Sequence record: OZ196212.1
Direction: 5' to 3' (one strand)
Length of the DNA stretch: 64,000 nt
Each line of letters begins with the position of its first letter. Position 1 is the first letter of the stretch. Positions 1 through 64,000 of this stretch are shown here, one piece after another. Position numbers and translations under genes: made by a program. A model generated the notes under the pieces. The model worked only from the letters and a program-made list of their open reading frames with translations. It was not told the DNA's origin and did no database searches.

Positions 1-115
1 ACTGAACAAATTCAAAATAACGGTGTTGATCTCTGGTCTACTGTGCTAGAATTCAAATATCGAGAATACATCATCAAGGGCTTTAAACGCCTCAAACAAC
101 AAAAGTGAGCAAAAC

Positions 116-394
116 ATGAAATTTCTACAAAAAATCTGGGCAGTTCTAACAGGCGACACAACTCCACGTACACCTGAAGACATCATCGCTGATATGAACA
201 AAGGTGCGGTTGAGCTTCGAGCGCGTTCGACATTCGATAAAGATCAAATCGACAAGAACGTAGCAGAGCAAGCAGAAATTGCCGCAGAAGCTGCGCGTAA
301 AACTGCCGAGCTTGACGCAATCAACACTGGTCACGCTGCTTCAGCAGAACATGCAGATCGCGTTGCTAAACGATTCGAAGATCTGACTGCGTAA
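116..394 (+). CDS. hypothetical protein, 92 aa, Ala-rich helical
   Basis: ORF track; followed by a terminator. Confidence 0.75.
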   Translation: MKFLQKIWAVLTGDTTPRTPEDIIADMNKGAVELRARSTFDKDQIDKNVAEQAEIAAEAARKTAELDAINTGHAASAEHADRVAKRFEDLTA

Positions 395-423
395 TGCGTT
401 AAAACATACGCATTAACCGAATT

Positions 424-468
424 AAAGCCCCTTAATGAGTGCATTTGCATACATTAAGGGGCTTTTTT
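424..468 (+). terminator. intrinsic terminator
   Basis: AAAGCCCCTTAATG...CATTAAGGGGCTTTTTT. Confidence 0.8.
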
Positions 469-476
469 GTTTCTGT

Positions 477-484
477 CATAAATA
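477..484 (+). promoter_or_regulatory. T4-type late promoter (CATAAATA)
   Basis: TAAATA core ~25 nt before ATG 508; the same core precedes gp25, gp48, gp9 and wac. Confidence 0.6.
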
Positions 485-507
485 CAAGTAAACACATGAG
501 AGACGCT

Positions 508-1611
508 ATGAAAAAATTAAACACATTCATGGAAGAACTTCAGGCACTTAATGAAGTGTTCGTTCGTGGCGGCAAACCGCGCGACGGGTCTAAAGTTCTT
601 GCAAACGGAAAAAACATTTGGGTATGGAATAACGAGCGTGAGCTTGAACGTCTATTGCCTTTCATCAACAAAGAATTCAACTCCGATTTTGAAGACGAGT
701 ACGAGATCGATGAGTGGTACATGAGTGGAGCTGACGCAGTGTACGGGGAGATTGAACGCAGCAGCCTAGATATGCACGGTGATTCGACTTATCGCCCGTC
801 TACAGCGTCTGACACGCTCAGAAAGACGATTAAAGCACTGAATCTACGTGGCGTGACTCGTCGTTCGCGTTCTTTTACTACTGATTATGACGAAATCGAC
901 CACGACTTTGAAACGTCGCGTGCTGAATTCAACAAAAAGCTAGGTCAAAAAACGTTCTATCACGGCACATCGACGACTTACATCGAATCGATGCTCAAGA
1001 TCGGTCTAAAACCAGACGTAGGTGAATCGCAGTTCGATAAGATTGAACACAGCGACAAGGTGTTTGTCACGACTGAGCTTGATAAAGCAATGTTCCACGC
1101 GACTCATTCAGCGAATCAAAACAGCTCATTCCCTGTAATAATCGAGCTGAAGATTCCAGATGAGGCTAAACTAGTGTCGGATTACGACGTTGTTATCGAC
1201 ACGCTAGGTGCTGATTCTGACGAAGCACTTGAACTTGGCTACTCTGACATATATTACGGTGCAGTAAATGGTCGCGATGACGGCAAAAAATACGACGATA
1301 TGCACCAACGATTTGGTAAGCGTATCGGCAATCTATCGACTAAATTCGGTGTGTTCGGCTACAAGGGTCGTATCCCTGCAAGTCATTTCACGAAGATTCT
1401 AGCAGATACTGACGTAATCGAAGATGAAATCTCGATGAACTTCTATGAAATGGAAGACGAGTTCAAATTATCTGCGATGACATCAGAAGCGGGAAATCAT
1501 CGTTCAATTGACTACTGGTCTGAACAACGACCTGACAAATTCATATCGAATCTTGAAGACCGTTGGGAAGAGATTCGAGACGAGAACGAAGAAGAAGACG
1601 ATTGGGATTAA
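508..1611 (+). CDS. putative ADP-ribosyltransferase-fold protein, possibly virion-packaged
   Basis: FYHGTS...MLKIGLKP...VFVTTELDKAMFHA...PVIIELKIP pattern typical of H-type ART folds; start moved to 508 because 439 lies inside the terminator. Confidence 0.55.
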   Translation: MKKLNTFMEELQALNEVFVRGGKPRDGSKVLANGKNIWVWNNERELERLLPFINKEFNSDFEDEYEIDEWYMSGADAVYGEIERSSLDMHGDSTYRPSTASDTLRKTIKALNLRGVTRRSRSFTTDYDEIDHDFETSRAEFNKKLGQKTFYHGTSTTYIESMLKIGLKPDVGESQFDKIEHSDKVFVTTELDKAMFHATHSANQNSSFPVIIELKIPDEAKLVSDYDVVIDTLGADSDEALELGYSDIYYGAVNGRDDGKKYDDMHQRFGKRIGNLSTKFGVFGYKGRIPASHFTKILADTDVIEDEISMNFYEMEDEFKLSAMTSEAGNHRSIDYWSEQRPDKFISNLEDRWEEIRDENEEEDDWD

Positions 1612-1616
1612 ATACT

Positions 1617-1641
1617 AGGGAGCATTTAGCTCCCTTTTTTA
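1617..1641 (+). terminator. intrinsic terminator
   Basis: AGGGAGC-ATTTA-GCTCCCT followed by a T run. Confidence 0.75.
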
Positions 1642-1654
1642 TTGAGGTAAGAAA

Positions 1655-2134
1655 ATGTACAAATGTAAATATTTCGAAATATATGAACTCGTAACTCCGC
1701 AGATGTATGAAGCGTGGGGCGAGAAATGTTGGCAACTATTCGACGAGCGCGTTCTAATCACGCTAGACGCTCTCAGAAAGAAGTTCGGCTCATGCGTAGT
1801 CAATGACTGGAAGTGGGGCGGAAGATTCGATGACAGCGGTTTTAGAGACGTTCACTTCTATAGTTCAGTCGATGCGTACTTGAAGAGTCGTTCGCAGCAC
1901 AAATATGGTCGCGCAGTCGATGCAAAATTCAAAGTACCCGCTCACGAAGTGCGTAAATACATATTAGAGAACCCCGACGAATTCCCACACGTGAAATTCA
2001 TCGAAGTGGGTCCGTTAAAAGACGGCTCTGATATGTCATGGGTTCACATCGATGTTCGCAACGGTGACTTGCTATGTTGGTCGCCATTAGAGGGTGTCGT
2101 TTCAAAAGAAGATGTGATTCGTCGAAAACTTTAG
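1655..2134 (+). CDS. peptidase M15-family endolysin
   Basis: SGFR...SQHKYGRAVD...WVHIDVR zinc peptidase motifs. Confidence 0.85.
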   Translation: MYKCKYFEIYELVTPQMYEAWGEKCWQLFDERVLITLDALRKKFGSCVVNDWKWGGRFDDSGFRDVHFYSSVDAYLKSRSQHKYGRAVDAKFKVPAHEVRKYILENPDEFPHVKFIEVGPLKDGSDMSWVHIDVRNGDLLCWSPLEGVVSKEDVIRRKL

Positions 2135-2205
2135 TTTAACACTCGATGTTTTAGCATTAATATAACATTGTCAACAAGACATTTATCAACTAAAAGGTCT
2201 ACTAC

Positions 2206-2916
2206 ATGGGCAAAAAGAAAACTCAAGAAGATCCGCGCTCAAGTCAACGCGTCGAGTTACTTTCATTCAATCAAGAGCAGTACGCAGCCGCGATTCACGA
2301 AGAGATTAAAGAAGACGGCTCAGGTGCATTTGTGTTCGCGATTGGGTCAGCAGGTACCGGTAAAACGTGGCTAGCGACTACTCTCGGTGCTGACATGTAT
2401 TCTATGTTTGAGTACACGCAGTTCATCATTCTAAAGCCGACACTTTCGTGTGGTGAAGAACTGGGTTACTTACCGGGAACACTTGAAGAGAAAATGGAAC
2501 CTTGGATTCAAACTGTCACACAGCCGTTGAAAGACCGCTTGGGTGCAGATAAGTTCAAATGTGATTGGAACAAACGAATTCATGCAGAGCCTATTCAGTT
2601 CGTACGTGGTAAAACGTTCGATAACTGTTTCATTATAGTAGATGAAGCTCAGAACTTAACTAAAACTGAAATTCAGACGATCATGACTCGTATCGGTGAA
2701 AATACGAAGATGGTATTTTGTGGCGACTTGAAACAAGACGACCATAAGATGATCTATCGTACTGGTCAGAAAGAAATCAGTGGTCTAGCGTGGATGGTTA
2801 ACGAGATTCAGCGTCAACAACGCGCAGGTATCGAGATCATTCAATTCACTAACGCTGACGTTGTACGTTCTGGCGCATGTAAGATGGCTCTAGAAATTAT
2901 CGACAAGGCAGATTAA
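2206..2916 (+). CDS. phoH: PhoH-like ATPase
   Basis: GSAGTGKT Walker A, LGYLPGTLEEKMEPW, FVRGKTF, IVDEAQN, GDLKQDD. Confidence 0.95.
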   Translation: MGKKKTQEDPRSSQRVELLSFNQEQYAAAIHEEIKEDGSGAFVFAIGSAGTGKTWLATTLGADMYSMFEYTQFIILKPTLSCGEELGYLPGTLEEKMEPWIQTVTQPLKDRLGADKFKCDWNKRIHAEPIQFVRGKTFDNCFIIVDEAQNLTKTEIQTIMTRIGENTKMVFCGDLKQDDHKMIYRTGQKEISGLAWMVNEIQRQQRAGIEIIQFTNADVVRSGACKMALEIIDKAD

Positions 2917-3224
2917 TGAAGAAAGAAACAAACAACGTCACGTGCAAAATCACTGACGTTGGTAATTTCAATGTGCTCGTTAAATCGTGGTATGTTGAGG
3001 GTGACTTCGTTCGCGGGGTCACGCTTGAAGTAGGGGATGTCGTTAACATCAAAGAATACAACGACCCGTTGGTCTCTGGCGGCGTATATTCCGCTATCAA
3101 AGTATCAAAAGATGGGAACGTTTACTCAACTACGGTCTTAGGTCGGTTAGTATTCGACCGAACAGACTCGTCATACGTCATGAAGAACGACAAACATCGC
3201 ATTCAGTACACTACGACACTATAA
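2916..3224 (+). CDS. hypothetical protein
   Basis: ORF coupled to the phoH stop; terminator at ~3226-3250. Confidence 0.7.
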   Translation: MKKETNNVTCKITDVGNFNVLVKSWYVEGDFVRGVTLEVGDVVNIKEYNDPLVSGGVYSAIKVSKDGNVYSTTVLGRLVFDRTDSSYVMKNDKHRIQYTTTL

Positions 3225-3332
3225 CAAAAGCGCCTACGGGCGCTTTTTTTGTTTAGAATGCATCATTTCTGAAGTAAAATAAATGACGGGAGGTGTCAAT
3301 GACATACAAACAACAGCACATCGGGGCGATTA

Positions 3333-4064
3333 ATGGAAAGAACAGAAATCATAATTCCTACCAAGAGCATCAGAAATGCAGGTTATGAATTCGATGTAAT
3401 AGATACAAGCAAACTAGATCACTTTCACGTTCGATGCGTGACAAATACGTTATACGACAACAGCATACAAGGTTCACAACTCGACGGATTTCGTGCCGAG
3501 ATTACTCTAATGGACGCAGAATCACTAATCTTCTTGAACTCAATGAATCTTTATGCTAACTTTACTGAGTCGAACCGTGCAAATAATGGCATGAAGCGCA
3601 TTAAGTCGGCTCGATATGACTATCATCATTATTATCAACAACAAGAGGACTGGTTTAAAGGCATACTACGAAAGAACAGAGTCACCGTAAAATATCCGAA
3701 CGGGGAAAAGCGAGAAAAGCTTCCTACGTTCTACACGTGCGGGTTGCGTTTATCAAACGTAAGACGTTCAGCAGATAAAGCTTGTGCCATGCTCGTACTC
3801 GATGAGAACGGGAAGCCCAAGATGTATGCGTTCGCTATCGGAAAACTAAGATACATTTTCGACGCGTACGACCGGTCAGAAAACCTAAACTGCCCCGCGC
3901 AAATCGGGAAGAAAACAGTTGACGTAATCGAGTGTTTAGATTACAATGACGGAGACGATTGGAATGACGAAAACGAGTTCGAAGAAACGCGTAAATTAAT
4001 GTCGATTCCAGATGTATCCGATTTAGACAAAGTATTAATGTCATTAGACGAAGAAGAGTTTTAG
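3333..4064 (+). CDS. hypothetical protein with acidic C-terminus
   Basis: 243-aa ORF directly upstream of asiA. Confidence 0.7.
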   Translation: MERTEIIIPTKSIRNAGYEFDVIDTSKLDHFHVRCVTNTLYDNSIQGSQLDGFRAEITLMDAESLIFLNSMNLYANFTESNRANNGMKRIKSARYDYHHYYQQQEDWFKGILRKNRVTVKYPNGEKREKLPTFYTCGLRLSNVRRSADKACAMLVLDENGKPKMYAFAIGKLRYIFDAYDRSENLNCPAQIGKKTVDVIECLDYNDGDDWNDENEFEETRKLMSIPDVSDLDKVLMSLDEEEF

Positions 4065-4065
4065 T

Positions 4066-4359
4066 ATGAATGAAGTAACAACTTACACCGACACAAAAGA
4101 ACTAGCACTAGACATCGCAGCATACGCATCACTATTAGTTAAGATGGGATATTGCGAATGTGTTGAAAATCAAAAACTCTTTGTTGAAATGTGTAACGAA
4201 GCAGGGTTCAGAACAGTAACCGGAAAAGAATTTTCTCAAATGTCATTTCGACAGATGTTCGCTCGACTTCCAGCACGCATTAGTGAAGAAATTAAAGCAC
4301 AATTCTCATGGGGTAACAACGCACCAAATGAGTCTATTCTTGAAAGCGTTTACGTATAG
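4066..4359 (+). CDS. asiA: anti-sigma70 protein AsiA homolog
   Basis: ASLLVK/VENQKLF/NEAG/SFRQM align with T4 AsiA ASILIK/VENRANF/NEIG/SFRKI; lies convergent to the tail fibre block as in T4. Confidence 0.8.
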   Translation: MNEVTTYTDTKELALDIAAYASLLVKMGYCECVENQKLFVEMCNEAGFRTVTGKEFSQMSFRQMFARLPARISEEIKAQFSWGNNAPNESILESVYV

Positions 4360-4366
4360 GTAACAC

Positions 4367-4660
4367 ATGGACTTCGGAAAAGCACTAGAAGCACTGAAAT
4401 CAGGTCAAAAAGTAGCACGCGCAGGTTGGAACGGTCAGGGAATGTTTATCGTTCTTATGCCCGAACTATATCTCCCATCGTTTAACACTCAAGACACGTT
4501 CAAAAAAGTAAATGATCGAACCGCGAAACACATCGGCAAAGACACTCCACTAGACAGTCAGCCGTATATCGCTATGTTCACATCAGATGAAAAGTGGCAG
4601 CCAGGTTGGGTTGCGTCGCAAGCTGATCTTCTAAGCGAAGATTGGGCGATTGTAGAATAA
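4367..4660 (+). CDS. tad2: DUF2829 / Tad2-like Thoeris anti-defence sponge protein
   Basis: MDFGKALEALKSGQKVARAGWNG...PYIAM...WQPGWVASQADLLSEDW signature. Confidence 0.8.
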   Translation: MDFGKALEALKSGQKVARAGWNGQGMFIVLMPELYLPSFNTQDTFKKVNDRTAKHIGKDTPLDSQPYIAMFTSDEKWQPGWVASQADLLSEDWAIVE

Positions 4661-4698
4661 AAAAAAAGGGCAGTCTGCGTAATGCAAACTGCCCTTTT
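4660..4698. terminator. bidirectional terminator
   Basis: A9-GGGCAGT...ACTGCCC-T5 between convergent genes. Confidence 0.8.
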
Positions 4699-4711
4699 TG
4701 TTGGTCACTCG

Positions 4712-5275
4712 TTATTTCTGGTCGGTTAATTTCTCTACCCTAACATCTAACGCGTCAATGCGTTCTTTCAGCATGTCCGCTTCAGAACCAGTAAATCGGT
4801 CGCTGTTAACTGCCTCAAATTGAGTTTGCACTTTAGCAAGTTCAGCTTCAAAACGCCCATCTTTCTGGTTTCGAGCATCGATCTTGATACCCAATTCTTT
4901 CTGAGATTCGTACAATGCACCATACGAATTACGCAGATTTTCATCCGCTGCTTGTGATGTTGCTCTTAGAGATTCTACACTTGATCCAAGTCTGCCGTAC
5001 TGCACTAACATTTCATCTTGTTTTTTCACGATGAGAGATTGTTGTCCCTCTAGCGAAATAAGTTGCTGTGCTTGTGTAGCATTGGTTAATTTAATGTCGG
5101 TAATCTCTTCCATAATCGCGTCGTACTGCTTGATGTTGGTCTCGCCTTGCGCTTGCACTATTTCTAGTGCTTCCTGCATTCCACCATACTGAGTCGCGAC
5201 GCTCAATGAAGATATTGATAGAGGAATAAGAATCGTCCCAACCACAGCTAATGCCACTTGCCAGAACTTTGTCAT
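4712..5275 (-). CDS. N-terminal TM plus coiled-coil protein; holin/spanin candidate
   Basis: hydrophobic N-terminus; occupies the T4 gene t position between the fibres and asiA. Confidence 0.45.
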   Translation of the reverse strand: MTKFWQVALAVVGTILIPLSISSLSVATQYGGMQEALEIVQAQGETNIKQYDAIMEEITDIKLTNATQAQQLISLEGQQSLIVKKQDEMLVQYGRLGSSVESLRATSQAADENLRNSYGALYESQKELGIKIDARNQKDGRFEAELAKVQTQFEAVNSDRFTGSEADMLKERIDALDVRVEKLTDQK

Positions 5276-5318
5276 AGTATTGGTTCCTATGTTCGTTAAT
5301 CTTAGTCTTCAATCGTAT

Positions 5319-8045
5319 TTATAAGCCCAGAATTTTCTTCCACCAAGGTTTTCTAAGCTCTTGTACTTCGCTCTGAAGCGTCTCGACTTTCTCGTTAAGC
5401 TCTTTAATCGATTCAATCAAAAGACCGCTTAGATTGCCGTACGCGACGCTTAAATGGTCTTCACCCTCGACAACAGCCTCAGGTAGAACAGCTTGCACCT
5501 CTTGAGCAATCACGCCCGTTTGTCGGTCGCAATCAACATCCGCACGATCAAACGTATACCCGTTCAATTGAGTCACTTTATCAAGAGCATCATCGATCTT
5601 CTCGATGTTCTTCTTCAAGCGAATATCAGAGTATGCAGTAACGTTACCAGAACACGTGAAATCACCGCCAGTCACTGACAGCAAGTTAGACGCTGAACAA
5701 TCCAATCGAATATCATAGTCGGCGGTACTATTCGTCGTATGAAAATCAATATATCTCGCGACTTCAAGAACACCCGATGTTGATACCTTTCCTAGATACT
5801 TCCCTGCGATGTCAGCATATGTTTGCAGCGTTGCAAACTCGCTATATTGCGCAAATCGCGCATCAGATTCTGTTTCGGTGTAGTAACGACCATCATGCGA
5901 GTGACTATCGTTTGCAACAGTAGTCGTAATCGATACTGTTTTGTTTCCACTACCGTCAACTGACATACTAGCAGAACCTGACACGTCACCTGTAAGTGTC
6001 GTTGTCAACGTACGAGCAGTTGTCCATTTATCAGCATTCGGGTGATAGTTGTCCATGAAAATGCGTTGTTGCGCATGATCAGCAGCCGTTGTGCTCGTGT
6101 TGTTTCGATACGCGTAATGCAGTTGGTCAATAGCACCAGTCTCTGAATATAGCGTATGTCTGAACTTCGAGCCGCCATTATGACCCCACTGAATCCAGTT
6201 GATAAATGCAGTAGTTGGTGCGCCTGCAACATTCGAAGCTGAACCCGTTCTGAATTCATCAGTTTGAGTATTCCAGTTCGCGTTTAGCGGGTCTAGTCGT
6301 GTGTGCATGTGACTATCGTTTGCAACAGTTGTCGTGATCGATACTGTTTTGTTCCCACTACCATCGACTGACATACTAGCAGAACCCGTGACATCACCAG
6401 TTAGCGTTGTTGTCAACGTTCTTGCAGTTGTCCATTTCGCCGCGCTAGTCGCAGTAGAAGCATTACCCTGAAGTGCACCGACAAATTTAACCGCATTCAC
6501 TGTACCGTCATTCAACGTCATAAAGATGCGTTTAACAAACGAATCAGTTTCGTAGAAATTAACTTCGTTATCAGAGCCGATTTCTAGTGTTCCAGACGCA
6601 GGTCCTTGTCTAACAAACGACCACGCACCGCTAAACCCAGACGCGGCTTCGTTTAGATGACCGAAGTACAGACCTTTATACGAAGATGAACCCCACTGAA
6701 TCGAACCAGTCATAGTATCGCCAGACTTCGCTACATATCCCGCACCGTTGATAGGCGCGAATCGAGAATCAGATTCTGTTTCAGTGTAGTAACGACCGTC
6801 ATGCGAGTGACTATCGTTCGCGACAGTTACTGAAATTGTTGCGTTGGTTGAGCCATCCCATACTACTGAGCCACTAACATCACCTGATAGCGTCAGCGTA
6901 CGCGCATTCGTCCATTTATCAGCATTTGGGTGATAGCCGTCATGAAATACACTCTGATTTCTATATCGAGCGTTATTCGCATCGAAATATAGAAGTTCAT
7001 GAGACACATCAGCCGATTCGAATGTTACTTGAAATTTACTAGAGTCTGCATCGATTTCATTGTCAATTCCGATGATAAGACCGCCGTCATCGACGTAAAA
7101 ATCAACAACGTCGTCCCCTGTATTCGAATTTGAGTTTCGCTTCAGACGCATACCAGTTAAGTATGACTTAGAATTTACATGTAGTGAACCAGTTATCGTG
7201 TCGCCTGCAACGTTCACATAACGCGCATCAGATTCCGTTTCAGTGTAATAACGACCATCATGCGAGTGACTATCGTTTGCAACAGTAACAGACAATGAAG
7301 CATTTGCAGAGCCATCCCATGAAACTGAGCCACTAACGTCACCTGATAGTGTTAGCGTGCGTGCAGTTGTCCACTTATCTGCATTCGGGTGATACGCTTC
7401 GTGAAATACGCGATTGCCTTGAAACTGGAATGTATTCGGGGTAACGTACAAGCCATTTGTAGTAGTTGTACCAACATACAATTCACCATCAGTGCGAACG
7501 CGAGACGAACCAAAGTAAATACCATCAGTGAACTCACCAGTATCGTTGATTCGTAGCCATGAATCGTACGAGCGAAATGCCGTCTTGCCGCGTAGATTGA
7601 AATTATCAACGTTTAGATTTACGACGTTAGTCTCAATCGACACACGCGTAGTTGATGTTGTATCTTCGCGAACTGTTAAATTGCCACCATCACCAACCAC
7701 GAACCATTTCTTCGAATCAGTCCAGTCCAGTAACGTCAGGCGAGGCGAGCTGCCTTGAATTTCAATATCATTACCAGAAGTAGTCAACTTACCGGTCATT
7801 GCATCGCCATCTTTGCGCACGTAACCAGCCGAATGAATCGGGGCAAAGTTCGCATTTGATTCTGTTTTTGTATATGCCGAAGTTGTCCCACCGTTGCCTA
7901 GTTCGCTTGGCAGTGGTGTGTCGTGTTCAGTAAAAACTTTATGACCGTTGTACAGAACTGTTTCGCCTTGAGGATCAAAGCGTAAGTTCCCTCCGTGCCA
8001 TACTATGTTACCACCGATTGCGGTAGTAGATCTTAGTTCTGCCAT
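5319..8045 (-). CDS. tail fibre with C-terminal S74 intramolecular chaperone
   Basis: repeated HPNADKWTTARTLTLSGDVSGS...HSHDGRYYTETE modules; YSDIRLKKNIEKID...GVIAQEV...SVAYGN. Confidence 0.9.
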   Translation of the reverse strand: MAELRSTTAIGGNIVWHGGNLRFDPQGETVLYNGHKVFTEHDTPLPSELGNGGTTSAYTKTESNANFAPIHSAGYVRKDGDAMTGKLTTSGNDIEIQGSSPRLTLLDWTDSKKWFVVGDGGNLTVREDTTSTTRVSIETNVVNLNVDNFNLRGKTAFRSYDSWLRINDTGEFTDGIYFGSSRVRTDGELYVGTTTTNGLYVTPNTFQFQGNRVFHEAYHPNADKWTTARTLTLSGDVSGSVSWDGSANASLSVTVANDSHSHDGRYYTETESDARYVNVAGDTITGSLHVNSKSYLTGMRLKRNSNSNTGDDVVDFYVDDGGLIIGIDNEIDADSSKFQVTFESADVSHELLYFDANNARYRNQSVFHDGYHPNADKWTNARTLTLSGDVSGSVVWDGSTNATISVTVANDSHSHDGRYYTETESDSRFAPINGAGYVAKSGDTMTGSIQWGSSSYKGLYFGHLNEAASGFSGAWSFVRQGPASGTLEIGSDNEVNFYETDSFVKRIFMTLNDGTVNAVKFVGALQGNASTATSAAKWTTARTLTTTLTGDVTGSASMSVDGSGNKTVSITTTVANDSHMHTRLDPLNANWNTQTDEFRTGSASNVAGAPTTAFINWIQWGHNGGSKFRHTLYSETGAIDQLHYAYRNNTSTTAADHAQQRIFMDNYHPNADKWTTARTLTTTLTGDVSGSASMSVDGSGNKTVSITTTVANDSHSHDGRYYTETESDARFAQYSEFATLQTYADIAGKYLGKVSTSGVLEVARYIDFHTTNSTADYDIRLDCSASNLLSVTGGDFTCSGNVTAYSDIRLKKNIEKIDDALDKVTQLNGYTFDRADVDCDRQTGVIAQEVQAVLPEAVVEGEDHLSVAYGNLSGLLIESIKELNEKVETLQSEVQELRKPWWKKILGL

Positions 8046-8116
8046 GTTATTGTCTCAGTTGTTCATTTATCATGTATTTATGCAGATATAAAAAAAGCCC
8101 CTTTCGGAGCTTTTCG

Positions 8117-9697
8117 TTATTTGAAAAGTCGTTTCCACCAAGGCTTCTTCAACTCATCAATTTGTTGTTGCTGTTCTTTGATCGCTTCGATTAGCAAGCC
8201 AACCATGTTCCCGTACGCGACGCTTAAGTGCTCTTTCCCTTCGACTACAGCCTCAGGAAGAACCGCTTGTACCTCTTGAGCAATTACACCCGTCTGTCTG
8301 CTATACTCGTTGTTATCATCATTCGTACGGTTGTACGTGATACCACGAATCTGTTTCACTTTCTCAAGTGGATTTTCGATAACTTCAATATCAGTCTTCA
8401 GTGCAATATCTGAATAAGCAGTGATGTTACCATAACAGTAGAAATCAGCAGCATTTGTAGATGAAGTCCCTGACAATATCAAGCCATTGCTTTCGTGTCG
8501 CAATTGGCATGCAGTATGCCCAGCTCTATGGAAGCCCATCGACGCGTCGCCCGCATCGCTATTCTGAATTTCAAACTGACCAGTCGTATAATTTGGAGTC
8601 GAGCCGACGTTATTCACGATCGACAGCTTGCCAGTCATCGTGTCGCCCGCTTTGTACGTATAGCGTGCATTCGATTCTGTCTCAGTATAATAGCGACCAT
8701 CATGCGTGTGACTATCGTTCGCAACAGTAACTGTTAGTGTTTGATTAGCCGAACCATCGATTGAAACACTACCACTTGCATCACCGCCTAATGTGATTGT
8801 ACGAGCAGTCGCCCATTTCGTTGCAGACGATGCATTACCCGATAACGCTCCACTAAACGTTCCGGCAGTCACTGTACCCGTAACAGTGACACCACTTGTT
8901 GTAGTTTCAAGTTTCGTGCTGCTATTGTAATAAAGACGAATGCCTGCACTGTCAGTTGCTTGCCACAACCATACATTACTAGTGTCATCATACAGACCAC
9001 ACGTAGTACCATCAGCCATCAACGACCAAACTGTCTCACTTGCGGTATTGTCAATGCATATACCAGCCCACCCCGACGTTTGCGACTCAACCACTAGCAG
9101 GTCTGGTCGATGAGAAGCTTCACCGAGTTTAACACCAGACCCCAATGTGATTGACGTACCACTCAGATTCGTAAATGTATCAGTTGCATCAGAACGCAAA
9201 AACGATGTTGAATTGATGCCATCCAGCAACTGAGCATCGGCTGCTTTTGCAACAGTCACAGACAATGAAGCATTTGCAGAGCCGTCCCAAGACACAGAAC
9301 CGCTCACATCGCCCGTCAGCGTCAACGTACGAGCCGTTGTCCACTTATCTGCGTTAGGGTGGTACGTATCATGAAACACGCGCTGACCCGTTGCATAGAT
9401 TTCCCCCTCGACTTGCAAGTTAACCGTCGCAGCAGTCGAGCCACTTGAACGCAAGATTAGCGCCTGACCAGACCCGTATATATCACCGTCAGTGATTTCG
9501 TGAATCAACTCAGCATTTTGAGCTGCGCTAGTTGTCCACTCGATGCCGGAATTTCCTGTAGCGTAGTTAGTTTCTTCTATAACGAGGCGAGTGCTCACAC
9601 CGCTAACAACTAAACTTTCGACACTTACATCTTTCAAAGACGCGATTCCGGTCACGTCGATGCTACCATATACTTTAGTAGGGCCTAACTTAGCCAT
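8117..9697 (-). CDS. tail fibre with C-terminal S74 chaperone
   Basis: same repeat modules; YSDIALKTDI...GVIAQEVQAVLPEAV. Confidence 0.9.
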   Translation of the reverse strand: MAKLGPTKVYGSIDVTGIASLKDVSVESLVVSGVSTRLVIEETNYATGNSGIEWTTSAAQNAELIHEITDGDIYGSGQALILRSSGSTAATVNLQVEGEIYATGQRVFHDTYHPNADKWTTARTLTLTGDVSGSVSWDGSANASLSVTVAKAADAQLLDGINSTSFLRSDATDTFTNLSGTSITLGSGVKLGEASHRPDLLVVESQTSGWAGICIDNTASETVWSLMADGTTCGLYDDTSNVWLWQATDSAGIRLYYNSSTKLETTTSGVTVTGTVTAGTFSGALSGNASSATKWATARTITLGGDASGSVSIDGSANQTLTVTVANDSHTHDGRYYTETESNARYTYKAGDTMTGKLSIVNNVGSTPNYTTGQFEIQNSDAGDASMGFHRAGHTACQLRHESNGLILSGTSSTNAADFYCYGNITAYSDIALKTDIEVIENPLEKVKQIRGITYNRTNDDNNEYSRQTGVIAQEVQAVLPEAVVEGKEHLSVAYGNMVGLLIEAIKEQQQQIDELKKPWWKRLFK

Positions 9698-9733
9698 AAG
9701 ATTCCTCGTAAAAAAATTAATTCAATGAGATAT

Positions 9734-12700
9734 TTATACCTCATTGAACTCATTGAACATAGCGTCACCATTTGCACCGAAGCTCACATTCCCATTATAG
9801 TCAACATCTTCACCGTAACTCGGAAGCAGGGGCATTGACTCAGAGCCAGAAAGCAACTCTTCTAGTGTCGGTTGACTGCCGTCCATTACGTCGATTCGGG
9901 GTCTATAAAAGAACTGTTCAGTGTCAGTAGCAGAGCTTTGATACATAAACGCACGCATGTAGTTTTCAGTTGCACCGTCACCCATTGCGTAGTTCGTATT
10001 AATGCTACTCAAACGATTCCCGTCAACATCGTATATGCCATGATCAATATACGTGTCGTTGTCAGTCGTTCCGTTTGCATATACGTAAGCAACAAGAAGC
10101 ACCCATTCATTGTCAAAGTAATTTGTACCGTAATCAAAGTATGGATTCGTGTTTGCAGATCCACTCAAGTTATTTGTCCTTGACCCATTACACCCAACAT
10201 ACCAGTTGCCGTTACCACTCACGCTACGTCGCATCCACAGAGTAAATCTATGATGCTTCGCAGGGTTCATATTAACGTCATGTGCATAAAATCCACCTGA
10301 TTGAGTCGTCGAATCTTCTTTATAACCGCGCCACATCACGTCGTCTTCACCCCATGGGTTTTTCGCAACTGCAATGATCGCATTAGAGCCATACACATCA
10401 AATCCCGGCTGACTTCCTGTGGTTTCTAATGTCCATGTTGAATAGTCAAGCAATCCCGGACGATAATAGCTCTCGACTATCTCACCTGCGTGCATAACAC
10501 CATCTTTAGTAACTTGCGGCTTATGAAATCCACCAGTCGCAGCGTATTCTTTCGTGTAGTACGAAATTGAACCACTTGAAGCATCATAACGACGTCCATC
10601 AGAGAACTGAGTCAACAACTCGCCATTCTTGATGCCGATGAAACCCCATGTACCGCGAGACGCAATCGCATGATTCTCAGTGACCCCGAAGTATCGTTCG
10701 AAATATTCACGCAGTGTACCATCTTGCGTCGTACTTGCATCACATCGAGCAGCAGTCATCAGCCAACCATCTTCCATTCGATCAATCGCGTCTTTTAGAT
10801 GATTCGCAGCGGCTTGTGCTGAATCAGGAACATCGTTTGCCGAAGCGACAATCACTTCACCGTCGAACTCGTAATATTGAGCCGTTGTTCCAGAATACGT
10901 ATCAAGACCACCGAACGCACGAAGCGTCATTGTTTGATCGAATATACAGAAGTTAATACCGCGCCAAGAGTCAATATTACCCACCTTAACACCATTCAAA
11001 TACGTGCCAGTATTGCCGCTTGAGCTGCTTCGAATCATCAGCGTATTTTCACCGTCATGGTCCCAACCCTCTTGAAACTCTACTGCATGTGCATTGCCTA
11101 GATTATCAACAGACGCCTTCACGTTGTACAAACGAGAAACTTCATCGACTGACAGTGCTTTACCATGAATCGAAACTTCAGTAATATCGCCATTGAACGT
11201 AGCACCAGTCGTACTAGAATAAGGGTGCATATTCGCGCCAATAGTCCATACGTAGTTTTCTAGCGGCTGAATCACGCCTTCGCTATCAAGCGAGTTTGCA
11301 ACTTCACGCACACCATCGACAAACATGTTAGCTAATCGCGTATCGTAATCAAACGTCCATACATAGTGATGCCATTCGCCATCATTAGTATGCGTCGAAC
11401 AAATCGGGTCACTTGAACCCCAACCGTGCATTCTAAATCGATTGCCTTCAAGACACAGCAAAATAGCACCACCAGAGACTTGACTTCCCTCAGTATAAAT
11501 GCCATCATCGTATTTCATGAATGGGTTACGATTATCACCTTGTGTTGTTCTAGCCCAGAATGCAACTGATACTTGACGCGACATGTGATTCGCAGTTGTT
11601 CGAATATGTCTTCGAATATCATTCCAACCAGTACGTCCCGAAGACGGGAAGTGAAAATGACCAGAACCGCGTTCAGTGTCGTTCTCAACATAAGATGGCG
11701 CATAGTCGTATTCAAGAAGAGCATTGTTCTCTAGACCAGTCATATCAGAGACGATAACATCGTCAGCACTGAATTTGCGATATGGGTTTGCCACGTCACG
11801 ATGGCATTCAAATTGAATGTCTTTCGCTTCCATCGTCGCGCCCTCGACTGAGTAATGACCATAGAAGTAAATCGTAATAGAACGATTCACATCAGTGTCA
11901 GAGCCAACAGTCGTCGTATACGATTTGCGTTCCCATTCACCTGCAACGTTTTGCGTGTGTGTTATCTTACCAGATTCCCACTTTGTAGAGTTATCAGCTC
12001 GACGCGTGTAAAATCCAACGTTGAACGTCGCGCCAGTGTGAGTTGAACGCTGCGTCCATGAGACTGTGATTCGGTCGCCAACTTCAAGACCATAATCAAC
12101 TAAATTCCCATGACCGCATGAGATACCCATCCAACGATCCCCGTAACCAAAACGCTGATTATCATTGATATGGCGCATTACAGCTTTACCGTCAATATTC
12201 ACCCATTTCGCGTGATAGCCAATTTCCGGATCAGGGACGCCGCCATTGTAGCCACTTGACCAACTTTCACACAAGATCGCGTCTTTGTTCAGTTCAGTGT
12301 CCCATGTTCCGTTGACGTACGCAGCACCCGGTAGAAAATCAGGGTTACGCGTGCTGTTACGCGGTAGAAACTCGTTCGCCCCGTTCATGTTCCACTTTGC
12401 AACTGTCCCAAGTGCGATGTCTTTCATTTCACGATCTGAAATCGCGTTGTCGTAAAAGCGAACATCTTGCAATCGCACACGAGCACTCGTGTGAGCAATC
12501 AATGTCACTGCCCCAGTAGGTGGTGATATATCATTCGATACGTTAAACATACGATCAAACTCTGCGTTGATGTATATGCTAACTCTCGTCGGAGTTCTGC
12601 GTATTGTTACGTGATGCCAATCAGCAATAGGCCCGACCCGATAATTGGTTGTAACAACCCCATTACCACTAGTTGCGCCATTGAACCAGTTACACCAGTA

Positions 12701-13018
12701 ATCATATTGATTGACATCATCATCAATATTACCACGCTCAAAACGCACCGTTGCTGCGCCAGTCGATGGTTGATAGCTAACAATGTCAGCCCAATCAGAC
12801 CCATCAGAATCACCTTGCACCCAGAAACACAATGTAGCCTCGTCGCCTGAGAGAACTTGATCAAGTTGTTCATTTTTATCGATGTGCAATGTACTCTCAA
12901 GTACATTGCCCCCAATCACACCATTTCCGCTTGTCGAATTTGCACCATGTGCGTGATTCTCAAACCCACTCCAGTCATTGGTGTCTTTGTGGAGCGGGTA
13001 CCATGCTAATAATGCCAT
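9734..13018 (-). CDS. multidomain tail adhesin (LamG/concanavalin-like domains plus ILEI-like domain)
   Basis: WHHVTI/WHHYVWTFD...FNGDITEVSIHGKALSVDEV LamG motifs; WRGINFCIFD...RGTWGFIGIKNG ILEI-like pattern. Confidence 0.7.
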   Translation of the reverse strand: MALLAWYPLHKDTNDWSGFENHAHGANSTSGNGVIGGNVLESTLHIDKNEQLDQVLSGDEATLCFWVQGDSDGSDWADIVSYQPSTGAATVRFERGNIDDDVNQYDYWCNWFNGATSGNGVVTTNYRVGPIADWHHVTIRRTPTRVSIYINAEFDRMFNVSNDISPPTGAVTLIAHTSARVRLQDVRFYDNAISDREMKDIALGTVAKWNMNGANEFLPRNSTRNPDFLPGAAYVNGTWDTELNKDAILCESWSSGYNGGVPDPEIGYHAKWVNIDGKAVMRHINDNQRFGYGDRWMGISCGHGNLVDYGLEVGDRITVSWTQRSTHTGATFNVGFYTRRADNSTKWESGKITHTQNVAGEWERKSYTTTVGSDTDVNRSITIYFYGHYSVEGATMEAKDIQFECHRDVANPYRKFSADDVIVSDMTGLENNALLEYDYAPSYVENDTERGSGHFHFPSSGRTGWNDIRRHIRTTANHMSRQVSVAFWARTTQGDNRNPFMKYDDGIYTEGSQVSGGAILLCLEGNRFRMHGWGSSDPICSTHTNDGEWHHYVWTFDYDTRLANMFVDGVREVANSLDSEGVIQPLENYVWTIGANMHPYSSTTGATFNGDITEVSIHGKALSVDEVSRLYNVKASVDNLGNAHAVEFQEGWDHDGENTLMIRSSSSGNTGTYLNGVKVGNIDSWRGINFCIFDQTMTLRAFGGLDTYSGTTAQYYEFDGEVIVASANDVPDSAQAAANHLKDAIDRMEDGWLMTAARCDASTTQDGTLREYFERYFGVTENHAIASRGTWGFIGIKNGELLTQFSDGRRYDASSGSISYYTKEYAATGGFHKPQVTKDGVMHAGEIVESYYRPGLLDYSTWTLETTGSQPGFDVYGSNAIIAVAKNPWGEDDVMWRGYKEDSTTQSGGFYAHDVNMNPAKHHRFTLWMRRSVSGNGNWYVGCNGSRTNNLSGSANTNPYFDYGTNYFDNEWVLLVAYVYANGTTDNDTYIDHGIYDVDGNRLSSINTNYAMGDGATENYMRAFMYQSSATDTEQFFYRPRIDVMDGSQPTLEELLSGSESMPLLPSYGEDVDYNGNVSFGANGDAMFNEFNEV

Positions 13019-13027
13019 TGTATTACC

Positions 13028-14668
13028 TTATGCAAAAATAAAGTCAATTGAGTTCGTTGAAGAATTGTACTCAATCGACGCTGTTCCATCGTCAAATTTC
13101 ATTTCAGAACGACCATCGTGTTGCACGATACTATCGTTGTACGTCATTGCGTCTGTATTACTCGCACTTGATGTTGAATCAATTCGAAGCGTATTCCTAC
13201 TACCTGCACCTGCACGCAATTCGATACCCTCAGTCGGACCCGTGCCGTCACCATCAGCTTGTATGATTACACTCGCATTACTTTGCAATGTCGGACCCGC
13301 ATTACCGCCCATCAAATCTAAGAAGTAACCAGTTGATGTACCGACAACCCACGCACTACCCATCGTCAAGTTACCAGTCATTGTGTCGCCCGATGCGTTT
13401 ACATAACGACCATCAAGTTTTGACGTGTAGTTGCCCATGTGAACAACATCATGTCCGTTAAACTCAAGCGAATTCACATTAGCTGCGCCACCTGCTACGC
13501 GTAGCGTATTCAAACCAGCTTTCAAGTTCAAGTATCGAGTAGTTTCATTATCGTTCGAGTCTGCTTCGATTGTGATGTCACCAACCGACTCCATCCAAAT
13601 ATTCGTCGAATTGAATTTCAATGCGTAGCTCGAAGACTCACCCTCGAATCCGTAACCCGAATCAAATGTGATATTCGACCCCTTCATGTCCAAGCCACCG
13701 TTGGCAAGAAATTCCCACTTGTTACCAGTCATTCGGTTACCACGAACGCTAATCAACGAGCCGCTTGCCTCACCTAGATACGTCGTGTCTGAATAAAGAT
13801 ACGTCGTACCAACACTTGATTGAATGTAGAAATCACCATCTTTGAACGCTGTACGACCCGCAAGATCGCTGAAGAAATAGCCATTGCCTTTAGTATCACC
13901 GATATACAAACGTTCGTCGGCAATCAAATGATTTGATGCACGAATGTTACCGATACCCTTCCATTCATATGAGTTCATACCCAAACGCGTGAACTGAACG
14001 ATATCATCACCATTATCGTTATTGATGTATCGGACGTTACCGTCTGCAATAGTCCCACCGAAAGTCATCCACGTGCCACCAGTACCGCTGTACTCAATAG
14101 AACTCTTGGCGTCAATCCCCGCGTTGAATATCACAGCACCGGTAAACGTATCGCCTGCAACGTTAGCATAACGACCGTCTAGTGTTGAGTTAATGTTGTC
14201 AGTGTGCAGCATCATTCGATGAGCTGAACCGTCATAATACTGAAATTCACCGTCATGACCGAACTGCCAGTATTTCGGGTTCGAACCGTACGTACTTGCA
14301 ATTCTCAACTCATTGCCCGTTAGCCCCGACGTGGTCCCGACGTAACGAATTTCCCACGAATATGATGTACTAGCCGTACCATTACCCATCGCAATCCAGT
14401 TGTCATAACCGCCAAGGTCGGGGTGTGTTAAGTCTAGAGCACATCCATTAATGACAGGGATGTTTAACGTACCAGACATCGTATCACCGCTACGCTTAAC
14501 AACAGATTCGGTCAAATCAGTATGCGGGTCTGGCTTATCGTTTTCGGTGAATACTTTATAGCCGTCGTAAAGTACAGTCTCGCCCTGTGGGTCAAAACGT
14601 AAATTACCTCCATGCCATACTATGTTACCGCCAATTGCGGTAGTTGATCTTAATTCTGCCATTAGCAT
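13028..14668 (-). CDS. tail fibre/connector protein (likely start 14662)
   Basis: N-terminus identical to 5319..8045; LDGRYVNASGDTMTG fibre motifs. Confidence 0.8.
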   Translation of the reverse strand: MLMAELRSTTAIGGNIVWHGGNLRFDPQGETVLYDGYKVFTENDKPDPHTDLTESVVKRSGDTMSGTLNIPVINGCALDLTHPDLGGYDNWIAMGNGTASTSYSWEIRYVGTTSGLTGNELRIASTYGSNPKYWQFGHDGEFQYYDGSAHRMMLHTDNINSTLDGRYANVAGDTFTGAVIFNAGIDAKSSIEYSGTGGTWMTFGGTIADGNVRYINNDNGDDIVQFTRLGMNSYEWKGIGNIRASNHLIADERLYIGDTKGNGYFFSDLAGRTAFKDGDFYIQSSVGTTYLYSDTTYLGEASGSLISVRGNRMTGNKWEFLANGGLDMKGSNITFDSGYGFEGESSSYALKFNSTNIWMESVGDITIEADSNDNETTRYLNLKAGLNTLRVAGGAANVNSLEFNGHDVVHMGNYTSKLDGRYVNASGDTMTGNLTMGSAWVVGTSTGYFLDLMGGNAGPTLQSNASVIIQADGDGTGPTEGIELRAGAGSRNTLRIDSTSSASNTDAMTYNDSIVQHDGRSEMKFDDGTASIEYNSSTNSIDFIFA

Positions 14669-14721
14669 AATCCCATTTATTAGATATATGCTTGTATTTA
14701 GTATAGCCGAAAAAAAGGACG

Positions 14722-15246
14722 CTATCTGCGTCCTTTAGTTTTGTTTCTTTTTAGTTTTCGTTTGAGCTTGCGAACTTCTTTACGCTTCGCGATTTTATCA
14801 GCTCGTCGAACCGCGTCATAATCCGCAGCACAAGACGCTGCAAACGCATCGGGCTTGAATACTGGCTCTTGACCCACATATCCGAAGATCGTGCCCTTAG
14901 CTTCGTTATACGCGACGCTAGACTTGTGTTTAGGGTCTGGGTTAATGTCAACGTGTACTTCAAAGCCGCGAGGGCCGCACATTGGCTTAACTTTCAACGC
15001 ACATTCACCTGCTTTGTATACTTCGTTCATCAAGCGGCTACGAATACCATCAGTAGATGACATATAGGCTTTCTCAGTTTCGATTGTTTTGAATACTTGA
15101 GCGCCTTTACTGCCTTCCAAGTGAATTATGATTACAGTCGCGTAACTGATCATATCACTTTTTCGTTTACTGTCACACCCAACATAGATCGTGCTACTCG
15201 GGTGACTATTTTGAATCGCTGTTTCTACAGCTTCCCAATCGAACAT
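14722..15246 (-). CDS. YkuK/DUF458-like RNase H-fold protein
   Basis: IYVGCDS...YATVIIIH...LMNEV...EVHVDIN...AASCAAD. Confidence 0.75.
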   Translation of the reverse strand: MFDWEAVETAIQNSHPSSTIYVGCDSKRKSDMISYATVIIIHLEGSKGAQVFKTIETEKAYMSSTDGIRSRLMNEVYKAGECALKVKPMCGPRGFEVHVDINPDPKHKSSVAYNEAKGTIFGYVGQEPVFKPDAFAASCAADYDAVRRADKIAKRKEVRKLKRKLKRNKTKGRR

Positions 15247-15295
15247 GTTTCACCTCGTTACAAAAAAGGGTAGCGACGTGCTACCCTCTGTGTAC

Positions 15296-16729
15296 TTATA
15301 AAGCGTATCGGTCGACACCGACAGTCTTCAGCATGATTTTCACTGGCTCAAGCTCACCACCCAACAGCGACGTTAGAATTGAAGGGCTGCAACCCGACAC
15401 TAACGCTGTGTTCGCTTCACCTGATTTAACAGGCACGTTGTCTAGACGACCACGCAAGTTCCAGAACACTAGTTGCGGCATTTCGTAGCCCGCGTTCGCA
15501 TACATGACTTTGATTGCATCGAAGTTCGTAGTGTTACGAGTATGCCAGCCACCGCCAGTACGAGCTTGATCGAATTCCATATCGCTCATGATAAGCAATT
15601 TGGTTGGCATTTCGTCTTGCGACAAGTTTGCCGTACGAGCGCGTTCAAGAAGAACTTCGAAGCATCGTGTGATGTTCGTGCTCATATCTTCGCCAGATCG
15701 TTGCATGTTGTCAAGACGCGACTTCAAGCTATCACCCGTCAACTTGTGAAAGTGCGGATCACTTGAGAACGAAATGAATTGATCTTTGAAGATACCCTCA
15801 TTACGTTCAGCGACGTAGATGCCAAGAGACATCGCAACTTCTTTACAAGTCACACTACCACCGTGTTCACCGTTGATACCACAGCCCATAGAGCCAGAAA
15901 CATCAACAACTGGAATCACGCGCTCGTCAGAGCCTTCCATGTAGTTCGGTAGAGCTTTCCATTGCTCATTTGCAACACGATGGTCACCCATTTTAACGCT
16001 GCGAACAACATCGTATGGGTAAACAGCACCTGCATTGATCTTCGCTTCACCTTTCACAAGCGATGTGATGTACTCACCGTATGCAGATTCAGCGTTACGA
16101 CCGAATGCTTTCTGATAGCGTGCAGACGCTACAGATGGCAGTTTGCCGAACTCGATCTCGCCCCAATTACGAGCACACATCTTCTGTTCAACAGTGTCAG
16201 ACAAAAGAGAGATCACTTTACGCCACTGCTTCGCGTTTACACCAATCGACTTGATTGTGCGCTTGAACACGACTGCGTTTTTGCTGCGCTCACGAGGAAA
16301 CCACTTAGCAGCAAGCGCGTTTTTGTCATTGACAATCGCGTGTGTCCACAGAGTGATAGCATCAGCTTCAAGAGAAGTACCGAACGCAGATACTAAGTCA
16401 TCGAAACGACCAAGTTCTGGGATCTTGCGCATAACTAGACGCGCTACTTCTGGTTGTTCTTTACACAGACGTGCAAAGATTTTGCGGAAAGTACCGCGCT
16501 CACCTGCACCGCCACGCACGTCGCGAGACCATAGCAAGATGCGAGTTGCAAGCTCAGGGTTTTCACCGAATGCGCGATTAAACGCAGTTAGTGACTGATC
16601 ATTACCGCGCATAGCGCCGATAGTGAAGAACAAGTTTAGACACTCGTTACCCGAAGTGCTGTGTGTTACTGCACCGTTTGCTGTACGTGAATCGTTAGAT
16701 TGCATAGCGTTCATAAATAAACTAGTCAT
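15296..16729 (-). CDS. DUF2828 plus vWA domain protein (TROVE/Ro60-like architecture)
   Basis: TANGAVTHSTSG..LNLFF, RDVRGGAGER, LAAKWFPRE, GAVYPYDVV, MIDAS DVSGSM and SDMEFD; ATG 16729 has a GGAG RBS. Confidence 0.85.
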   Translation of the reverse strand: MTSLFMNAMQSNDSRTANGAVTHSTSGNECLNLFFTIGAMRGNDQSLTAFNRAFGENPELATRILLWSRDVRGGAGERGTFRKIFARLCKEQPEVARLVMRKIPELGRFDDLVSAFGTSLEADAITLWTHAIVNDKNALAAKWFPRERSKNAVVFKRTIKSIGVNAKQWRKVISLLSDTVEQKMCARNWGEIEFGKLPSVASARYQKAFGRNAESAYGEYITSLVKGEAKINAGAVYPYDVVRSVKMGDHRVANEQWKALPNYMEGSDERVIPVVDVSGSMGCGINGEHGGSVTCKEVAMSLGIYVAERNEGIFKDQFISFSSDPHFHKLTGDSLKSRLDNMQRSGEDMSTNITRCFEVLLERARTANLSQDEMPTKLLIMSDMEFDQARTGGGWHTRNTTNFDAIKVMYANAGYEMPQLVFWNLRGRLDNVPVKSGEANTALVSGCSPSILTSLLGGELEPVKIMLKTVGVDRYAL

Positions 16730-16765
16730 TGCTGTAAGCTCCAAATATCAAGGATCAGAAAAATA

Positions 16766-17356
16766 ATGTTTCATATTGTATATCAAATAACAAATTTAAT
16801 AAACAACAAAATTTACGTCGGTAAGCATTCAACCGAAAACATTCATGACGAATACATGGGTTCGGGAAAGCTTTTGCTCAGAGCCATTAAAAAGTATGGC
16901 AAGGAGAATTTCACAAAAGACATACTGTTCGTATCATTAGACGAAAAGGATGCATATAAAGCAGAACATGAGATCGTGAATGAAGATTTTGTTCTCCGTG
17001 AAGACACATATAATCTCAAAGTTGGCGGTCTTGGTGGATCATCAGGAATAGAATCTCCATGCAAAGGTCGTCAACTGAGTGAAGATACTAAACTAAAAAT
17101 GAGAAAAAGTAAACAATTTTCTCAAAAACATTTAGATTATCTCTCAACTAAATTATCTGAGTACAACAAATCTAGACAAGGTGTTCAAAGAGACGATCTA
17201 AAGGGTAACTCAAACCCAATGCATCGAGGTAATTGGCATACACCCCACGGAATATTTGAAACATCAAGCGAAGCAGCGTGTGCCATAAAATGTAGTCAAT
17301 CAACAATTGTTAGACGTTGCAAAAATCCAAATTTTGAGGATTGGTACATCAAATAA
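16766..17356 (+). mobile_element. free-standing GIY-YIG homing endonuclease (Seg-like)
   Basis: IVYQITNLINNKIYVGKH...YMGSG; AT-rich; opposite orientation to its neighbours. Confidence 0.85.
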
Positions 17357-17665
17357 CTATCGTTGTCTGTGCAACGATGTGCCATTCTTATGAATTTCGA
17401 TCAGAATCGTGCCGCCAGTTTCGTAGTTCGTACGAACAGAACGATAGTCGTATTTCTCAAAGAAGTTGCGAATAATAGTCGCACCTTTCTTATCAGTATC
17501 GGTAAGATGCACATCAACTTTGATGCGAATCGGGAAATCTGCGTTATTCTTGACAGCCGCCATGAATTCGCGTTCGCACTGCTTAGTGTAGTGCTCAGAA
17601 AGAACGCGACGTTCTTCTAGCACTCGCTCTTCGATGTTTTTACGTAGCTCGTCATGTTTAATCAT
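17357..17665 (-). CDS. hypothetical protein
   Basis: MIKHDELRK start inside the track ORF. Confidence 0.65.
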   Translation of the reverse strand: MIKHDELRKNIEERVLEERRVLSEHYTKQCEREFMAAVKNNADFPIRIKVDVHLTDTDKKGATIIRNFFEKYDYRSVRTNYETGGTILIEIHKNGTSLHRQR

Positions 17666-17667
17666 AA

Positions 17668-17994
17668 TTAAGAACCGTGATTTTTGTTGATAGTTAGTGT
17701 AACGTATGAATACGAACAAGAATTGTATTCACGCGGGTCAGAATCAGTGCGACCGAACTCGGCAGTGAAGTTATTAAACCCCTCTTTGCGCATAAGCTCT
17801 TTGATGATCGTCATGAACTGCGAGTTTGCTTCTGTTTGACTCTTCAATGTCACTTGAACAGTCACAGGAAACGCATAGCCATTCACTGAGTTGATTCGTT
17901 TCTCGAACGATTTGCGCATATCGCGACCAAACTCTTCCATGCGAGTCGTCTTGTTGTTCTCAACGCGTTCGACTAGTTGTTCGTATAAACTCAT
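17668..17994 (-). CDS. hypothetical protein
   Basis: MSLYEQL start, tightly packed operon. Confidence 0.65.
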   Translation of the reverse strand: MSLYEQLVERVENNKTTRMEEFGRDMRKSFEKRINSVNGYAFPVTVQVTLKSQTEANSQFMTIIKELMRKEGFNNFTAEFGRTDSDPREYNSCSYSYVTLTINKNHGS

Positions 17995-17995
17995 A

Positions 17996-18295
17996 TTACA
18001 CCCCAAGAACATTTGGCAATTGCGAAATGGTATATGTGCTTTCTTGCACACGACCGCGAAACTTCACAAGCATACGATGACTGAAGTCGTCTGGGTGCTC
18101 ATCTAAAAGATCAGCATACTTCCACAAGCCACATTCATTGCGCATACTCTGACCGATTGAGTGATGATACACTGCTAAATCAGATTCATCAGCAAGAAAC
18201 GCTTCACGATGCTCTTTCGGAGTATCTTGCCAGATGCCTTTTAACCAACGCTGACAGTGCGCTTCTAAGATCTTTTTAACAATTGCAGTTTTCAT
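17996..18295 (-). CDS. hypothetical protein
   Basis: coupled ORF. Confidence 0.65.
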   Translation of the reverse strand: MKTAIVKKILEAHCQRWLKGIWQDTPKEHREAFLADESDLAVYHHSIGQSMRNECGLWKYADLLDEHPDDFSHRMLVKFRGRVQESTYTISQLPNVLGV

Positions 18296-18660
18296 TGATA
18301 GTCCTTAATGTCGTTGTCGAAGTGACGAATGCACGAGCTATCAAGTCTCGGGCGATCATCGTCTTCAGTGATTGATGGTAGTGTGTAATTATCGTTGAAC
18401 GGCTGACCGCTTGCTTTAGCGATTTCGTACGCGTCTGCACGATTGAAATACTCACCACAATAGTTGATGAAACCTTGCCCGCGATCACCGAGTTCTTTTC
18501 GATGTTCGATTGTACAGCCCGCTTTCTTCAGTGCTTTCATTACACCAGACATGTTGCGACCGAAGTGACAGCTATCAGCTATCACAAGTTCTTCAGTCGA
18601 ACCATCGGGGTATGTTACGCGTATCGCGTTTGCAGCAGCAGAAATAATGTTTACGTGCAT
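18292..18660 (-). CDS. conserved phage hypothetical protein
   Basis: QGFINYCGEYFNRADAYEIAKASGQ resembles a widespread phage motif. Confidence 0.65.
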   Translation of the reverse strand: MHVNIISAAANAIRVTYPDGSTEELVIADSCHFGRNMSGVMKALKKAGCTIEHRKELGDRGQGFINYCGEYFNRADAYEIAKASGQPFNDNYTLPSITEDDDRPRLDSSCIRHFDNDIKDYQ

Positions 18661-19007
18661 GTATCGAGCCTCATAAAAATGTTACCGATTTTCTTGTACT
18701 GTTTAGACGCCATGATCATGTTCGTCATCTTCAAGTTACCGACCGGATTGCTCGTTACAAGAACAATCGTGTACGGATAATTGCGATGATCCATAGCGTG
18801 TGATAGAATATCGCTTCCCTCTTTGCCGACTACATCACCGAGATCATTGTCCATTAGCAACGTAATGTCAGTCAAGTTCGTGTGCTTCACGAAATTCATT
18901 CCCTGTTCGAACGTTCGAAGTGTCAGCTTTTGAGCTGCATTCACTGTGTCGTTCGTCAACTTGTTGATGTCTCGAAGATCATCAATCAAAATATACATGT
19001 GTTTCAT
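18651..19007 (-). CDS. cyclic-phosphate-processing receiver (cREC)-like protein
   Basis: ILIDDLR...RTFEQG...LMDNDLG...G.DIL. Confidence 0.6.
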   Translation of the reverse strand: MKHMYILIDDLRDINKLTNDTVNAAQKLTLRTFEQGMNFVKHTNLTDITLLMDNDLGDVVGKEGSDILSHAMDHRNYPYTIVLVTSNPVGNLKMTNMIMASKQYKKIGNIFMRLDTCT

Positions 19008-19255
19008 TACACAACCTCTAACCAATATGCTAATTCATTTGCTGAAGCTAAAGCAGGCGTATAAGAAATCCAGTAGTCTAGATTCTGAGTCATCGACTCA
19101 AGATAGCAATACTCTGAGTCTGCGCTGAAACGATAAATAAACTCATCGTCTTTATACGCATCGACCACTTTAGAACGAGGATTGACTTTAACATCGAACC
19201 CCGCGTTCTTAAACAACGCAATTGCTGTCTCGTGTTCTGCTTCAAGTAGCGTCAT
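19007..19255 (-). CDS. hypothetical protein
   Basis: MTLLEAEH start, coupled ORF. Confidence 0.6.
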   Translation of the reverse strand: MTLLEAEHETAIALFKNAGFDVKVNPRSKVVDAYKDDEFIYRFSADSEYCYLESMTQNLDYWISYTPALASANELAYWLEVV

Positions 19256-19314
19256 ATTATTCTCAGTAGTTGTTTTGATAAATACAAGATACAGAAAAAC
19301 TATACGAGTGTCAA

Positions 19315-19683
19315 ATGAAAAGTGAAAAAAGAACAGACTTTTCTTCGTATCTAGAGGAATCATGGATTCAGAAGAAATACACAGAGTATCAAAATGGGGC
19401 TGAAGCGCGTGCTATGAGACGCATCGGCAAACATCTAACGCGACTGAACAAGCTTGAGAAGAAAGCCGAATCAAACAAACACAAGCCAGAAGTGCAACGA
19501 TTCAACTTGATGGACATTTCATTGACGGTAAATGAAGCTAGACACGACATCAAGAAGCTTCGACGCAAGAACATGAGCAAAGACATGCACGATGAACTAA
19601 TCGAAGTAGAGCGCGAACTAGACCGATTTAAGCAGTATTCCGATGAGGGATTGAACTACTTGATGATTAATCAGTTAATTTAG
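19315..19683 (+). CDS. late hypothetical protein with possible capsid-targeting leader
   Basis: GATAAATA at 19277-19284; N-terminal TDFSSYLEE. Confidence 0.6.
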   Translation: MKSEKRTDFSSYLEESWIQKKYTEYQNGAEARAMRRIGKHLTRLNKLEKKAESNKHKPEVQRFNLMDISLTVNEARHDIKKLRRKNMSKDMHDELIEVERELDRFKQYSDEGLNYLMINQLI

Positions 19684-19717
19684 ACCAAAAAAAGCCCGCT
19701 AAATGCGGGCTTTGTCG

Positions 19718-19930
19718 TTAATAGTTATGGCGTAACTTGCGATTGATCGTTTGATCAACAATCGTGGAGTACATCAAATGCTCTTTGTAATATTTCTCAT
19801 CAACTCGATTGCATTGAAATTGTCGAAAGTCTTTGCGCAGTCTCGCAATGAATTTATTCAGTGCTTTGCGAACTTTGCAGACTTCGTTTAATTCCATGTT
19901 TTTCAGTGTTTCTTCAGAAAGTATTTCCAT
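19718..19930 (-). CDS. hypothetical protein
   Basis: GAGG RBS, MEILSEE start. Confidence 0.6.
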   Translation of the reverse strand: MEILSEETLKNMELNEVCKVRKALNKFIARLRKDFRQFQCNRVDEKYYKEHLMYSTIVDQTINRKLRHNY

Positions 19931-20030
19931 GATTGTTACCTCTAGGTTATTAGACATAAAGGCGAGGTCGGGACTCGAACCCAAACATTGCACCATTCTC
20001 ACCATCGAGAAAGTTACACCATCTTACAGC

Positions 20031-20255
20031 TTAGTGTGCCATAGCTTGAAGTCTGCGCATACGATCACGCAGTTCAAGTTCAGATAAGTCTTCGACTTTC
20101 TCTTCCACTTTGAATTCTTCTACCGGCTCGCCGTCTTTCTTAGCATTGGGACCAATGTTATCCCACAATGGCGAGTTGTGCCACGCGTCTGAACATTGAT
20201 TACCCATACCGCGCCCTTGACGAGCACTTGATTTATCGTGAATTGATTTTGCCAT
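20031..20255 (-). CDS. hypothetical protein
   Basis: ORF coupled to 20255..20479. Confidence 0.6.
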   Translation of the reverse strand: MAKSIHDKSSARQGRGMGNQCSDAWHNSPLWDNIGPNAKKDGEPVEEFKVEEKVEDLSELELRDRMRRLQAMAH

Positions 20256-20479
20256 TATTCGTTTGACTTCTTAGTTACTTGTCGACCAACACCAACTGCG
20301 GCACCTACAGCAGCAGCACCGGCAGCTTTACCCGCTTTCTTAGCACCAGACTTGGCAGCAGACTTAGCACGATCTTTCACTGACGGCTTTTTCTTAGCAG
20401 GCTTTTTCTTGTCATCGGACGGCTTTTCTTTTTCTTCGTCTAACTGAGACATAAATTGATCAAATGTTTTGTCACTCAT
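20255..20479 (-). CDS. Lys/Ala-rich basic protein, probable internal head protein
   Basis: late TAAATA at 20507-20514, GGAG RBS, KTFDQFMSQLDEE leader. Confidence 0.6.
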   Translation of the reverse strand: MSDKTFDQFMSQLDEEKEKPSDDKKKPAKKKPSVKDRAKSAAKSGAKKAGKAAGAAAVGAAVGVGRQVTKKSNE

Positions 20480-20510
20480 GTGAGTTCTCCATTGTTGTAG
20501 TTAAATGTAT

Positions 20511-20891
20511 TTAGACAAACAACTTTCGGGATAGCTGCACATCGAATTCACGACGAAATGTACAACGCTCATCACCCATCAAAACATCATCAAGCGTAAA
20601 ACGCTGACGCTTACGAGAAGTCGCAGTTTCCATCCAACGCGTCATAGCGTCTTCTGTATCGAATTCTAAGCGTCTGCAACGCTGATTAGGTGCATTGTGT
20701 TGACTTCTATCGGTATACGTCTCATAGAGAAACATGCCGCGAACTAGAGCAGCATCAAGCGTGCTTCTGAACTTAACTGTCACGCCATCGATGTCATCGA
20801 ACGAACGCATAGTTAAAATCACAGTCGTGTCTTTTTCTTTAGCTATTCGCTTCATCTTCTCGATTGAAACTAGCTTTTCACTTTTGAACAT
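20511..20891 (-). CDS. hypothetical protein
   Basis: ORF track, 126 aa. Confidence 0.65.
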   Translation of the reverse strand: MFKSEKLVSIEKMKRIAKEKDTTVILTMRSFDDIDGVTVKFRSTLDAALVRGMFLYETYTDRSQHNAPNQRCRRLEFDTEDAMTRWMETATSRKRQRFTLDDVLMGDERCTFRREFDVQLSRKLFV

Positions 20892-20950
20892 ATATTGTAC
20901 CTTTCATTTCACTTTTCTTCAGCATACTGCATTTTCTAACCGACATAAAC

Positions 20951-20977
20951 AAAAAAACCCGCCTAAAGAGGCGGGTT
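20951..20977 (-). terminator. terminator ending the tRNA/ncRNA island
   Basis: AACCCGCC-TCTTTA-GGCGGGTTTTTTT. Confidence 0.85.
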
Positions 20978-20990
20978 CATCGTGCATAAA

Positions 20991-21182
20991 CAGACATTCG
21001 TGAACAGTTTTAAAGTCTTTCGCATTAATCACATTTGACTTTCATGTTTAACGATACATGAATCCCTACCAACAAGTTGATAGTCGTACCTTCGAGTTTA
21101 TTGCTTTAAGTCACCGAGAATGCGGCTATGCGTTACTCTATCTCTTATTTAAGTTTTGTTAGTTGGTTGCTGTACAATGTCT
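20991..21182 (-). ncRNA. structured RNA closed by a CAGCAA-motif stem (element A)
   Basis: AGACATT-GTACAGCAA...ACG-AATGTCT-G; internal hairpins. Confidence 0.65.
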
Positions 21183-21192
21183 TTGCAAAATT

Positions 21193-21281
21193 TGGCGGAG
21201 ATACTGGGAGTCGAACCCAGAGAACGCTATTAACGTCCGACACCTTAGCAGGGTGCTGTCATACCATTAGACCATATCTCC
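21193..21281 (-). tRNA. tRNA-Ser(GCT)
   Basis: cloverleaf, long variable arm, CCA. Confidence 0.95.
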
Positions 21282-21418
21282 AGTTCGGAATGCTGCTCTC
21301 ATTCTCAACTACATATTTGCTCTTATCGCTGCCGTGTAGTACGAGCTTCGCAGGTTCGCTTTCGATAATTTTAAGAGCAGGGCGACTCATACCAACTCTA
21401 TTCAAGCGAACTTGAATT

Positions 21419-21496
21419 TGGTGCCCAACCCGAGATTCGAACTCGGAACTTCTAGCGTTTGAAACTAGCGACTCTGCCAGATTGGCCTAGTTGGGC
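21419..21496 (-). tRNA. tRNA-Leu(CAA), short variable arm
   Basis: cloverleaf, CCA. Confidence 0.9.
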
Positions 21497-21502
21497 AATG
21501 TT

Positions 21503-21579
21503 TGGTACGCGTGGGCGGATTCGAACCGCCATCCCTGAGATTTTAAGCCTCATGCCTCTGCCAATTGGACCACACGCGC
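21503..21579 (-). tRNA. tRNA-Leu(TAA)
   Basis: cloverleaf, CCA. Confidence 0.93.
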
Positions 21580-21581
21580 AT

Positions 21582-21655
21582 TGGAGCTCGTACACAGAAT
21601 CGAACTGTGACCAAGTGATTTGCAATCACTTATACTACCGTTATACGATACGAGC
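21582..21655 (-). tRNA. tRNA-Cys(GCA)
   Basis: cloverleaf, U73, CCA. Confidence 0.93.
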
Positions 21656-21665
21656 AAATGTACTT

Positions 21666-21742
21666 TGGGGTGACAGACGGGGATCGAACCCGCATTTTCC
21701 GGAATCACAACCCGGAGGTATTTCCACTTCACCCACTGCCAC
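21666..21742 (-). tRNA. tRNA-His(GTG)
   Basis: cloverleaf, C73, CCA. Confidence 0.92.
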
Positions 21743-21813
21743 ACCAAAGTACACTCTGGGACATATAACGTTTATCAACCGGACTCATTTACGTGGGTCA
21801 TTCGAGCAAAGCA

Positions 21814-22059
21814 CTACTTTGCTAGTAAGTTTTCTTTCTTGAGATATATACTATCACTTGAGAGTTCGCGAGTAAACATATTTCTGAAATAAATTTGCAC
21901 ATCGTCTTCAGTCGTGTTCGACTCAATTTTCTGCGCTAATTCGAGAATTTTGCTTCGCTTGTATCCCTTTCGCCAACAGTCAAACATCAGTTTGTCCATT
22001 TCTTTCAGTTTTTCGACCTGATTCGAGTGTACATATTCGCGTGTTTCAAGTAATGACAT
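21814..22059 (-). CDS. hypothetical protein
   Basis: MSLLETRE start; the longer track ORF overlaps tRNA-Val. Confidence 0.6.
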   Translation of the reverse strand: MSLLETREYVHSNQVEKLKEMDKLMFDCWRKGYKRSKILELAQKIESNTTEDDVQIYFRNMFTRELSSDSIYLKKENLLAK

Positions 22060-22079
22060 AGTATATTGCTCATAAAGAA

Positions 22080-22154
22080 TGGTAGTCCCTGAGAATTTCG
22101 AAATCTCGACCTTCGCCATGTAAAAGCGGTGCTCTGCCTCTGAGCTAAGGGACT
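22080..22154 (-). tRNA. tRNA-Val(TAC)
   Basis: cloverleaf, CCA. Confidence 0.9.
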
Positions 22155-22159
22155 ATAAT

Positions 22160-22235
22160 TGGAACGTGTAACGAGATTCGAACTCGTACCTTCGGTTTGG
22201 AAGACCGTAATGCTACCGTTAAACACCATACACGC
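22160..22235 (-). tRNA. tRNA-Gly(TCC)
   Basis: cloverleaf, U73, CCA. Confidence 0.93.
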
Positions 22236-22527
22236 ATTGTTAATCAGACGCATTGAACAAGTCTTGAATTGCTTTCAAGTTGCTCAACTCTACTTCAAGT
22301 GTTCTTATAAAGAACGGGTTAGTCTCTACAGAGAGACGATATTCAACATCGCGAATGAATCGACCGATGTTGCCCTTGCTTAGTGTAAAGTAGTCATGCT
22401 TCTTTCTCTTCGTTTGAGGTTAGAATTAGATGAACGTGTTCGTTAACTTCTTGCTCAATCTGCCATTGTTCATAGACATATTCAGCATACAAAAGTGTTT
22501 CGTACATAATTCACCTTTCTTAAAATG

Positions 22528-22604
22528 TGGTAGTGACTCTGAGGTTCGAACTCAGTACCAGCGGCGTATGAAACCACGACTTTACCATCATAAGCTAAGT
22601 CACC
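22528..22604 (-). tRNA. tRNA-Met(CAT), elongator-like
   Basis: cloverleaf, CCA. Confidence 0.85.
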
Positions 22605-22608
22605 AAAG

Positions 22609-23045
22609 CAGATATTAACGTATTTAATCAGCACACGGGCTTGACACCACATTGTTTGTGGTCTACGTGAAGAACCTCTGCACAACAATCCCGCTCTAAT
22701 TGCGTTATGTGGTGACTGTCACGAGGAATCTAGTCTTCTTTAAGTGCCTTTCGGCTGTAATAAAGTACAGACAATAACGAAGTGTTTTTTCGTCTTTTAC
22801 ATAAATCGCAGTTGACTATCTTGTTACTCTAACAAGCAAGTATCGACTACCTCAGCGTCGCGCCTAGACTGTGTATTTCTACACGCCACATCTTTCGTTA
22901 CAAGTCTCGACCTAGCACGTTGTTGCTGTGCTGAACGTCTCGAACCCACGCTAAGACCTAATCATTGTTTTAGTAGATTAGTAGTTTGGTTGCTGCATAT
23001 TGTCTTACGTGACAGTCAAACACACAATGCCGAAACAATATGCCG
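22609..23045 (-). ncRNA. large nested structured RNA containing a YrlA-like module (element B, 22768-23005)
   Basis: AGACAATA/TATTGTCT stem with GCAGCAA; 10-bp inverted repeat 23008-23017/22714-22723; T-loop GGTTCGAG. Confidence 0.55.
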
Positions 23046-23100
23046 AGACGTTCACGCTCTTATTTTTCAAGTTCACACTATCGTAGTGACTCTCGTGATA

Positions 23101-23176
23101 TGGCATCCCCAGAAAGATTTGAACTTTCAACCCCGAATTTAGAAGATTCGTGCTCTTCCAATTGAGCTATGAGGAC
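23101..23176 (-). tRNA. tRNA-Arg(TCT)
   Basis: cloverleaf, CCA. Confidence 0.9.
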
Positions 23177-23252
23177 ATCAATAAGATTCGAACCATAAGA
23201 TCTTGTGACACGATGGTAGTAAAGAGAGTGTCTATCTCATGTGTTCGAAATT

Positions 23253-23328
23253 TGGTGGAGCTTGAGGGTTACGATCCCTCTACTTCTCCGTGCAAGGGAG
23301 ATGTTTTACCGATTAGCACTAAAGCCCC
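23253..23328 (-). tRNA. tRNA-Ala(TGC)
   Basis: G3:U70; atypical T-loop ATCGTAA. Confidence 0.9.
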
Positions 23329-23335
23329 AAATTGT

Positions 23336-23548
23336 CTATTTTAACTCTGTGACGCCTATATTTTTCCAATCAAACAGACCATCGACATCTTCAAGCGATT
23401 CGCCAGTCACGTCTGCAATATAAGCAGCGACTTTCGATTCGATTTCGTCATTACTTAGAGACTCATCAACAGTGAAAATCTCTTCGTTGTTATTACCACC
23501 GAATGTGCCGTTAATGTCGTATTCACACCAAACTGATATGTATTTCAT
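23336..23548 (-). CDS. hypothetical acidic protein
   Basis: 70-aa ORF between tRNAs. Confidence 0.65.
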   Translation of the reverse strand: MKYISVWCEYDINGTFGGNNNEEIFTVDESLSNDEIESKVAAYIADVTGESLEDVDGLFDWKNIGVTELK

Positions 23549-23573
23549 AATGTCTCACAAAGTTAATAAAATA

Positions 23574-23648
23574 TGGTGCTCCCGGACAGACTCGAACTGC
23601 CATAACCTGATTACAAAACAGGGATAATCGCCTTTATATTACGGGAGC
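23574..23648 (-). tRNA. tRNA-Thr(TGT)
   Basis: cloverleaf, U31:U39 mismatch, CCA. Confidence 0.85.
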
Positions 23649-23652
23649 GAAA

Positions 23653-23764
23653 CTGAGTGTCGTTTATACCGCGTCTCCAAGACCTGAGATACCAACTCAG
23701 CATGGGATTCGAACCCACCGACGTTTCTTGTATCGAAAGAAATTTTAAATTGCTGTAAACACTC
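23653..23764 (-). ncRNA. circularly permuted tRNA mimic (YrlA-like, element D)
   Basis: GAGTGT-TTACAGCAA...T arm GTGGG-TTCGAAT-CCCAT, then CTGAG/CTCAG hairpin...ACG-ACACTC-AG. Confidence 0.7.
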
Positions 23765-23773
23765 TTAGTATTT

Positions 23774-23847
23774 TGGCTGGGGATAACGGACTCGAACCGA
23801 TACTGCGAAAGTCAAAGTTTCGTATGCTGCCATTACATCAATCCCCT
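23774..23847 (-). tRNA. tRNA-Gln(TTG)
   Basis: cloverleaf, unpaired 1:72, CCA. Confidence 0.9.
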
Positions 23848-23855
23848 ATTGTTCT

Positions 23856-24080
23856 TTAGCGACTCGAATTGATCTCATCGATCATTCGTTTAGCTAGTTT
23901 CGTAGCTAGTGCTTTATCAGCATCGCCAGTTGTTTCTATGTCGTATGCAATTTTACTCACATACTTTGAGTCTAGCGCACCCGCTGATTGTTTAGACCAG
24001 TGATCCTTGACTTTCTGATATTTCGTCATGTCAATCGAATCTTTTGTCGCTTCACCCAAAAATTCTGCTAATGTTTTCAT
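23856..24080 (-). CDS. internal head protein-like, with capsid-targeting sequence
   Basis: MKTLAEFLGEA; perfect TATAAATA at 24110-24117. Confidence 0.75.
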   Translation of the reverse strand: MKTLAEFLGEATKDSIDMTKYQKVKDHWSKQSAGALDSKYVSKIAYDIETTGDADKALATKLAKRMIDEINSSR

Positions 24081-24119
24081 ATCTCTATTCTTATTAAAGT
24101 GTAAAAACATATTTATATG

Positions 24120-24269
24120 CAAGATAACATACACGACGGCGTAAGTAGTCGTTCTTATGTTTAGACTAGAAATCCACGTCACATCATTAATGCTATAATT
24201 GCGCCACTCTCTACTATGAATATGTTATGCATTATTCATGCAGACTCTTCTTGCGCTGTAAATTATCTT
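24120..24269 (-). ncRNA. structured RNA with variant motif (element E)
   Basis: AAGATAA-TTTACAGCG...TTATCTT-G; starts right after the tRNA-Asp CCA. Confidence 0.45.
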
Positions 24270-24345
24270 TGGCGGAACTGACGGGGCTCGAACCCGCTTC
24301 CTTCTCCGTGACAGGGAGGTATGCACCCAGTTACACCTCAGCTCC
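24270..24345 (-). tRNA. tRNA-Asp(GTC)
   Basis: cloverleaf, CCA. Confidence 0.92.
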
Positions 24346-24366
24346 CCAAAGATAACTCTTTGTATT

Positions 24367-24439
24367 AAGACACTGTAATCGTTTGGTTTTTTTCTTCAAA
24401 TAAAAAATACTGGTTTGTTTGCAGAATGATTACTATCTT
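24367..24439 (-). ncRNA. minimal motif RNA (element F)
   Basis: AAGATA-GTAATC-ATTCTGCAAAC...ACG-ATTAC-AG-TGTCTT. Confidence 0.55.
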
Positions 24440-24444
24440 AAATC

Positions 24445-24520
24445 TGGCAGGGACACTCAGATTCGAACTGAGACCAACGGGTTTGGAATCCGTCATGCTG
24501 CCATTAAACACCATGTCCCT
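24445..24520 (-). tRNA. tRNA-Trp(CCA)
   Basis: cloverleaf, CCA end. Confidence 0.9.
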
Positions 24521-24568
24521 ATTGCGTATGAGGTGGCTTAAATCAGTGGTCACTCTCACGCTAAAATT

Positions 24569-24642
24569 TGGTACTCACGAAGAGAATCGAACTCTTATCT
24601 GACGGTTATCAGCCGTCTGCTTTACCGTTAAGCTACGCGAGT
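24569..24642 (-). tRNA. tRNA-Ile(GAT)
   Basis: cloverleaf, CCA. Confidence 0.93.
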
Positions 24643-24707
24643 AAAGTACGCTCGAAAGCGCACAATGTTAATCGGTTAAGTGACTAGCTCGACCAATGTA
24701 ACATATT

Positions 24708-24800
24708 TGGAGGAAGATAACGGAGTCGAACCGTCACCGCGCTACTAACGCAATGGGCTGGTTTTCAAGACCAGTTGCGAACCACATCGCCCTATCTTCC
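24708..24800 (-). tRNA. tRNA-Ser(TGA)
   Basis: cloverleaf, long variable arm. Confidence 0.92.
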
Positions 24801-24805
24801 TTTAA

Positions 24806-25054
24806 TTACTTATGTCGTCCCCAATACATCTTATCAAAGCTGTTTAGGTATTCTTCGACTTTAGCTACATCAGCCGCACTAACAACCCATTCGTTGTCTT
24901 GAGTCGTGCGTTTATTCGCAGGAACTGCTTTAGCGCCTAATTTAGCCATTGTGTTTCTGTGTCGTTCGCGATCCATTGATCCACTAAAAAGTGAGCCAGA
25001 TACGCCGTACGTAACGTCCGTTGCTTCTGCAAGAAACTCTTGTAAAGTTTTCAT
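24806..25054 (-). CDS. internal head protein-like, with capsid-targeting sequence
   Basis: MKTLQEFLAEA (T4 IPII/IPIII: MKTYQEFIAE); CTAAATAT at 25079-25086. Confidence 0.8.
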   Translation of the reverse strand: MKTLQEFLAEATDVTYGVSGSLFSGSMDRERHRNTMAKLGAKAVPANKRTTQDNEWVVSAADVAKVEEYLNSFDKMYWGRHK

Positions 25055-25098
25055 GTTTTCCACCATTGTCTTAAAACAATATTTAGACGTTTAAAAAT

Positions 25099-25175
25099 TG
25101 GATGCGTGGGAGTGGATTCGAACCACTGACCTCCGGCTTATGAGACCGACGAGCTGACCGCTGCTCTACCCCGCA
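25099..25175 (-). tRNA. tRNA-Met(CAT), fMet-like with irregular acceptor stem
   Basis: TGCGGGG/CCCACGCA with an extra A; CAT anticodon. Confidence 0.75.
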
Positions 25176-25179
25176 ATTA

Positions 25180-25365
25180 TTACTTACTGAACTGCACTAC
25201 ACAAGTATCTGATTGATACACTATCGTGCCAGTTGCTTCCGCGTCTATTTGAACGATGCAGCCATTTGCCCCATCTTCACCGCGTGATGCTACATCTTTA
25301 ATCGAAATGCCACTTGAACAAGCTGTCAATGACAGTGCAAGTGCTAATGCTGCTATTGCTTTCAT
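25180..25365 (-). CDS. small lipoprotein
   Basis: MKAIAALALALSLTA-C signal peptide and lipobox. Confidence 0.75.
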   Translation of the reverse strand: MKAIAALALALSLTACSSGISIKDVASRGEDGANGCIVQIDAEATGTIVYQSDTCVVQFSK

Positions 25366-25381
25366 GATGTTCACCTTAATT

Positions 25382-25468
25382 TGGTGGTTCGCCTAGGACT
25401 CGAACCTAGAAGCCCGTTCAAGGGCGAGGGATTTACAATCCCCTGACTTACCATTAGTCTAACGAACC
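25382..25468 (-). tRNA. tRNA-Tyr(GTA)
   Basis: cloverleaf, long variable arm. Confidence 0.93.
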
Positions 25469-25474
25469 AGAATT

Positions 25475-25548
25475 TGGTACTCCGTACGGGAGTCGAACCC
25501 GTCCCTTTAGATTGAAAGTCTAACGATCTACCAATAATCTAACGGAGC
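25475..25548 (-). tRNA. tRNA-Glu(TTC)
   Basis: cloverleaf, CCA. Confidence 0.92.
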
Positions 25549-25672
25549 ATTGAAAAATTATTTATTAGCAAACTAGCAAGTTATCTGAGATAATCATTTA
25601 ACGGGCCCAGCTAGTAAACTAATAGATAATTTCTCATCTAGAGATAGTTTAGTGACTTCTCAACGGTCAATT

Positions 25673-25747
25673 TGGTGCGTCGCCTGAGATTCGAACTCAG
25701 ACTTTTCTGGTTAAAAGCCAGATGTACTACCATTATACGAACGACGC
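25673..25747 (-). tRNA. tRNA-Lys(TTT)
   Basis: cloverleaf, CCA. Confidence 0.93.
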
Positions 25748-25753
25748 ATTAAC

Positions 25754-25828
25754 TGGTGCACCCTCTCGGAATCGAACCGAGCACTGTGGGACTTCACTCC
25801 ACCGCTTTTCCTGATAAGCTAAGGGTAC
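25754..25828 (-). tRNA. tRNA-Phe(GAA), atypical anticodon loop
   Basis: loop GT-GAA-GT; CCA. Confidence 0.8.
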
Positions 25829-25834
25829 TTTATT

Positions 25835-25909
25835 TGGCGGACGTGGAGAATTTCGAAATCTCGACCCCGGTGTTAACAGCACCGCGCTCTGCCTCTGAGC
25901 TACACATCC
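25835..25909 (-). tRNA. tRNA-Asn(GTT)
   Basis: cloverleaf, G73, CCA. Confidence 0.93.
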
Positions 25910-25914
25910 AAATT

Positions 25915-25991
25915 TGGTACGCAGAGAGAGATTCGAACTCTCAACTCCTAGTTTCTAAGACTAGCGGCTCTGCCAATTGGCCTACCTGCGC
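25915..25991 (-). tRNA. tRNA-Leu(TAG)
   Basis: cloverleaf, CCA. Confidence 0.92.
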
Positions 25992-26004
25992 ACTGTGTAA
26001 ATAA

Positions 26005-26079
26005 TGGTCGGAGTAGAAGAATTCGAATCTTCACCGCTCGGCCCCAAACCGACTATGCTGCCATTAACACCATACTCCG
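26005..26079 (-). tRNA. tRNA-Pro(TGG)
   Basis: cloverleaf, CCA. Confidence 0.92.
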
Positions 26080-26107
26080 AAAAACTTTTGTAGAACTTCG
26101 TTCTTAC

Positions 26108-26302
26108 ATTGTACATGATGTTTTCTTCGTTGTAAACATCTTTTTTGAAAAACTTTTCGTTCGTTTTCGAACGTTTAAATGCTTTTCTCTATTGTACATG
26201 ATGTTTTCGTCATTGTAAACATCTTTTTTTAAATCTTTTTGAATGACTTAACGTTTTTGTTTTAACACGTTAATCATATCACTCGTTTACGACTCGTTAA
26301 AC
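26108..26302 (-). promoter_or_regulatory. three tandem sigma70-like early promoters driving the left tRNA block
   Basis: TTTACA-N17-TACAAT at 26136-26108 and 26219-26191 with A-tract UP elements; TTTAAC-N17-TATGAT near 26300. Confidence 0.8.
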
Positions 26303-26378
26303 ACTTATTTGTGAATAATTTCGTTAAATTCTATCATCGCGACAGTAGATAACGAGACACGGTCCTAAACGTATCGTT

Positions 26379-26454
26379 TGGCACTCGATATAAGATTCGA
26401 ACTTATAACCTGCGCCTTCGTAGGACGCTGCTCTTCCAATTGAGCTAATCGAGC
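26379..26454 (-). tRNA. tRNA-Arg(ACG)
   Basis: cloverleaf, CCA. Confidence 0.93.
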
Positions 26455-26537
26455 ATTAAAGCTTGTTTGCTTTCTTTGTTTATCATACTCTGCTTTGAAA
26501 GCATGTTAAACAAAGAATTTCAGTTTATTTCGCCCAT

Positions 26538-26563
26538 AAAAAAGGACGCTAATCTGCGTCCTC
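26538..26563 (-). terminator. intrinsic terminator
   Basis: AGGACGC-AGATTA-GCGTCCTTTTTT. Confidence 0.75.
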
Positions 26564-26823
26564 AAGTATACTTCTATGTTATACTTTCGGACTACATTCG
26601 TGGATCCCATTTCTGGTTGCCAAACGTCGGATTCGCCAGATATACCGATACTGAGCTAAAGCGCATTTCGCTTCGTAAAATCTCAATATGTGTATTAGAA
26701 TGTGGCATCGTGGCTCTCTTTTCGAACGTAAAAATTGTTGTTTTGTTTTTTCTATAATTGTACTTATAAGACTAAAATCGAGGTTTCGTGCGTTTTTTGC
26801 AAAAAACCTCGAAAAAAGTGAAA

Positions 26824-27063
26824 TTATTTTTTAAAGTGCTTTCTTTTATTGCACTCAGCTAAGATTTCATTGTCATAATGATTCTGAAGCTGCTTGAATT
26901 TCTTGTGCTGATCTGGCGTTAGCTCATTCTCATCACGAAGATTTTTCAAGAACCCAAGAGGTTTACGAAACGACTTGCGATACGAGTCTAAACGCTGATC
27001 AGTCAAACCGACTAGTTGTTTAGGCGTTAGCAATGTCTTATTAATGTCAAAGTTCTTACTCAT
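26824..27063 (-). CDS. hypothetical basic protein
   Basis: 79-aa ORF with AAGGGG RBS. Confidence 0.65.
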   Translation of the reverse strand: MSKNFDINKTLLTPKQLVGLTDQRLDSYRKSFRKPLGFLKNLRDENELTPDQHKKFKQLQNHYDNEILAECNKRKHFKK

Positions 27064-27085
27064 GTGTTACCCCTTGTATTGAAAT

Positions 27086-27200
27086 TGGCTGACCGATGCG
27101 GGACTCGAACCCACGACCACGTGCTTAACAGGCAATTAGAAATGCGGTAGCGATACTTATCAATATCATTTACGTGCTCTACCACTGAGCTAATCGGTCA
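27086..27200 (-). tRNA. tRNA-Asn(GTT)-like RNA with a 38-nt insertion in the anticodon stem
   Basis: D arm, intact CT-GTT-AA loop, T arm, GCCA; insert 27134-27171. Confidence 0.75.
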
Positions 27201-27205
27201 ATTGT

Positions 27206-27449
27206 TTAGTTCGCTTTTGCAGTGCACCGAGCCACCTCAGAATTGATACATTTCGTTTGACGCGCATTCGGATGGTTACGCTTTGCGTCGTGAGTCTGTC
27301 AGCGATGCATGGCATACACACACCCCGTTTCTCACCTACTCTGCCCTACAGACGTTATCTGCTTGGTTAACAATTGCACTCGCATTAGGTATAACATGTC
27401 ACCGTCATCTTCCGGACGATTTCAGTGTATGCACTCAAAAGCGAACTAA
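27206..27449 (-). ncRNA. ~244-nt structured RNA of unknown class
   Basis: ~20-bp terminal helix TTAGTTCGCTTTTG-AGTGCA / TGCACT-GCAAAAGCGAACTAA. Confidence 0.65.
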
Positions 27450-27462
27450 TGTTGATTCTATT

Positions 27463-28011
27463 CTACTTCTCTCGCAATGTAAACAGCAGATTGCGATAAT
27501 CGAAGTTTCGTTTGTTCTTTGTATTGTAGAAGCTAGTCCAGTCGATTGCAACGGGACAATTCTTACTACCGACACGAGCAATGAATATCTCGTGTGTCGC
27601 GCTGTGCTTCGCGTTATAAGCTCTTACTCGTTTTTCATAGTGAGCTATGTATTCTGCACAAGCAGCGTTGTAATCAGCTCTAGAGAACGTCTTACCTTTC
27701 ATAAAGCGTGCATCAAGATACGGACGAATAACCCGAACGCGTTCTCCCGACCATGCCATATTAAAGCTGTTTTCAATTTCACCTAGAATTTGACCAGTCT
27801 TTAAGTTACGGCTCAGTATGACCCAACAGCGTGTACGACGATAGTCTTCAAAACGCATCACCTTAATGTGTGCATTAATGAATTCATCGCGTTTAGCGTT
27901 GCACTCAATGCGTGCTGCACGACGCTGTTCTTCAGTCATCGACTCTCGAACTTCTTTCGGATACAATGTAGCAAAGCGTTTCGGGCAATCTGCCATCGTT
28001 AGCTTTTTCAT
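27463..28011 (-). CDS. hypothetical protein
   Basis: 182-aa basic ORF. Confidence 0.7.
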   Translation of the reverse strand: MKKLTMADCPKRFATLYPKEVRESMTEEQRRAARIECNAKRDEFINAHIKVMRFEDYRRTRCWVILSRNLKTGQILGEIENSFNMAWSGERVRVIRPYLDARFMKGKTFSRADYNAACAEYIAHYEKRVRAYNAKHSATHEIFIARVGSKNCPVAIDWTSFYNTKNKRNFDYRNLLFTLREK

Positions 28012-28217
28012 ATCATACCTCTCTTGCGTTTAAGTTGCGAACGCTCAATTTGATTGAAGACTTGCTTATCTTTTGCTTTATTGCGTCGAGAATTACCCCA
28101 ACGACTTCCAGCACATACACCAAAGCGGTCTTTTTTAAGCTTCTTAGCTAACCACAATGGTACTTCGACACGAGCACGTAAGTAGTGCTTTGCGATGTCT
28201 TTATAAGTCTTGCCCAT
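28008..28217 (-). CDS. hypothetical basic protein
   Basis: GAGG RBS, MGKTYKDI start. Confidence 0.65.
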   Translation of the reverse strand: MGKTYKDIAKHYLRARVEVPLWLAKKLKKDRFGVCAGSRWGNSRRNKAKDKQVFNQIERSQLKRKRGMI

Positions 28218-28230
28218 GATAATTTCCTCT

Positions 28231-28471
28231 TGTTGCCGCTCCGTGGAATCGAACCACGTCAAACACAACACCTCGTCAGCCCAATAAGAGTTTCGAAGTA
28301 AGAGCTTACTAGCACATTAAAGCACGGGGCATTATTTCTCTCAAGCAGTTTTCGACCACCGCGTGAGCTTTCTTATCCCCAGTCCCAGTGATTCAGAACG
28401 AAACATGATAGCGAGTCATGAGTTGAACTAATGTTGGGAAAACACTGCGTATTGTACACCGAGTAAGCGGC
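28231..28471 (-). ncRNA. tmRNA-like RNA (tRNA-like domain closing ~200 nt)
   Basis: GCCGCTT/GAGCGGC acceptor, CGTGG-TTCGATT-CCACG T arm, no D stem. Confidence 0.6.
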
Positions 28472-28485
28472 ATTGTTAATAAACT

Positions 28486-28605
28486 TGGTGCCCTACGTGA
28501 ACGTTGAACGTTTTTCTACTTAGCTTCCATCTACCTCACTCAACGAAGAGCTATAGATTCCGTCAAGGTCTACTTCCACTTGACTAAGCGATTCAAACGT
28601 AGGAC
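28486..28605 (-). ncRNA. 120-nt CCA-ended non-tRNA stable RNA
   Basis: GTCCTACGT/ACGTAGGGC-A-CCA; nested helices; no T arm. Confidence 0.65.
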
Positions 28606-28644
28606 ATATTTTGAAAGTAGTCTCGTAAAACTACTTTGAGAATA

Positions 28645-28722
28645 TGGTGACCCTCGTGGGACTCGAACCCAACTATCTTTCGGTTATGAGCCGACTGCTT
28701 TTACCAGTTAAGCTAAAGGGCC
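28645..28722 (-). tRNA. tRNA-Ile2(CAT, lysidine type)
   Basis: GGCCCTT acceptor like ileX; CT-CAT-AA loop. Confidence 0.8.
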
Positions 28723-28723
28723 A

Positions 28724-29089
28724 TTATGTTTCTAGCCATCTACCAATCTTTGCAGCGAAGATGTTTTCTTCTTCGTTGATTAGCGCAGTCGATTTCATTT
28801 GATGAAACATATCTTGCTTGTGAAGCGTATCAAGTTTGACTGCACATTGCAACAACTCTTTTACGCTTCGCATAATTTCTTCTGAATCAAGCTGCGACGT
28901 TTCAGGATGATAAATCAAATTCTGAAGCACAGCTTCTATGTTGCCGTAACAACCCATACCAATAAAATTGATGATAAGTCGATACTGCATTTCTACTGAG
29001 AATGAACAATGCTTGCGCAAATTGCGCTTAACGACTTCACATACTAGCAACTTCTCTTCGAGTTCTTGCTTTATTGCTGTAAACTTCAT
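28724..29089 (-). CDS. hypothetical protein
   Basis: 121-aa ORF, GAGGTG RBS. Confidence 0.7.
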   Translation of the reverse strand: MKFTAIKQELEEKLLVCEVVKRNLRKHCSFSVEMQYRLIINFIGMGCYGNIEAVLQNLIYHPETSQLDSEEIMRSVKELLQCAVKLDTLHKQDMFHQMKSTALINEEENIFAAKIGRWLET

Positions 29090-29105
29090 TGTTCACCTCT
29101 TAAAA

Positions 29106-29228
29106 TGGTGGAGAGTGCGGGATTCGAACCACGCGGCCAAAAGATTTACTTAGTTAGTGTTTGCAGCATGAATACTTGACAATATTCTGTCAACGTTCTT
29201 TTGCTCTACCAGACTGAGCTAACTCTCC
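29106..29228 (-). ncRNA. CCA-ended tRNA scaffold with motif insert in place of the anticodon loop (T1)
   Basis: GGAGAGT/ACTCTCC-A-CCA, D arm, AAAGA/TCTTT stem enclosing ~52 nt. Confidence 0.7.
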
Positions 29229-29234
29229 ATTTAA

Positions 29235-29374
29235 AACACATTGAGCAGGGTGCAGGATTCGAACCTGCGTCACGATCTTAGAATGATATGCTGTTTGGGT
29301 TGCTGAATACAAGCTATACAACTTGCGTTTATGCTACGTGTGCTAGCCACTACACCAACCCTGCTCAATGTGTT
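29235..29374 (-). ncRNA. tRNA mimic with 17-bp extended acceptor and motif insert (T2)
   Basis: D arm, T arm GCAGG-TTCGAAT-CCTGC, no CCA, ATTCAGCAACC. Confidence 0.75.
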
Positions 29375-29607
29375 CTAGTGCAATGCCATATGAACTCACA
29401 TGGCATCACTGAACCTGTTTTATATTGCCTTAGCTAACCAACACAATCTGAAATCGTGCGCTTTAATAAAGGGAGGGCGTCCCTCTTCGCCAGTTAGCAT
29501 AGATGTGTTGCTATGCACCCATTTGTCAATCATGTCCAAGGCAAACAGAACAATGAATACGAGTGCGAGAAGATATACAATCAAATTGAAACACCTCGCT
29601 AAAAAGT

Positions 29608-29753
29608 TAGAGCATATTGGTCGTGCGTACTAGAATCGAACTAGTCCTACGATCTCCTAATGATATGCGTTATTGGTTGCTGAATACTTACTTGTCAGTA
29701 AGCGTTATGCTACGTGTGCTGCCACTACACCAACGCACGACCAATATGCTCTA
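29608..29753 (-). ncRNA. tRNA mimic with 21-bp extended acceptor and motif insert (T3)
   Basis: paralogous to T2; T arm ACTAG-TTCGATT-CTAGT. Confidence 0.75.
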
Positions 29754-29754
29754 G

Positions 29755-29909
29755 ATTATTTAATTTGCGTGCTACTTGCACGACGACTGAGCGAATTATA
29801 ACTCAGCTAGTTTTTGTTCGAGAACTCGGCGGCTAAGCCTATTCACTGCTTGTCAGAACTTAGAACTGACCTCATGTTTTCATTGCGTCTAACACGCAAA
29901 TTAAATAAT
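29755..29909 (-). ncRNA. 155-nt structured RNA
   Basis: 17-bp terminal helix ATTATTTAATTTGCGTG; internal GTCAG/CTGAC and CTGAG/CTCAG hairpins. Confidence 0.55.
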
Positions 29910-29920
29910 TCTTATCTTCA

Positions 29921-29930
29921 GTAAAGAGCA
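29921..29930 (-). promoter_or_regulatory. boxA-like antitermination site
   Basis: TGCTCTTTAC vs rrn boxA TGCTCTTTAACA, in the leader of the RNA island. Confidence 0.55.
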
Positions 29931-30019
29931 GAAACGATAAGACTAGTCTGTTTAATCAATAGTGTTCATCTTCAAGAAGAGGCGAAAACGATGAACTTAG
30001 TTCGCTTAATCAACTGTGT

Positions 30020-30146
30020 TAATCTTAGCAGCTTTTTCGCTGAAGTCAAACACTTTTTTCAAATTTCTTTCATCGAATCAAGAGTTTGTGTTGCTGTCTC
30101 TCGACTCGATGAAATACATTCTACAGGAAAACAAAGCGAAGTCAAC
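30020..30146 (-). promoter_or_regulatory. two tandem sigma70-like promoters with a motif hairpin (30068-30114) between them
   Basis: TTGACT-N16-TAGAAT and TTGACT-N16-TAAGAT with A-rich UP elements. Confidence 0.7.
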
Positions 30147-30163
30147 AAGTATTTTCAACTTTT

Positions 30164-30415
30164 TTACGATTGAATGATAATACCGCTTTCCGTCTCACCG
30201 CGCTCAAGAGCTGCGTGCTTAATCTGTAGTTGTGCTACTGCTTGTTGAAGTTCTGTGATCGTCTGATCATATAGCTTCATGTTGCTTTGCATGTGTTTAA
30301 TCTGATCGCTCTGCAAACCAACGATATAGGTAAGCAAGATGATGCTTTCATTATCTTGCAGTTCTTCACCGTCGTTGTATTTCTTCAGAACAGATTGGAT
30401 TGTAATATCAGCCAT
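30164..30415 (-). CDS. hypothetical coiled-coil protein
   Basis: MADITIQ start overlapping the 57B stop. Confidence 0.6.
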   Translation of the reverse strand: MADITIQSVLKKYNDGEELQDNESIILLTYIVGLQSDQIKHMQSNMKLYDQTITELQQAVAQLQIKHAALERGETESGIIIQS

Positions 30416-30863
30416 TGTTTTCAGCCCATGACAAATCGAGTGGTTCAACGTATTCGTCTACAAGTCGAACTTCGGCTTCGACGAACAAGGGAGTGATTGC
30501 ATCGTCATACGAAAGCGTGACGTGCGGAGTATAGTCAGGGTAATCGTGAGTACCACCGATAGAGATAAGGTCTTCATGACGCGCTACAAGCTCAGGACAT
30601 TTCATCTTCGCAACAACTGCGTGATTACCGTCTTGAGTTTTCCAGCAATCGATATACTCAATAGTTGCTACGAATGTCGTATCAACGGCAGGCACATCAA
30701 TTTGATTGCGACTGTATAGAACAGTGACGTGAAATTTATCTGGATCTAAAGGATTTGCTAGACGAAGCGATGTCTGCAAGCGAACTAACTCTTGTTTACT
30801 CGATTCGTCTAGTTTGATACCAACGTACGTCCCCTGACTTTCAAGGAACGTAGATAGTTTCAT
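30408..30863 (-). CDS. acb1: gp57B / Acb1 anti-CBASS 2H phosphodiesterase
   Basis: two HxT motifs (FHVTVLYS, PHVTLSY); WKTQDG, THDYPDYTPH and EYVEPLDLSW match T4 57B. Confidence 0.92.
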   Translation of the reverse strand: MKLSTFLESQGTYVGIKLDESSKQELVRLQTSLRLANPLDPDKFHVTVLYSRNQIDVPAVDTTFVATIEYIDCWKTQDGNHAVVAKMKCPELVARHEDLISIGGTHDYPDYTPHVTLSYDDAITPLFVEAEVRLVDEYVEPLDLSWAENNG

Positions 30864-31132
30864 TATTCTGCTTCTTTTTCTTCAGTTGGTTCAGCAGGGC
30901 GTTCAGCCTTGCCAGTAAGAATCGCGATCTCGTCAACGTAGTTTTGAAGAGACGCTGCTTTCTCTTGATCGAAATCAAGTAGCTGTGCAAGTACACCCAC
31001 GAATTGACCGAAAGACTGACGTTCAGCTTGTAGAGTTTCTTGAGTGTCGAATTGACGAACTTTCAGATCTTTTACTTGAGCTTGAAGAGTTTCGATTACT
31101 TGTTCTGGAGTTTGTTGTGACATTCTGTTCAC
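30863..31132 (-). CDS. 57A: gp57A tail fibre chaperone
   Basis: coiled coil, LKVRQFDTQE; position between 57B and gp1. Confidence 0.75.
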   Translation of the reverse strand: MNRMSQQTPEQVIETLQAQVKDLKVRQFDTQETLQAERQSFGQFVGVLAQLLDFDQEKAASLQNYVDEIAILTGKAERPAEPTEEKEAE

Positions 31133-31133
31133 C

Positions 31134-31775
31134 TTAAATTTTTAATTGATTAATTTGATCATGTAGCTCAGATAGTGAGCCGTTATTATCTATTTGAATG
31201 GCTTCGAGTATAAACCCAAGCTCTGTGTCGCTAATGTGATTAGATGCCAGTGAACCGTTTCGGTTAACTTGAAGCATTGTCCCATCAAGCTCTTGTACTA
31301 ACGCTAATTCGTTTTCGAATCGCACATCAGTAATTATAAACTTTAAATCTGGTGTATTAAACACCAATTCGTTGTATTTGTTTCTAGCGTAATTGATCCA
31401 GTGCTGTTCGTCTATCGAACGCGCTACATCGGTGCCGGTCATTTGTAGTAAGTCGCGAATACTGAATAGTCCCGTATGCGGTAGCAAGCAAAAGTAGACA
31501 TAATCATAGTCAGCGTCTACGTTGGCGTACTCACAAGCAAGAAGAACGATTTCAACCGCTTCATCAAAAGTGAATGTTGGGATTTCTCTATCGAAGTCAT
31601 CTTGACCATCTATATCAGCATATTCATACCCATAGTCTTGAAGCCCGATAAGCAATCCCTCTTTAATAGGATCAGCAAATTTGTAAATGTAAGTCTGATC
31701 ACTATGGGATTCTTTAATGACGGTTGCTACAGTATCTTTGCCTGAGCGTTTTTGTCCATTTATTCCGATTATCAT
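31134..31775 (-). CDS. 1: dNMP kinase
   Basis: IIGINGQKRSGKDT...RDLLQMTGTD...ITDVRFENE. Confidence 0.92.
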   Translation of the reverse strand: MIIGINGQKRSGKDTVATVIKESHSDQTYIYKFADPIKEGLLIGLQDYGYEYADIDGQDDFDREIPTFTFDEAVEIVLLACEYANVDADYDYVYFCLLPHTGLFSIRDLLQMTGTDVARSIDEQHWINYARNKYNELVFNTPDLKFIITDVRFENELALVQELDGTMLQVNRNGSLASNHISDTELGFILEAIQIDNNGSLSELHDQINQLKI

Positions 31776-31872
31776 AGTGTTACCAGTTTAGTGTTGTTCA
31801 TAAGCTAATTATACGCGCCAATCACCATATTCTAAACAAGTAGCGATTTAGGTTCCTATTCTCTAATACTTC

Positions 31873-31940
31873 TAATATCACTAACTTCACTAAAACTACT
31901 AATACTACTAAGATGATGCGGAATTTTTCCGCCTCGTCCA
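31873..31940 (+). repeat. 68-bp repeat, copy 1 (inverted copy at 57817-57884)
   Basis: 65/68 identity; contains GCGGAA-TTT-TTCCGC. Confidence 0.9.
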
Positions 31941-31990
31941 ATCCTGCCGCTGACGCTCAGACCTAAAAAAGCCCCTGACGGGGCTCTTGA

Positions 31991-32521
31991 TTAAACTATC
32001 GGGCTTATAACAACTTCTTTGCCATCTATCTTGTGTATCATTTCAAAGTAAGCGTATTCAAACTCAACGTCACATGTTACGACTTCAACATCACCTGCTT
32101 CTGTATAGTTCCATTCAACTTGACTTAATGACTTAGGGAACGCATTGATAAAACGATACGTTGCTACAATCTTGTCTTTGTTGTTGTCTAGAATATGAAG
32201 CAGAAGCGTTGATGGAACTTTACCATCGGGATTACTTGGTCCATTCGGATTGTTCATCGTTAACATCCAACGATATAGCTCTGCGTATGTCTTGAGATCT
32301 TCATCGACTAGAAACTGAATCGATAGCGAGTCGTAACTTGTTGCAGACCCTGCAATGTTGTTGTCAGCTAGTTTCGCGTATTTTGGACCTCTTGCGATAC
32401 TAGCAACTTCCATATTGACACCTGGGATAGCGGCAGATTGAATCTGCCACACGAACGTTTCAGTTGCGTTATTATCTGGTATGTCGATTCGGAAGTTATT
32501 CTTCATCGTTACGTTTTTCAT
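31991..32521 (-). CDS. 3: tail tube terminator / sheath stabilizer gp3
   Basis: YDSLSIQFLVDEDLKTYAELYRWM; T4 synteny. Confidence 0.85.
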   Translation of the reverse strand: MKNVTMKNNFRIDIPDNNATETFVWQIQSAAIPGVNMEVASIARGPKYAKLADNNIAGSATSYDSLSIQFLVDEDLKTYAELYRWMLTMNNPNGPSNPDGKVPSTLLLHILDNNKDKIVATYRFINAFPKSLSQVEWNYTEAGDVEVVTCDVEFEYAYFEMIHKIDGKEVVISPIV

Positions 32522-34488
32522 TACTGCGATACCCTCTGTGTAGTTCCGTTGTGTTTAGCACCACCACCAGAAACTAATGGACTTGCAAAGTTCGTTGTTT
32601 TTTGCTGCACTGAACTCACTGCTTGATTGACGATGTTGTTACCAACCGATGCTGCGTTTCTAGCAGCTTCTGCCGCTGCTTTCTGCACTGCAAGGGCTTC
32701 TAGTATCACTGCATTAGAAACCGTCTTAGCGCCCGCTACACCCTCTGTAATCATACGCTGTCTTTCAGCTTCAATTGCTGCTTGTTCAGCCATTTGCTTC
32801 TTCTCAAGTTCCATTGACAAGAAGTTGTCTAGACCTTCCGCTGAAGCTGCTAGTCCGTCAACTGGTTTAGAAAGTGTGTTACCAATGCTCTTGGCACTTT
32901 CAACAACGACTTGTCCCGCTGCTTTTGCACCATCGACTACAGCACTACCCATTTTCCCGATATAATCAGTCTCGTAGTTTGCGTTCAATCGTTCTTTGAT
33001 TGCTGCGCTTTCGCCATCTAAGTTTTCGCGTTTAGCTGTCAACTTGTCTTTGGCTAATGAATCTGGTCTATCGATTCCCGGTATCCAGTCAATCATTTCA
33101 GCAGCCATTTCTTGAACACTTAGCATCATTCGTTCGATTGCGTTCATCAGCAACGCGAATGAATCAGGAATGCTCATGAAACTCGCGATGATCTTGTTCA
33201 AGTTGTTGACAAACATGTTGAACGTGCTCTTAACAAACCCGACTACTTTATCAAACGCGCCGACGATTCCTTCGACTGCTCCCTCTGGAACTGCGTCTTT
33301 GATGTTGTCGCCAACTAATCCGAACCATGCACCGATTCCGTGTATAACGTCGCTGAACCATTGAGATACTAATCCGAATAGCAATTGTCGTTTCTCTGGG
33401 TCCATGAATATAGATTTCAATGCACCGAAAATGCGATCAATCTCTTCTTCGAAGATCTTATAGATACCGTAACCTGCAACAAGACCGACTAGTGCAACTG
33501 GGTTCAATAGAACTGCAATCACGCGTCCAAGCCCGAAGAATATCTGTCTCGCGACTGACTTCATCATTGTCTTAGCTACTTCACCAAATCCCTGCTCGGC
33601 TAAGATTTTAATCATCTTACCACTGCCGCCAGTCAATTTACCAAATCCTGATAGAGCCATTGCAGCGAGTTGTCCTAGTTTGCCGAACTTCGTAGCAGTC
33701 GCAGCCGCAGTTCCCATCGCACTACTGAAAGTCACGATTTGACCGCCAAGCATCATCAAGCCAACGCCGACGATTCTGAACAACTTAACAATCCATCCAA
33801 GCTGACGACCAGTTAGGTGATTCGCAATTCGTTTTAGATCACTTGCTTGATTGCGCTGAACTTTCATGTTCGCTTTATAGCGATGCAATTCAGTTTTACG
33901 GTCACGCGTACGCGAAACTGTTTCATATGCGAAGATCTTCTGATACAATGCGCTTATAAAGCCCACAGTGAGCGGTGAGTTATTACCCCGACCCGATGTT
34001 AGGAAACTATTCAAATCGTCGGCAGTCGTCTTCTGAAGCCCGATTATGCGCTTCATATCGTTCACTCTGAAGATTAGACGCTCGAACCAACGAGTGAATC
34101 CCTCTTGCATACGCATGAATCCGAGTTTAGCCGTCACTTTCATTTCTTGAATGCCGCGATCAATGCGCGACAAATGACCTTTAAAGTCGAGTGTCGTTTT
34201 GATCACATCGGTCAGTGAAATGATCGACGCTCGTAGTTTATTTGATCCTTCTTGGAAGTTCTCGCCAATTCGCTGAAACAGTGATTTTTGCTGAATCGTT
34301 TGCTTTTCATTGACTTTGAAAACAGACTTCATCGTGTCGAGCAATGACGTGGTGCTCACGTCTATATTGGCGACGTGACGAGCCACACGCTGCATCGTGT
34401 AGACTTCTGGTCTGTCTTCTTGTTGTAAAATCACATGATCTAATCGGTTGATTATCTCTTGTAATTTTTTGTTATTATCAGCCGACAT
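32521..34488 (-). CDS. 29: tape measure / baseplate hub gp29-like
   Basis: 655-aa helical Ala/Gly-rich protein with hydrophobic segments, next to gp26/51. Confidence 0.6.
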   Translation of the reverse strand: MSADNNKKLQEIINRLDHVILQQEDRPEVYTMQRVARHVANIDVSTTSLLDTMKSVFKVNEKQTIQQKSLFQRIGENFQEGSNKLRASIISLTDVIKTTLDFKGHLSRIDRGIQEMKVTAKLGFMRMQEGFTRWFERLIFRVNDMKRIIGLQKTTADDLNSFLTSGRGNNSPLTVGFISALYQKIFAYETVSRTRDRKTELHRYKANMKVQRNQASDLKRIANHLTGRQLGWIVKLFRIVGVGLMMLGGQIVTFSSAMGTAAATATKFGKLGQLAAMALSGFGKLTGGSGKMIKILAEQGFGEVAKTMMKSVARQIFFGLGRVIAVLLNPVALVGLVAGYGIYKIFEEEIDRIFGALKSIFMDPEKRQLLFGLVSQWFSDVIHGIGAWFGLVGDNIKDAVPEGAVEGIVGAFDKVVGFVKSTFNMFVNNLNKIIASFMSIPDSFALLMNAIERMMLSVQEMAAEMIDWIPGIDRPDSLAKDKLTAKRENLDGESAAIKERLNANYETDYIGKMGSAVVDGAKAAGQVVVESAKSIGNTLSKPVDGLAASAEGLDNFLSMELEKKQMAEQAAIEAERQRMITEGVAGAKTVSNAVILEALAVQKAAAEAARNAASVGNNIVNQAVSSVQQKTTNFASPLVSGGGAKHNGTTQRVSQ

Positions 34489-34655
34489 TATTGTGCTTCC
34501 TTATTCTTTTCTTGAATATAATGAATTAGCTGTGCGGCGTAGATATCACGCTCGAATAGAATCATCGTTTCAACGTCATGAAGAGAGAAATTGCCATGAG
34601 TGATCATGGCAAAGTTTTCTTTGTAATACTCTTCAAGTGAGTATCCACCGAGCAT
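34488..34655 (-). CDS. 51: baseplate hub assembly catalyst gp51-like (55 aa, below the ORF track cutoff)
   Basis: YYKENFAMITHGNFSLHDVETMILFERDIY. Confidence 0.75.
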   Translation of the reverse strand: MLGGYSLEEYYKENFAMITHGNFSLHDVETMILFERDIYAAQLIHYIQEKNKEAQ

Positions 34656-35509
34656 TAGACGAAAAAATCTTCGATTCCTCGTAGTGTTACCTTTTCGCTG
34701 TTACCACACTTAGGGCAAACAACATCAATATGAGTAGTCAGACGCGGAACAGAATCGACGAATGTTTGAACTTTCGTGAATGTGTTTGTGTCAATCTCAC
34801 CCATGATATTGATTAGCATGTTTTGTTGTTCAAGTTCTTCTTTGGTGTATACAACTTCGCCCACGTGAACTTCGTGAATCGATGCTACAGCGATATTGAA
34901 TAAACCCTCAGGTGTATTCGGATCGTTGTTCTCGTATACTTTAATGTTCGGGTGTTTCAGCTTGATTACAACGTTGTCGTTCACTTTAACCGTGTCATCG
35001 CCTTTGAACTTCGGTACGTGCGCTTGATTCAAATCAATGTGCGCGTGAATCTGCGTGCCGCATAGCTCTTTATCGGGCGCGAACACAGCTTCGATTGCTT
35101 CGTCGTCAGACTGATTCACGATTTCTGCGAACAGTTCATCGGCAGACTTCGCAAGCTCTGCTTCTTCTTCTGCGCTGATCTCTGCTAGTTCTTCTTCAGT
35201 TTTCGTTCCTTCTGCACAACAGTTATATGTTGCTTGGATGTTTGTCACACCGTTGCTGTTCATATACATGTGCATGAATAGAAATTCACCATCACCGACT
35301 GTCAGTTCTTCCATTTTGATGTCAGACATGATGCAATTTTCAAGTGCTTGCTCGATTGCGTCAACTTTCTGATCTGACTCGTTCGCGATTAGCAACGCTT
35401 TGTGCTCTTTTGCAAGCATAGCGCGAAGCTTAATCTCTTCACCCGTCGATGGTAGTTTAACTGTGTATTGTGGTGCTGCCAGTACGTTTAAATCAAATGT
35501 TTTAGTCAT
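34655..35509 (-). CDS. 26: baseplate hub assembly protein gp26
   Basis: PQYTVKLPSTGEEIKLRAMLAKEHKALL...CPKCG...LRGIEDFF. Confidence 0.85.
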   Translation of the reverse strand: MTKTFDLNVLAAPQYTVKLPSTGEEIKLRAMLAKEHKALLIANESDQKVDAIEQALENCIMSDIKMEELTVGDGEFLFMHMYMNSNGVTNIQATYNCCAEGTKTEEELAEISAEEEAELAKSADELFAEIVNQSDDEAIEAVFAPDKELCGTQIHAHIDLNQAHVPKFKGDDTVKVNDNVVIKLKHPNIKVYENNDPNTPEGLFNIAVASIHEVHVGEVVYTKEELEQQNMLINIMGEIDTNTFTKVQTFVDSVPRLTTHIDVVCPKCGNSEKVTLRGIEDFFV

Positions 35510-35518
35510 GATATTACC

Positions 35519-36259
35519 TTAAAAAAGACCCGTGATTGCTTCTGAGCCCGTATTGTAAATGCTGTTATATGTCTTCTCGAATTCTTGCGAAATCTCTAGT
35601 TGACTTGAAATCTCGTTTTTAATATCTTCGGACAAGTATGTTGCGCTCTCGTACACAAATTCAACTTCGAATTCAGCGATTGCGTTGTTGTTTTCGTAGC
35701 CTAACTGAACGCCACCAACACGCGTCGGGAATGCATTCTTCAAACTAGTCATAGTAACCATGTTCGAGTTGCGGTCATACGTGTAGATTTCAATTGTACG
35801 AGCATAGTTCGCCATGAATCCTACCTGTGCAGTCGCGCTAGTGTAAATCTGTTTGAACCAGCCAAGCATCATTTTACGCTCTGGGTGAGTCGGTGACAGA
35901 TACATTGTCATGGTCACTGTTTCGTCAGTTTTCGATTTGACTATGTGATTTGGCGTGCGTCGAGTCTTATCGACATCAGTTTCGTACGATGACCCCGGGA
36001 TGTTAGTCGATTTCACCATCATTCCGATGTTGCGTTCGTACTCAAACCCCGCGCCGAACAGTTCAATCGTAGACATGAACGCATCTTGAACGCCAACGCC
36101 CTTGACTGAATCAGTCGCAGCGTTGTACATAGTTTCGCCCGTGTTCATAACTTGTTTCGCTGTGTCTTGCAGCGATGCGAAACGCACCGCGTACAAGTTT
36201 TGACGAGCCAAGTCGTTCTTGGTGATTTGCGCCAAGAACTTCTTAACGTCAATGCTCAT
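35519..36259 (-). CDS. 54: baseplate tail tube initiator gp54-like
   Basis: DLARQNLYAVRF; tube-fold C-terminus AFPTRVGGVQLGYE. Confidence 0.75.
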   Translation of the reverse strand: MSIDVKKFLAQITKNDLARQNLYAVRFASLQDTAKQVMNTGETMYNAATDSVKGVGVQDAFMSTIELFGAGFEYERNIGMMVKSTNIPGSSYETDVDKTRRTPNHIVKSKTDETVTMTMYLSPTHPERKMMLGWFKQIYTSATAQVGFMANYARTIEIYTYDRNSNMVTMTSLKNAFPTRVGGVQLGYENNNAIAEFEVEFVYESATYLSEDIKNEISSQLEISQEFEKTYNSIYNTGSEAITGLF

Positions 36260-36261
36260 TT

Positions 36262-36858
36262 TTATCTCCCACGTCTATAACGATCATCGTAAGCACGTAC
36301 AGCAGAAATATTACGACCATTTTTAGCAACGAATTGCTGTAGAGGCATATGAATAACATTGAACCAGTCAGCAGGTTTGACTTCTTCGAGCGAGCCTTTA
36401 ACGCGCTTCAAGATGTACAATTTAACCATGTGTTTACTGAACTTCATGTTCTTCACTCGACCCCAGTCGATAATCAACTTTGTCTTGTTACTTACTGTTT
36501 TCGTGTTCGCGTATCTAAGTATTCTTTCCATGAACTTCTCACGTTCCTTTGGCGGAATGTAGTGTAAGTTCAATCCGAGCATGTATCCCTTGCTAACGCC
36601 TAGACAAACAACGCAAGGGAACTTATCCCAATACGGTAGTTTTGCTTTCGTCTTCGCGTCGTATGCGAATACATACATGTTTCCCTTGTGCGGGACTTGT
36701 ACTTTTTTGCTTCGAATCGCATCATGCACGCGCTTCTTGAACCACGCTATTGATTTGCGCTGATTCTTCGCGACTGGCTGACGACCCATTTCATGCACTT
36801 GTGCTTTGAAACTTTGAAGCAAGCTTTCTTTTTTCTTCGGTGCGCCTGTTTTAGCCAT
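36262..36858 (-). CDS. 2: DNA end protector gp2
   Basis: YDAKTKAKLPYWDKFP...GLNLHYIPP. Confidence 0.92.
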   Translation of the reverse strand: MAKTGAPKKKESLLQSFKAQVHEMGRQPVAKNQRKSIAWFKKRVHDAIRSKKVQVPHKGNMYVFAYDAKTKAKLPYWDKFPCVVCLGVSKGYMLGLNLHYIPPKEREKFMERILRYANTKTVSNKTKLIIDWGRVKNMKFSKHMVKLYILKRVKGSLEEVKPADWFNVIHMPLQQFVAKNGRNISAVRAYDDRYRRGR

Positions 36859-37313
36859 TAGATTCTAAGTCCTATGAGTTTTCTCAAGCCATGCTCAGTG
36901 AGCACTTTAAACTGCCAGCCTTTTTGCTTCGCGAACTTAATCGCAGCAGCCCATTTATCTTGATTGACTTGAAATGTGTATACCTCGTGAATGAGACGCT
37001 TTTTTGCTTTCTCAGTCAGTCGTTGAGGCTTTTCAGGTGGCTGAGTTTCTTTATGAGGCTTAACCTCGAAGATGAACTCGCGACCATCGCTGAACTTCAC
37101 GTAAAAGTCCATAAAATATCTACGTTTTTTACCGCCATCAGCACTGCTCACGTACGGTATAACGATTTCTTCACTGTTCCAACGAACAACGTCAGGGTTG
37201 TTATCGCACCAACGCATGAAAGATAGCTCCCATGAGCTGCGATATTCTATCTTCTGATAGTTGCCTTTGTACTTTTGTTTGTTCGATGGGACGAATTTTC
37301 CAGAATATGCCAT
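36858..37313 (-). CDS. 4: head completion nuclease gp4
   Basis: MAYSGKF...KYKGN...YRSSWE...RRYFMDF...EVKP. Confidence 0.93.
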   Translation of the reverse strand: MAYSGKFVPSNKQKYKGNYQKIEYRSSWELSFMRWCDNNPDVVRWNSEEIVIPYVSSADGGKKRRYFMDFYVKFSDGREFIFEVKPHKETQPPEKPQRLTEKAKKRLIHEVYTFQVNQDKWAAAIKFAKQKGWQFKVLTEHGLRKLIGLRI

Positions 37314-37363
37314 AAACGTCTCCTTTCTTATATTTAGTGAACTTCTAAATACGAGTATTACAC

Positions 37364-38518
37364 ATGAATAGGAGCCGACATATGTCTTGGATCGGTCTGA
37401 CAGGAAAACAAACAAATACCGCCGAACGAATCTTATCGATGGAATCGGGACCGTCTGGCGGAGTAACAGAAACTAAAGAAATCACAGACGATGAGAAAGA
37501 TGCCAAAGCTCAGGGAAGTAGCAATGTCGCGCTGACATATCCCGCTAATCTTGGTGCAATGGGCGGTCATCCGAACTTCTTTATGTTTCGAGCATACGAC
37601 ATGGCGAGCACTACAAAGCAGCATTACACTGATATGCGTAGCTCGTTCACGTCAAATCAAAGCGAACGCGAAAGTGCAGATAAAATCCCTCAAGAATTGA
37701 TGGCTACCATCGCACTGTACGCACCGAACGTAGTAGAAGAAGTCTCACACGAGTTTGACAAAACGGCAACGTCTGTTTTCTCAGACTTCTTAGCCGATGC
37801 CGCAGCAGCAGTTGGGGCAGATTCAACGCAAGGTAAAGTTGAAGGGGCAGGCAAAGCGATTCGAACTGGTGTTGGTGCGACACTAGCACAAGCAAAACGC
37901 TCGTTCATTCAGCAGAATGCAGCAGCACAATTGGAGAAGAATAGCTCAGTTGTTACCGATAACGTAACAGTTTCTTCGTACAAGGGTACATCACAGCGTC
38001 AACAGACATTAGTGTATATCTTCCACCCGAAATCACTTGATGAATTGAAAACAGTCGGTCAGATTATTAAGACGTTCTACAGTCTTTCGCTTCCGATTAA
38101 AACGAGTATATCAGGTGATGATGTAGTCGGATATGACTCTACGGGTGCCGATGGCGCAGCGGGTTTTGCTAAGTATGCAACTCTTTTGAAAACACCACCA
38201 GTATGGTTGATTGAAGAAGTTTCAGATTCGAGTGCTGACAGATGGACACCTCGTTTCATTTTCGGTCCCGCGGGTATCACGTCAGTGAAATTGAACAGAA
38301 CACCAGATCAATACTGGCGCACGTTCAGAGGCACAGCAGGTGACCCGTCTGGTATTGAAATGGAAATTACGTTTACTGAACTTATTCCGCTTGATCGCGC
38401 TATGTATCTTCGTGATGTTAATAGTAGCATTAACGGGTATCAAGATAACACGGTCACTGCATCAGGTGATAGTGAAGATAGCGGTAGCTTTATCGACGAT
38501 GTTAAGGGGATTTTCTAA
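37364..38518 (+). CDS. 48: baseplate tail tube cap gp48
   Basis: synteny; C-terminal GITSVKLNRTPD...EITFTELIPL. Confidence 0.75.
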   Translation: MNRSRHMSWIGLTGKQTNTAERILSMESGPSGGVTETKEITDDEKDAKAQGSSNVALTYPANLGAMGGHPNFFMFRAYDMASTTKQHYTDMRSSFTSNQSERESADKIPQELMATIALYAPNVVEEVSHEFDKTATSVFSDFLADAAAAVGADSTQGKVEGAGKAIRTGVGATLAQAKRSFIQQNAAAQLEKNSSVVTDNVTVSSYKGTSQRQQTLVYIFHPKSLDELKTVGQIIKTFYSLSLPIKTSISGDDVVGYDSTGADGAAGFAKYATLLKTPPVWLIEEVSDSSADRWTPRFIFGPAGITSVKLNRTPDQYWRTFRGTAGDPSGIEMEITFTELIPLDRAMYLRDVNSSINGYQDNTVTASGDSEDSGSFIDDVKGIF

Positions 38519-39096
38519 TGATTTTTTCAATATTCGATAAAACAGAATATGGTGACGTTGAGACAGCCGATATTTTCAAGAACTTGAATTATTACCACAA
38601 GCAATTGATTGGCTCATTCGATGTCATACAATACACAATTGTCGGCGACTTTCGACCAGAACAGATCGCGTATCGTCTATATGGCGATACGTCGCTGTAT
38701 TGGATGATTCTTCTACTAAACGAACGCGTTGATCCGTTCTATGATTGGGTTCAGCCCAATGAAACAGTCGCGGAAAATGCAGAGTATCGCTATCAGTGGA
38801 TTGGTGGCCACGAGCAAGTGCATCATCATGTAGATGAACAAGGGCGTTGGTGGTACGATATGGTAGAAGACCCCGACAACCCGCGAAACTGGTACAATGA
38901 ATTTGACTTCATCAACAACGCGCCTGAAGAGGGGCAAGAAGATCATCGCGAGATTTTATATCACGGTGTCATGATTCCTGTGTCGGTTGATGAATATGAG
39001 TTCAACACAAATGAAAACTCGCGAGTGATCAACATACTATCGAAAGACGATGTTAGTACGTATGTCAGCTCGTTTATGAAATTAGCAGGGGTATAA
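38518..39096 (+). CDS. 53: baseplate wedge gp53
   Basis: RPEQIAYRLYGDTSLYWMILLLN...DPFYDW. Confidence 0.9.
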   Translation: MIFSIFDKTEYGDVETADIFKNLNYYHKQLIGSFDVIQYTIVGDFRPEQIAYRLYGDTSLYWMILLLNERVDPFYDWVQPNETVAENAEYRYQWIGGHEQVHHHVDEQGRWWYDMVEDPDNPRNWYNEFDFINNAPEEGQEDHREILYHGVMIPVSVDEYEFNTNENSRVINILSKDDVSTYVSSFMKLAGV

Positions 39097-39097
39097 C

Positions 39098-40369
39098 ATG
39101 TTTGAAATGCGCTCGGCTAACCCCGTTGAGAACTTCGTGGTTAGCTCAATACAGATTCGAGGCGTAAATTACAGTGCAGGTGTCGAGAACGAGATCACGC
39201 ACTTGGAAATTTACGAATCGCTTGATGGCTTAACGTCAGGGATCTTCATGTTCACTGACACTGCGGGTATCGCAGACACATTACGACCAATGGGATTTGA
39301 AGCGGTTGACATCGAATTCGCGTCTCTCGTCGGGGCGCAAGCACACAAGGTTTATAAAAAGTCGTTTCGTTGTACTGGTATTACTCGTCAGCCATCAAAA
39401 ACTGGTGGCTATGAGACGGTAATGATTCGATTCACGAACAACTTAATCACGATGAATGACTATGTGAAACGCCCGTATGTTTTCAAGAAAACAAGTATCT
39501 CGAATATCATCACGGCAATTCTAGATGGTCTTGGTGATGAAGTACCGGTATATGACATCGAGCAGTCGCTATATCAGCGTGATTTTGTCACGTCGATTAC
39601 AAAGCCGTTCGATACGATCATGAGCTTAGTGGATTATGCGAGTACCGACGTGAATAACTCGTGTAAGTTCAAGTTCTATGAAGATCGCGATGGTCTGAAG
39701 TTCAAATCACTCGGTACGATTCGCGATCAAGATTACGACTTCATCATTCGCAAGGGTGCGAATACGGGCGACGGTAAGTGGACGTCGGGTGAAGGTAACG
39801 CGATTACTGCGCTTCGTGTTGTCGTGAAAGAACAATCAAATATGCACGAAATCAGTAGCGGAATATTCGGCGCACGAACGTACGCACACAGCTTGATTAA
39901 TAAAAAGCTGACGACTAGTGATGTTCGACGTAATGACTATATCGCGAGTGTTGGTATTTTAAATGACACTGCTCACATGTACACGAGCGAAGACGTGTTT
40001 CCTAGTGAAGTTACCGAGTCTGAACAGCCATTGAACAGCATTCAGCTTGTATCACACGACGGGTTTTATGAAAAAGACACGCAACACCCACTAGGGTCAA
40101 CGCATAGCGTGTCTATCATGGAAGAAACGTACATCAGATCTAAGACGATCATCGTTGAAATCCCGGGAAATACGAATATGACTGTAGGTGAAGTCGTTTA
40201 CATGGACTTGCATTCAGTAACGGGTGAGAATCACGCGAGTTTAGACGCGTCAGGTCGATGGGTAATTCAAGAGTTGAAGCACCGCGTTGAACTGAATCAA
40301 TTTATAACGACACTTGAGCTAGTCAGTGATTCATCATTGAACGTAGCAGTGGCGGGGAGTGACACATAA
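39098..40369 (+). CDS. 27: baseplate hub gp27-like
   Basis: LEIYESL..., FKFYEDRDGLKFKSL, IPGN...VGEVV; precedes gp5. Confidence 0.75.
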   Translation: MFEMRSANPVENFVVSSIQIRGVNYSAGVENEITHLEIYESLDGLTSGIFMFTDTAGIADTLRPMGFEAVDIEFASLVGAQAHKVYKKSFRCTGITRQPSKTGGYETVMIRFTNNLITMNDYVKRPYVFKKTSISNIITAILDGLGDEVPVYDIEQSLYQRDFVTSITKPFDTIMSLVDYASTDVNNSCKFKFYEDRDGLKFKSLGTIRDQDYDFIIRKGANTGDGKWTSGEGNAITALRVVVKEQSNMHEISSGIFGARTYAHSLINKKLTTSDVRRNDYIASVGILNDTAHMYTSEDVFPSEVTESEQPLNSIQLVSHDGFYEKDTQHPLGSTHSVSIMEETYIRSKTIIVEIPGNTNMTVGEVVYMDLHSVTGENHASLDASGRWVIQELKHRVELNQFITTLELVSDSSLNVAVAGSDT

Positions 40370-41634
40370 TGTTTATGGGATTAGAGGGCTTTGAATGGTG
40401 GACTGGTGTGGTTGAAGATCGCACTAGCGACCCGCTCAAGCTTGGTAGATTAAAAGTACGAATGATTGGCTTGCATCCCGAGAAGAAAAACTCTGAGCAA
40501 GGCATCAAGACTGAAGATTTGCTTTGGGTTCACCCGATGCAGTCGCTTGATAACGCAGCAATGAACGGAATTGGTAATGCATCAATCGGTGTCGTTGAGG
40601 GTACGTGGCTGTTCGGCTTCTATCGCGACAAACTTAGACAAGATGCAGTTGCGATTGGTTCACTTCCCGGTATTCCCGGTGAAGCTGCTAACGGCTCACG
40701 TGGGTTCAATGACCCGAATGAGAAATATCCGTTAGCTGACAAGCTCAATGAGCCAGACACGAATCGACTTGCGCGTAACGACGTTTCGACAGACGAATAC
40801 GACGAGCAAACAGCAGTCGATGAATTCAACAACGGCACGACTGATTACGTGCATAGACCGCACCCTGTTATCGCAGCGAAACGCGCTTTAGATGAAACAG
40901 AAATACCAACAGCGGGATATAACGAAGACGGAGTGCCGTATGATGAGCCTAGCACCCCGTATAACGCTCAGTATCCGTTCAATCACGTTCGTGAGAGTGA
41001 GAGTGGGCATATACAAGAAATCGACGACACAGAGGGCGTAGAGCGTCTTCATACGTATCATAGAACAGGCACGTTTGAAGAAATTCATCCCGACGGCACG
41101 AAAGTGACTCGAATCATAGGTGACGACTTTGAGATCGTGAAGCGCGATCAGAACTTGCTTGTAAAAGGCAACTTGAATATCACGGTAGTTGGCGATGCGA
41201 CGTTCTACTGTCAAAGCAATGTAACGCAGCAAATCGACGGTAACTTGAAACAACACGTGAAAGGCAATGTTGATCAGCACGTTGAAATGGACGTGACGCA
41301 GACAGTTGACCAGAACGTGAATCAAACTGTACATCAAAACGTGACTCAAGAAGTCGATGGTAACGTATCACAGACAGTTCATCAGAACGTCACACAGCAG
41401 GTTGATCAGAATGTGACTCAAACAGTGGGCGGAAACGTACAAAGCACTGTCTCAGGGGATTACACGCAGAATATCAGCGGTAATTATTCGATAACAGTCG
41501 GTGGCTCGATGTCTGAAAGTGTAAGTTCGTCTTATACGAGATCAGCAGCTTCTATCTCAGACGATGGTGGCGGTGCAACATTGAGTCTTGCAGGTGCAGC
41601 AGCACTAGACGGTTCAACAGTGAGCTTAGGCTAA
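40369..41634 (+). CDS. 5: baseplate spike gp5 (OB fold plus beta-helix, no lysozyme domain)
   Basis: GVVEDR..DPLKLGRLKVR; YPFNHVRESESGH; VxQNVxQT repeats. Confidence 0.92.
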   Translation: MFMGLEGFEWWTGVVEDRTSDPLKLGRLKVRMIGLHPEKKNSEQGIKTEDLLWVHPMQSLDNAAMNGIGNASIGVVEGTWLFGFYRDKLRQDAVAIGSLPGIPGEAANGSRGFNDPNEKYPLADKLNEPDTNRLARNDVSTDEYDEQTAVDEFNNGTTDYVHRPHPVIAAKRALDETEIPTAGYNEDGVPYDEPSTPYNAQYPFNHVRESESGHIQEIDDTEGVERLHTYHRTGTFEEIHPDGTKVTRIIGDDFEIVKRDQNLLVKGNLNITVVGDATFYCQSNVTQQIDGNLKQHVKGNVDQHVEMDVTQTVDQNVNQTVHQNVTQEVDGNVSQTVHQNVTQQVDQNVTQTVGGNVQSTVSGDYTQNISGNYSITVGGSMSESVSSSYTRSAASISDDGGGATLSLAGAAALDGSTVSLG

Positions 41635-42116
41635 TGGCTAGTATTCTTCCGCTTTTGCTAGAAGAAACACCAGAATCGGAGAATGTCGATGTGACGTTCT
41701 CCGCTGTTCTTGAAGAGGGCGAGACTCTTGATAGCATTAGCATAACATCGCACAGAGAAAATAACGGCATAACAGTAGTCGGCGCGAGATTTCACGGTCA
41801 ATACGTCGATTCGTTCGATTTGGGTCCGAGTGGGTTGCAGTATCGCGATACGCGAGATAATAGCTATCACTCAGTGAGTGGCTTTGATGAGTTACCCGAA
41901 AATCCACAAAACGGTCACGTGTATCGATTCGAAGCACCGAGTCCGTTGACGACTGATTATGACTACACAGTAACTTTAAATTACACGTATGAAGACCCAT
42001 TAGTACCGGGAATGCCAGAAGAGTTGGAGATCGTAGAGACGTTTACGCAGACTGTAAAAGGCAAATATGACGCTTGGGGTCAACAATTGCGTGATTACAT
42101 AGCATTTGGGAATTAA
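41634..42116 (+). CDS. hypothetical baseplate-region protein (T4 5.1 position)
   Basis: ORF coupled to gp5. Confidence 0.6.
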   Translation: MASILPLLLEETPESENVDVTFSAVLEEGETLDSISITSHRENNGITVVGARFHGQYVDSFDLGPSGLQYRDTRDNSYHSVSGFDELPENPQNGHVYRFEAPSPLTTDYDYTVTLNYTYEDPLVPGMPEELEIVETFTQTVKGKYDAWGQQLRDYIAFGN

Positions 42117-42117
42117 T

Positions 42118-42414
42118 ATGCCAGCTTTAGCGAGATCAGGTGACCCGACAACAGGTCACGGGACGTATCCGCCAACTAACGTAGTGGGTGGTAGTCCGAA
42201 AGTAAGCGCACAGGGGATTGGAGTTTTGTCACAAGCAAACTTAGTTCACGTGACGCATTGCAATACAGTAAAACCGCATGATTGCCATGCGGGTTCAGCA
42301 GCAACGTACAGCGATAAAGTTTTTATCGAAGGAAGCCCCGCAGTTCGCATAGGTGATATGCTAACTTGCGGAGATACTGTAGCGGGTGGTGCAGGGAAAG
42401 TTGTTAGTTCTTAG
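42118..42414 (+). CDS. 5.4: PAAR spike-tip protein (gp5.4-like)
   Basis: PALARSGD..TGHG.YPP...PAVRIGDMLTCGD. Confidence 0.9.
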   Translation: MPALARSGDPTTGHGTYPPTNVVGGSPKVSAQGIGVLSQANLVHVTHCNTVKPHDCHAGSAATYSDKVFIEGSPAVRIGDMLTCGDTVAGGAGKVVSS

Positions 42415-42760
42415 AGTGTGAACGAATTTCATCTTCACGCGTTGGTGACGTATCAACAGGCTCTGGCTTGAACGAGTTGTCGTTTGCAGTCGGAGCAACT
42501 AGAACAATATCAGCGTCAACTTTGTGCGCGCCAGTGTCATCGACTACTTCAGTCATCACAGGGCGCGTGATTGGCGATGTTACTAGCTTCACACCAGATG
42601 CAACTACAGTGAACACAACGATTGTTAAGATGATTTTAGCGAACGGTACTTCAACGTTCTTTGTCTTTGTCAGTTTCATTACGAACCATATGAAAAACAG
42701 TGCTAGAAGTAAGAACGCGGCGATACCAAGAACAGGTAATACGGGTAGTAAGAATTCCAT
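42404..42760 (-). CDS. two-TM membrane protein
   Basis: two hydrophobic helices. Confidence 0.65.
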   Translation of the reverse strand: MEFLLPVLPVLGIAAFLLLALFFIWFVMKLTKTKNVEVPFAKIILTIVVFTVVASGVKLVTSPITRPVMTEVVDDTGAHKVDADIVLVAPTANDNSFKPEPVDTSPTREDEIRSHSKN

Positions 42761-42815
42761 TTTATTTCCTTTTTAAAAAAGAAGAGCGACTATTTAGCCG
42801 CTCTTGAGTTTTTGA

Positions 42816-43691
42816 TTACTTAACTTGAGAAGTCAGGTTAAGATTGTCAATCATACCGCTTGGTACGAACACTTTGTTTGTGCCTTGAGCCATCATTCGA
42901 AGTGTTTTCTGCTCTTCAAGGAATCGAACGTTGTCGTTCATTAGCTTGTCAGCAACAAGTTTCTTCGTTTCAGCTTCGTACAGTTCGATTTCACGCTCTT
43001 TCTTCGATACTTCTTCACGAGTCTTGATAGTCAACAGGTCAAGTTTACGCTGTGCATTCACAGTATCTTCTTGTTGGCGACGTTCAGCAGATTTAATCTG
43101 TGCATCAGTGATTGTATCTGGGTAAACAACATCAGTCACACCAACTACTTTGATTACGAACGGTGTATCAGCTAGTTCTTGATTCAGACGTTGTTTCACA
43201 AATTCGTTCAGTTTCTGACGAGTAGACGCGACTTCTGCGATAGAGTATTCAGCGATAATCGACGGAATAATCGTATTCAGTTTTGCACGTGCATAACGTT
43301 CGAACACTGCTTTCTGTTCAATTACACCAACTTGGTCAGCGAGTGATTTAAACGGAACTTTAGTAAACACGAAGTTGTATTTCTTCGGGTTCATCGCCAT
43401 CGTCATTTCGATGTCGTACTTCAGCATCAGTTCGTCTTTCGGCATGAACGTGTTGAAGTTCATTTCGTAGAAGCTGTCTGACACATCAAGCATTACTAGA
43501 CGGTCAGGGTAGCGCCAAGCCCAATCTAGACGAAACTTAGAAGGACCACGCGGTTGAGCTGACGCATCGAAACCATCTTTCGTCTGAATCTTGCCGACGT
43601 AACCAGTCGGGATTTCAGCAGGCGTACCACAGCCAACAAGTGCTAGACCTAGTGCAGCGACTGAAAGTAGTTTTGCGATTTTCTTAATCAT
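42816..43691 (-). CDS. SPFH/band-7 family lipoprotein
   Basis: lipobox LVGC; IPTGYVGKI; C-terminal coiled coil and TNKVFVP. Confidence 0.75.
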   Translation of the reverse strand: MIKKIAKLLSVAALGLALVGCGTPAEIPTGYVGKIQTKDGFDASAQPRGPSKFRLDWAWRYPDRLVMLDVSDSFYEMNFNTFMPKDELMLKYDIEMTMAMNPKKYNFVFTKVPFKSLADQVGVIEQKAVFERYARAKLNTIIPSIIAEYSIAEVASTRQKLNEFVKQRLNQELADTPFVIKVVGVTDVVYPDTITDAQIKSAERRQQEDTVNAQRKLDLLTIKTREEVSKKEREIELYEAETKKLVADKLMNDNVRFLEEQKTLRMMAQGTNKVFVPSGMIDNLNLTSQVK

Positions 43692-43756
43692 GTTTTTCTC
43701 TCTTAGTTAATGATGTTTACTTCATTGTTTGTGCGCTTCGTTGCGCTGAGGAGTAC

Positions 43757-43785
43757 ATAGTAGGCAAATTCGATGCACCTGTCAA
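43757..43785 (-). promoter_or_regulatory. sigma70-like early promoter of the SPFH gene
   Basis: TTGACA-N17-TACTAT. Confidence 0.8.
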
Positions 43786-43823
43786 CACTTTTTCTATAAA
43801 TAATTAAAAATACGGAGAATAAC

Positions 43824-44243
43824 ATGGCAATTTCAGAGCTAAACACGCTGAAACCCGGGAAATATTACTACAGTGATATACCCGCGAACTTCAGTAAGAG
43901 TGTTGTAAACAATGACTTGAGCGCGTCATACGACTTAAAAGCAGTTCAAGAATCGATTGTCGGGATCGTGAGTACAAATAAAGGCGAACGTCCTTTCAAT
44001 CCTGAGTTTGGTTGTGATATCAACAATCAACTATTCGAGAATATTTCACCTGCGAGTGCTTTTGCAATAAAGTACAGCATTGAGAACGCGATTTCTCAAT
44101 GGGAGCCGCGTGTAATACTCAAGCGTGTTGAGGTTAGACCGTTGTACGATCAGAATACGTATCAAGTAGAGGTTCAATATCGCTTGAGAACAAACGTAGA
44201 CCGCACATTCGCGACGACAACTACACTCGCTAGTCGAACTTAA
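43824..44243 (+). CDS. 25: baseplate wedge gp25
   Basis: YSDI...TNKGERPFNPEFGC...WEPRV; TATAAATA upstream. Confidence 0.93.
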   Translation: MAISELNTLKPGKYYYSDIPANFSKSVVNNDLSASYDLKAVQESIVGIVSTNKGERPFNPEFGCDINNQLFENISPASAFAIKYSIENAISQWEPRVILKRVEVRPLYDQNTYQVEVQYRLRTNVDRTFATTTTLASRT

Positions 44244-44325
44244 TAGAAGCCCGCCATTTGAGCGGGTTTTTTTGTGCATTAAATATAAGAAACGAATTCT
44301 ACGAGAAATTTATCAAGGGGATAAC

Positions 44326-46284
44326 ATGACAACTAACTCGAATTTGCCTGTTAGTTCTGGATCTTTTGAGACTATCAAGCAAGACCTTATCAAATACTTG
44401 AAAGGTCAAGATCAGTTCAAAGATTATGACTTTAAAGGTAGTCGTCTGAACGTACTAACAGATTTGCTTGCGTACAACACAATGTACATGCAGCACTACT
44501 CAAACGCAGCACTGTTTGAGGGTTTTATTCGCACTGCGCAAAAACACAGCAGTGTGGTTCAGCACGCGCAAGATATGGGTTACGCGCCAAGCTCCCTATC
44601 TGCTTCAACTCATACAATCGGAATCAAAGCGTACAACGCTGCGAACCCAGTTGAAATTACTCTAGGTACAGGTACGCGATTCAGTGCTGACGTTGATGGT
44701 ATCGAGAACTACGGCTACATCGTATGGGAACCGCACATTCTAATCGGTGCTAAAGAAGACGCGCTTGACCCTGCATCACCGCTTGTGTATCAAGATCAGA
44801 TTGATGTCGTACAAGGTACGCTTGGTCGTTACGAAACAACTTTCTCAGAAACGCAATCAATCACGATCAAAGACCCTGATTTAGACCGCAACTACGTGCG
44901 TGTGTTCGTAGATAGCGCGGAATGGACAAACTGGACTGATAAGTCGATTGTGAACGTATCGGGTGGTTCAAACGTGTTCTACTTGCGTGAGACAGTTGAT
45001 GGCTATACTGAAGTGTACTTCGGTGAGGGTGAACTAACAGATTTCACAGAAACGGCAGGCGCATACGACCCACAATACATTGGCGGTCTACGTCCGATTG
45101 AAGGGCAGCGTGTTCGTGTTCAATATGTGAAAACTCAAGGTCCCGTTGCAAACGGCTCGAAGAACTTCACATGGGCAGATGATATTCCGAACTTCCAACT
45201 TGATGACAAGAACATCGACGACAACCCGAATGACGATGAAAACTTCGTTGGTTCGATTGGCGGTGGTTATGCAGAAGGCACAGAGCGTATTCGCGAACTT
45301 GCACCTGTATTCCGCGAGTCGCAACGTCGCTGTGTTACTAAGCTTGATTACGAAACGTTCGTGTCTCAGAAATTCGGTAACATTGTTCAAGCAGTACAAG
45401 CATTCGGTAGCACTGAAAAGCCAGGTTACGTGTTTATCTCAATCAAGCCGAAGAGTGGTTTGACGCTACCGCAAGTTGCACGCGCAGATATAGAAGATTA
45501 CTTGAAAGAATTCAACATCGTGACAATCACGCCGAAAGTTGTTGACCCAGATTACTTGTACATCAAGCACAATCTAGTCGTGAACTACAGAACTGGTTCA
45601 TTGTCAGAGGGTGCGGATTACTTGAAAGCTCAGATCACCGACGCGATTAGCGATTACTACTACAACGACGTTGAGATCTTCAACGCATCGTTCCACGTAT
45701 CGAAGATGCTTGGCTATGTAGATGACGCGCACGACTCGATTTTAGGTTCACGCTGTGATATCTCACTGATTCGCGAACTAGTGAACTTCAGTCAGACACC
45801 GATGAGCGGCTATAGCTTCTTGAATCCGATCCTTGAACGTTCGGTGAATTCTGAAGCGATTACTTACATCGCGCATGATTGCGAAGTGTTTATCAAGTCA
45901 ACGGATCGACGCACGACAGAGACGCAAGAAGACATCGGTACATTGCTATTGGGTCCGTTCTCAGAAGGCACAATCACTGACCCGATTGACCCTGAGACTG
46001 GCGCGCCAACGACTGAATACACAGGCGATGATTTTAATCGCGAAGTTATCGACGGTCGTTCGCTGTACTACAGAATCGGTACAGTCAACTATGCAACTGG
46101 TATGTTGGATTACGAGTTCGCAAACTTGGGTGTAAATACATCAGAATGGGATGTCGTTGGCAATCTTGTTGTTTCAGCATCGCCTACGCGTTCAAACATA
46201 TACACAGACGACGGTAGCTTAATCGTTTATGAAAACGAGCTACGTCCTCAATACACTGATATTTTCCTAGAGGGTATTTCTTAA
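44326..46284 (+). CDS. 6: baseplate wedge gp6
   Basis: FKDYDFKGSRLNVLTDLLAYNT...QRRCVTKLDY. Confidence 0.93.
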   Translation: MTTNSNLPVSSGSFETIKQDLIKYLKGQDQFKDYDFKGSRLNVLTDLLAYNTMYMQHYSNAALFEGFIRTAQKHSSVVQHAQDMGYAPSSLSASTHTIGIKAYNAANPVEITLGTGTRFSADVDGIENYGYIVWEPHILIGAKEDALDPASPLVYQDQIDVVQGTLGRYETTFSETQSITIKDPDLDRNYVRVFVDSAEWTNWTDKSIVNVSGGSNVFYLRETVDGYTEVYFGEGELTDFTETAGAYDPQYIGGLRPIEGQRVRVQYVKTQGPVANGSKNFTWADDIPNFQLDDKNIDDNPNDDENFVGSIGGGYAEGTERIRELAPVFRESQRRCVTKLDYETFVSQKFGNIVQAVQAFGSTEKPGYVFISIKPKSGLTLPQVARADIEDYLKEFNIVTITPKVVDPDYLYIKHNLVVNYRTGSLSEGADYLKAQITDAISDYYYNDVEIFNASFHVSKMLGYVDDAHDSILGSRCDISLIRELVNFSQTPMSGYSFLNPILERSVNSEAITYIAHDCEVFIKSTDRRTTETQEDIGTLLLGPFSEGTITDPIDPETGAPTTEYTGDDFNREVIDGRSLYYRIGTVNYATGMLDYEFANLGVNTSEWDVVGNLVVSASPTRSNIYTDDGSLIVYENELRPQYTDIFLEGIS

Positions 46285-49200
46285 TGTCAAATTTACAAGC
46301 CCCACCAATTATGGGCGTGTACATCGACAAACTGACGCGAAACTATGTTGATTTGCGTTGGGATGGTGTCGGCGAGAACTTCAGATACGAAATACAAGTA
46401 CGTTCGGCTGGCTCAGCCGAACATGTACTGTCTGAAACTTACCAACCACTATACCCAAACCCGTATACAGGCGAAACAAGTCTGTTTGCGCAGATCAATG
46501 AATCAGTGCGCTACTACCAGTGGCGCATTCGTGCCGTTTACACGAATTTCGATCCGGGTGAATGGACAGCATCAGATATCGGCTACACGTCAGATTCAAA
46601 CGATTACGAAATCGTTACACAATCGACGTTCACGGCTGCTCAGTCGTTCATCGAAGCGCGTTTGAACAACGATAACGACAAATACCTGAATGAGCGTAAC
46701 GAGCTACAAGCAACATTAGTACGCCCGGGGTATGAGTTCGATACGAACATGTTCAACGTAGATTCGGCTGCATATTGGTTCGTTACAAACCCAGGGTTTA
46801 GTGCGAATTACGGTGAAGTTCCAAACGTGTGTCAGAACAACATGCGCGTGATCCCATCAGTTATCGATGACGTGATCTATGCATTCGAGCGTTGGCAAGA
46901 AGTGTGTAAGATCTCGAACAACGGCGGTCAAACATGGCAGACGTATCGTGCAACGAACAGTCGTCTAGGCAATCCCGTGTACGATTGTATCTGTAAGCAG
47001 TCAGAAACGTTCAGTTACTTGTTAGGGTACGATTACCTTATTCAGGGCGTTGCGTCTAGTGACGTTGATTACTCACACGATAACGGTACTGAATACAGCC
47101 ACGCGTCGGTCGACTTGACGTTCGATAAGCTTGATTTCGATTTAGGCTTCGGCTTTGACGTTGAGCGTTTTAAAGATCTTGCAGTTTTACCACCACAAGT
47201 GCGTCACAAAGCAGATGCATTTGGCGTTGATAACGTAATGACAGTTATAACCGCAGGTAATACGTACGTATGGCACAACAACAGAATCCCGACTATTTGG
47301 GAAGATGTCGTGAGTGACCTATACGGCGAGCGTATCTTTGAAACAGTCGGTACGTCTAACAACGAGCCAGTATACTTCGAATCATACGTCGTTCGCGATG
47401 ACGTGTCAAGACCTGATTTTGACGAAACGACGGCTGACGTGTGTGTGAAGAAAATCGAATACTTTGATGATCCAGAAGTCGGTATCGACTATCAAGACGG
47501 TAAAATGTACGCTCTCGTGACCGGTGAATGGGTACACGATGAAAACGGCAAGCGTATATCAGTTTCAGACGACAACGAAATTCGTGGCGTGTATCGCATG
47601 AACCGCGACGAAATCATGGACGGTGACATCGTAGTTGGTTACGAAAACATCGAATGGATTCGTGTATATGGTAACATTGAACCAGAGCGCGACTTGATCA
47701 ACGAACGCAGTGTTATTTCTCGCGATACTGAACATCTAATTCTAGGTCATGACTTGACGCGTGCATACGGTGAAGAAGGCGACCCTGAATACGACAATCG
47801 TCAAGAGTCTAGCGGTGCACCGGGTGAATATCACTCTCAATCGGGAGATCACTACGGTACAATCGATGATGCAGCACTTGTTCAAGACAATGCAGAAGTT
47901 AACGAAGCTGTTCGCATGTTCAGCAAGCCGTACTACACGACGCACGCAAAGCCGATGTCACAGATCGTTGCGACTAAAGACGGTGACACGTGGGAATATA
48001 AGCCGCAAGATTACTACGGTAACGCGCATTTCAACTGGATGGAACGTGCGAAGACACGCGACTGGAAATCTTGGTCAAATCAGATCATGTATTACAAGTC
48101 AGATTCGCTATTCCGTCGTGATTTTGACAATTTAGACTCGGTAAAATGGTCTGAAGTTCTTGAAAACGGCTCGTACAAGTTCGAAGCACCGAATCTAGAC
48201 GTGTTCGGCTTCAATGGCTACTGTGACGGTGCGATTATTCACACTGCAAACGATAACAAGGTAATTGGTTACTACAAATTCCCGTATCGCGTTAGCATCA
48301 CAGCTCCGATTCACTGGTCGCCAATCCGTACTGTAATTACAGGCGAGTTGACGAATTACACGCCAGTTACAATCGAAGAGCCAGAAGCAGATCCGACTAA
48401 ACTTCTCGATCCGACGTTGACGCCATTGATTTACAAGATGATGCCAGAGAATTACCTTGATTCTGACGGATTTTACAAGGATTTCGCAAAAAGCTATCTT
48501 GATTTCATCAGTAAAGGTGACGGTACAGCGTACAACAACGTGTATAACTTGCTGAACAGCAAATACCCGCGTGACGAACACTACGAAGAATATCTGTACA
48601 AGATGGTATACGAACGTAATCGTATTCTTGAACCAGAGAAGCGCGACGCAGTTGTGAAATTCTTCTTGAGTAGACGCGCAGACTTCTACAGCACGAAAGG
48701 TATCATCGACTCGTACGAGTTCTTGTTCAAATTGCTGTACAACGAGACGGTTGAGGTTGAGATCGAATCACTGAACGCGTTTGAGTATGCGATTACGGTT
48801 GCATCGAACGACGTGACAGATGACATTGTAGGTCGTCGTATTTTCACAGAGGGCGGTCAAGCTGACGTGACATACATCGAGCGTGAATACATTGATGGTC
48901 GCAGACACTGGAAACTGACGCTGAATAACTTAATCGGTGAATTCAAAGCCGGTGCTGAAATCGGAATTGCGGGATACGATTTTGAAGCAACAGCGTTGAC
49001 GGGCGTTAAGGGTGAGCGTATCGATTATGACTCGAATGAGTATCTTGATCGAAGCAAAACGTACTACGTCATGAAGCTACGTTCTGAAATGCAATTGAGT
49101 CAGTACAAAGACGATATCATTCGTTTCGTACACCCAATCGGCTTCGGCTTCGTGGGTATCACATTGCTGACAGTTCTTGTGAATCACGGCATTTCAGTTG

Positions 49201-49778
49201 ACCATCACGAAACAATTGTCGATTCGTATCGTTCAGTTCGAATTGATAACGGCATCGGTCTTTCGTACACGGAATTGACTGGTTTACTAGACGATGACTT
49301 GAACAGACAGTACAACGATTTCGGTGAGTTGTTGACTAAAGATCACCCGATTTACGGTCAAACTCCGATTGATAACGTGATACATGACAGAATCAACGGT
49401 ACGCAAGGCGTTACAGTAACAGAGTACAACGATTACTGGGCGAATGCACGTGAAATTCTAGTTCGCGAGAATATGGTCGAAGATAATGAACGATATATAG
49501 AAACAGACACGGGCGACGTTGACGATGAATTTGGCGGTAAACAGCGAGTTATTAACCCTGATTACAACCCGATTGCACAAGTTCAAGTTGCAGACGTGAA
49601 TGGTTCTATTCAATGGGGAATGACCGCGTACGAGCGTGCTCCAGCATTTATGTTCGATACGTCGTGCGCTTCACTATCAATCAGTGACATGTACGCGGAT
49701 GATGAGAATCGTCTGAAAGACAATGTTGGTAACCCATACGATCCGACTGAGCCGACTCAGAAATTTATAGGTGAATAA
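46284..49778 (+). CDS. 7: baseplate wedge gp7
   Basis: N-terminal FN3-like segment; FYSTKGIIDSYEFLFKLLYNE; FVHPIGFGF. Confidence 0.88.
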   Translation: MSNLQAPPIMGVYIDKLTRNYVDLRWDGVGENFRYEIQVRSAGSAEHVLSETYQPLYPNPYTGETSLFAQINESVRYYQWRIRAVYTNFDPGEWTASDIGYTSDSNDYEIVTQSTFTAAQSFIEARLNNDNDKYLNERNELQATLVRPGYEFDTNMFNVDSAAYWFVTNPGFSANYGEVPNVCQNNMRVIPSVIDDVIYAFERWQEVCKISNNGGQTWQTYRATNSRLGNPVYDCICKQSETFSYLLGYDYLIQGVASSDVDYSHDNGTEYSHASVDLTFDKLDFDLGFGFDVERFKDLAVLPPQVRHKADAFGVDNVMTVITAGNTYVWHNNRIPTIWEDVVSDLYGERIFETVGTSNNEPVYFESYVVRDDVSRPDFDETTADVCVKKIEYFDDPEVGIDYQDGKMYALVTGEWVHDENGKRISVSDDNEIRGVYRMNRDEIMDGDIVVGYENIEWIRVYGNIEPERDLINERSVISRDTEHLILGHDLTRAYGEEGDPEYDNRQESSGAPGEYHSQSGDHYGTIDDAALVQDNAEVNEAVRMFSKPYYTTHAKPMSQIVATKDGDTWEYKPQDYYGNAHFNWMERAKTRDWKSWSNQIMYYKSDSLFRRDFDNLDSVKWSEVLENGSYKFEAPNLDVFGFNGYCDGAIIHTANDNKVIGYYKFPYRVSITAPIHWSPIRTVITGELTNYTPVTIEEPEADPTKLLDPTLTPLIYKMMPENYLDSDGFYKDFAKSYLDFISKGDGTAYNNVYNLLNSKYPRDEHYEEYLYKMVYERNRILEPEKRDAVVKFFLSRRADFYSTKGIIDSYEFLFKLLYNETVEVEIESLNAFEYAITVASNDVTDDIVGRRIFTEGGQADVTYIEREYIDGRRHWKLTLNNLIGEFKAGAEIGIAGYDFEATALTGVKGERIDYDSNEYLDRSKTYYVMKLRSEMQLSQYKDDIIRFVHPIGFGFVGITLLTVLVNHGISVDHHETIVDSYRSVRIDNGIGLSYTELTGLLDDDLNRQYNDFGELLTKDHPIYGQTPIDNVIHDRINGTQGVTVTEYNDYWANAREILVRENMVEDNERYIETDTGDVDDEFGGKQRVINPDYNPIAQVQVADVNGSIQWGMTAYERAPAFMFDTSCASLSISDMYADDENRLKDNVGNPYDPTEPTQKFIGE

Positions 49779-50802
49779 AGTGGCAAAAATTTACAGATCA
49801 ACAATCACAACTGAATATCGAGTGAACAACTTGATGAACTTCTACGATAGCGTCGGTGACGGCGCTGACGAGAATTCAATATATCTCATGTTCGGTCGAA
49901 ATGAGTCATGGTCAGACCGCGAAGATGAAATAAACTTCGCGCCACCTTACCCGAACGATACAACAGACGGCAAAGCTGACGTTTGGGCTCGTTCGCTTGG
50001 TATGATCAAGATTCCAAAGTCGCAGCTACGACCAGTATTGCCGCGCAAAGATTGGGGCGACCCGAATCTAAACAATTCACTGAAATTCACTTTCGGTGAC
50101 ATTGTTACAGTAAACACAATCACGCTGAACGCGCACCCGAGTGCATTGAACGGCTACATGGTTTATCGATGCATTGATATCCCAGAAACAGACGCGAATA
50201 ACTCAAACATTCGCGGTACATGTTCAGTGCCTACAATCACGAACAAAAGCGACTGTGTAGCAGTTGGCGGTACGTGGGATGCACCGAGTTCACCGGGTAA
50301 CCAAGAGAACATTCCTCACGGTACAGGTAACGCGATTGACACAGGTGATGGCTATGTGTGGGAATACATGTACACGATTCCACCGTCAGAAGTTCTAACA
50401 AGTGTTTCGCGTGAATACATCGTATGTCCATTCCCTGACGAAGTGATCGATGATCGCGAAGCGTGGGGATTAGATCAGAACATCATCTTCAATGAAAACT
50501 ACGATGAGACGATCTTCAGCATCGGTGCAGTCAACTTGCGGTTCCGAGCTAAATTAGCAGGCAGTGATTTCATTCACTTGTTCGGGCCCAACAACAACGG
50601 TTATCGTCAGATTACACTTGTTCAGAACCCATTGCTAGTGCGTGAACCCGGTGCGACTGACGACATAAAAGCAACTGAATTGCTGTACAACCCTCACGAA
50701 ATTCAAGAGGGTACAGGTCAGATTATCTACATGGAAAATCGACAGCCAATTCGCAAGACGTTAGACCAAGTAGAAGAGTTCAACCTGATCTACACATTCT
50801 AA
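49771..50802 (+). CDS. 8: baseplate wedge gp8
   Basis: MVYRCIDIP; GDGYVWEYMYTIPP; YMENRQPI. Confidence 0.92.
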   Translation: MNKVAKIYRSTITTEYRVNNLMNFYDSVGDGADENSIYLMFGRNESWSDREDEINFAPPYPNDTTDGKADVWARSLGMIKIPKSQLRPVLPRKDWGDPNLNNSLKFTFGDIVTVNTITLNAHPSALNGYMVYRCIDIPETDANNSNIRGTCSVPTITNKSDCVAVGGTWDAPSSPGNQENIPHGTGNAIDTGDGYVWEYMYTIPPSEVLTSVSREYIVCPFPDEVIDDREAWGLDQNIIFNENYDETIFSIGAVNLRFRAKLAGSDFIHLFGPNNNGYRQITLVQNPLLVREPGATDDIKATELLYNPHEIQEGTGQIIYMENRQPIRKTLDQVEEFNLIYTF

Positions 50803-50856
50803 TAAATATATAAAACATACATCGGGCTTGATGTCAAGCCCTTTATGGAGATTAAA

Positions 50857-51813
50857 ATGGGAAGAAGTAGACTAGAAACTGGTACTGCGGGTTCAGTTGG
50901 TACAGGTGATACGATTCACAACGGTGGTAATAAGCTGCGCGATAACTCAGACGAGTTTTATCACATTAACGCTGACTTCGAATTGACTGAATCAGGCGAA
51001 CCGTATATTCCAGCCGTGAATGATTCAGCACCGCGTCCACATGCCGGTGGCTACTGGCAGAGAATTCCACCAAGCTCAACAGCGGGTGGCTCAGGTGGTC
51101 CGAACGCTGCAAACTTGCTTACATCTATTGTAACAGGCGGCAAGTACGATGTCGATACATCATCACTAGGGGGCGGCGCTGTAATGACGCTAAATCTACC
51201 TAAAATCGGCACGAGTGCAGGTCAAGCAAAACGCGGTGAGAAGATTTCATTTCAAAACACAACCGCTACACTAGACACAAATCCACTCGTACTGCGTTCT
51301 AGTGCAGGCGATGCTATTGTAGGCGCAAGCGAGACGAATGGCGATCATACGATTCGCACGAATTACGCTCAGATAACATGCACCGTGATTGATGACGGTA
51401 CAGGCATTGCAGGGACACCACAATGGGGTTTCAAAATTGACCCGATTATCGGTGATTTCGGTGCACCAGTTAATGACACAATTTACACGATTCCGAACAC
51501 AGTGACTCGTTCACTTGCTCTATTCGATGTACTGTCATACGCAGCCGTGAAACTCATGATTTACGCTGAAAATAGCGACCCTGCTCAGGGCGGCATCGTT
51601 ACACGCAGAACAACGTCAGAAATGTTGCTGCTAAATAACATTACAAATGCGTATATTGATGAATACTCAGTAATCAATACGGACAGTGATTTCGGTAACT
51701 TATTGTTAATCGTTCCTCGCGTTGAAGATGGTGTCGTTTATGTTGACATCACATCGAACGACGACAATGTATCAATGGCTATCAAATCAATCGAAACTAT
51801 CAGACTATCGTAA
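50857..51813 (+). CDS. 9: baseplate long-fibre connector gp9
   Basis: GTGDTIHNGGNKL...PRPHAGGYWQ. Confidence 0.8.
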   Translation: MGRSRLETGTAGSVGTGDTIHNGGNKLRDNSDEFYHINADFELTESGEPYIPAVNDSAPRPHAGGYWQRIPPSSTAGGSGGPNAANLLTSIVTGGKYDVDTSSLGGGAVMTLNLPKIGTSAGQAKRGEKISFQNTTATLDTNPLVLRSSAGDAIVGASETNGDHTIRTNYAQITCTVIDDGTGIAGTPQWGFKIDPIIGDFGAPVNDTIYTIPNTVTRSLALFDVLSYAAVKLMIYAENSDPAQGGIVTRRTTSEMLLLNNITNAYIDEYSVINTDSDFGNLLLIVPRVEDGVVYVDITSNDDNVSMAIKSIETIRLS

Positions 51814-51822
51814 GGGACAAAA

Positions 51823-54069
51823 ATGAAACAGACGATCAACGTCGGACAAGTTGTCGATGACGGTACAGGTGACTATCTAAGACAGGGTGGCATCAAAACT
51901 CGTGACAACTTCAACGAAATTTATAGTCATCTAGGCGACGGTAGTACACTTTATGCTGCCGGTGCGTGGCGCAAATGGAGATTTGCTGCTACTTACTTGA
52001 ACGGTGACACTACATACAACGCAGCAAATGCCGAGAACTATTACGACGAGAACGGCGATGGTCAAGGTCCCGAGCTGCACGCTGCATTCGGTGAATCGTG
52101 GACAGTTGATACTACTCTAGGCGCAGTTGATGTGTATCTACCGAGTGGTGTCGAAGAAGCAGACTACGGTAAAGCGATTCGTGTACGCGACGTTAAGGGT
52201 ACTTGGGACAAGCAGCCCCTAACTGTATACCCAGACTCAAAAGACTCGATTAAGCGCGTTGCAAGTAGCACAAACCGCGAACTCGGCACAGGCGCTGAGT
52301 TCACAAACGCATATCAAGATTTAGAACTTGTATTCACGCCACCACGTCACTGGGAATATGTTGCTCAGAAATACGTAAACGGCATGACATTTGGTGATGT
52401 TCCGAGCGTATTGCGTCGTGCATTGCTATCGCGTCAGGGTCAGCGTGATTTCAATATGTCACTTGAACTAGCGGGCGGTGATTACAATGCAACTGCGGTT
52501 GAGATCTATCGTCGCGGTAACTTGATGTACTACGGGAACGAACTGAATGACTTTTCAGATTACGGCTCAATCCCGCTACACACAGTCGAAAGCTGGGAAG
52601 CTTCGCGTGCTGACCCATACTACGTAGGCGATTTAGTTCGCGGTGACGTTGCAGGTTCGCGTGATGACCGTATTTGGCAGTGTATAGAAGAACATAACTC
52701 AATCGGCACATGGGATTCTGACAAATGGGAAGAATTCAGCGATTACCCTGATTACGAAGAGCACGCAGGTAGCACCGTTTATAGCGCGTCAACAGTCGTA
52801 ACGCAAGAACATGACGGGTTCGTGCAGACGTTCGAGTGTCTAATCACGCATACTTCTGCGGTTGGTTACACTGATCTCACGACAGATAACAACTGGAAGC
52901 AGCTTACAAACGATGATCTTGCACCGCTTGACGGTAAGACAATTCGTTTGCGTCTAGCAGCCAATGCAGGTGACCCAATCGCGATGGTAACATACTTGAG
53001 CGATGTGTCAAGCTTCCGTAGCAGCTACATGCTGAAATCGATCAAGCTAATTGACACGAATAACTTCGGTGTTGAGGAATCGACTGGGTCCGTTGTTCGT
53101 AAAGACTTCGTACCTGGGATGACAGTCAAGTTAATTGACTTTGGTCTACCTAGTTACACTCAGTTTAACACTGAGACGCTTGAACTTCTAGTGAATGGTA
53201 CACAATTGACTCGCTCGAATACGGCTGGTCAAGGTGACTCTGATAATGGCGGCGATTACGACTACGACTATAAGCAAGACGCGGAAGGTCTATGGAACAC
53301 GCTTGTATTCAGCGAAGCTCTAGCTGATAGCGATATTGTAACAGTTCGTTGGTACGATAATGTAATCGGCACACTATTATCTTGGGATGAAGGCGAAGAC
53401 AACTTACAAGTTCGCACGCGTGAGTTATTCGTTTCTCGTGATGATTGGGCAGATGTTCGCCGTGTTAACAAACTTGCGTATTCAGACACTGATAATCCGA
53501 GCGCGGCAGTTGCTGAAGTTCTACCTGACTCAGAAACATTCGCACCGGGTGGTACACTGACATCATTGATGGAAAGTATCTTCCCTATTGGCTCGATTTA
53601 CACGAACGCAAATAACCCGAGCAACCCCGCTGATTACATGGGCTTCGGTAAATGGGTTCGTTATGCTGAAGGGCGTACAATCGTTGGTTGGAATAGCGAA
53701 GATGACGGAAGTTTTCACCGCAACAACAACAACGAAAATATCGTTCAAGCGGGTGGTACTGGCGGTGCAATCGGTGTGACTCTTACACAAGAGAACATTC
53801 CAGAGCTGATAAGTACAACAAACGATGATCACGCGAACGACTCTAGTCGCGATATTGGTAACATCACAGAGCAATACAGCTTAGTAGCTCGTGCTGCAAC
53901 GTCTGGCGGTGATATCAACTTGAATGGTTGTTTAGGTGACCCTGAAAACACGACGCCTTTAGCGTACTACGCTGAAGAGCCAATCAAAGTGAATCATGGT
54001 CAAATCGCACAAGCGGTTGATGTAACTCAACCTTACATTACTGCATACACTTGGATAAGGACTGCATAA
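51823..54069 (+). CDS. 10: baseplate wedge gp10
   Basis: MKQTINVGQVVDDGTGDYLRQGG; IFPIGSIY...NPADYMGFGKW; QPYITAYTWIR. Confidence 0.92.
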   Translation: MKQTINVGQVVDDGTGDYLRQGGIKTRDNFNEIYSHLGDGSTLYAAGAWRKWRFAATYLNGDTTYNAANAENYYDENGDGQGPELHAAFGESWTVDTTLGAVDVYLPSGVEEADYGKAIRVRDVKGTWDKQPLTVYPDSKDSIKRVASSTNRELGTGAEFTNAYQDLELVFTPPRHWEYVAQKYVNGMTFGDVPSVLRRALLSRQGQRDFNMSLELAGGDYNATAVEIYRRGNLMYYGNELNDFSDYGSIPLHTVESWEASRADPYYVGDLVRGDVAGSRDDRIWQCIEEHNSIGTWDSDKWEEFSDYPDYEEHAGSTVYSASTVVTQEHDGFVQTFECLITHTSAVGYTDLTTDNNWKQLTNDDLAPLDGKTIRLRLAANAGDPIAMVTYLSDVSSFRSSYMLKSIKLIDTNNFGVEESTGSVVRKDFVPGMTVKLIDFGLPSYTQFNTETLELLVNGTQLTRSNTAGQGDSDNGGDYDYDYKQDAEGLWNTLVFSEALADSDIVTVRWYDNVIGTLLSWDEGEDNLQVRTRELFVSRDDWADVRRVNKLAYSDTDNPSAAVAEVLPDSETFAPGGTLTSLMESIFPIGSIYTNANNPSNPADYMGFGKWVRYAEGRTIVGWNSEDDGSFHRNNNNENIVQAGGTGGAIGVTLTQENIPELISTTNDDHANDSSRDIGNITEQYSLVARAATSGGDINLNGCLGDPENTTPLAYYAEEPIKVNHGQIAQAVDVTQPYITAYTWIRTA

Positions 54070-54755
54070 TGACAAGTAAAGCAAGACATTCATCAAGAGT
54101 ATGGACGAACGATTCTAGCAAGAAGATCTTCGACCAAGACTCGATTAGCGACGCTGGGCTATATCCCGGCGACCGCTTCAACTTTCGAGGCGCTATTTTA
54201 GGCGACTCGACAGTTGACGAAATTCAAAACGGTGCATGGGATCCCAATGTACAATCGGCATTAATGCAGTTAGCAATGGCTGCGATTTTACCAGTTGGGT
54301 CAGTTCTAATGTCTACTGACGCATCGAACCCGTTTAACACAAACCAGTTCAATGAAACGATTTCGTATACGGGCACATCGCTAGTTGATAACATCAACTT
54401 GTATGGCGTGTCAGTGTCGCTTTCAGTCGGAGACTCAGACAACGACATCGCAGAGAAAGTATTCACTGCAATGCACGCGTCTCAGTTGTTTGACACAGTA
54501 CCGACAGATCACGTACCACCGTCGAACACATTCTTACTGAAGCACCGAAGCTCAAGACCGCATAATACTGCGTACACTTCAACGTACGCTGATATTCTAG
54601 ACTCGAACGGTGATACTACGGGTATACAAGCTAAAAGCGTCGTAACGGGCGAATCAGACGGCGAGACGAGCTTAGGTTATGGGGAATGGGAGCTGTATCA
54701 CACAGATACGACAACATACCCGTCAACAATGTACTTTTATAGAAGGATTGGTTAA
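54069..54755 (+). CDS. 11: baseplate wedge gp11
   Basis: synteny; QSALMQL...ILPVGSV. Confidence 0.75.
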   Translation: MTSKARHSSRVWTNDSSKKIFDQDSISDAGLYPGDRFNFRGAILGDSTVDEIQNGAWDPNVQSALMQLAMAAILPVGSVLMSTDASNPFNTNQFNETISYTGTSLVDNINLYGVSVSLSVGDSDNDIAEKVFTAMHASQLFDTVPTDHVPPSNTFLLKHRSSRPHNTAYTSTYADILDSNGDTTGIQAKSVVTGESDGETSLGYGEWELYHTDTTTYPSTMYFYRRIG

Positions 54756-56296
54756 TGTCAGGTACAAACATATTCACGCACGTAAGCGACGAAGCGCAAT
54801 ATGTTTACCTACAACCGTTCACATCACCGGGCAAGGCGTTCGAGACTGGTGGTGATGTTCAGAGTCTTTTAGAACAGATTCACGTGAACGCTCTTGAGCC
54901 GTTGCCAACTTTACCGTTCGCGACGACCGATGAGCAAGGTTCGGTCGAATACTCAACTCAAGCAGAAGCAAATGCTTTAGATGACGTTTTGACCGTATTG
55001 ACACCACAATCACTTGATGGTGTCAATACACACGTTTCTCCGTCTACGACGACTCAGTTAGGTAACTTACGCGAAGTTCGTACGAGTGATTTGACACGCG
55101 TTACTGCGTCGTCAGATGATACACGATTGATGTCATATCGTCGATTGGATGAAATGACGAGTGTACGAAATGCGTTAGCAGACGATGGTAGCGTCGAGTC
55201 TCAAGGCTTCGCTAGACATTCGACTTTATCAGAAGCACTCGCATACAACCCGACAAATTTCATTTCACCGCAAAAGACGTGGAATTTGATCAAAACCGAA
55301 ATACCAAACCCGTGGACTCAAGCAACTGAAACGGAATCTGGCGTATTACGAACGGTAGGTCAGCGAGACGCACTTAAATCAGATCGCACAATTGCAATCA
55401 CAGTTGGTGGATTGAATCACGTTAACGCTACGACATCGAAACGCGGTGCGTTCAAGATAACTGACAATAATCTAAGTCGTGATGACGAATTCGCAAACGA
55501 GTATGCGATTACACCCGCGACAATTGCAAACTTAATCGGCACAGAAACGCAGTCAGGATTCTTTTCACTACCGACTTCGTTCGCCGATGAATCTAGCGAA
55601 GTAACTAGTGCAGCACGCGGTTTCGAGTTAGGTCAAAAGCTTGGCCCAGATGGCGGTGTGATTACAGGAACATTAAACTGTGACAACATCGTATCGAAGA
55701 TCACGCAATCAGTCAAGAAAACCACGTCTGGTGGCGGTACGTATTACGTAGATGAAACACGCAAGCGCGAATTGTTCCCATCAGATCACATCGACCGTGA
55801 AATTGGATTAGAAGGGCGACCAGTTGGTAGTATATTTCACTGTACTCGCAACGTAGACCCAAACACTCAGTTCGGTGGGGTATGGTATCGCGTACAAGGC
55901 GGGCGTACTATGATCGGTGCAGGTACTGGTAATGATTACGTGAGAAAGCGTAGCTTCAGTGCAGGGTCGCAAGGTGGGAATCGTCGTGAGCGTTTAGCAG
56001 AGAAGCACTTGCCAGTTCACAAACACGCGAGTTGGGGTGAAACGTACTCAACAAAGAACAGCACATGCATAAAGTACGAAGAAGTTCGTAACCCATATGG
56101 TGTTACATATTACTGTAAAGAATATTCAACCGTCAATTACTGGAAGTTCGGTAAAACCGGCTCTAGAAATAACCCGGGAATGGGTAGCACTGACAGCGAC
56201 AACTACATGTACTACAATTCACCAGTGGGCGGCAACGGATATCACGAAAACATGATGCCGTATTACACAGTTTACATTTGGAGACGAGTTAAATGA
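54755..56296 (+). CDS. 12: short tail fibre gp12-like, copy 1
   Basis: NIFTHVSDEAQYV; ATxxxxG repeats; collar domain; PYYTVYIWRR. Confidence 0.8.
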   Translation: MSGTNIFTHVSDEAQYVYLQPFTSPGKAFETGGDVQSLLEQIHVNALEPLPTLPFATTDEQGSVEYSTQAEANALDDVLTVLTPQSLDGVNTHVSPSTTTQLGNLREVRTSDLTRVTASSDDTRLMSYRRLDEMTSVRNALADDGSVESQGFARHSTLSEALAYNPTNFISPQKTWNLIKTEIPNPWTQATETESGVLRTVGQRDALKSDRTIAITVGGLNHVNATTSKRGAFKITDNNLSRDDEFANEYAITPATIANLIGTETQSGFFSLPTSFADESSEVTSAARGFELGQKLGPDGGVITGTLNCDNIVSKITQSVKKTTSGGGTYYVDETRKRELFPSDHIDREIGLEGRPVGSIFHCTRNVDPNTQFGGVWYRVQGGRTMIGAGTGNDYVRKRSFSAGSQGGNRRERLAEKHLPVHKHASWGETYSTKNSTCIKYEEVRNPYGVTYYCKEYSTVNYWKFGKTGSRNNPGMGSTDSDNYMYYNSPVGGNGYHENMMPYYTVYIWRRVK

Positions 56297-57717
56297 CACA
56301 AAAAGGCACTCAGATTTTCGACCACGTTTTAGACAATGCGGGTACCGTGACGGTCAACGTTGAAAGTACAGCATTCGATGGATTGACGGGTGGAAATGAT
56401 GATTTACAAACTTGTCTTGAGTTGATCCAAGAACATGCAGTGATGGAGATACCGGACTTCCCAGTCGCGAGTACATCACAGCAAGGGATTACTCAACTGA
56501 GTGATGAAAGTGCAGTTGCTGACGAGACGAATGATTCGTCGGCAGTAACACCATCCGCACTTAATTACTGGTTTGAAAATCACGCAACGGCAACCGAAGT
56601 TCAGTATGGATTCGTGAAGCTGATTAGCAACAATACGATTGACACGGTCGAACCATCAGCGTCTGTAGAAGAAGCTCAGAAACACGCGTTTACGCTTCGC
56701 ACGTTGAACTATGCACTTGACAATCGCTTTTACGCGACTGAAACAGATGCAGGTGCAGTTCGTCTAGCTACAGAAGCGCAAGCAACTACAACTGGTACGC
56801 TTTCAACTACAGTGGCAATGACACCGCAACGCGTTAAGCAAATGCTGGACGTTTGGGCTAATACTACAGCATCAGATGCGAGTGAGTCAACAAAAGGTTT
56901 GATTCGTCTGGCGAATGGAACTGAAGTGAATAGCACATCAGCTTCAGAGAATGACTTAGCGATTTCACCGTATCGTTTCAACGATAGAACAGCAAGCACT
57001 TCGAGAAAGGCGGGTTTCTTTTTAGCAACTCAAGCAATCGCAGATGCGCGTACGTCAAACGAACACGCTGTTACAGTCGGGACACTTTCGTTATTTGATG
57101 CTACATCAACTCGCGTCGGTGTTGCTAAAGTTGCAAACAACTTGACGACAAATGATGCTACTCAAGCACTAAGCGCAGCGATGGGCTTTAAGCTGAACAA
57201 CGAGAAGATCGGTGCACCGGGTGGTACAGTCAACGGGACACTGAACATTAACAACGTTCAGTCTGTGGCGGGCGTTCAGTTGATGCAAAATGGCTTGATT
57301 ACATCGCGTGCGATGTTAAACATGTATCCAGTAGGGGCGATTTACATGAGCGTATCTAGCACTTCTCCCGCTACGCTATTTGGCGGCGGCTGGTCGAGAA
57401 TTGCTAACGGTCGAGTTCTCGTTTCAGAGGGTTCATATGACGGTAAAACGTTCAGTGTCCGATCACAAGGCGGTGAGTATGCAGTTACGCTAACTGAAAG
57501 CACTATGCCAACGCATAAGCACGCAGGTTGGGGCGAACACTATGATGGCAATGGTATCGGATTCGGTGTAGCTAAACAATATGGGCGTAATAACCCAGGG
57601 TCGAAAAAGACCGACAGTGATAACTACTTGTATTACTCAGAGCCAAAAGGTGGTAGTGAAGCTCACCCGAACATTCAGCCGTATTACACGGTTTATATGT
57701 GGGAACGAACTTCTTAA
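56293..57717 (+). CDS. 12: short tail fibre gp12-like, copy 2
   Basis: ATETDAGAVRLAT repeats; MYPVGAIY collar; QPYYTVYMWER. Confidence 0.8.
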   Translation: MTQKGTQIFDHVLDNAGTVTVNVESTAFDGLTGGNDDLQTCLELIQEHAVMEIPDFPVASTSQQGITQLSDESAVADETNDSSAVTPSALNYWFENHATATEVQYGFVKLISNNTIDTVEPSASVEEAQKHAFTLRTLNYALDNRFYATETDAGAVRLATEAQATTTGTLSTTVAMTPQRVKQMLDVWANTTASDASESTKGLIRLANGTEVNSTSASENDLAISPYRFNDRTASTSRKAGFFLATQAIADARTSNEHAVTVGTLSLFDATSTRVGVAKVANNLTTNDATQALSAAMGFKLNNEKIGAPGGTVNGTLNINNVQSVAGVQLMQNGLITSRAMLNMYPVGAIYMSVSSTSPATLFGGGWSRIANGRVLVSEGSYDGKTFSVRSQGGEYAVTLTESTMPTHKHAGWGEHYDGNGIGFGVAKQYGRNNPGSKKTDSDNYLYYSEPKGGSEAHPNIQPYYTVYMWERTS

Positions 57718-57816
57718 AGACAAGCATAGTATACATTGAAAGTCAATGAAATTAAACGGGTGAGACAAGTTCTTGCCCGTTTTTGTATCTGAAGAATCCA
57801 GAGCGAAGCGAAAGAA

Positions 57817-57884
57817 TGGACGAGGCGGAAAAATTCCGCATCATCTTAGTAGTATTAGGGGTTTTAGTGAAGTTAGGGATATTA
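57817..57884 (-). repeat. 68-bp repeat, copy 2 (inverted)
   Basis: reverse complement matches 31873-31940. Confidence 0.9.
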
Positions 57885-58023
57885 GTATTATTAGTATAAA
57901 TACCTTGTTTAACTCAGTTCGCTTGACTGCTAAAATAGACGCATAAAGACAATCCCTTCTTGATCCTTTGTATTGCTATAAATAGTAGTAAGCTATGTTC
58001 ATTTACAATACAAGGGAACAAAC

Positions 58024-59685
58024 ATGACAATTCAAAAGCCTATCATTGAAGAGCTTAGATATGTAAATGGTCAACCAGATCCATCACTTCGTCCCGACCA
58101 AACTCGAATCAATTGGGCGAAAAACGGTGAAAGCATTCTTGGTGCTACTGGTGACACGACTTCTGACGGCGTACTTAACCGTGCTCCTGTGCAGATTCAA
58201 GAAAACATTCTGAACTCTCATAACAACACTAAAGCACAGCAAGAAACAATCGGTCAGCTTGTTGATACTGTAAACGAACTAACAGGCGGCGAAGATGCTG
58301 ACTTGGGTTCGCGTATGACAACTGCGGAGTTTGATATCAACGTTCTTGAGACTGAAGTTAATAATCTTCAATCTGACGTTGGCGCGGCATCAACAGAGAC
58401 TGCACTTGCTACTGGCATTCATCTAACAACTGAAAATATTGTTGATGACATTGGTGTTCGTAATCCACAAGATATCCCAAATGACGTTGAGAACAACGAC
58501 ACTGTACGCAAAGACTTGTACTTCATCAAGCGTCGTATCGGTAACGACCGTAACTATGACGTGAACGGCAATTTAGTTCCTGATACTGCACCTACGGGTA
58601 TGAAGTTTCAGATTGATGACTTGTACAACAAAGTAGCGACCGTCAACCAAGAGATTGGCGAGAACGTTACACCGGGTACGATCAATGGTCGATTGACTGA
58701 TCTTGAGCAGAATTCACAAGCAGGGTCTGTTACTGCAATTCGTGCAGAACTAGGCGATTCGGCTGACGCAGTTGAAGGGCGTTCGGTATACTTGCGTCTT
58801 GATGACATCGAAAGTCAAAATGCTGATTTTGTGATCGATATTGCTGCACTTGATGCAACTCTAGTGACTCCTGTTACTGGTCTTGTTCCGCGTGTTACTG
58901 CGCTAGAAACTGAAGTTGCGGGCGCGATTTCACAAGCAGATGCAAACGAATTGAGCATCACAACGATTTCTAACGACGTTGGTGTGTATTCAGTAGGCGA
59001 CACGTACTCTTCTACGATTAAAGAGCGTCTAAGCTCACACAGCACTGATTTGACATCATTGTGGACTCGTGTCGGTGCGACAGATGACGATATCGGCTCA
59101 ATCGGCAATCGAGTTAAAGAACTTGAATCAACCGTCGGTGATGTGAACTCACCTGCTGAATTTACAGCATGGTATGAAATCGCTCAGAATGCAGGTGATA
59201 TTGTTCAGCTACGTGCAGATGTCGATGCTATGGGGCCGTCTACATTACAAACACGTCTGGCAACGCTTGAAGCTGCCGAAGCTGCCGCTCTTATTGCGTC
59301 AGAAACGCCAGATGAAATCACAATCCCGACGACGCTAACTAACGTTGTTGATGTGATTGACGAAGAAGTTGAACTAGTCGGATACACATTTGTCGATGGT
59401 GCGTTGATTAGTAATGCTGCACGCACTGCTCCATTGACGATTGCATGGGTTATGTACGAACCGCACAGTCACACTCATTTGATCACGATTCGAGTTGAGA
59501 TCACTCACCCTGATACTTCAGTTGAGATTCATGATTATACTCGTAAGTTGCGCGGTAATCTAGTGACACCTATTGCGATTTCTCATACTGCTACGTTAGT
59601 GGCTGGTAGTGCAGTGAAAGTTTATGTTCAATCGGATTCAGTTGGTAGTTCAGTTGAGCACGATTCGCTATTCATTCGAATTTAA
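58024..59685 (+). CDS. wac: fibritin/whisker
   Basis: YVNGQP...QTRINWAKNGE...DGVLNRAPVQIQEN followed by coiled coils. Confidence 0.88.
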   Translation: MTIQKPIIEELRYVNGQPDPSLRPDQTRINWAKNGESILGATGDTTSDGVLNRAPVQIQENILNSHNNTKAQQETIGQLVDTVNELTGGEDADLGSRMTTAEFDINVLETEVNNLQSDVGAASTETALATGIHLTTENIVDDIGVRNPQDIPNDVENNDTVRKDLYFIKRRIGNDRNYDVNGNLVPDTAPTGMKFQIDDLYNKVATVNQEIGENVTPGTINGRLTDLEQNSQAGSVTAIRAELGDSADAVEGRSVYLRLDDIESQNADFVIDIAALDATLVTPVTGLVPRVTALETEVAGAISQADANELSITTISNDVGVYSVGDTYSSTIKERLSSHSTDLTSLWTRVGATDDDIGSIGNRVKELESTVGDVNSPAEFTAWYEIAQNAGDIVQLRADVDAMGPSTLQTRLATLEAAEAAALIASETPDEITIPTTLTNVVDVIDEEVELVGYTFVDGALISNAARTAPLTIAWVMYEPHSHTHLITIRVEITHPDTSVEIHDYTRKLRGNLVTPIAISHTATLVAGSAVKVYVQSDSVGSSVEHDSLFIRI

Positions 59686-59696
59686 GAGGTAAGGTC

Positions 59697-60626
59697 ATGA
59701 ACACATATAATGCAACTTCTCCACGTGAAATGAAAGACCTGATTTTAAGGCGCCTTGGTGCGCCTATTGTCAACGTCGAAGTGACCGAAGACCAAGTGTA
59801 CGACTGTATTTCTCGTGCGCTTGAGTTGTTCATTGAATATCACCCAGACGGTGTTAATAAAACGTACTCAATCATCACATTATCAGCCGAGCAAGCAGCA
59901 TCGGGTATCATTCAGTTAGATATCCCTGCCGAAGCTGTGACTAAGATTCTTCGAGGTGAAAGCACGTTCTGGACTATGGACGGTAACGCAACTTACTCAT
60001 GGTTCAGTGACTTCTTGACTGGTCTTGCAGGCGGTGCAATGGGCAATGGCTCATGTAACTCATACCACAACGGCATGTTGGGTGGCTCAAGTGGTCTATC
60101 TGACTATTGGAACTTGATGAGCTACAAAAACACGATGATGGACATTCTATCACCTGAGCATGATTACTGGTACAACTCGGTGAGTAAAACGCTGAAGCTA
60201 AATGCCAACTTGCAAGAGGGTGAAATAGTTGTTGTTGAAGCATTCGTTCCGACTGCGCTACTAGTTCAAGAATCTGGTACTGGTCTGATTGGTAACAGTG
60301 CTGCGACAATCGGCTCATATGAGGACGTATCATCACAGCAAGCGTTCGATGACCCGTACAGCATTTTGCGTCAGAACAACACAATCGGTAACCCGAATCA
60401 GTACGCTGAACAAAACGCGTATTCTGTGCGTTGGGTTAAAGATATGGCAACTGCTTTCACTAAGCAGATGAACGGTATTGTTCTTAAAAAGCATCAAGGC
60501 TTACAACTACCCGGTGGTATCACAGTTGACGGTAAAGAGATTTACGAAGAAGCAAGTCAAGAGATTGAGCGTCTACGTGAAGAACTAATGTCATTGACTC
60601 AGCCATTAGGCGTATACATAGGGTAA
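59697..60626 (+). CDS. 13: neck protein gp13
   Basis: MKDLILRRLGAPIVNVEVTEDQVYDCI; LPGGITVDG. Confidence 0.95.
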   Translation: MNTYNATSPREMKDLILRRLGAPIVNVEVTEDQVYDCISRALELFIEYHPDGVNKTYSIITLSAEQAASGIIQLDIPAEAVTKILRGESTFWTMDGNATYSWFSDFLTGLAGGAMGNGSCNSYHNGMLGGSSGLSDYWNLMSYKNTMMDILSPEHDYWYNSVSKTLKLNANLQEGEIVVVEAFVPTALLVQESGTGLIGNSAATIGSYEDVSSQQAFDDPYSILRQNNTIGNPNQYAEQNAYSVRWVKDMATAFTKQMNGIVLKKHQGLQLPGGITVDGKEIYEEASQEIERLREELMSLTQPLGVYIG

Positions 60627-60630
60627 TATC

Positions 60631-61461
60631 ATGAGCGCATACGACAATAATTCTGGTAGTATGTTCGCGAAATTGGAAAATCAGAAGGGCTTTGACAAGA
60701 TCTATGATGATCATCTTGTCAACCCTCATTTCAATTGGATGAACCACACCAACGAACAAAACTTAGCCGATATGCTTGTCGCTGAGTCAATCATCAACCG
60801 CGGTGTTGAGTGTGTTTACATTCGACGCACGATGGAAAACGTAGATCTAGTATTCGGTGAAGATCCGCTGAGTCGATTTACGAGTCACTTCAGAATGGCG
60901 TTGTATGTTGAATCATTTGACGGCTGGGATGGTGATGGTGACTGGTTTAGTAAGTTCGGCTTTCAAGTTAACGATGAAATGGACGTGTGTATCAACCCAC
61001 GACTGTTCATTCAACAAGGCGACGGCAACAACCCGTTGATGGGCGATTTGATTTACTTCCCTGCTGCGAACGGCTTGTTCGAGATCAGTTGGGTTGAGAA
61101 AGAAAACCCGTGGTATCAAGCAGGTGCTTTGCCAATGCGTAAGCTGAAGATGACTAAATTCGTTTACTCTGGGGAAGAGATCGCACTGGAACGCCCTGAG
61201 GCAGTTATTGACTCGATTGATGACATTCTTAACTTCGGTGAGGACACAGACGAAATGATCGATATTGATAGAATCAACGCGTTGAACGACACGTGGGATA
61301 TCGGTAACGAACAAGGCGAAGAAATGGCGCAAATCGAAGATGAGGTTGATGAGTTCTATCAAGGCGAGCAAGTTGCTCCGAATGGTAGTGACGTGCAGCC
61401 ATCTACACCGTCGCCAGCGCCAATGGGCTTCGGTAATTCACAAAATCCATTTGACAATTAA
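60631..61461 (+). CDS. 14: neck protein gp14
   Basis: DLVFGEDPLSRF; SKFGFQVNDE; PLMGDLIYFP. Confidence 0.95.
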   Translation: MSAYDNNSGSMFAKLENQKGFDKIYDDHLVNPHFNWMNHTNEQNLADMLVAESIINRGVECVYIRRTMENVDLVFGEDPLSRFTSHFRMALYVESFDGWDGDGDWFSKFGFQVNDEMDVCINPRLFIQQGDGNNPLMGDLIYFPAANGLFEISWVEKENPWYQAGALPMRKLKMTKFVYSGEEIALERPEAVIDSIDDILNFGEDTDEMIDIDRINALNDTWDIGNEQGEEMAQIEDEVDEFYQGEQVAPNGSDVQPSTPSPAPMGFGNSQNPFDN

Positions 61462-61470
61462 GGGGGCGAC

Positions 61471-62784
61471 GTGAAGGGTTATTTTTATCATAACTCGATA
61501 CGAAAGTACATTCTCTTGATGGGTAATTTGTTTTCTGGCATCTATGTTGCACGCGGTGACGCGTATCGCAAGGTGCCGATTACAGTCTCATCAAAGGAGC
61601 ACTTTGTTGCTGCTTTGAATTCTCAAGAGTTGAACGGCGACGGGAACATGGCATTAGTAGCCACGAAGTTGCCGCGTATCGGTCTAGATATGGTGTCGTG
61701 TACATACGATTCCACTAGAAAAACAAACGTAACGAATCGCAAGTTGACGCGTGATTTAAGTGCTGATCGACCAGCCATGAACAAGCTATTCAATCCGGTT
61801 CCTTACGATTTTGAATTTGAAGTGAGCGTGTACACGCGTCATCAAGACGATGCATTTCAAATCATAGAACAGATTTTACCATACTTTCAGCCCCAATTCA
61901 ATACAATGATCAAAGAGCTGAATGAAAGCGAAGTGTTAATCGATGAGCGTGACATCCCTATCATCTTAGAATCTGCCGTCCCTGAGACGACATTCGAAGG
62001 CAGTGCGGGTGAAATGCGTCATATCGAATGGACACTTAACATGCGTCTGAAGGGTTGGCTATACCCGCCTACAAACGTACAATTCGGTGAAATCAGAACG
62101 ATTTACCTCGACTTCAATGAAGAAGAGAAAGAGATTATTCACGCAGAACGTGAGCCGGTTAGTAATACTACCGTACTGGCGTATGCAATACGCGAAGCAA
62201 TCGGTCTAGACTCGACGGTAGCATGGCGCTCTAGCATCGATTCGATGATGGGAATGTCGTGGAACACTCGTGCTGAACTTGAGCGTGACGTTGATATCGA
62301 CTGGTTCAGACGACCTCAAATTACAAGTGAATACGATATTTTAGCAAATATTCGAAACTCTATGCAAAGCGATATTGTATATGATTGGGGAACGTCACCG
62401 GTAGTTGATTCTGATATGAACGCTTCTTGGAATATTCGTTCTGACGTGGGCGTTGATACTGACATCGACTGGTATCATATGTCATCAGTTCATCATGAGA
62501 ATGTCGTGGCTTATGACCACCTCGCTGTGATTGGCTCATCGTCTAATGTACAGTGGGATTCAGGTGATGTTGTTGATAGTGAGATTGGTGTCGATTGGAA
62601 CGTTCGTGAGTCTGCCGTTCGTGAGTTTAATTTAACATATGAGTCGTTGGGCACAGTGTTTAATGACTTCGGTGTTAACTGGAATGCAGCGGGCTTGGTT
62701 TCTAATTATAACCAACAGATCTTCTTTATCGGTGATAGAATCCCGATTACTAACACGCTTGATGTTGACTACATCATCGAATAA
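61471..62784 (+). CDS. 15: tail sheath terminator gp15 with ~220-aa C-terminal extension
   Basis: YFYHNSIRKY...LPRI...QIIEQILPYFQP. Confidence 0.9.
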   Translation: MKGYFYHNSIRKYILLMGNLFSGIYVARGDAYRKVPITVSSKEHFVAALNSQELNGDGNMALVATKLPRIGLDMVSCTYDSTRKTNVTNRKLTRDLSADRPAMNKLFNPVPYDFEFEVSVYTRHQDDAFQIIEQILPYFQPQFNTMIKELNESEVLIDERDIPIILESAVPETTFEGSAGEMRHIEWTLNMRLKGWLYPPTNVQFGEIRTIYLDFNEEEKEIIHAEREPVSNTTVLAYAIREAIGLDSTVAWRSSIDSMMGMSWNTRAELERDVDIDWFRRPQITSEYDILANIRNSMQSDIVYDWGTSPVVDSDMNASWNIRSDVGVDTDIDWYHMSSVHHENVVAYDHLAVIGSSSNVQWDSGDVVDSEIGVDWNVRESAVREFNLTYESLGTVFNDFGVNWNAAGLVSNYNQQIFFIGDRIPITNTLDVDYIIE

Positions 62785-62835
62785 ATAAATGGTCTTCTAA
62801 ATAAGAAGACCACCTTTTTAAATTGGAGAACCCTA

Positions 62836-63384
62836 ATGGCTATTATAGCAGGTGATTTGAAATTCAAAAGAAGTCTGCACACAGTTGCAGCAAGCGTAGG
62901 AAATGGCAACACGCATGATTCGGAGGTTGATTCTCTGGGTGGTGGTGTTAGCGCAGTTGAGTTGGTGTCAAATCAACTGCATGATTTGTTTGATGCTGTA
63001 CCGTCTGCTGAATCAGCGGCGGGTCGCGTTGAATATCGTTGCTTCTACGTTCAAAACGAACACGCATCACTGACGTTGTATGATTCTAAAGTATTCATAT
63101 CAAACAACACTGCGTCGGTTGATTCGCTTATTGAAATCGCACTCGATCCCGTTGCAGTAAACGGTGAAGACAGTTCGATTTTACTAGACGACGAAACAGA
63201 TTCTGGTTCACATTTGACTGCATTGACATTCGTTGATGCGCCATCATTTGAATCTGGTCTAGATATCGGTAATCTAGCAGCGGGTGAGCAGCGTGCTATT
63301 TGGATTAAGCGTACTATTAACGCAGGCGCTGCCGCAGCGGCTGAAGATGCTACAATCGCAATTCGCGGCGACACTGACGCGTAA
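62836..63384 (+). CDS. late structural hypothetical protein
   Basis: TAAATA upstream, GGAG RBS; DLFDAV...GRVEYRCFYVQN. Confidence 0.7.
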   Translation: MAIIAGDLKFKRSLHTVAASVGNGNTHDSEVDSLGGGVSAVELVSNQLHDLFDAVPSAESAAGRVEYRCFYVQNEHASLTLYDSKVFISNNTASVDSLIEIALDPVAVNGEDSSILLDDETDSGSHLTALTFVDAPSFESGLDIGNLAAGEQRAIWIKRTINAGAAAAAEDATIAIRGDTDA

Positions 63385-63495
63385 TGCAGCAATTAAACGC
63401 TGTGTGCTTAACGTACGCAGCGTTTATCTATTTTATTGAGTGTTTGTACTCATATTATTGACGAGACGCTTACAGAGCGTTTTAGAGAGGAATGT

Positions 63496-64000
63496 ATGGA
63501 CGAAGAAATGATGCGTCAGCTACAGGCTTTGACTAACGTTGATGAACTAGGATTGCCCGGGGCTATTGAAGCACCTGAGCCGGAAGAATTCGTTCCGCCA
63601 GTTATCAAGTCGGTTGAGAGTAATCCTAGCGAACGTGTTCGAGATCTTGAGTCTGATTATGCAACCGTACGTGATAATGCACACTTTCAACAGCAACTTT
63701 TGAGAATGGCAGCACTGAAAGCGTTCGAGAACGCGAGTATGTCAGACGCACCGAGAATGATGGAAGTATTTGCTGGGTTGATGACTCAAATGACGAACAA
63801 CAACAAGCAAATTTTAGATATTCAGAAACAAATGAAAGACATTACGCAGCAAGAGATCGCGCCTACACAAGGTGGCGGTGGAACTGTGCAGTCTATCAAT
63901 GCAGAAACGGCAGTATTTGTTGGTAACGCTAGAGACTTATTGAATGAAGTCGGCTCGCGTCAAGAATATCTCAGAGAACAACGTAATAATGAGGTGATTG
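63496..64000 (+). CDS. 16: small terminase gp16 (runs off the window)
   Basis: DYATVRDNAHFQQQLL...PRMMEVFAGLMTQMT. Confidence 0.9.
   Translation, partial: MDEEMMRQLQALTNVDELGLPGAIEAPEPEEFVPPVIKSVESNPSERVRDLESDYATVRDNAHFQQQLLRMAALKAFENASMSDAPRMMEVFAGLMTQMTNNNKQILDIQKQMKDITQQEIAPTQGGGGTVQSINAETAVFVGNARDLLNEVGSRQEYLREQRNNEVI

Follow-up and report, generated by a model that had tools for sequence, protein, structure and literature searches.

The gene at positions 508 to 1611 probably encodes a head-packaged enzyme which is delivered together with the DNA, the second one beside the Alt of the phage. As the best explanation we favour, with moderate confidence, a mono-ADP-ribosyltransferase (mono-ART) that is packaged in the head and trimmed by a protease. 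According to this proposal the two-domain mono-ART would be made late in infection. Its 16-residue leader would act like the capsid-targeting sequence of T4 and bring the protein into the prohead's scaffolding core, and a gp21-type prohead protease would cut the leader off after L14-N15-E16. The mature protein of about 40.5 kDa would remain in the DNA-filled head in low copy number and exit together with the DNA when the next host is infected. Inside this host it would use NAD+ for the ADP-ribosylation of a target that its family-specific N-terminal domain selects, with the triad H152, F186 and D225 or D227 (cf. H-Y-D of Arr) and in parallel with the R-S-E-class Alt-like enzyme of the phage. 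The results below show the ART fold with its conserved residues, the layout of the transcription unit, a conserved leader resembling T4 tags, a T4-type protease encoded in the same genomes and an ortholog in a particle preparation. From these we infer late timing, cleavage and packaging, as well as ejection, catalysis and a target that is protein and not nucleic acid. Weighing against the proposal are the late promoter box CATAAATA, which is a variant with one mismatch, the occurrence of [LI]xE in a quarter of the genes, the acidity of the protein and the phenylalanine in place of the triad tyrosine; with these points counted, we consider the reading as a whole fairly probable.

To our knowledge, Alt of T4 is the sole phage ART with established head packaging and ejection. 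The three ARTs of T4 (Alt, ModA and ModB) all belong to the R-S-E class. The delivery route of Alt appears to be shared here by another ART clade, H-F/Y-D, whose nearest neighbours are KptA and Arr and which brings a new N-terminal domain. If this is true, a second class of ejected NAD-dependent effectors exists, the tag lets proteins that are co-delivered with DNA be read from the sequence in uncultured marine T4-like and jumbo phages, and the N-terminal domain is a concrete handle for finding a new host target. The carriers, KVP40-like vibriophages, are growable and engineerable, and also produce their own NAD+ (NadV, NatV, PnuC).

Gene and family

The window, the whole stretch of 64 kb that was analysed, corresponds to the final 64 kb of Vibrio phage D527, which is a Schizotequatrovirus similar to KVP40. 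For whole-genome scans the D527 genome was reassembled from pieces of the public record and used for these scans only. The gene comprises the following features.

498..503 (+): Shine-Dalgarno-like GAGAGA, serving the ATG at 508
508..1611 (+): CDS, ATG at 508 to TAA at 1609-1611, 367 aa, KVP40.0290 / phrog_11974 family
1540..1608 (+): acidic C-terminal tail, 12 Asp/Glu among 23 residues

Database gene calls start at 496, four codons upstream of 508 (MRDAM...). Since the ATG of KVP40 that matches this start leads directly into a stop, and since GAGAGA is located at 498-503, ATG 508 is the likelier start. The equivalent of the Shine-Dalgarno-like sequence in KVP40 is GAGGA at the same place.

The family contains 1108 cluster representatives at E<=1e-3 and 342 clusters at E<=1e-30. 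It is listed with 'unknown function' in PHROGs and is without a Pfam model. Cultured carriers are almost exclusively KVP40-like vibriophages; with two distant members as tblastn queries, only KVP40-like vibriophages and Salicola SCTP-2 were obtained as cultured carriers. The ortholog of 6E35.1a (VP6E351A_0357) is 97% identical to the D527 protein. It is described as a core gene, present in 18/18 phages, with a dN/dS of 0.14 (10.1101/2024.12.24.630238). The 508-1611 protein is acidic, with a pI of 4.7 compared to 9.4 for KptA, and at least six Asp/Glu were counted in the last 15 residues of 120/144 family members. No match was obtained for the protein in PADLOC, and a PDB search with the single sequence gave nothing useful. 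The ESM Atlas provided a weak lead only, to a viral 'DarT/PARP' cluster.

Probable late transcription unit

Late expression of the gene is suggested by its surroundings, which are arranged as follows.

424..473 (+): intrinsic terminator, hairpin of 14 + 4 bp, then U6, ending the upstream early/middle gene run
477..484 (+): T4-type late promoter box, variant CATAAATA, directly after the terminator hairpin
1617..1635 (+): downstream terminator (-12.4 kcal/mol, z -3.65), closing the monocistronic unit

The fold of the upstream terminator has -26.4 kcal/mol (z -7.2). A hairpin with T-run is present upstream of the gene in all six Schizotequatrovirus lineages, with differing stem sequences. The box differs in one mismatch from the T4 box TATAAATA. 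Despite the differing hairpin sequence it is unchanged in five of the six lineages, which agrees with the late promoter claimed in the first-pass annotation; D527, 6E35.1a, KVP40, VH7D and F86 carry the identical CATAAATA. The number of these motifs in the window is at chance level (3 observed, 2.7 expected). All three are correctly oriented upstream of a gene, as are 4/6 copies across the D527 genome. The four genes concerned are 508-1611, the Alt-like gene, a 908-aa fibre gene and a GIY-YIG ORF. The order of terminator, late box and gene is common to 508-1611, the Alt-like gene of D527 and alt of T4, the latter with TATAAATA. A sigma-70-like site was not seen upstream of 508-1611. For distant relatives the upstream late-box motifs are inconsistent (L006, L007); in the distant relative L020 a terminator is followed by GATAAATA. 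Searches yielded neither an RNA run nor a KVP40 transcriptome paper.

ADP-ribosyltransferase domain

The ART fold of the protein is real and belongs to the His class. The domain and its conserved motifs are located at the following positions.

913..1539 (+): ADP-ribosyltransferase domain, His class, aa 136-344 (VIA, Foldseek, hhalign)
961..969 (+): H152-G153-T154, NAD-binding motif of the first core strand, aligned to YHGT of Tpt1/KptA
1063..1065 (+): F186, Tyr position of the triad (His in KptA)
1180..1188 (+): D225-Y226-D227, candidate catalytic acid, Asp as in H-Y-D of Arr
1357..1377 (+): G284-Y-K-G-R-I-P290, conserved C-terminal strand motif of the ART core

Structure prediction with Foldseek, the check proposed together with the earlier claim of an ART fold, and with VIA identified ARTs as the nearest solved folds. 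With VIA, Z scores of 11.0 for KptA 9ld3 (23% identity), 9.5 for TreX, 9.0 for Arr, 8.7 for mouse Tpt1, 7.6 for DarT and 5-7 for PARPs were obtained. The seven chains at Z>=8 are all ARTs, and the top 50 rows are nearly all ARTs, spanning aa 136-344. The top rows of Foldseek are ARTs as well (pertussis S1, PltA, cholera A1, KptA and TreX; E 2e-4 to 1e-3). The confidence of the model for the whole protein is intermediate (pLDDT 72). On the sequence level the family profile matches Tpt1 chains with E 5e-4, and hhalign against E. coli KptA gave a probability of 88.7% and E 2.6e-6 for aa 140-221.

Pfam PARP (PF00644) stayed below the cut-off for the 508-1611 protein (16.3 bits vs. 26.7) and matched weakly in 11/20 family members (best E 1.5e-5). 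PF01885 was below the cut-off, with E 0.0069 for the best family member, and without match in the D527 genome. The NCBIfam model for Tpt1 was sub-threshold (12.3 bits vs. 231). For the Arr model of Pfam the best E among family members was 0.055, thus there is no membership on the sequence level. PF03496 (R-S-E, with the catalytic motifs Arg, Ser-Thr-Ser and Glu-x-Glu) did not match the 508-1611 protein, whereas the Alt-like protein of D527 is a PF03496 member. The first-strand residue of the 508-1611 protein is His, and the contrast of an H-class enzyme to the R-S-E class of Alt, drawn in the first-pass annotation, holds.

Residue conservation was counted in 162 cluster representatives sharing <=50% identity. 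The proposed HGT-type ART motif was recovered, with H152 and G153 in 162/162 and T154 in 161/162. For F186, hhalign pairs VF(V/I)T with VHLS. This position is occupied by Phe, which lacks the hydroxyl, in 159/162 and by Tyr in 3/162 representatives; Tyr is found in the distant L024-L026 subgroup. Both D225 and D227 occur in 162/162 representatives. Their position corresponds to that of Asp in Arr-type enzymes, and they may be part of the active site. Y285 is invariant, and G287, R288, I289 and P290 are conserved in 160, 146, 151 and 145 of the 162, respectively.

The replacement of the triad Tyr by Phe, and the acid being Asp instead of Glu, would also fit a protein which keeps the ART fold but lacks catalysis and serves the head as a structural or scaffolding component. 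However, H-G-T, D-x-D and GY.GRIP are conserved over hundreds of diverged clusters, dN/dS is 0.14, the module was repeatedly fused to Nudix and other ART modules, and activity with Asp is known from Arr and AcrIF11 (PMC8120803). We regard an inert protein as very improbable.

N-terminal domain and substrate

The ART domain is preceded by a domain that is specific for the family.

556..912 (+): N-terminal α/β domain, family-specific, aa 17-135 (model pLDDT 82.7, pTM 0.75)
823..825 (+): K106, invariant, within the N-terminal α/β domain

Fold relatives of this domain were not found in the PDB, neither with Foldseek (best E 0.69) nor with VIA (best Z 4.3), and a PDB sequence search gave no match. 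In the viral structure library BFVD the domain matches its own family only. It presumably is a module for the recognition of the target or of a partner. An assignment as the winged-helix RNA lobe of Tpt1, which bears Arg-His and Arg, was rejected, with a probability of 0.1% for hhalign against KptA and no fold match. The helix motif S101-x-x-L-x-K106 was likened to the L-R-H helix of Tpt1; this was rejected as well, as hhalign gave no support.

The nearest solved folds, KptA (Z 11.0, 23% identity) and Arr (Z 9.0), raise the alternative that the substrate of the ART is not a protein. Conceivable are a nucleic-acid end (5'-/2'-phosphate, as for KptA), a base modified as by DarT, or an Arr-like small molecule, and the enzyme would serve RNA repair or the neutralisation of a host compound or signal. 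The profile match to Tpt1 and the Asp triad as in Arr (PMC8120803) point in this direction, the invariant K106 and R288 are possible phosphate binders, and phage D527 is rich in RNA-repair genes. On the other hand, the N-terminal domain is not the Tpt1 winged-helix lobe, PF01885 remains below the cut-off, and the position of the fourth Arg of Tpt1, which precedes the second strand of the NAD lobe and is 184 in D527, varies between K, A, L, V, R, H and N in an aligned region with an insertion. The pI of 4.7 differs from the 9.4 of KptA, and a late promoter with a head tag is ill-suited to a repair enzyme needed during infection. A non-protein substrate seems unlikely to us. The RNA 2'-phosphate as in Tpt1, earlier considered as one of the possible targets, is disfavoured: the RNA lobe is absent, no R-H-R-R residues were seen and the protein is acidic.

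Leader and predicted cleavage site

The head-packaged mono-ART would enter the prohead by means of its leader.

508..555 (+): leader, aa 1-16 (MKKLNTFMEELQALNE), predicted capsid-targeting propeptide with gp21-type site L14-N15-E16

In the structure model these residues form a low-confidence helix outside the folded domain. The rules for T4 tags and their cleavage were taken from PMC9026906. As [LI]xE occurs in the first 20 residues of 25% of the D527 genes, it is unremarkable in one sequence. An enrichment of such leaders in genes with late promoter (10/24 vs. the background of 25%) was too weak to use. Within the family, the P1 Glu is kept at 143/149 aligned positions and P3 is L/I/V in 143/148 aligned members, and E16 is the column with the lowest entropy among the first 40 positions. 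For the leaders, lengths of 9-16 aa and, as the wider variation, of 4-27 aa were recorded; their consensus is M-[RK]-x-x-[EQD]-[ILF]-[LI]-[NTS]-E. Examples such as MKKFQDFLAE, MTFKEFYLNE and MKTFKEY... are close to MKTYQEFIAE, the start of ipII and ipIII of T4, and to another T4 tag, MKTFKEF... (both read from NC_000866). The resemblance to CTS/gp21 sites, claimed before for the single protein, is also seen in the leaders of the family. In fused multi-domain proteins, [LI]xE is retained immediately before each internal module.

D527 itself provides comparable sites. In gp23, LNE/A aligns with the T4 maturation site LTE/A, the cleavage being predicted, and the Alt-like protein begins with MIGFQELNE/T, where LNE is located at the presumed cleavage site (the slash marks the cut). 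A prohead protease of the gp21-type (Peptidase_S77, E 3.6e-97) is encoded by D527, and 4/5 large viral contigs with a family member also encode a Peptidase_S77 protease. Judging from the aligned leaders, hundreds of relatives seem to carry in this segment a tag equivalent to that of T4 for capsid targeting and gp21 cleavage. Alternatively, the strong conservation of E16, with hydrophobic P1' and P3', could stem from a structural need where the first strand begins, and not from a protease site.

Particle preparations and fusions

VP6E351A_0357 is one of the 94 proteins that were detected in 6E35.1a particles, with spectral counts of 18 and 4 (10.1101/2024.12.24.630238, Suppl. Tables 3 and 8). 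These particles were PEG-precipitated only, and non-structural proteins reached similar counts, with 16/23 for NadV and 12/10 for the spanins (10.1101/2024.12.24.630238). The Alt-like protein was present with 122/233 counts (10.1101/2024.12.24.630238). Hence, the counts of the ortholog are not clearly above contamination.

Low and uneven counts within the contaminant range would be expected as well for an ART that is made late, stays in the cytoplasm instead of being packaged, and modifies components of the host or of the phage as the cycle ends (for example in assembly, lysis timing or superinfection). The counts would then be carry-over and the conserved Glu structural; P1'-P4' belong to the first strand and are conserved, too, and the protein is acidic. 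In contrast, leaders of variable length that resemble T4 tags precede a fixed [LI]xE, the site is retained before internal modules of polyvalent-type proteins, the gene layout is that of alt, and the family co-occurs with gp21-type proteases. We give the unpackaged enzyme a modest chance.

In metagenomic fusions, the module is joined to Nudix, other PARP-like and ART-PolyVal domains. It was found inside proteins of 1100-1900 aa beside ART-PolyVal, PARP-like and Nudix domains. Many phage ARTs have been predicted to be head-packaged (PMC9503650). A wider reading is a widespread, self-contained cassette of tag, adaptor and His-class ART, which T4-type prohead proteases would release from single genes or polyvalent precursors. 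After ejection, the ART would modify something that is not a protein side chain, either phosphate ends of entering or host nucleic acid or a defence signal of NAD-derived or other small-molecule nature, and would cooperate with Nudix modules that are co-delivered. We attach only a small probability to this cassette.

Comparison with known systems

The head-packaged mono-ART that we favour most resembles Alt of T4 in its proposed delivery with the DNA. Both proteins start with a short propeptide, a predicted one in the case of 508-1611, which ends in [LI]xE and is followed by a hydrophobic P1' (MELITE/L in T4). Both occur in particle preparations, the 508-1611 protein as its 6E35.1a ortholog with low counts, and both have the fold of an NAD-dependent ART. 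However, Alt is an R-S-E enzyme (PF03496), whereas the 508-1611 protein belongs to the His class with H-F-D, is half the size, has an unrelated N-terminal domain and shows about ten-fold fewer particle counts than the Alt-like protein. The homology of the two is limited to the superfamily fold. The tags of the internal proteins (IPs) of T4 closely match the leaders of the family, and the cargo behind the tag varies. The IPs are small and basic; in contrast, the cargo of 508-1611 is an acidic 40-kDa enzyme. Furthermore, the family prefers Asn at P2 and has a hydrophobic residue instead of Ala at P1'.

Tpt1/KptA is the best match of the NAD lobe in structure and sequence (YHGT..GLxP, then strand, helix, strand). 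The 508-1611 protein differs by the absence of the winged-helix RNA lobe, by Phe for the second His and by being acidic, not basic. No sign of the R-H-R-R tetrad was seen, only the position of the fourth Arg being alignable, and the family has Asp where Tpt1 has a hydrophobic residue (PMC8120803). Arr (rifampin ART, H-Y-D) and AcrIF11 (phage anti-CRISPR ART, H-H-D) share the compact His-class core with Asp as third residue (PMC8120803), but neither is head-tagged or has this N-terminal domain; AcrIF11 was likened by description only. As a phage ART of the His class aimed at a host defence protein, AcrIF11 is a precedent (PMC8120803).

The polyvalent proteins with ART-PolyVal (Iyer et al.; PMC9503650) are comparable, as the phrog_11974 module sits beside ART-PolyVal and fits the prediction of head packaging. 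In KVP40-like phages, by contrast, the module stands alone as a gene that has a tag and a promoter of its own.

Gene and start codon

Window positions 400-1700 matched positions 190506-191806 of OZ196212.1, the record of Vibrio phage D527, with 100% identity. Thus, the window is the final 64 kb of this 254-kb record. D527, a relative of T4, is KVP40-like and belongs to Schizotequatrovirus. The gene and its flanking signals are:

424-473, plus strand: strong intrinsic terminator (-26.4 kcal/mol, z -7.2)
477-484, plus strand: late promoter box CATAAATA, directly after this terminator
498-503, plus strand: Shine-Dalgarno-like GAGAGA, serving ATG 508
508-1611, plus strand: ORF from ATG 508 to TAA 1611, 367 aa
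1617-1635, plus strand: second terminator, 3' of the ORF

The homolog KVP40.0290 (69% identity) is annotated as 'hypothetical', and the family is phrog_11974 ('unknown function'). Neighbouring genes on the same strand encode an M15 peptidase or endolysin-like protein, PhoH and two unknown products. The record of Vibrio phage 1.081.O is the only one annotating a family member as 'PARP catalytic domain protein'. Gp401 of Salicola phage SCTP-2 (L033:3869-4987) represents the sole cultured carrier outside Vibrio.

Public annotations of D527 and the related phage 6E35.1a place the start four codons upstream, at ATG 496 (MRDAM..., 371 aa). In KVP40 a stop codon immediately follows the counterpart of this ATG. 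This comparison and the Shine-Dalgarno position indicate ATG 508 as the true start. The choice affects how the leader is read.

ADP-ribosyltransferase domain

An AlphaFold model of the product, built on 20 relatives (pLDDT 72), was searched against solved structures. ADP-ribosyltransferases (ARTs) were the top Foldseek matches for the whole protein. With VIA, searched independently, KptA was best (9ld3, Z 11.0, 23% identity), followed by TreX (9.5), Arr (9.0), mouse Tpt1 (8.7), PltA and pertussis S1 (8.2-8.4) and DarT (7.6), with PARPs and diphtheria-type toxins in lower rows; all VIA matches listed span residues ~136-344. By this structure comparison, the ART fold proposed in the first-pass annotation has become almost certain.

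The family profile matched Tpt1 chains (E 5e-4). Alignment to E. coli KptA by hhalign (probability 88.7%, aa 140-221) paired FYHGT..GLKP with LYHGT..GLIA, VFVT with VHLS and PVIIEL with PVILTV. Weak Pfam matches among 20 members were to PARP (11), Tpt1 (6) and Arr (3); for the D527 protein all three models stayed below cut-off. A HMMER scan covering 1.84 billion cluster representatives in full yielded 1108 relatives, 342 of them with E<=1e-30 and mostly of 320-370 aa. This is a large, uncharacterised family.

In an alignment of 162 relatives, H152, G153, D225, D227 and Y285 were invariant. T154, the last residue of the central HGT motif noted earlier, was found in 161/162; K106 and H197 each occurred in 158/162. 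Residue 186 is Phe in 159 sequences and Tyr in the other three, and one distant subgroup has Tyr at both 186 and 197. The conservation of H152, F186 and Asp, together with the Tyr variants, indicates a His-class ART with an H-F/Y-D pattern, in which D225 or D227 may be the catalytic Asp. This pattern matches the H-Y-D triad of Arr; the corresponding residues are H-H-h in Tpt1, which also has an R-H-R-R tetrad, and H-H-D in AcrIF11, a phage anti-CRISPR (PMC8120803). Catalytic competence is predicted and appears probable. The distinction from T4 Alt drawn in the first-pass annotation was also borne out, as the Alt-like ART of D527 belongs to the R-S-E class (PF03496).

Target

RNA 2'-phosphate, the substrate of Tpt1, had been listed as a possible target. 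Such a Tpt1-type role is disfavoured. No PF01885 match was found in the D527 genome, the fourth-Arg position of Tpt1 is variable in the family, and the profile of the N-domain (aa 17-135) does not resemble KptA (probability 0.1%). Furthermore, with a pI of 4.7 and a conserved Asp/Glu tail the protein is acidic, in contrast to KptA (pI 9.4). From these observations a protein target is favoured, with the N-domain as putative recognition module. A separate model of residues 17-136 was confident (pLDDT 82.7, pTM 0.75). It had no relatives among solved structures (Foldseek best E 0.69; VIA best Z 4.3, below noise), and in a viral structure library it matched its own family alone.

Leader and head-protease site

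The motif [LI]xE lies near the N-terminus in 25% of D527 genes. Hence it carries little weight in a single sequence and family comparison is decisive. Glu occupies the aligned leader position in 143/149 sequences, with Leu, Ile or Val three residues ahead in 143/148 and Asn at P2 in 80. Among the first 40 columns, entropy is lowest at Glu16 (0.3 bits). The number of residues ahead of it varies (mode 9, also 13-16, range 4-27). The leaders follow a pattern of M-[KR], aromatic/aliphatic, acidic or Gln at P5 and hydrophobic at P4, as in MKKFQDFLAE, MTFKEFYLNE, MSFKEFLLE and MKTFKEY...; that of SCTP-2 gp401 is minimal (MLINE|IITHG, five residues). The T4 record gives MKTYQEFIAE|A for ipII and ipIII, MKTFKEF...ITE|A for ipI and MELITE|L for Alt. 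The earlier likening of the leader to CTS/gp21 sites is supported. The whole-protein model shows the leader as a helix of low confidence, placed outside the domain.

For T4, the 10-residue IPIII tag is enough to direct a protein to the head; targeting depends on residues 4 and 7 and gp21 processing on residues 8 and 10, and propeptides of 7 to 65 residues are lost from virion proteins (PMC9026906). In D527, gp23 LNE|AVVDGDHG aligns with T4 LTE|AEIGGDHG. The N-terminus of the Alt-like protein reads MIGFQELNE|T. LNE is thus the inferred cleavage site in the two best-founded protease substrates of D527. The phage encodes a Peptidase_S77 protease; this type was found in four of five large viral contigs holding a relative, the fifth being only 31% complete.

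The module is also embedded in metagenomic proteins of 500-1900 aa, for example:

L015:142-3987: very large multidomain protein of a metagenomic phage

Adjoining domains are Nudix (in this protein, P0061, P0066 and P0072), further PARP-like domains (P0061, P0072, P0127) and ART-PolyVal (P0143, P0096). [LI]xE still precedes every internal copy (...ISE|MFVKG, ...LNE|MIVRG, ...ILNE|LRIVK), as would be the case if individual modules were cut out of a packaged precursor by a head protease. The fusions tie the family to the themes of 'polyvalent proteins' and head-packaged ARTs (PMC9503650). P0143 lies on a 376-kb contig near other proteins >1000 aa, one with Nudix.

Transcription unit

The late promoter claimed in the first-pass annotation gains support from position and not from frequency. 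CATAAATA occurs three times in the window against 2.7 expected, so that its significance rests on placement. Of six copies in the rebuilt D527 genome, four lie just upstream of genes, these being the ORF itself, the gene for the Alt-like protein, one for a 908-aa fibre and a GIY-YIG ORF. Genes for sheath, gp22, gp23, a gp24-like protein and fibres have the canonical TATAAATA in front of them. The box is unchanged in D527, 6E35.1a, KVP40, VH7D and F86, with varying hairpin stems; only the 1.081.O lineage (L031:308-453) deviates, with ACTAAATA instead, and keeps terminator and gene. No sigma-70-like site was found between terminator and ORF start. T4 alt shows the same order of hairpin, TATAAATA and gene. 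This likeness, the layout and the box conservation make late expression a well-motivated prediction.

The copy at 8075-8082 (minus), 29 nt upstream of the 908-aa fibre-like gene (5319-8045, minus), supports the variant as a working late box in D527. A third copy (16712-16719, plus) precedes the GIY-YIG-like homing-endonuclease ORF (16766-17356); T4 seg genes are likewise preceded by late boxes. The M15-peptidase or endolysin-like gene (1655-2134, plus; phrog_894/35417), behind the second terminator, lacks a separate late box; in 6E35.1a particles its ortholog reached 2 and 0 counts.

Particle proteomics

Virion mass spectrometry had been suggested as a check. A preprint on the same phages reports proteins of PEG-precipitated 6E35.1a particles (10.1101/2024.12.24.630238). 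The ortholog VP6E351A_0357 (QZI87545.1), 97% identical to the D527 protein, was among 94 proteins detected, with spectral counts of 18 and 4; its gene belongs to the core set (18/18 phages, dN/dS 0.14). Counts for the Alt-like protein were 122 and 233, marking it as abundant in particles. However, NadV (16/23) and spanins (12/10) were present at counts similar to those of VP6E351A_0357. The detection fits packaging at low copy number but does not prove it. As the main rival, a late ART might stay in the cytoplasm, unpackaged; counts in the range of NadV and spanins would suit it, leaders resembling T4 tags would not, and we consider it unlikely. The full sequence from late expression through tagging, trimming and packaging to delivery is moderately favoured. 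The protein would then be a head-delivered phage ART that belongs to a different clade and carries a new adaptor domain, and KVP40-like vibriophages offer the tractable system for its family.

Two further D527 genes are of interest here:

OZ196212.1 61180-62874 (L003:11281-12975), minus strand: Alt-like R-S-E ART (PF03496), CATAAATA 32 nt upstream
OZ196212.1 60291-61151 (L003:10392-11252), plus strand: 286-aa protein, weak DUF6934, TATAAATA 22 nt upstream

The 286-aa protein starts MIIFE|A, and in 6E35.1a particles its ortholog VP6E351A_0094 was detected with 16 and 61 counts. It is a candidate for further head-packaged cargo.

What the first reader, a model, noticed from the sequence alone, without database searches (positions are those of the whole stretch)
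15296..30146. Candidate phage Ro60/Y-RNA-like system: DUF2828-vWA protein plus a family of CAGCAA-stem RNAs and tRNA mimics
Seen in sequence: on the minus strand about 11 RNA elements share a short stem with (A)C(A/T)GCAA after the 5' strand and usually ACG before and TG/AG after the 3' strand. The stem sequence changes while pairing is kept: AGACATT/AATGTCT (21182/20991), AGACAATA/TATTGTCT (23005/22768), AGCA/TGCT (22932-22912), GAGTGT/ACACTC (23764/23653), AAGATAA/TTATCTT (24269/24120), GTAATC/GATTAC (24433/24372), AGAG/CTCT (30068-30114). Permuted copies sit inside tRNA anticodon arms (27086, 29106, 29235, 29608). The CAGCAA half also overlaps the start of the DUF2828/vWA gene. Established: Ro60/Rsr is a helical ring plus a vWA domain with a DxSxS MIDAS; it binds a Y RNA stem, and bacterial YrlA RNAs are tRNA mimics whose Ro-binding stem extends the anticodon arm. 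Inference: the motif is the binding site of this protein, and the RNAs are its Y-like partners. Possible roles are decoys or tethers in tRNA protection and repair, or recruitment of the adjacent RNase H-fold protein. I know of no description of this motif.
Basis: partly seen in the sequence, partly recalled or inferred. Interest (0 to 1): 0.96.

Follow-up and report, generated by a model that had tools for sequence, protein, structure and literature searches.

The report
Phage Ro60-like protein and partner RNAs
This Vibrio phage encodes a distant relative of the Ro60 RNA-binding ring protein plus small tRNA-mimicking RNAs that share a 'CAGCAA' handle; the same protein and RNAs lie close together, often adjacent, in diverse phages, which points to a widespread viral Y-RNA-like system for which I found no description.

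Summary
The window is a KVP40-like Vibrio phage. ORF 15296-16729(-) (Pfam DUF2828 + DUF7788) gives an AlphaFold model whose eight best PDB matches are all full-length Ro60/TROVE proteins, and its vWA MIDAS site is intact. On the same strand the tRNA region holds two forms of one RNA module. In the 'linear' RNAs (A, B, C, E) a terminal helix is followed by U-N-CAGCAA. In four tRNA-like RNAs (T1-T4, called 'pseudo-tRNAs' in KVP40) the same junction sits, circularly permuted, in the anticodon arm.

Across 159 viral contigs chosen only for a DUF2828 homolog, the helix+CAGCAA module occurs 345 times on the gene's strand, 18 times on the other strand and about 12 times in shuffles. Most copies lie within 1 kb of the gene, including in loci without tRNAs. 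It also flanks the gene in E. coli phage Bas63 and in Campylobacter, Listeria and Mycobacterium phages.

Mid-size members have the YrlA layout and give sub-threshold full-length YrlA matches. Many ~55-nt members carry an anticodon-loop-like hairpin. Binding and function are inferred, not shown. This is a new variant of the Ro60/Y-RNA kind. Rfam has no family for these RNAs.

The parts
15296..16729 (-). Gene for a 477-aa Ro60-like protein: helical-repeat domain (DUF2828) followed by a vWA domain (DUF7788) with an intact MIDAS site
   Evidence: Pfam DUF7788 2.8e-46 and DUF2828 8.3e-26. phrog_850 'RNA-binding protein'. AF2 model pLDDT 77, pTM 0.73. The top eight Foldseek PDB hits are all Ro60/TROVE. 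Invariant D281-x-S283-x-S285, T356 and D388. Start at M6 of the ORF.
14722..15246 (-). RNase H-like protein (PF04308), immediately downstream of the Ro60-like gene; candidate nuclease partner
   Evidence: Pfam PF04308 1.1e-17. A homologue lies within a few kb of the DUF2828 gene in 37 of 80 loci of one clade, but in only 1 of 79 of another.
20991..21182 (-). Linear RNA A: terminal helix AGACATT/AATGTCT, then GUA-CAGCAAC; last RNA before an intrinsic terminator (20978-20955)
   Evidence: Strict scan hit. Conserved in all KVP40-like phages examined. Terminator.
22768..23005 (-). Linear RNA B: terminal helix AGACAATA/TATTGTCT, then UG-CAGCAAC
   Evidence: Strict scan hit. Orthologues in KVP40, nt-1 and VS1 have a 9-bp helix.
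23653..23764 (-). Linear RNA C: helix GAGTGT/ACACTC, then UUA-CAGCAAU; the interior holds a T-arm-like hairpin (GTGGGTTCGAATCCCAT) and two further hairpins (YrlA-like order)
   Evidence: The Rfam YrlA match here is weak (12.3 bits).
24373..24434 (-). Mini RNA E: helix GTAATC/GATTAC, then AUU-CUGCAAAC, with an interior A/U hairpin
   Evidence: Orthologues and paralogues in five related phages have covarying stems.
27086..27199 (-). tRNA-like RNA T1: insert in the anticodon arm (hairpin GATAT-TGATAA-GTATC, then GCUA-CCGCA), a degenerate form of the motif
   Evidence: Rfam tRNA 49.1 bits with insert. Model R1 88.2 bits.
29106..29228 (-). tRNA-like RNA T2: 52-nt insert in place of the anticodon loop (hairpin, then CAUG-CUGCAAAC)
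   Evidence: Rfam tRNA 49.8 bits. R1 92.7 bits.
29235..29372 (-). tRNA-like RNA T3: 15-bp extended acceptor stem; insert AACG-hairpin-UAUU-CAGCAAC
   Evidence: R1 111.1 bits for 29241-29364. Fold. Covariation.
29608..29750 (-). tRNA-like RNA T4: 18-bp extended acceptor stem; insert AACG-CTTAC-TGACAA-GTAAG-UAUU-CAGCAAC
   Evidence: R1 102.8 bits for 29618-29739. Fold.
24121..24269 (-). Doubtful copy D: helix AAGATAA/TTATCTT, but the motif reads CAGCGCAA
   Evidence: Orthologue found only in phage F86.
30068..30114 (-). Doubtful copy F: 5'-terminal hairpin of a transcript with CAGCAAC in its loop, just after a promoter-like site
   Evidence: Fold -22.9 kcal/mol. Promoter-like site 30145-30118. 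Conserved in F86 and VH1_2019. The layout differs from the family.

Best explanation
The 477-aa DUF2828/DUF7788 protein is a highly diverged Ro60-type ring-plus-vWA RNA-binding protein. The CAGCAA-bearing RNAs are its Y-RNA-like partners.

Every RNA shares one module: a helix of 6-9 bp whose 3'-going strand runs into (U)-N-CAGCAA, and whose partner strand is preceded by an A-rich run. I infer that this module is the handle the protein binds. It occupies the place of the Rsr-binding helix and internal loop of bacterial YrlA.

The rest of each RNA is an exchangeable tRNA-mimicking payload. It can be an anticodon-stem-loop-like hairpin (~55-nt minis), a T-arm / closed acceptor hairpin / D-arm set (YrlA layout), or a D-arm / anticodon-arm / T-arm set. 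In the window's T1-T4 it is a whole tRNA body, with the handle inserted (circularly permuted) where the anticodon loop should be.

Shown here: the Ro60-like predicted fold of the protein, the structured and conserved nature of the RNAs, and their tight, strand-specific genomic linkage with the gene across very distant phages.

Inferred: that protein and RNAs form an RNP. A further inference is that the RNP works on the tRNA/RNA pool during infection, either in quality control or repair, or as decoys or sensors against host defences that attack tRNAs or nucleic acids. In some clades it may work with the neighbouring PF04308 RNase H-like nuclease.
For: Protein:
- AF2 model pLDDT 77.
- The top eight Foldseek PDB hits are all Ro60/TROVE over about 500-560 aligned columns (phage phiLo Ro60 9kop E 2.4e-7, TM 0.60; Xenopus Ro 1yvr). 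vWA-only proteins come next at E of about 0.02.
- MIDAS D-x-S-x-S, T and D residues are invariant.
- The homologue Bas63 gp130 (45% identity) was reported as Ro60-like and as a counter to the Ppl defence system (preprint).

RNAs:
- In the MAFFT alignment of 25 T-type RNAs, 22 of 23 RNAalifold pairs have compensatory changes, and C.GCA is invariant.
- Model R1 separates family members (57-120 bits) from ordinary tRNAs (48 bits or less).

Linkage:
- The strict helix+CNGCAA scan gives 82 hits in 46 of 79 loci and 263 hits in 76 of 80 loci on the DUF2828 strand, against 9+9 on the other strand and about 12 in shuffles.
- 56 of 108 hits (clade 1) lie in the first kb downstream of the gene, and 142 of 285 (clade 2) in the first kb upstream. 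29 of 46 tRNA-free loci still have a copy.
- Reverse searches starting from the RNA recover the gene: 6 of 37 loci and 25 of 76 loci, all 25 on the same strand, despite short flanks.
- Copies also flank the gene in Bas63 (4 copies), Campylobacter F336 (2), Listeria LMTA-34 (3) and Mycobacterium Snenia (3).

Y-RNA likeness:
- 50 of 94 mid-size members have a T-loop.
- The Rfam YrlA model aligns end to end with them at 31-39 bits (E down to 1.8e-5), and places CAGCAA in the 5' internal loop next to the terminal helix.

Payload:
- 49 of 122 minis have a stem of at least 4 bp closing a 7-nt loop YU-NNN-RA, against 1.0 expected.
Against: - There is no binding, expression or end-mapping data.
- The protein does not match Pfam TROVE, and HMMER against PDB gives only E = 0.5.
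- No YrlA match reaches Rfam's gathering score of 69 bits. The window's own element C scores only 12 bits.
- In this window the RNAs lie 4-14 kb from the gene, not beside it.
- T-type RNAs were found in only 1 of 79 and 10 of 80 DUF2828 loci.
- The helix counts come from a scanner that requires pairing, so 100% pairing is circular.
- The G.U versus A.C test for RNA-level pairing was uninformative (10 versus 10).
- Equating the T-type junction with the linear junction rests on a short shared pattern.
Confidence: 0.62

Rival explanations
1. The helix+CAGCAA module is an RNA processing or stability cassette. A host RNase, or the PF04308 RNase H-like nuclease, recognises it to cut and protect small RNAs released from long early transcripts. 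The Ro60-like protein is only a frequent neighbour in the same RNA-metabolism gene block and does not bind the module.
For: The module lies at the RNA termini and is flanked by U-rich runs (UUUU-AGG...CCUG-UU). The RNAs are interspersed in tRNA arrays that must be processed. PF04308 co-occurs in 37 of 80 loci of one clade and in the window.
Against: The closest linkage is to the DUF2828 gene itself. 29 of 46 loci with no tRNA still have the RNA right next to the gene. PF04308 is absent from 78 of 79 loci of the other clade. In T-type RNAs the module is internal, closed by a loop, and so cannot mark RNA ends. Only 1 of 358 helices encloses a tRNA.
Confidence: 0.14
2. The gene-proximal copies are cis-regulatory elements (5' or 3' UTR) that control expression of the DUF2828 gene, for example by autoregulation. 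The distant copies are by-products.
For: The nearest copy sits at a fixed distance: about 90 nt upstream of the gene in one clade (lower quartile 91 nt) and about 40 nt downstream of the stop in the other.
Against: There are up to eight or more copies per locus, spread over 10 kb. The RNAs carry elaborate tRNA-like payloads and YrlA-like layouts. Permuted copies sit inside tRNA-like scaffolds 12 kb from the gene in KVP40-like phages. Autoregulation would in any case imply that the protein binds the motif, so this rival overlaps the main model.
Confidence: 0.08
3. It is a DNA-level repeat: inverted repeats of a miniature mobile element, a recombination site or a homing-endonuclease target that spreads within phage tRNA regions.
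For: The terminal inverted repeats (AGGAT...ATCCT) bracket variable cargo. There are many copies per genome. Homing endonuclease genes are common nearby (GIY-YIG at 16766-17356; HNH genes in relatives). The G.U versus A.C count shows no RNA signature.
Against: Orientation relative to transcription is almost absolute (345 versus 18). CAGCAA is on one side only. The helix sequences covary rather than being copies of one another, across hosts from Actinobacteria to Campylobacter. The cargoes are structured, tRNA-like and covarying.
Confidence: 0.04
4. The module is the core of a new small self-cleaving ribozyme that processes RNA arrays.
For: It is short and widespread in phages, has a few invariant nucleotides next to a helix, and matches no known Rfam family.
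Against: Only about 12 positions are conserved and there is no second conserved helix or pseudoknot. Known ribozyme families in Rfam are not matched. The permuted internal version has no obvious cleavage logic.
Confidence: 0.03

Closest known systems
Bacterial Ro60 (Rsr) with YrlA/YrlB Y RNAs (Salmonella, Mycobacterium, Deinococcus; Chen et al. 2014, PMC4201824; Rfam RF02553)
   Same: - Ring-plus-vWA protein encoded next to small RNAs.
- The RNAs have a terminal helix with a conserved internal loop, and a tRNA-like domain in the order T arm, closed acceptor-like hairpin, D arm.
- Several RNAs per locus.
- RNA-repair genes are sometimes nearby (RtcB beside the Listeria phage homologue).
   Different: - The protein has no detectable sequence match to TROVE.
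- The RNA handle has a different sequence (CAGCAA plus an A-rich strand, instead of the YrlA AAUGC / AAACUUGUC loop).
- Payloads are far more varied, including anticodon-loop-only minis and non-permuted tRNA bodies.
- Copy number reaches eight or more.
- No match reaches the YrlA gathering score.
Thermus phage phiLo phiRo60 with Yrl1/Yrl2 (PMC12135203; PDB 9KOP, 9L5Y), and Ro60/YrlA pairs of mycobacteriophages, CcrColossus and Bacillus phage G
   Same: A phage-encoded Ro60 ring with Y-like RNAs encoded just upstream. It is the best structural match of the model.
   Different: Those proteins are recognisable TROVE proteins. Their RNAs were picked by a 'CGAA' bulge motif, not by CAGCAA. 14-16% sequence identity in the structural alignment.
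Escherichia phage Bas63 (JohannRWettstein) gp130 (preprint 10.1101/2024.10.10.617714)
   Same: A true homologue (45% identity). The preprint reports it as structurally Ro60-like, placed directly upstream of the tRNA array, and able to counter the Ppl defence. The authors guessed that some 'tRNA genes' are Y RNAs.
   Different: The RNAs were not identified there. I find four CAGCAA-helix RNAs between the tRNAs (L206 7753-8589), one with the YrlA layout. They lie in unannotated gaps or under small minus-strand ORFs.
KVP40 'tRNA-Pseudo-1..5', and the stable tRNA-like RNAs of T5 (RNA1, RNA2, RNA3, RNAI, RNAIII...)
   Same: Extra small RNAs, some of them tRNA-like and of unknown function, embedded in phage tRNA arrays. 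T1-T4 of the window are orthologues of KVP40 pseudo-tRNAs 3-5.
   Different: They were annotated as defective tRNAs or left unexplained. The T5 tRNA region shows only background levels of the motif, and no DUF2828 homologue in the 28 kb examined.

Membership tests
Ro60 / TROVE protein family | Ring of alpha-helical (HEAT-like) repeats followed by a C-terminal vWA domain | tested here: met
   In the AF2 model, helices span residues 34-264 and an alpha/beta domain spans 276-475. The top eight Foldseek hits are Ro60 structures aligned over the full length, TM 0.44-0.62, probability 1.00.
Ro60 / TROVE protein family | MIDAS motif (D-x-S-x-S, plus T and D) in the vWA domain | tested here: met
   D281, S283, S285, T356 and D388 are invariant in 32 homologues.
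Ro60 / TROVE protein family | Sequence match to the TROVE domain (Pfam PF05731) or to solved Ro60 proteins | tested here: not met
   Pfam reports only DUF2828 and DUF7788 at E <= 0.01. The profile search against PDB hits TROVE proteins at E = 0.5, and only over the MIDAS stretch.
Ro60 / TROVE protein family | Binds Y RNA on the outer surface and misfolded RNA ends in the central hole | not testable with these tools
   Needs EMSA, CLIP or a structure.
YrlA Y RNA (Rfam RF02553) | Score at or above the curated gathering score (69 bits) | tested here: not met
   In the window: 28.2 bits (a chimeric match across T3/T2) and 12.3 bits for element C. In relatives: 30.8-39.3 bits.
YrlA Y RNA (Rfam RF02553) | Terminal helix plus internal loop, then T arm, closed acceptor-like hairpin and D arm (permuted tRNA) | tested here: inconclusive
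   The layout is clear in relatives (L175 505-616, L165, L142, Snenia 5561-5680, Bas63 8462-8589). In the window, element C has a T-arm-like hairpin and two further hairpins but no convincing D arm. T1-T4 have the opposite topology.
YrlA Y RNA (Rfam RF02553) | Encoded next to the Ro60 gene | tested here: met
   A copy lies within 1.5 kb of the gene in 51 of 79 and 76 of 80 loci. In the window itself the RNAs are 4-14 kb upstream on the same strand.
tRNA (Rfam RF00005) | Cloverleaf with a 7-nt anticodon loop that presents an anticodon | tested here: not met
   T1 and T2 pass the tRNA gathering score only by skipping a 38-52-nt insert. The acceptor, D and T stems covary, but the anticodon loop is replaced by the conserved hairpin + C.GCA junction.

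The most novel reading that the evidence does not exclude
Diverse tailed phages (at least 710 sequenced genomes) carry a modular RNP. A Ro60-like ring grips a universal CAGCAA handle, and the RNAs display interchangeable tRNA parts (whole tRNA bodies, elbow domains, or bare anticodon stem-loops of different 'anticodons' such as UGU, UUU, GUA, GUU, UCU). These would act as decoys, sensors or repair guides against host tRNA-targeting defences. On this reading the 'pseudo-tRNAs' and unexplained stable RNAs of phage tRNA arrays are an anti-defence arsenal, not junk.
Probability: 0.3. Interest if true: 0.9.

Novelty: new variant of a known kind. Interest (0 to 1): 0.8.

Why it matters
Ro60/Y-RNA particles are known from animals, some bacteria and a few phages, but their RNA partners have been hard to find outside a narrow sequence family.

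This work gives a simple, searchable signature: a helix, U-N-CAGCAA and an A-rich return strand. It found several hundred candidate partner RNAs in the ~240 loci examined, and homologues of the protein occur in 710 sequenced phages (1.4% of the collection) whose hosts range from Actinobacteria to Campylobacter and marine bacteria.

- It explains the long-annotated 'pseudo-tRNAs' of KVP40-like phages.
- It shows that small ORFs called in tRNA-array gaps, for example in Bas63, may be spurious.
- It supplies concrete RNAs for testing how Bas63 gp130 counters the Ppl defence.
- It suggests that anticodon-loop mimicry is a recurrent viral strategy.
- It offers a natural set of circular permutations of one protein-binding module for structural work.

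Tried and rejected
1. A strict 'ACG-hairpin-CAGCAA' scan over the first 80 DUF2828 loci found only KVP40-like phages and L054 above a background of about 10. The ACG rule was too narrow.
2. T-type model R1 on DUF2828 loci gave only 1 of 79 and 10 of 80 positives. T-type RNAs are therefore a sub-family, not the general partner.
3. The idea that the CAGCAA helix is a leader/trailer pairing around ordinary tRNAs was rejected: 1 of 358 helices encloses a tRNA.
4. The CAGCAA at the start of the gene (16683) was rejected as an RNA signal. It encodes the invariant T-A-N-G residues.
5. The G.U versus A.C asymmetry test for RNA-level pairing was uninformative (10 versus 10).
6. The pair counts on mini alignment A5 show 100% pairing, but this is circular because the scanner required pairing. 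I rely instead on strand bias, shuffles and position.
7. The Rfam YrlA match in the window (28 bits) is a chimera of the T arm of T3 and the D arm of T2. Element C scores 12 bits.
8. Known ribozymes, riboswitches and sRNA families gave nothing at gathering scores except tRNA.
9. HMMER against PDB with a single sequence or a profile gave only armadillo-repeat noise, plus TROVE at E = 0.5.
10. The T5 tRNA region served as a control and shows only background. The whole T5 genome was not checked for DUF2828.
11. Literature searches for DUF2828, Ro-like, YrlA plus phage, and Ro60 plus anti-defence found no description of the RNA motif. The library is not exhaustive.

Full report
WHAT THE WINDOW IS. 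The 14.9-kb region is 100% identical to Vibrio phage D491s and its close relatives. These are roughly 253-kb T4-like phages (Straboviridae) of the KVP40 group. On the minus strand, ARAGORN finds 26 tRNA genes between 21193 and 28722. Rfam's tRNA model also matches two over-long 'tRNAs' at 27090-27199 and 29109-29228. Promoter-like sites lie at 30145, 30049, 28479, 27483, 26509, 26219 and 26136. A strong terminator at 20978-20955 closes the array.

THE PROTEIN. ORF 15296-16744(-) most likely starts at the ATG at 16729, giving 477 aa. It matches Pfam DUF2828 and DUF7788 and PHROG 850 'RNA-binding protein', but not TROVE. HMMER against PDB finds nothing useful; TROVE proteins appear only at E = 0.5. 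An AlphaFold2 model built on 32 homologues has pLDDT 77 and pTM 0.73. It shows an all-helical N-terminal two thirds and an alpha/beta C-terminal third. Against PDB, its eight best Foldseek matches are all Ro60/TROVE proteins aligned over the full length: Thermus phage phiLo Ro60 9kop/9l5y, Xenopus Ro 1yvr/2i91, and human Ro60 complexes (E 2e-7 to 5e-6, TM 0.44-0.62). Proteins that share only the vWA domain follow at E of about 0.02. The MIDAS residues D281-x-S283-x-S285, T356 and D388 are invariant. So the protein has the Ro60 architecture although its sequence is beyond HMMER's reach.

This is not a new idea for the family. Mycobacteriophage homologues are annotated 'Ro-like RNA-binding protein'. 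The 45%-identical Bas63 gp130 was described in a 2024 preprint as structurally Ro60-like and as a counter to the Ppl defence. Homologues occur in 710 of 50,697 phage genomes (Escherichia/Salmonella Felixounavirus, Mycobacterium, Listeria, Staphylococcus, Campylobacter, Enterococcus, Bacillus, Aeromonas and cyanophages), and in thousands of metagenomic proteins.

THE RNAs IN THE WINDOW. There are two forms.

(i) 'Linear' RNAs. A terminal helix is followed on its 5' strand by 1-4 nt and then C(A/U)GCAA. The 3' strand is preceded by an A-rich stretch, often ..ACG, and followed by G.
- A: 21182-20991, AGACATT/AATGTCT.
- B: 23005-22768, AGACAATA/TATTGTCT.
- C: 23764-23653, GAGTGT/ACACTC, with a T-arm-like hairpin inside.
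- E: 24434-24373, GTAATC/GATTAC.
 All four are conserved in KVP40, nt-1, VS1, 1.081.O, D479 and F86. The E-type copies show covarying helices.

(ii) 'T-type' RNAs, T1-T4. These have tRNA acceptor, D and T arms. In place of the anticodon loop they carry a 38-52-nt insert made of an A-rich run, a 5-7-bp hairpin capped by C-UGAYAA-G, then N-U-N-C-N-G-C-A(A). In a MAFFT alignment of 25 such RNAs from eight phages, RNAalifold predicts 23 pairs. Of these, 22 show compensatory double changes, including all pairs of the inserted hairpin, and C.GCA is invariant.

The junction is the same in both forms: A-rich run, helix strand..., partner strand, U-N-CAGCAA. In T-type RNAs the far end of the helix is closed by a loop, while in linear RNAs it is the RNA's own ends. 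KVP40's authors annotated these RNAs as tRNA-Pseudo-3/4/5.

The CAGCAA inside the gene is explained by coding for T-A-N-G.

IS THE MOTIF LINKED TO THE PROTEIN?

Forward test. I fetched 79 + 80 viral contig loci chosen only because they encode a DUF2828 homologue, from two clades at 46-53% and about 40% identity to the window's protein. I scanned them for 5'-AGR-helix(6-10 bp)-N1-4-CNGCAA ... helix'-G. On the gene's strand there are 82 hits in 46 loci and 263 hits in 76 loci. On the opposite strand there are 9 and 9. In block-shuffled sequence there are about 12 for both sets together. With a slightly relaxed 5' end, 51 of 79 and 76 of 80 loci have a copy within 1.5 kb of the gene. In clade 1, 56 of 108 hits lie in the first kb downstream; in clade 2, 142 of 285 lie in the first kb upstream. 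In clade 1, 29 of 46 loci without any tRNA still have a copy. So the link is to the gene, not to tRNA arrays.

Reverse test. Searching IMG/VR for the T-type signature gave 37 stretches, nearly all confirmed by model R1 at 60-120 bits. Six contain a DUF2828 gene in the few kb fetched, and others lie on contigs known to encode one. Searching for a mini signature (TAGGATNNNTTCAGCAA...ATCCTGTT) gave at least 120 stretches. Of 76 new loci, 25 contain the gene, always on the RNA's strand. For comparison, the gene occurs in 1.4% of complete phage genomes.

Depth. The module flanks the gene in Bas63 (four copies among the tRNAs just downstream of gp130), Campylobacter phage F336 (two copies in the 240-nt gap upstream), Listeria phage LMTA-34 (three copies upstream, with RtcB and an HD phosphohydrolase downstream), and the GC-rich Mycobacterium phage Snenia (three copies just downstream).

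Control. A T5 tRNA-region control shows only background.

Consensus over 323 distinct copies: UUUU-A-G-G/a-A/u-U-N-N-(N)-U-(U/A)-CAGCAA ... AAAA-N-N-A-U/a-C-C-U-G-U-U. The inner 2-3 base pairs vary freely.

WHAT THE RNAs LOOK LIKE. Lengths run from 33 to about 310 nt.

Minis (~55 nt). Of 122 distinct minis, 49 contain a stem of at least 4 bp closing a 7-nt loop of the form Y-U-N-N-N-R-A. That is the anticodon-loop signature, and 1.0 is expected from shuffles. The 'anticodons' are varied: UGU 19, UUU 8, then GUA, GUU, UCU, UGA, GCA and others.

Mid-size RNAs (76-140 nt). Of 94, 50 contain a T-loop. Many have the order T arm, closed acceptor-like hairpin, D arm, which is the layout that defines bacterial YrlA. 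Others have D arm, anticodon arm, T arm, with the CAGCAA helix in place of the acceptor stem.

YrlA model. Rfam's YrlA model aligns end to end with these RNAs at 31-39 bits (E 2e-5 to 8e-3; gathering score 69). The match boundaries coincide with my helix boundaries, and the model places CAGCAA in the 5' internal loop next to the terminal helix, where YrlA has its presumed Rsr-binding region.

No Rfam family other than tRNA reaches its threshold in these loci. Only 1 of 358 helices encloses an ordinary tRNA.

PARTNER GENES. A PF04308 RNase H-like gene directly follows the Ro60-like gene in the window. One lies within a few kb of the gene in 37 of 80 loci of one clade, but in only 1 of 79 of the other. 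It is therefore a clade-specific partner, not a universal one.

HOW IT MOST LIKELY WORKS. Shown: a protein predicted to fold like Ro60, a large family of structured RNAs sharing one helix-junction module, and a strand-specific, position-specific genomic coupling of the two across very distant phages. Inferred: the shared module is the protein's binding handle, and the variable tRNA-like payloads give the particle its targets or partners, as Y RNAs do for Ro60. The biological role is open. The genomic company includes tRNA arrays, RtcB in Listeria phages, a cyclic-phosphate-processing receiver domain protein at 18651-19025 and Acb1 at 30408-30863 in the window. The preprint reports that Bas63 gp130 counters Ppl. 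Together these point to RNA quality control or repair, or counter-defence centred on tRNAs. The anticodon-loop mimics suggest decoy or sensor functions. I put the RNP model at about 0.6 and any specific role much lower.

RIVALS. A processing/stability cassette, a cis-regulatory UTR element, a DNA-level inverted-repeat element, and a new ribozyme are each weakened by several observations. The gene linkage holds in tRNA-free loci. There are many copies per locus. The strand bias is near-absolute. An internal, loop-closed version of the module exists. The payloads are structured and covary.

NOVELTY. Phage Ro60 with Y-like RNAs is known for canonical TROVE proteins. The Ro60-likeness of this family is already in annotations and in one preprint. 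I could not find the following in Rfam 15 or in the searchable literature: the RNA family itself, its CAGCAA handle, its circularly permuted forms, the anticodon-loop minis, and the demonstration of linkage. I class it as a new variant of a known kind.

Noticed in passing
window 30408-30863 (-): The 151-aa ORF annotated 'RNA ligase / 57B' in relatives matches Pfam Acb1 (anti-CBASS 2H phosphoesterase) at 9.5e-45. It lies just upstream of the RNA cluster.
   Followed up: partly
window 18651-19025 (-): A 124-aa ORF with a cREC_REC 'cyclic-phosphate processing receiver' domain (PF20274, 1.2e-12) lies in the block between the tRNA array and the Ro60-like gene. This hints at RNA-end processing.
   Followed up: no
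window 16766-17356 (+): A GIY-YIG (SegE-like) homing endonuclease gene is inserted right upstream of the Ro60-like gene on the opposite strand. It is absent from near-identical relatives (K575, 6E35.1a), which cover only 96% of the region.
   Followed up: partly
window 29751-29910 (-): A 160-nt non-coding stretch closed by a 20-bp helix (MFE -49 kcal/mol, z = -4.6) lies immediately 5' of T4. It contains GUCAG...CUGAC-AAG-CAGUGAA, possibly a degenerate copy of the motif.
   Followed up: partly
window 27200-27450 (-): A 250-nt non-coding stretch closed by a 14-bp helix (TTAGTTCGCTTTTG / CAAAAGCGAACTAA; MFE -80 kcal/mol, z = -2.7) lies immediately 5' of T1. It is another candidate structured RNA.
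   Followed up: partly
window 28272-28644 (-) and 29925-30040 (-): A further ~370-nt non-coding stretch ends in a T-arm-like hairpin (cgtggttcgattccacg). Separately, two tandem ~55-nt repeats (TTGATTAA.C..ACTA.GT...TCGTTT...) follow the second promoter-like site.
   Followed up: no
L321 (Listeria phage LMTA-34) 2473-3024: A near-threshold ROOL RNA match (88.5 bits, gathering score 99.1) lies under 1 kb upstream of the three CAGCAA RNAs and the DUF2828 gene. RtcB ('tRNA splicing ligase') and an HD phosphohydrolase lie 1-3 kb downstream.
   Followed up: no
L026-L028 at about 13.2-14.4 kb; L068 12279-12394; L052 12336-12619: Other DUF2828 loci carry different families of tRNA-like RNAs that share acceptor, D and T arms (for example AGTCCTGTGGCGGAA...ACAGGTTCGAATCCTGTCAGGACTAC) but have variable 30-118-nt inserts in the anticodon arm and lack the T-type signature.
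   Followed up: no
L206 (Bas63) 8430-8582 and 8594-8704 (-): Small minus-strand ORFs annotated in the gaps of the tRNA array overlap the plus-strand CAGCAA RNAs, so they are probably not genes.
   Followed up: partly
L194 5187-5293: This is the single case where the CAGCAA helix encloses a complete ordinary tRNA (tRNA-Arg UCU), as if a tRNA had been captured as payload.
   Followed up: no
L207 (phage T5) 8285-12000: The T5 record annotates eight 'stable RNAs with unknown functions', several of them tRNA-like, inside its tRNA array. They lack the CAGCAA module.
   Followed up: partly

Follow-up and report, generated by a model that had tools for sequence, protein, structure and literature searches.

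The question raised by this locus is why the heptamer ACAGCAA stands directly against the start codon of the gene for a Ro60-like protein, and whether it acts there as a regulatory site. The window, i.e., the whole 64-kb stretch of DNA that was analysed, is that of a KVP40-like (schizo-T4) Vibrio phage, and between positions 15000 and 18000 it shows no difference from phage D491s and several sister isolates (100% identity). The Ro60-like gene lies on the minus strand at 15296-16729 and encodes 477 aa with DUF2828 and DUF7788/vWA domains, as assigned by Pfam, PHROG 850, AlphaFold and Foldseek.

The start site and the endonuclease cassette

On the minus strand, positions 16746-16727 read TTTGGAGCTTACAGCAATG. 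The heptamer, located by inspection and counted against shuffled sequences, occupies 16735-16729 of this strand (-6 to +1), its final A being the A of the ATG (16729-16727), and the same ATG is the start annotated for this gene in D491s. The Shine-Dalgarno sequence GGAG (16739-16742, minus strand) lies 9 nt before the ATG and is invariant in the cassette alleles of phages CZ01 and VH1_2019. The geometry of GGAG, ACAGCAA and ATG on the minus strand, as described in an earlier sequence-only reading, is confirmed at 16742-16727, and the site lies within the ribosome-binding region of the gene's own mRNA, which is where an autogenous operator would be sought. The same reading had named CTGATCC (16758-16752) as a weak partner stem for the motif; this is the complement of GGATCAG within AAGGATCAG, the ribosome-binding region of the neighbouring endonuclease gene (16750-16758, plus strand, 11 nt upstream of the ATG at 16766), and as folding gave no structure either, the stem was rejected. 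The minimum free energy of the folded cassette leader RNA is -4.7 kcal/mol, weaker than in 200/200 shuffles, and no operator structure or stem was found in it by this comparison.

Both ribosome-binding sites are contained in a divergent spacer of 36 bp (16730-16765), which separates the Ro60-like gene from a gene for a Seg-like GIY-YIG homing endonuclease of 196 aa (16766-17356, plus strand; Pfam SegE_GIY-YIG and GIY-YIG, PHROG 314). The endonuclease scores 26.7 bits against PF19835 SegE_GIY-YIG (cut-off 25), 22.1 bits against PF01541, just under the cut-off of 22.6, and matches PHROG 314 'homing endonuclease' with an E-value of 2e-47; Seg-like relatives of it are found in many T4-like phages. 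In the alignment with K575 and KVP40, approx. 660 bp of cassette-specific sequence (16718-17379) occupy the place of 132 bp, and this native segment consists of the last codons of the upstream gene, an early promoter, a leader of approx. 60 nt and the first three codons of the Ro60-like gene. The native promoter is of the T4 early type (an A-rich tract, GTTTAC, 16-17 nt and TATAAT), and the protein begins with MTSLF in the window versus the native MSAF. That the endonuclease gene has inserted at this locus, as had been proposed, is borne out by near-identical relatives, since the K575 group is 99.4-99.5% identical to the window in the flanks and is without the endonuclease. Pairs of phages with and without the cassette are present in three backgrounds: the window and K575 (99.4%), VH1_2019 and KVP40 (97.4%), and CZ01 and nt-1 (96.3%), where the last two values are identities within the Ro60-like gene.

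The gene resembles the Seg-type endonucleases of T4-like phages (SegA-G) in its GIY-YIG/SegE-like domain, its intergenic and freestanding position, its presence/absence polymorphism among near-identical phages and the flanking sequence that differs between alleles. Unlike these, it runs against its neighbours, and the downstream gene loses its promoter, leader and first codons to the cassette and gains a substitute ribosome-binding site, while homing itself is putative.

The right-hand junction and the leader GGAGCTTACAGCAATGAC are common to 3/3 cassette alleles, GGAGCTTACAGCAATGAC being invariant. Of the aligned spacer positions, 31/33 agree with CZ01 and 33/34 with VH1_2019 (94-97%), whereas the endonuclease coding sequence is 77-80% and the Ro60-like gene 80-83% identical; the binomial tails for this conservation are 0.02 and 0.003, for two comparisons that are not independent. 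Since the spacer is better conserved than its coding flanks, some constraint in the form of purifying selection acts on it, and with three lineages only, this constraint is not separable between the heptamer and the two ribosome-binding sites. A search for further cassette alleles in IMG/VR and metagenomes, with patterns anchored outside the motif, gave zero matches. The interval 16725-16762 is therefore part of a mobile Seg-like endonuclease cassette, being its divergent spacer of 36 bp, and the cassette supplies a surrogate start.

The native leader and the repeated 15-nt element

In the native leaders of 9/9 cassette-free KVP40-like relatives, the invariant block GACATTWTACAGCA is found downstream of GTTTAC-N17-TATAAT. 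This conserved block has 14 nt and ends in ACAGCA, followed by A in 8/9 leaders and by T in F86. The native element stands at -35 to -21, with its heptamer at -27 to -21, i.e., approx. 20 nt upstream of the ATG, 5' of a GAGGAA Shine-Dalgarno and without overlap with the AUG. The expected conservation of ACAGCAA in ortholog leaders stands within the KVP40 group and fails outside it, where 0/49 distinct leaders of distant orthologs (41-54% identity, IMG/VR) carry the heptamer within 110 nt. The cassette leader of the window is without the GACATT half of the native element and keeps only TTACAGCAAT. This 10-mer is common to the cassette leader and to KVP40-type native leaders, which by our estimate has a chance of roughly 0.002-0.005, and both leader alleles retain either TTACAGCAAT or TACAGCAA within 30 nt of the AUG.

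Aligned to tRNA genes, the native promoter and leader correspond to the T-arm, the 3' end of the acceptor and the trailer. In the KVP40 sequence, 15/15 positions of the promoter spacer agree with the T-arm of tRNA-Thr, and 18/21 of the leader agree with the trailer of tRNA-Ser, with alignment scores of 30 and 27 that are both above the shuffled controls (mean 19.8, sd 2.4). Because of these matches to tRNA parts, the native leader resembles the 3' half of a tRNA, exapted together with its trailer, and the 15-nt element resembles an element of such a trailer.

In its full form, the 15-nt element is GACAWTNTACAGCAA. When up to one mismatch is tolerated, the degenerate pattern GACAWTNTNCWGCAA has exactly three sites in each of KVP40, nt-1 and F86 over the 18 kb that extend from the Ro-like gene up to the tRNA cluster, all of them noncoding and on the gene strand: in the Ro-like leader, 11 nt after tRNA-Ser, and between tRNA-Arg and tRNA-Met. 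Elsewhere in KVP40, the pattern gave 0 matches in 50 kb. The window retains both tRNA-cluster sites and has lost the leader site to the cassette. The first retained site, GACATTGTACAGCAA (21167-21181, minus strand), lies 11 nt downstream of tRNA-Ser(GCT) and has orthologous copies in KVP40, nt-1 and F86, and the other, GACAATATGCAGCAA (22990-23004, minus strand), was found by pattern match in the noncoding stretch of approx. 500 nt between tRNA-Arg and tRNA-Met. The element is kept as a linear sequence across otherwise unrelated contexts. In F86, sites 2 and 3 in the tRNA cluster have become ACTGCAA and the leader site ACAGCAT, with no co-variation, and an IMG/VR scan for the 15-mer gave scattered single matches only, among the matches listed. 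Judged by the letters of these sites, the conserved 15-nt element is a link between the native Ro60-like leader and tRNA-cluster transcripts. A role as a MotA-type middle promoter or a sigma-70 promoter was rejected on inspection, as there is no consistent -10 at the right spacing.

The sequence-only reading had further called the heptamer an RNA-family motif, and this is so in part. Related motifs are present in RNAs of the tRNA cluster, of which one is a tRNA-like RNA (29236-29372, minus strand) with an extended anticodon arm that carries UAUUCAGCAACC; its KVP40 equivalents are annotated as pseudo-tRNAs, a paralogue lies at 29612-29752, and related tRNA-like RNAs lie at 29105-29228 and 27086-27199. 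Each of the four has a small hairpin, supported by compensatory changes in four phages, and after it single-stranded UAUUCAGCAACC or UGUACGGCAAUC. Their conserved core, however, is CNGCAAY, in which the variable base is A, G or U, and not ACAGCAA. The leader site is tied to these RNAs by the shared CNGCAAY core and by the resemblance GACA...UAUNCAGCAA. A search of the noncoding regions for a complementary RNA partner of the motif (UUGCUGUA, or UUGCAGUA in F86) found none. A 17-bp hairpin that follows an early promoter has ACAGCAACACAAA as its loop.

The heptamer ACAGCAA has 22 copies in the window versus 12.1 expected, and 22 copies were reached in 1/100 shuffles. Its core TWCRGCAAY has 12 copies versus 5.45 expected, 12/12 on the minus strand, and seven of the 12, the start-codon copy among them, lie between 16.7 and 29.7 kb, which is an approx. 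six-fold enrichment across the 13-kb stretch from the Ro-like gene to the tRNA cluster. We estimate the chance of the core pattern in a single 30-nt initiation region at roughly 0.001 to 0.01. The start-codon motif is real, and its origin by chance is unlikely.

The Ro60-like protein

At the sequence level, the only Pfam domains of the protein are DUF2828 and DUF7788 (vWA_Ro60 gives an E-value of 0.11), and its PHROG family 850 is named 'RNA-binding protein'. There is no match to Pfam TROVE, and a profile search against the PDB reaches TROVE chains only at an E-value of 0.8. The AlphaFold model, built from 37 homologues, has a pLDDT of 85.3 and a pTM of 0.85, with low confidence at the MTSLF N-terminal region, and Foldseek matches this model to Ro60/TROVE proteins over the full length (510-570 aligned columns): the TROVE crystal structure 9kop (E-value 8.8e-10), Xenopus Ro60 1yvr (6e-8, TM-score 0.63) and the Ro60 of Thermus phage phiLo 9l5y (2e-7). 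In the predicted model, a ring of HEAT-like repeats is joined to a C-terminal vWA domain with a MIDAS, as in the Ro60/TROVE family, and the MIDAS residues DxSxS (D276, S278, S280) are invariant. The protein thus models as a full-length Ro60 fold, and with such a match the suggestion that the DUF2828 protein is RNA-binding becomes plausible. A tblastn search with the Ro60-like protein matched 711 phage records; a conserved RNase H-like neighbour of DUF2828 was not found at 6 loci beyond the KVP40-like phages, and no phage-relevant work was found in the DUF2828 literature.

Phage Ro60/TROVE proteins with tRNA-like partners are already present in the literature (PMC4201824, PMC7824862). The system described here is like the RNPs of bacterial Ro60 (Rsr) with Y RNA/YrlA in its predicted fold, with the HEAT-repeat ring and the vWA/MIDAS domain, and in the tRNA-like RNAs encoded nearby; it differs in that the protein has no Pfam TROVE match, and in that the acceptor ends of its tRNA-like RNAs stay open while the anticodon arm is the one extended, a topology opposite to that of YrlA. 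The recognition motif reported for bacterial Ro60 (Rsr) is GNCGAAN0-1G, which resembles the vertebrate Ro60 contact GGUCCGA (PMC4201824), and unlike in the Rsr system, it is not seen here. A YrlA match in the window (Rfam RF02553) reaches 28.2 bits, below the gathering score of 69, and its alignment spans two adjacent tRNA-like genes with poor stems and many non-canonical pairs. In two phage contigs that are unrelated (L051 and L068), DUF2828 orthologs likewise have sub-threshold YrlA-like matches next to them.

Explanations of the heptamer and their meaning

The explanation which we rank first, ahead of an operator, a function for the endonuclease, a processing signal and chance, and to which we give somewhat better than even probability, is that the heptamer belongs to the cassette spacer as a truncated relic of the native element and is now only an unstructured spacer. 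The cassette has taken the place of the T4-type early promoter and 5' leader native to the Ro60-like gene and of its first three codons, and provides instead the surrogate translation start GGAG-N9-ATG. The ACAGCAA of the window would be what is left of the 3' part (TTACAGCAAT) of the 15-nt element, and we infer that it has no operator role at present, its part being to hold the Shine-Dalgarno and the AUG apart. As a search of the gene strand from 16.7 to 26 kb found no promoter of the early type, transcripts of the Ro60-like gene in this phage probably arise by read-through across the endonuclease gene, which is antisense to it. Against a relic, there is the constraint on the spacer, the identity of cassette and KVP40-type leaders in TTACAGCAAT could mean selection for function and not descent, and an ATG-anchored alignment pairs ACAGCAATG with the native CAACAATG, so this reading of the alignment is not unique.

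The explanation from which the study started is autorepression: the Ro60-like protein would bind ACAGCAA at its own ribosome-binding site and repress translation, and the motif-bearing tRNA-like RNAs would titrate the protein, a circuit that resembles ThrRS acting on the thrS leader. It is possible though unsupported, and we consider it unlikely. The predicted Ro60 fold speaks for it, as do the 14-nt block in the native leaders of 9 relatives, the related motifs in the single-stranded segments beside the covarying hairpin of the four tRNA-like RNAs, the enrichment of the core across 13 kb, the retention of TTACAGCAAT or TACAGCAA near the AUG in both leader alleles together with the 10-mer that they have in common, and the YrlA-like RNAs that adjoin DUF2828 orthologs in other phage contigs. 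Like the autogenous operators of E. coli ThrRS/thrS and of T4 gp32, gp43 and RegA, the motif lies in the ribosome footprint and its core is shared with putative ligand RNAs; the context is T4-like, as for the three T4 proteins, and the site is unstructured, as RegA sites are. It differs from these operators in that there is no structural mimicry, the position of the site differs between the two alleles and the operator is itself putative, and it is not of the A/U-rich RegA type (the RegA SELEX consensus is AAAAUUGUUAUGUAA; PMC3014915). Several of our results weigh against autorepression. The motif is absent from 49/49 distinct distant-ortholog leaders, and the native copy stands 5' of the Shine-Dalgarno whereas the cassette copy abuts the AUG and is without GACATT. 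The F86 sites do not co-vary, the core of the tRNA-like RNAs varies among A, G and U, no helix resembles the Ro-binding stem of Y RNA, the reported Rsr motif is a different one, and viable phages in three backgrounds have swapped the entire native promoter and leader. We know of no autoregulation by a Ro60 protein. In a broader form, a Ro60-fold protein would be controlled via single-stranded GACAWTNTACAGCAA in an early leader that copies a tRNA-like/Y-RNA-like partner and the tRNA-cluster motif, and the cassette would repeatedly have swapped this leader while keeping the UUACAGCAAU core against the AUG; we regard this as improbable too, and if true, it would make a Ro protein part of an autogenous circuit titrated by its ligands.

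Similarly unlikely, in our view, is that the spacer serves the endonuclease, in which case a late mRNA would carry the complement of the motif in its 5' UTR and the divergent, overlapping transcripts would act as mutual cis-antisense regulators. The putative promoter of such an mRNA is CATAAATA (16712-16719, plus strand), a late-promoter-like octamer with a 7/8 match to TATAAATA, located 47 nt upstream of the endonuclease ATG and inside codons 4-6 of the Ro60-like gene, where the native alleles have CATAAATG. It is the sole late-promoter-like site near the endonuclease, its spacing is similar to that of exact TATAAATA sites upstream of late genes of the window, the A-rich octamer is created by cassette-specific codons and kept in CZ01 and VH1_2019, and the constraint on the spacer points the same way; a late transcript from CATAAATA would cross the Ro-like gene's initiation region as its exact antisense. 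However, the first base of the octamer mismatches the late consensus, and paralogous Seg-like genes are similar only from approx. -9, with no conserved 5' UTR, for which reason the motif was rejected as a conserved 5' UTR of the endonuclease family. Pure coincidence, in which the start-codon ACAGCAA is unrelated to the 15-nt element or the noncoding RNAs, seems to us slightly less probable again. The 22 copies of the 7-mer in 64 kb are in its favour, the ATG-anchored alignment derives CAGCAATG from the native CAACAATG by one change and one inserted base, and an unrelated leader in contig L051 has a comparable 10-nt match, GCTTACAGCA, for which the chance expectation is estimated at approx. 0.1; set against this are the low estimate for the core pattern in one initiation region, the extended element in the native leader of the same Ro60-like gene and the 10-nt identity with KVP40-type leaders. 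The least probable explanation, for which we hold little expectation, is that the 15-nt element and its remnant are an RNA-processing or stability signal that an endoribonuclease of host or phage, and not the Ro60-like protein, would recognise in early leaders and tRNA trailers. One copy does follow tRNA-Ser at a distance of 11 nt, the T-arm, acceptor end and trailer of tRNAs are matched by the native promoter and leader (tRNA-Thr T-arm included), and the element is conserved as a linear sequence in contexts that are otherwise unrelated. An RNase E-type site, for example, has the form AC|AUU, and the remnant in the window is without the GACAUU half that matches this consensus; most tRNA trailers are also without the element.

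If the motif is only a relic, as in the explanation that we favour, there is nothing unusual in the locus, where a Seg-like cassette has rewired the start of its neighbour gene, though natural allele pairs are at hand in three phage backgrounds. Should the 15-nt element instead be a genuine site of recognition, phage Ro60-like proteins would have their first associated cis-element, and with it a direct handle on what these widespread proteins bind, and the pairs of cassette-bearing and cassette-free phages would be ready-made controls.

The native early promoter and its possible substitute

In cassette-free relatives, the spacer of the early promoter that drives the Ro60-like (DUF2828) gene is an inverted repeat (about 4275-4305 in native allele L003 and about 3270-3305 in native allele L002), which is absent from the window and which five lineages maintain through compensatory changes. 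In KVP40, this spacer is identical to the T-arm of tRNA-Thr at 15 of 15 positions, and from sequence comparison it seems that a tRNA remnant was the base on which the native early promoter was built.

At the far edge of the cassette, the homing endonuclease gene meets the upstream gene tail to tail with zero spacer (17357-17379). The upstream gene ends in approximately eight codons that are specific to the cassette; these form a hairpin of 7 bp (17378-17359), similar to a weak terminator. Within the opening codons of the endonuclease gene, but on the antisense (minus) strand, lies GTTTAT-N18-TACAAT (16775-16804), which is similar to the phage early promoters (GTTTACA-N17-TACAAT) at 26219 and 26136. 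Judged by its sequence, this candidate could serve the Ro60-like gene as a weak substitute promoter; the other cassette carriers, CZ01 and VH1_2019, keep it, but it overlaps with conserved GIY-YIG codons.

Element copies and structured RNAs around the tRNA cluster

Four tRNA-like RNAs, all on the minus strand (27086-27199, 29105-29228, 29236-29372 and 29612-29752), have normal acceptor, D and T arms, while the anticodon loop is replaced by an extension of 40-65 nt, within which a small hairpin shows compensatory changes among the four phages compared. Their KVP40 counterparts are annotated as pseudo-tRNAs, and the four are candidate RNA partners for the Ro60-like protein.

Also on the minus strand, tRNA-Met and tRNA-Arg are separated by a stretch of about 500 nt (22605-23100) in which no convincing ORF was found. 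A 10-bp closing stem is predicted there, and the stretch also holds a long internal hairpin together with tRNA-like fragments; it is poorly conserved relative to KVP40 except for the 15-nt element. In phage F86 (L094, 4060 and 5713), both tRNA-cluster copies of this element carry an identical A-to-T change (ACTGCAA), and the leader copy is changed differently; the shared change could be parallel or could reflect gene conversion between the two tRNA-cluster sites. All 12 matches to the looser core, TWCRGCAAY, in the whole window are on the minus strand, five of them in coding regions whose genes lie on either strand.

Downstream of an early-type promoter at 30145, a perfect 17-bp hairpin (30062-30114, minus strand; z-score -6.3) has a 13-nt loop, ACAGCAACACAAA; the corresponding loop in F86 carries AUAGCAACACAAA.

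Neighbourhoods of DUF2828 genes

In KVP40-like phages, an RNase H-like gene (PF04308/DUF458; 14722-15246, minus strand, in the window) lies immediately 3' of the Ro60-like gene; at the six distant loci examined, it was not found at that position. Two phage contigs (L084, 934-1268; L076, 273-615) carry tmRNA genes of the permuted (alpha) type upstream of their DUF2828 orthologs. YrlA-like RNAs that score below threshold (38-39 bits) were seen 75-600 nt upstream of the DUF2828 orthologs in two metagenomic phage contigs unrelated to each other (L051, 2315-2425, and L068, 1807-1907), and this placement supports a module of Ro-like protein and Y-like RNA that extends outside the KVP40-like phages.
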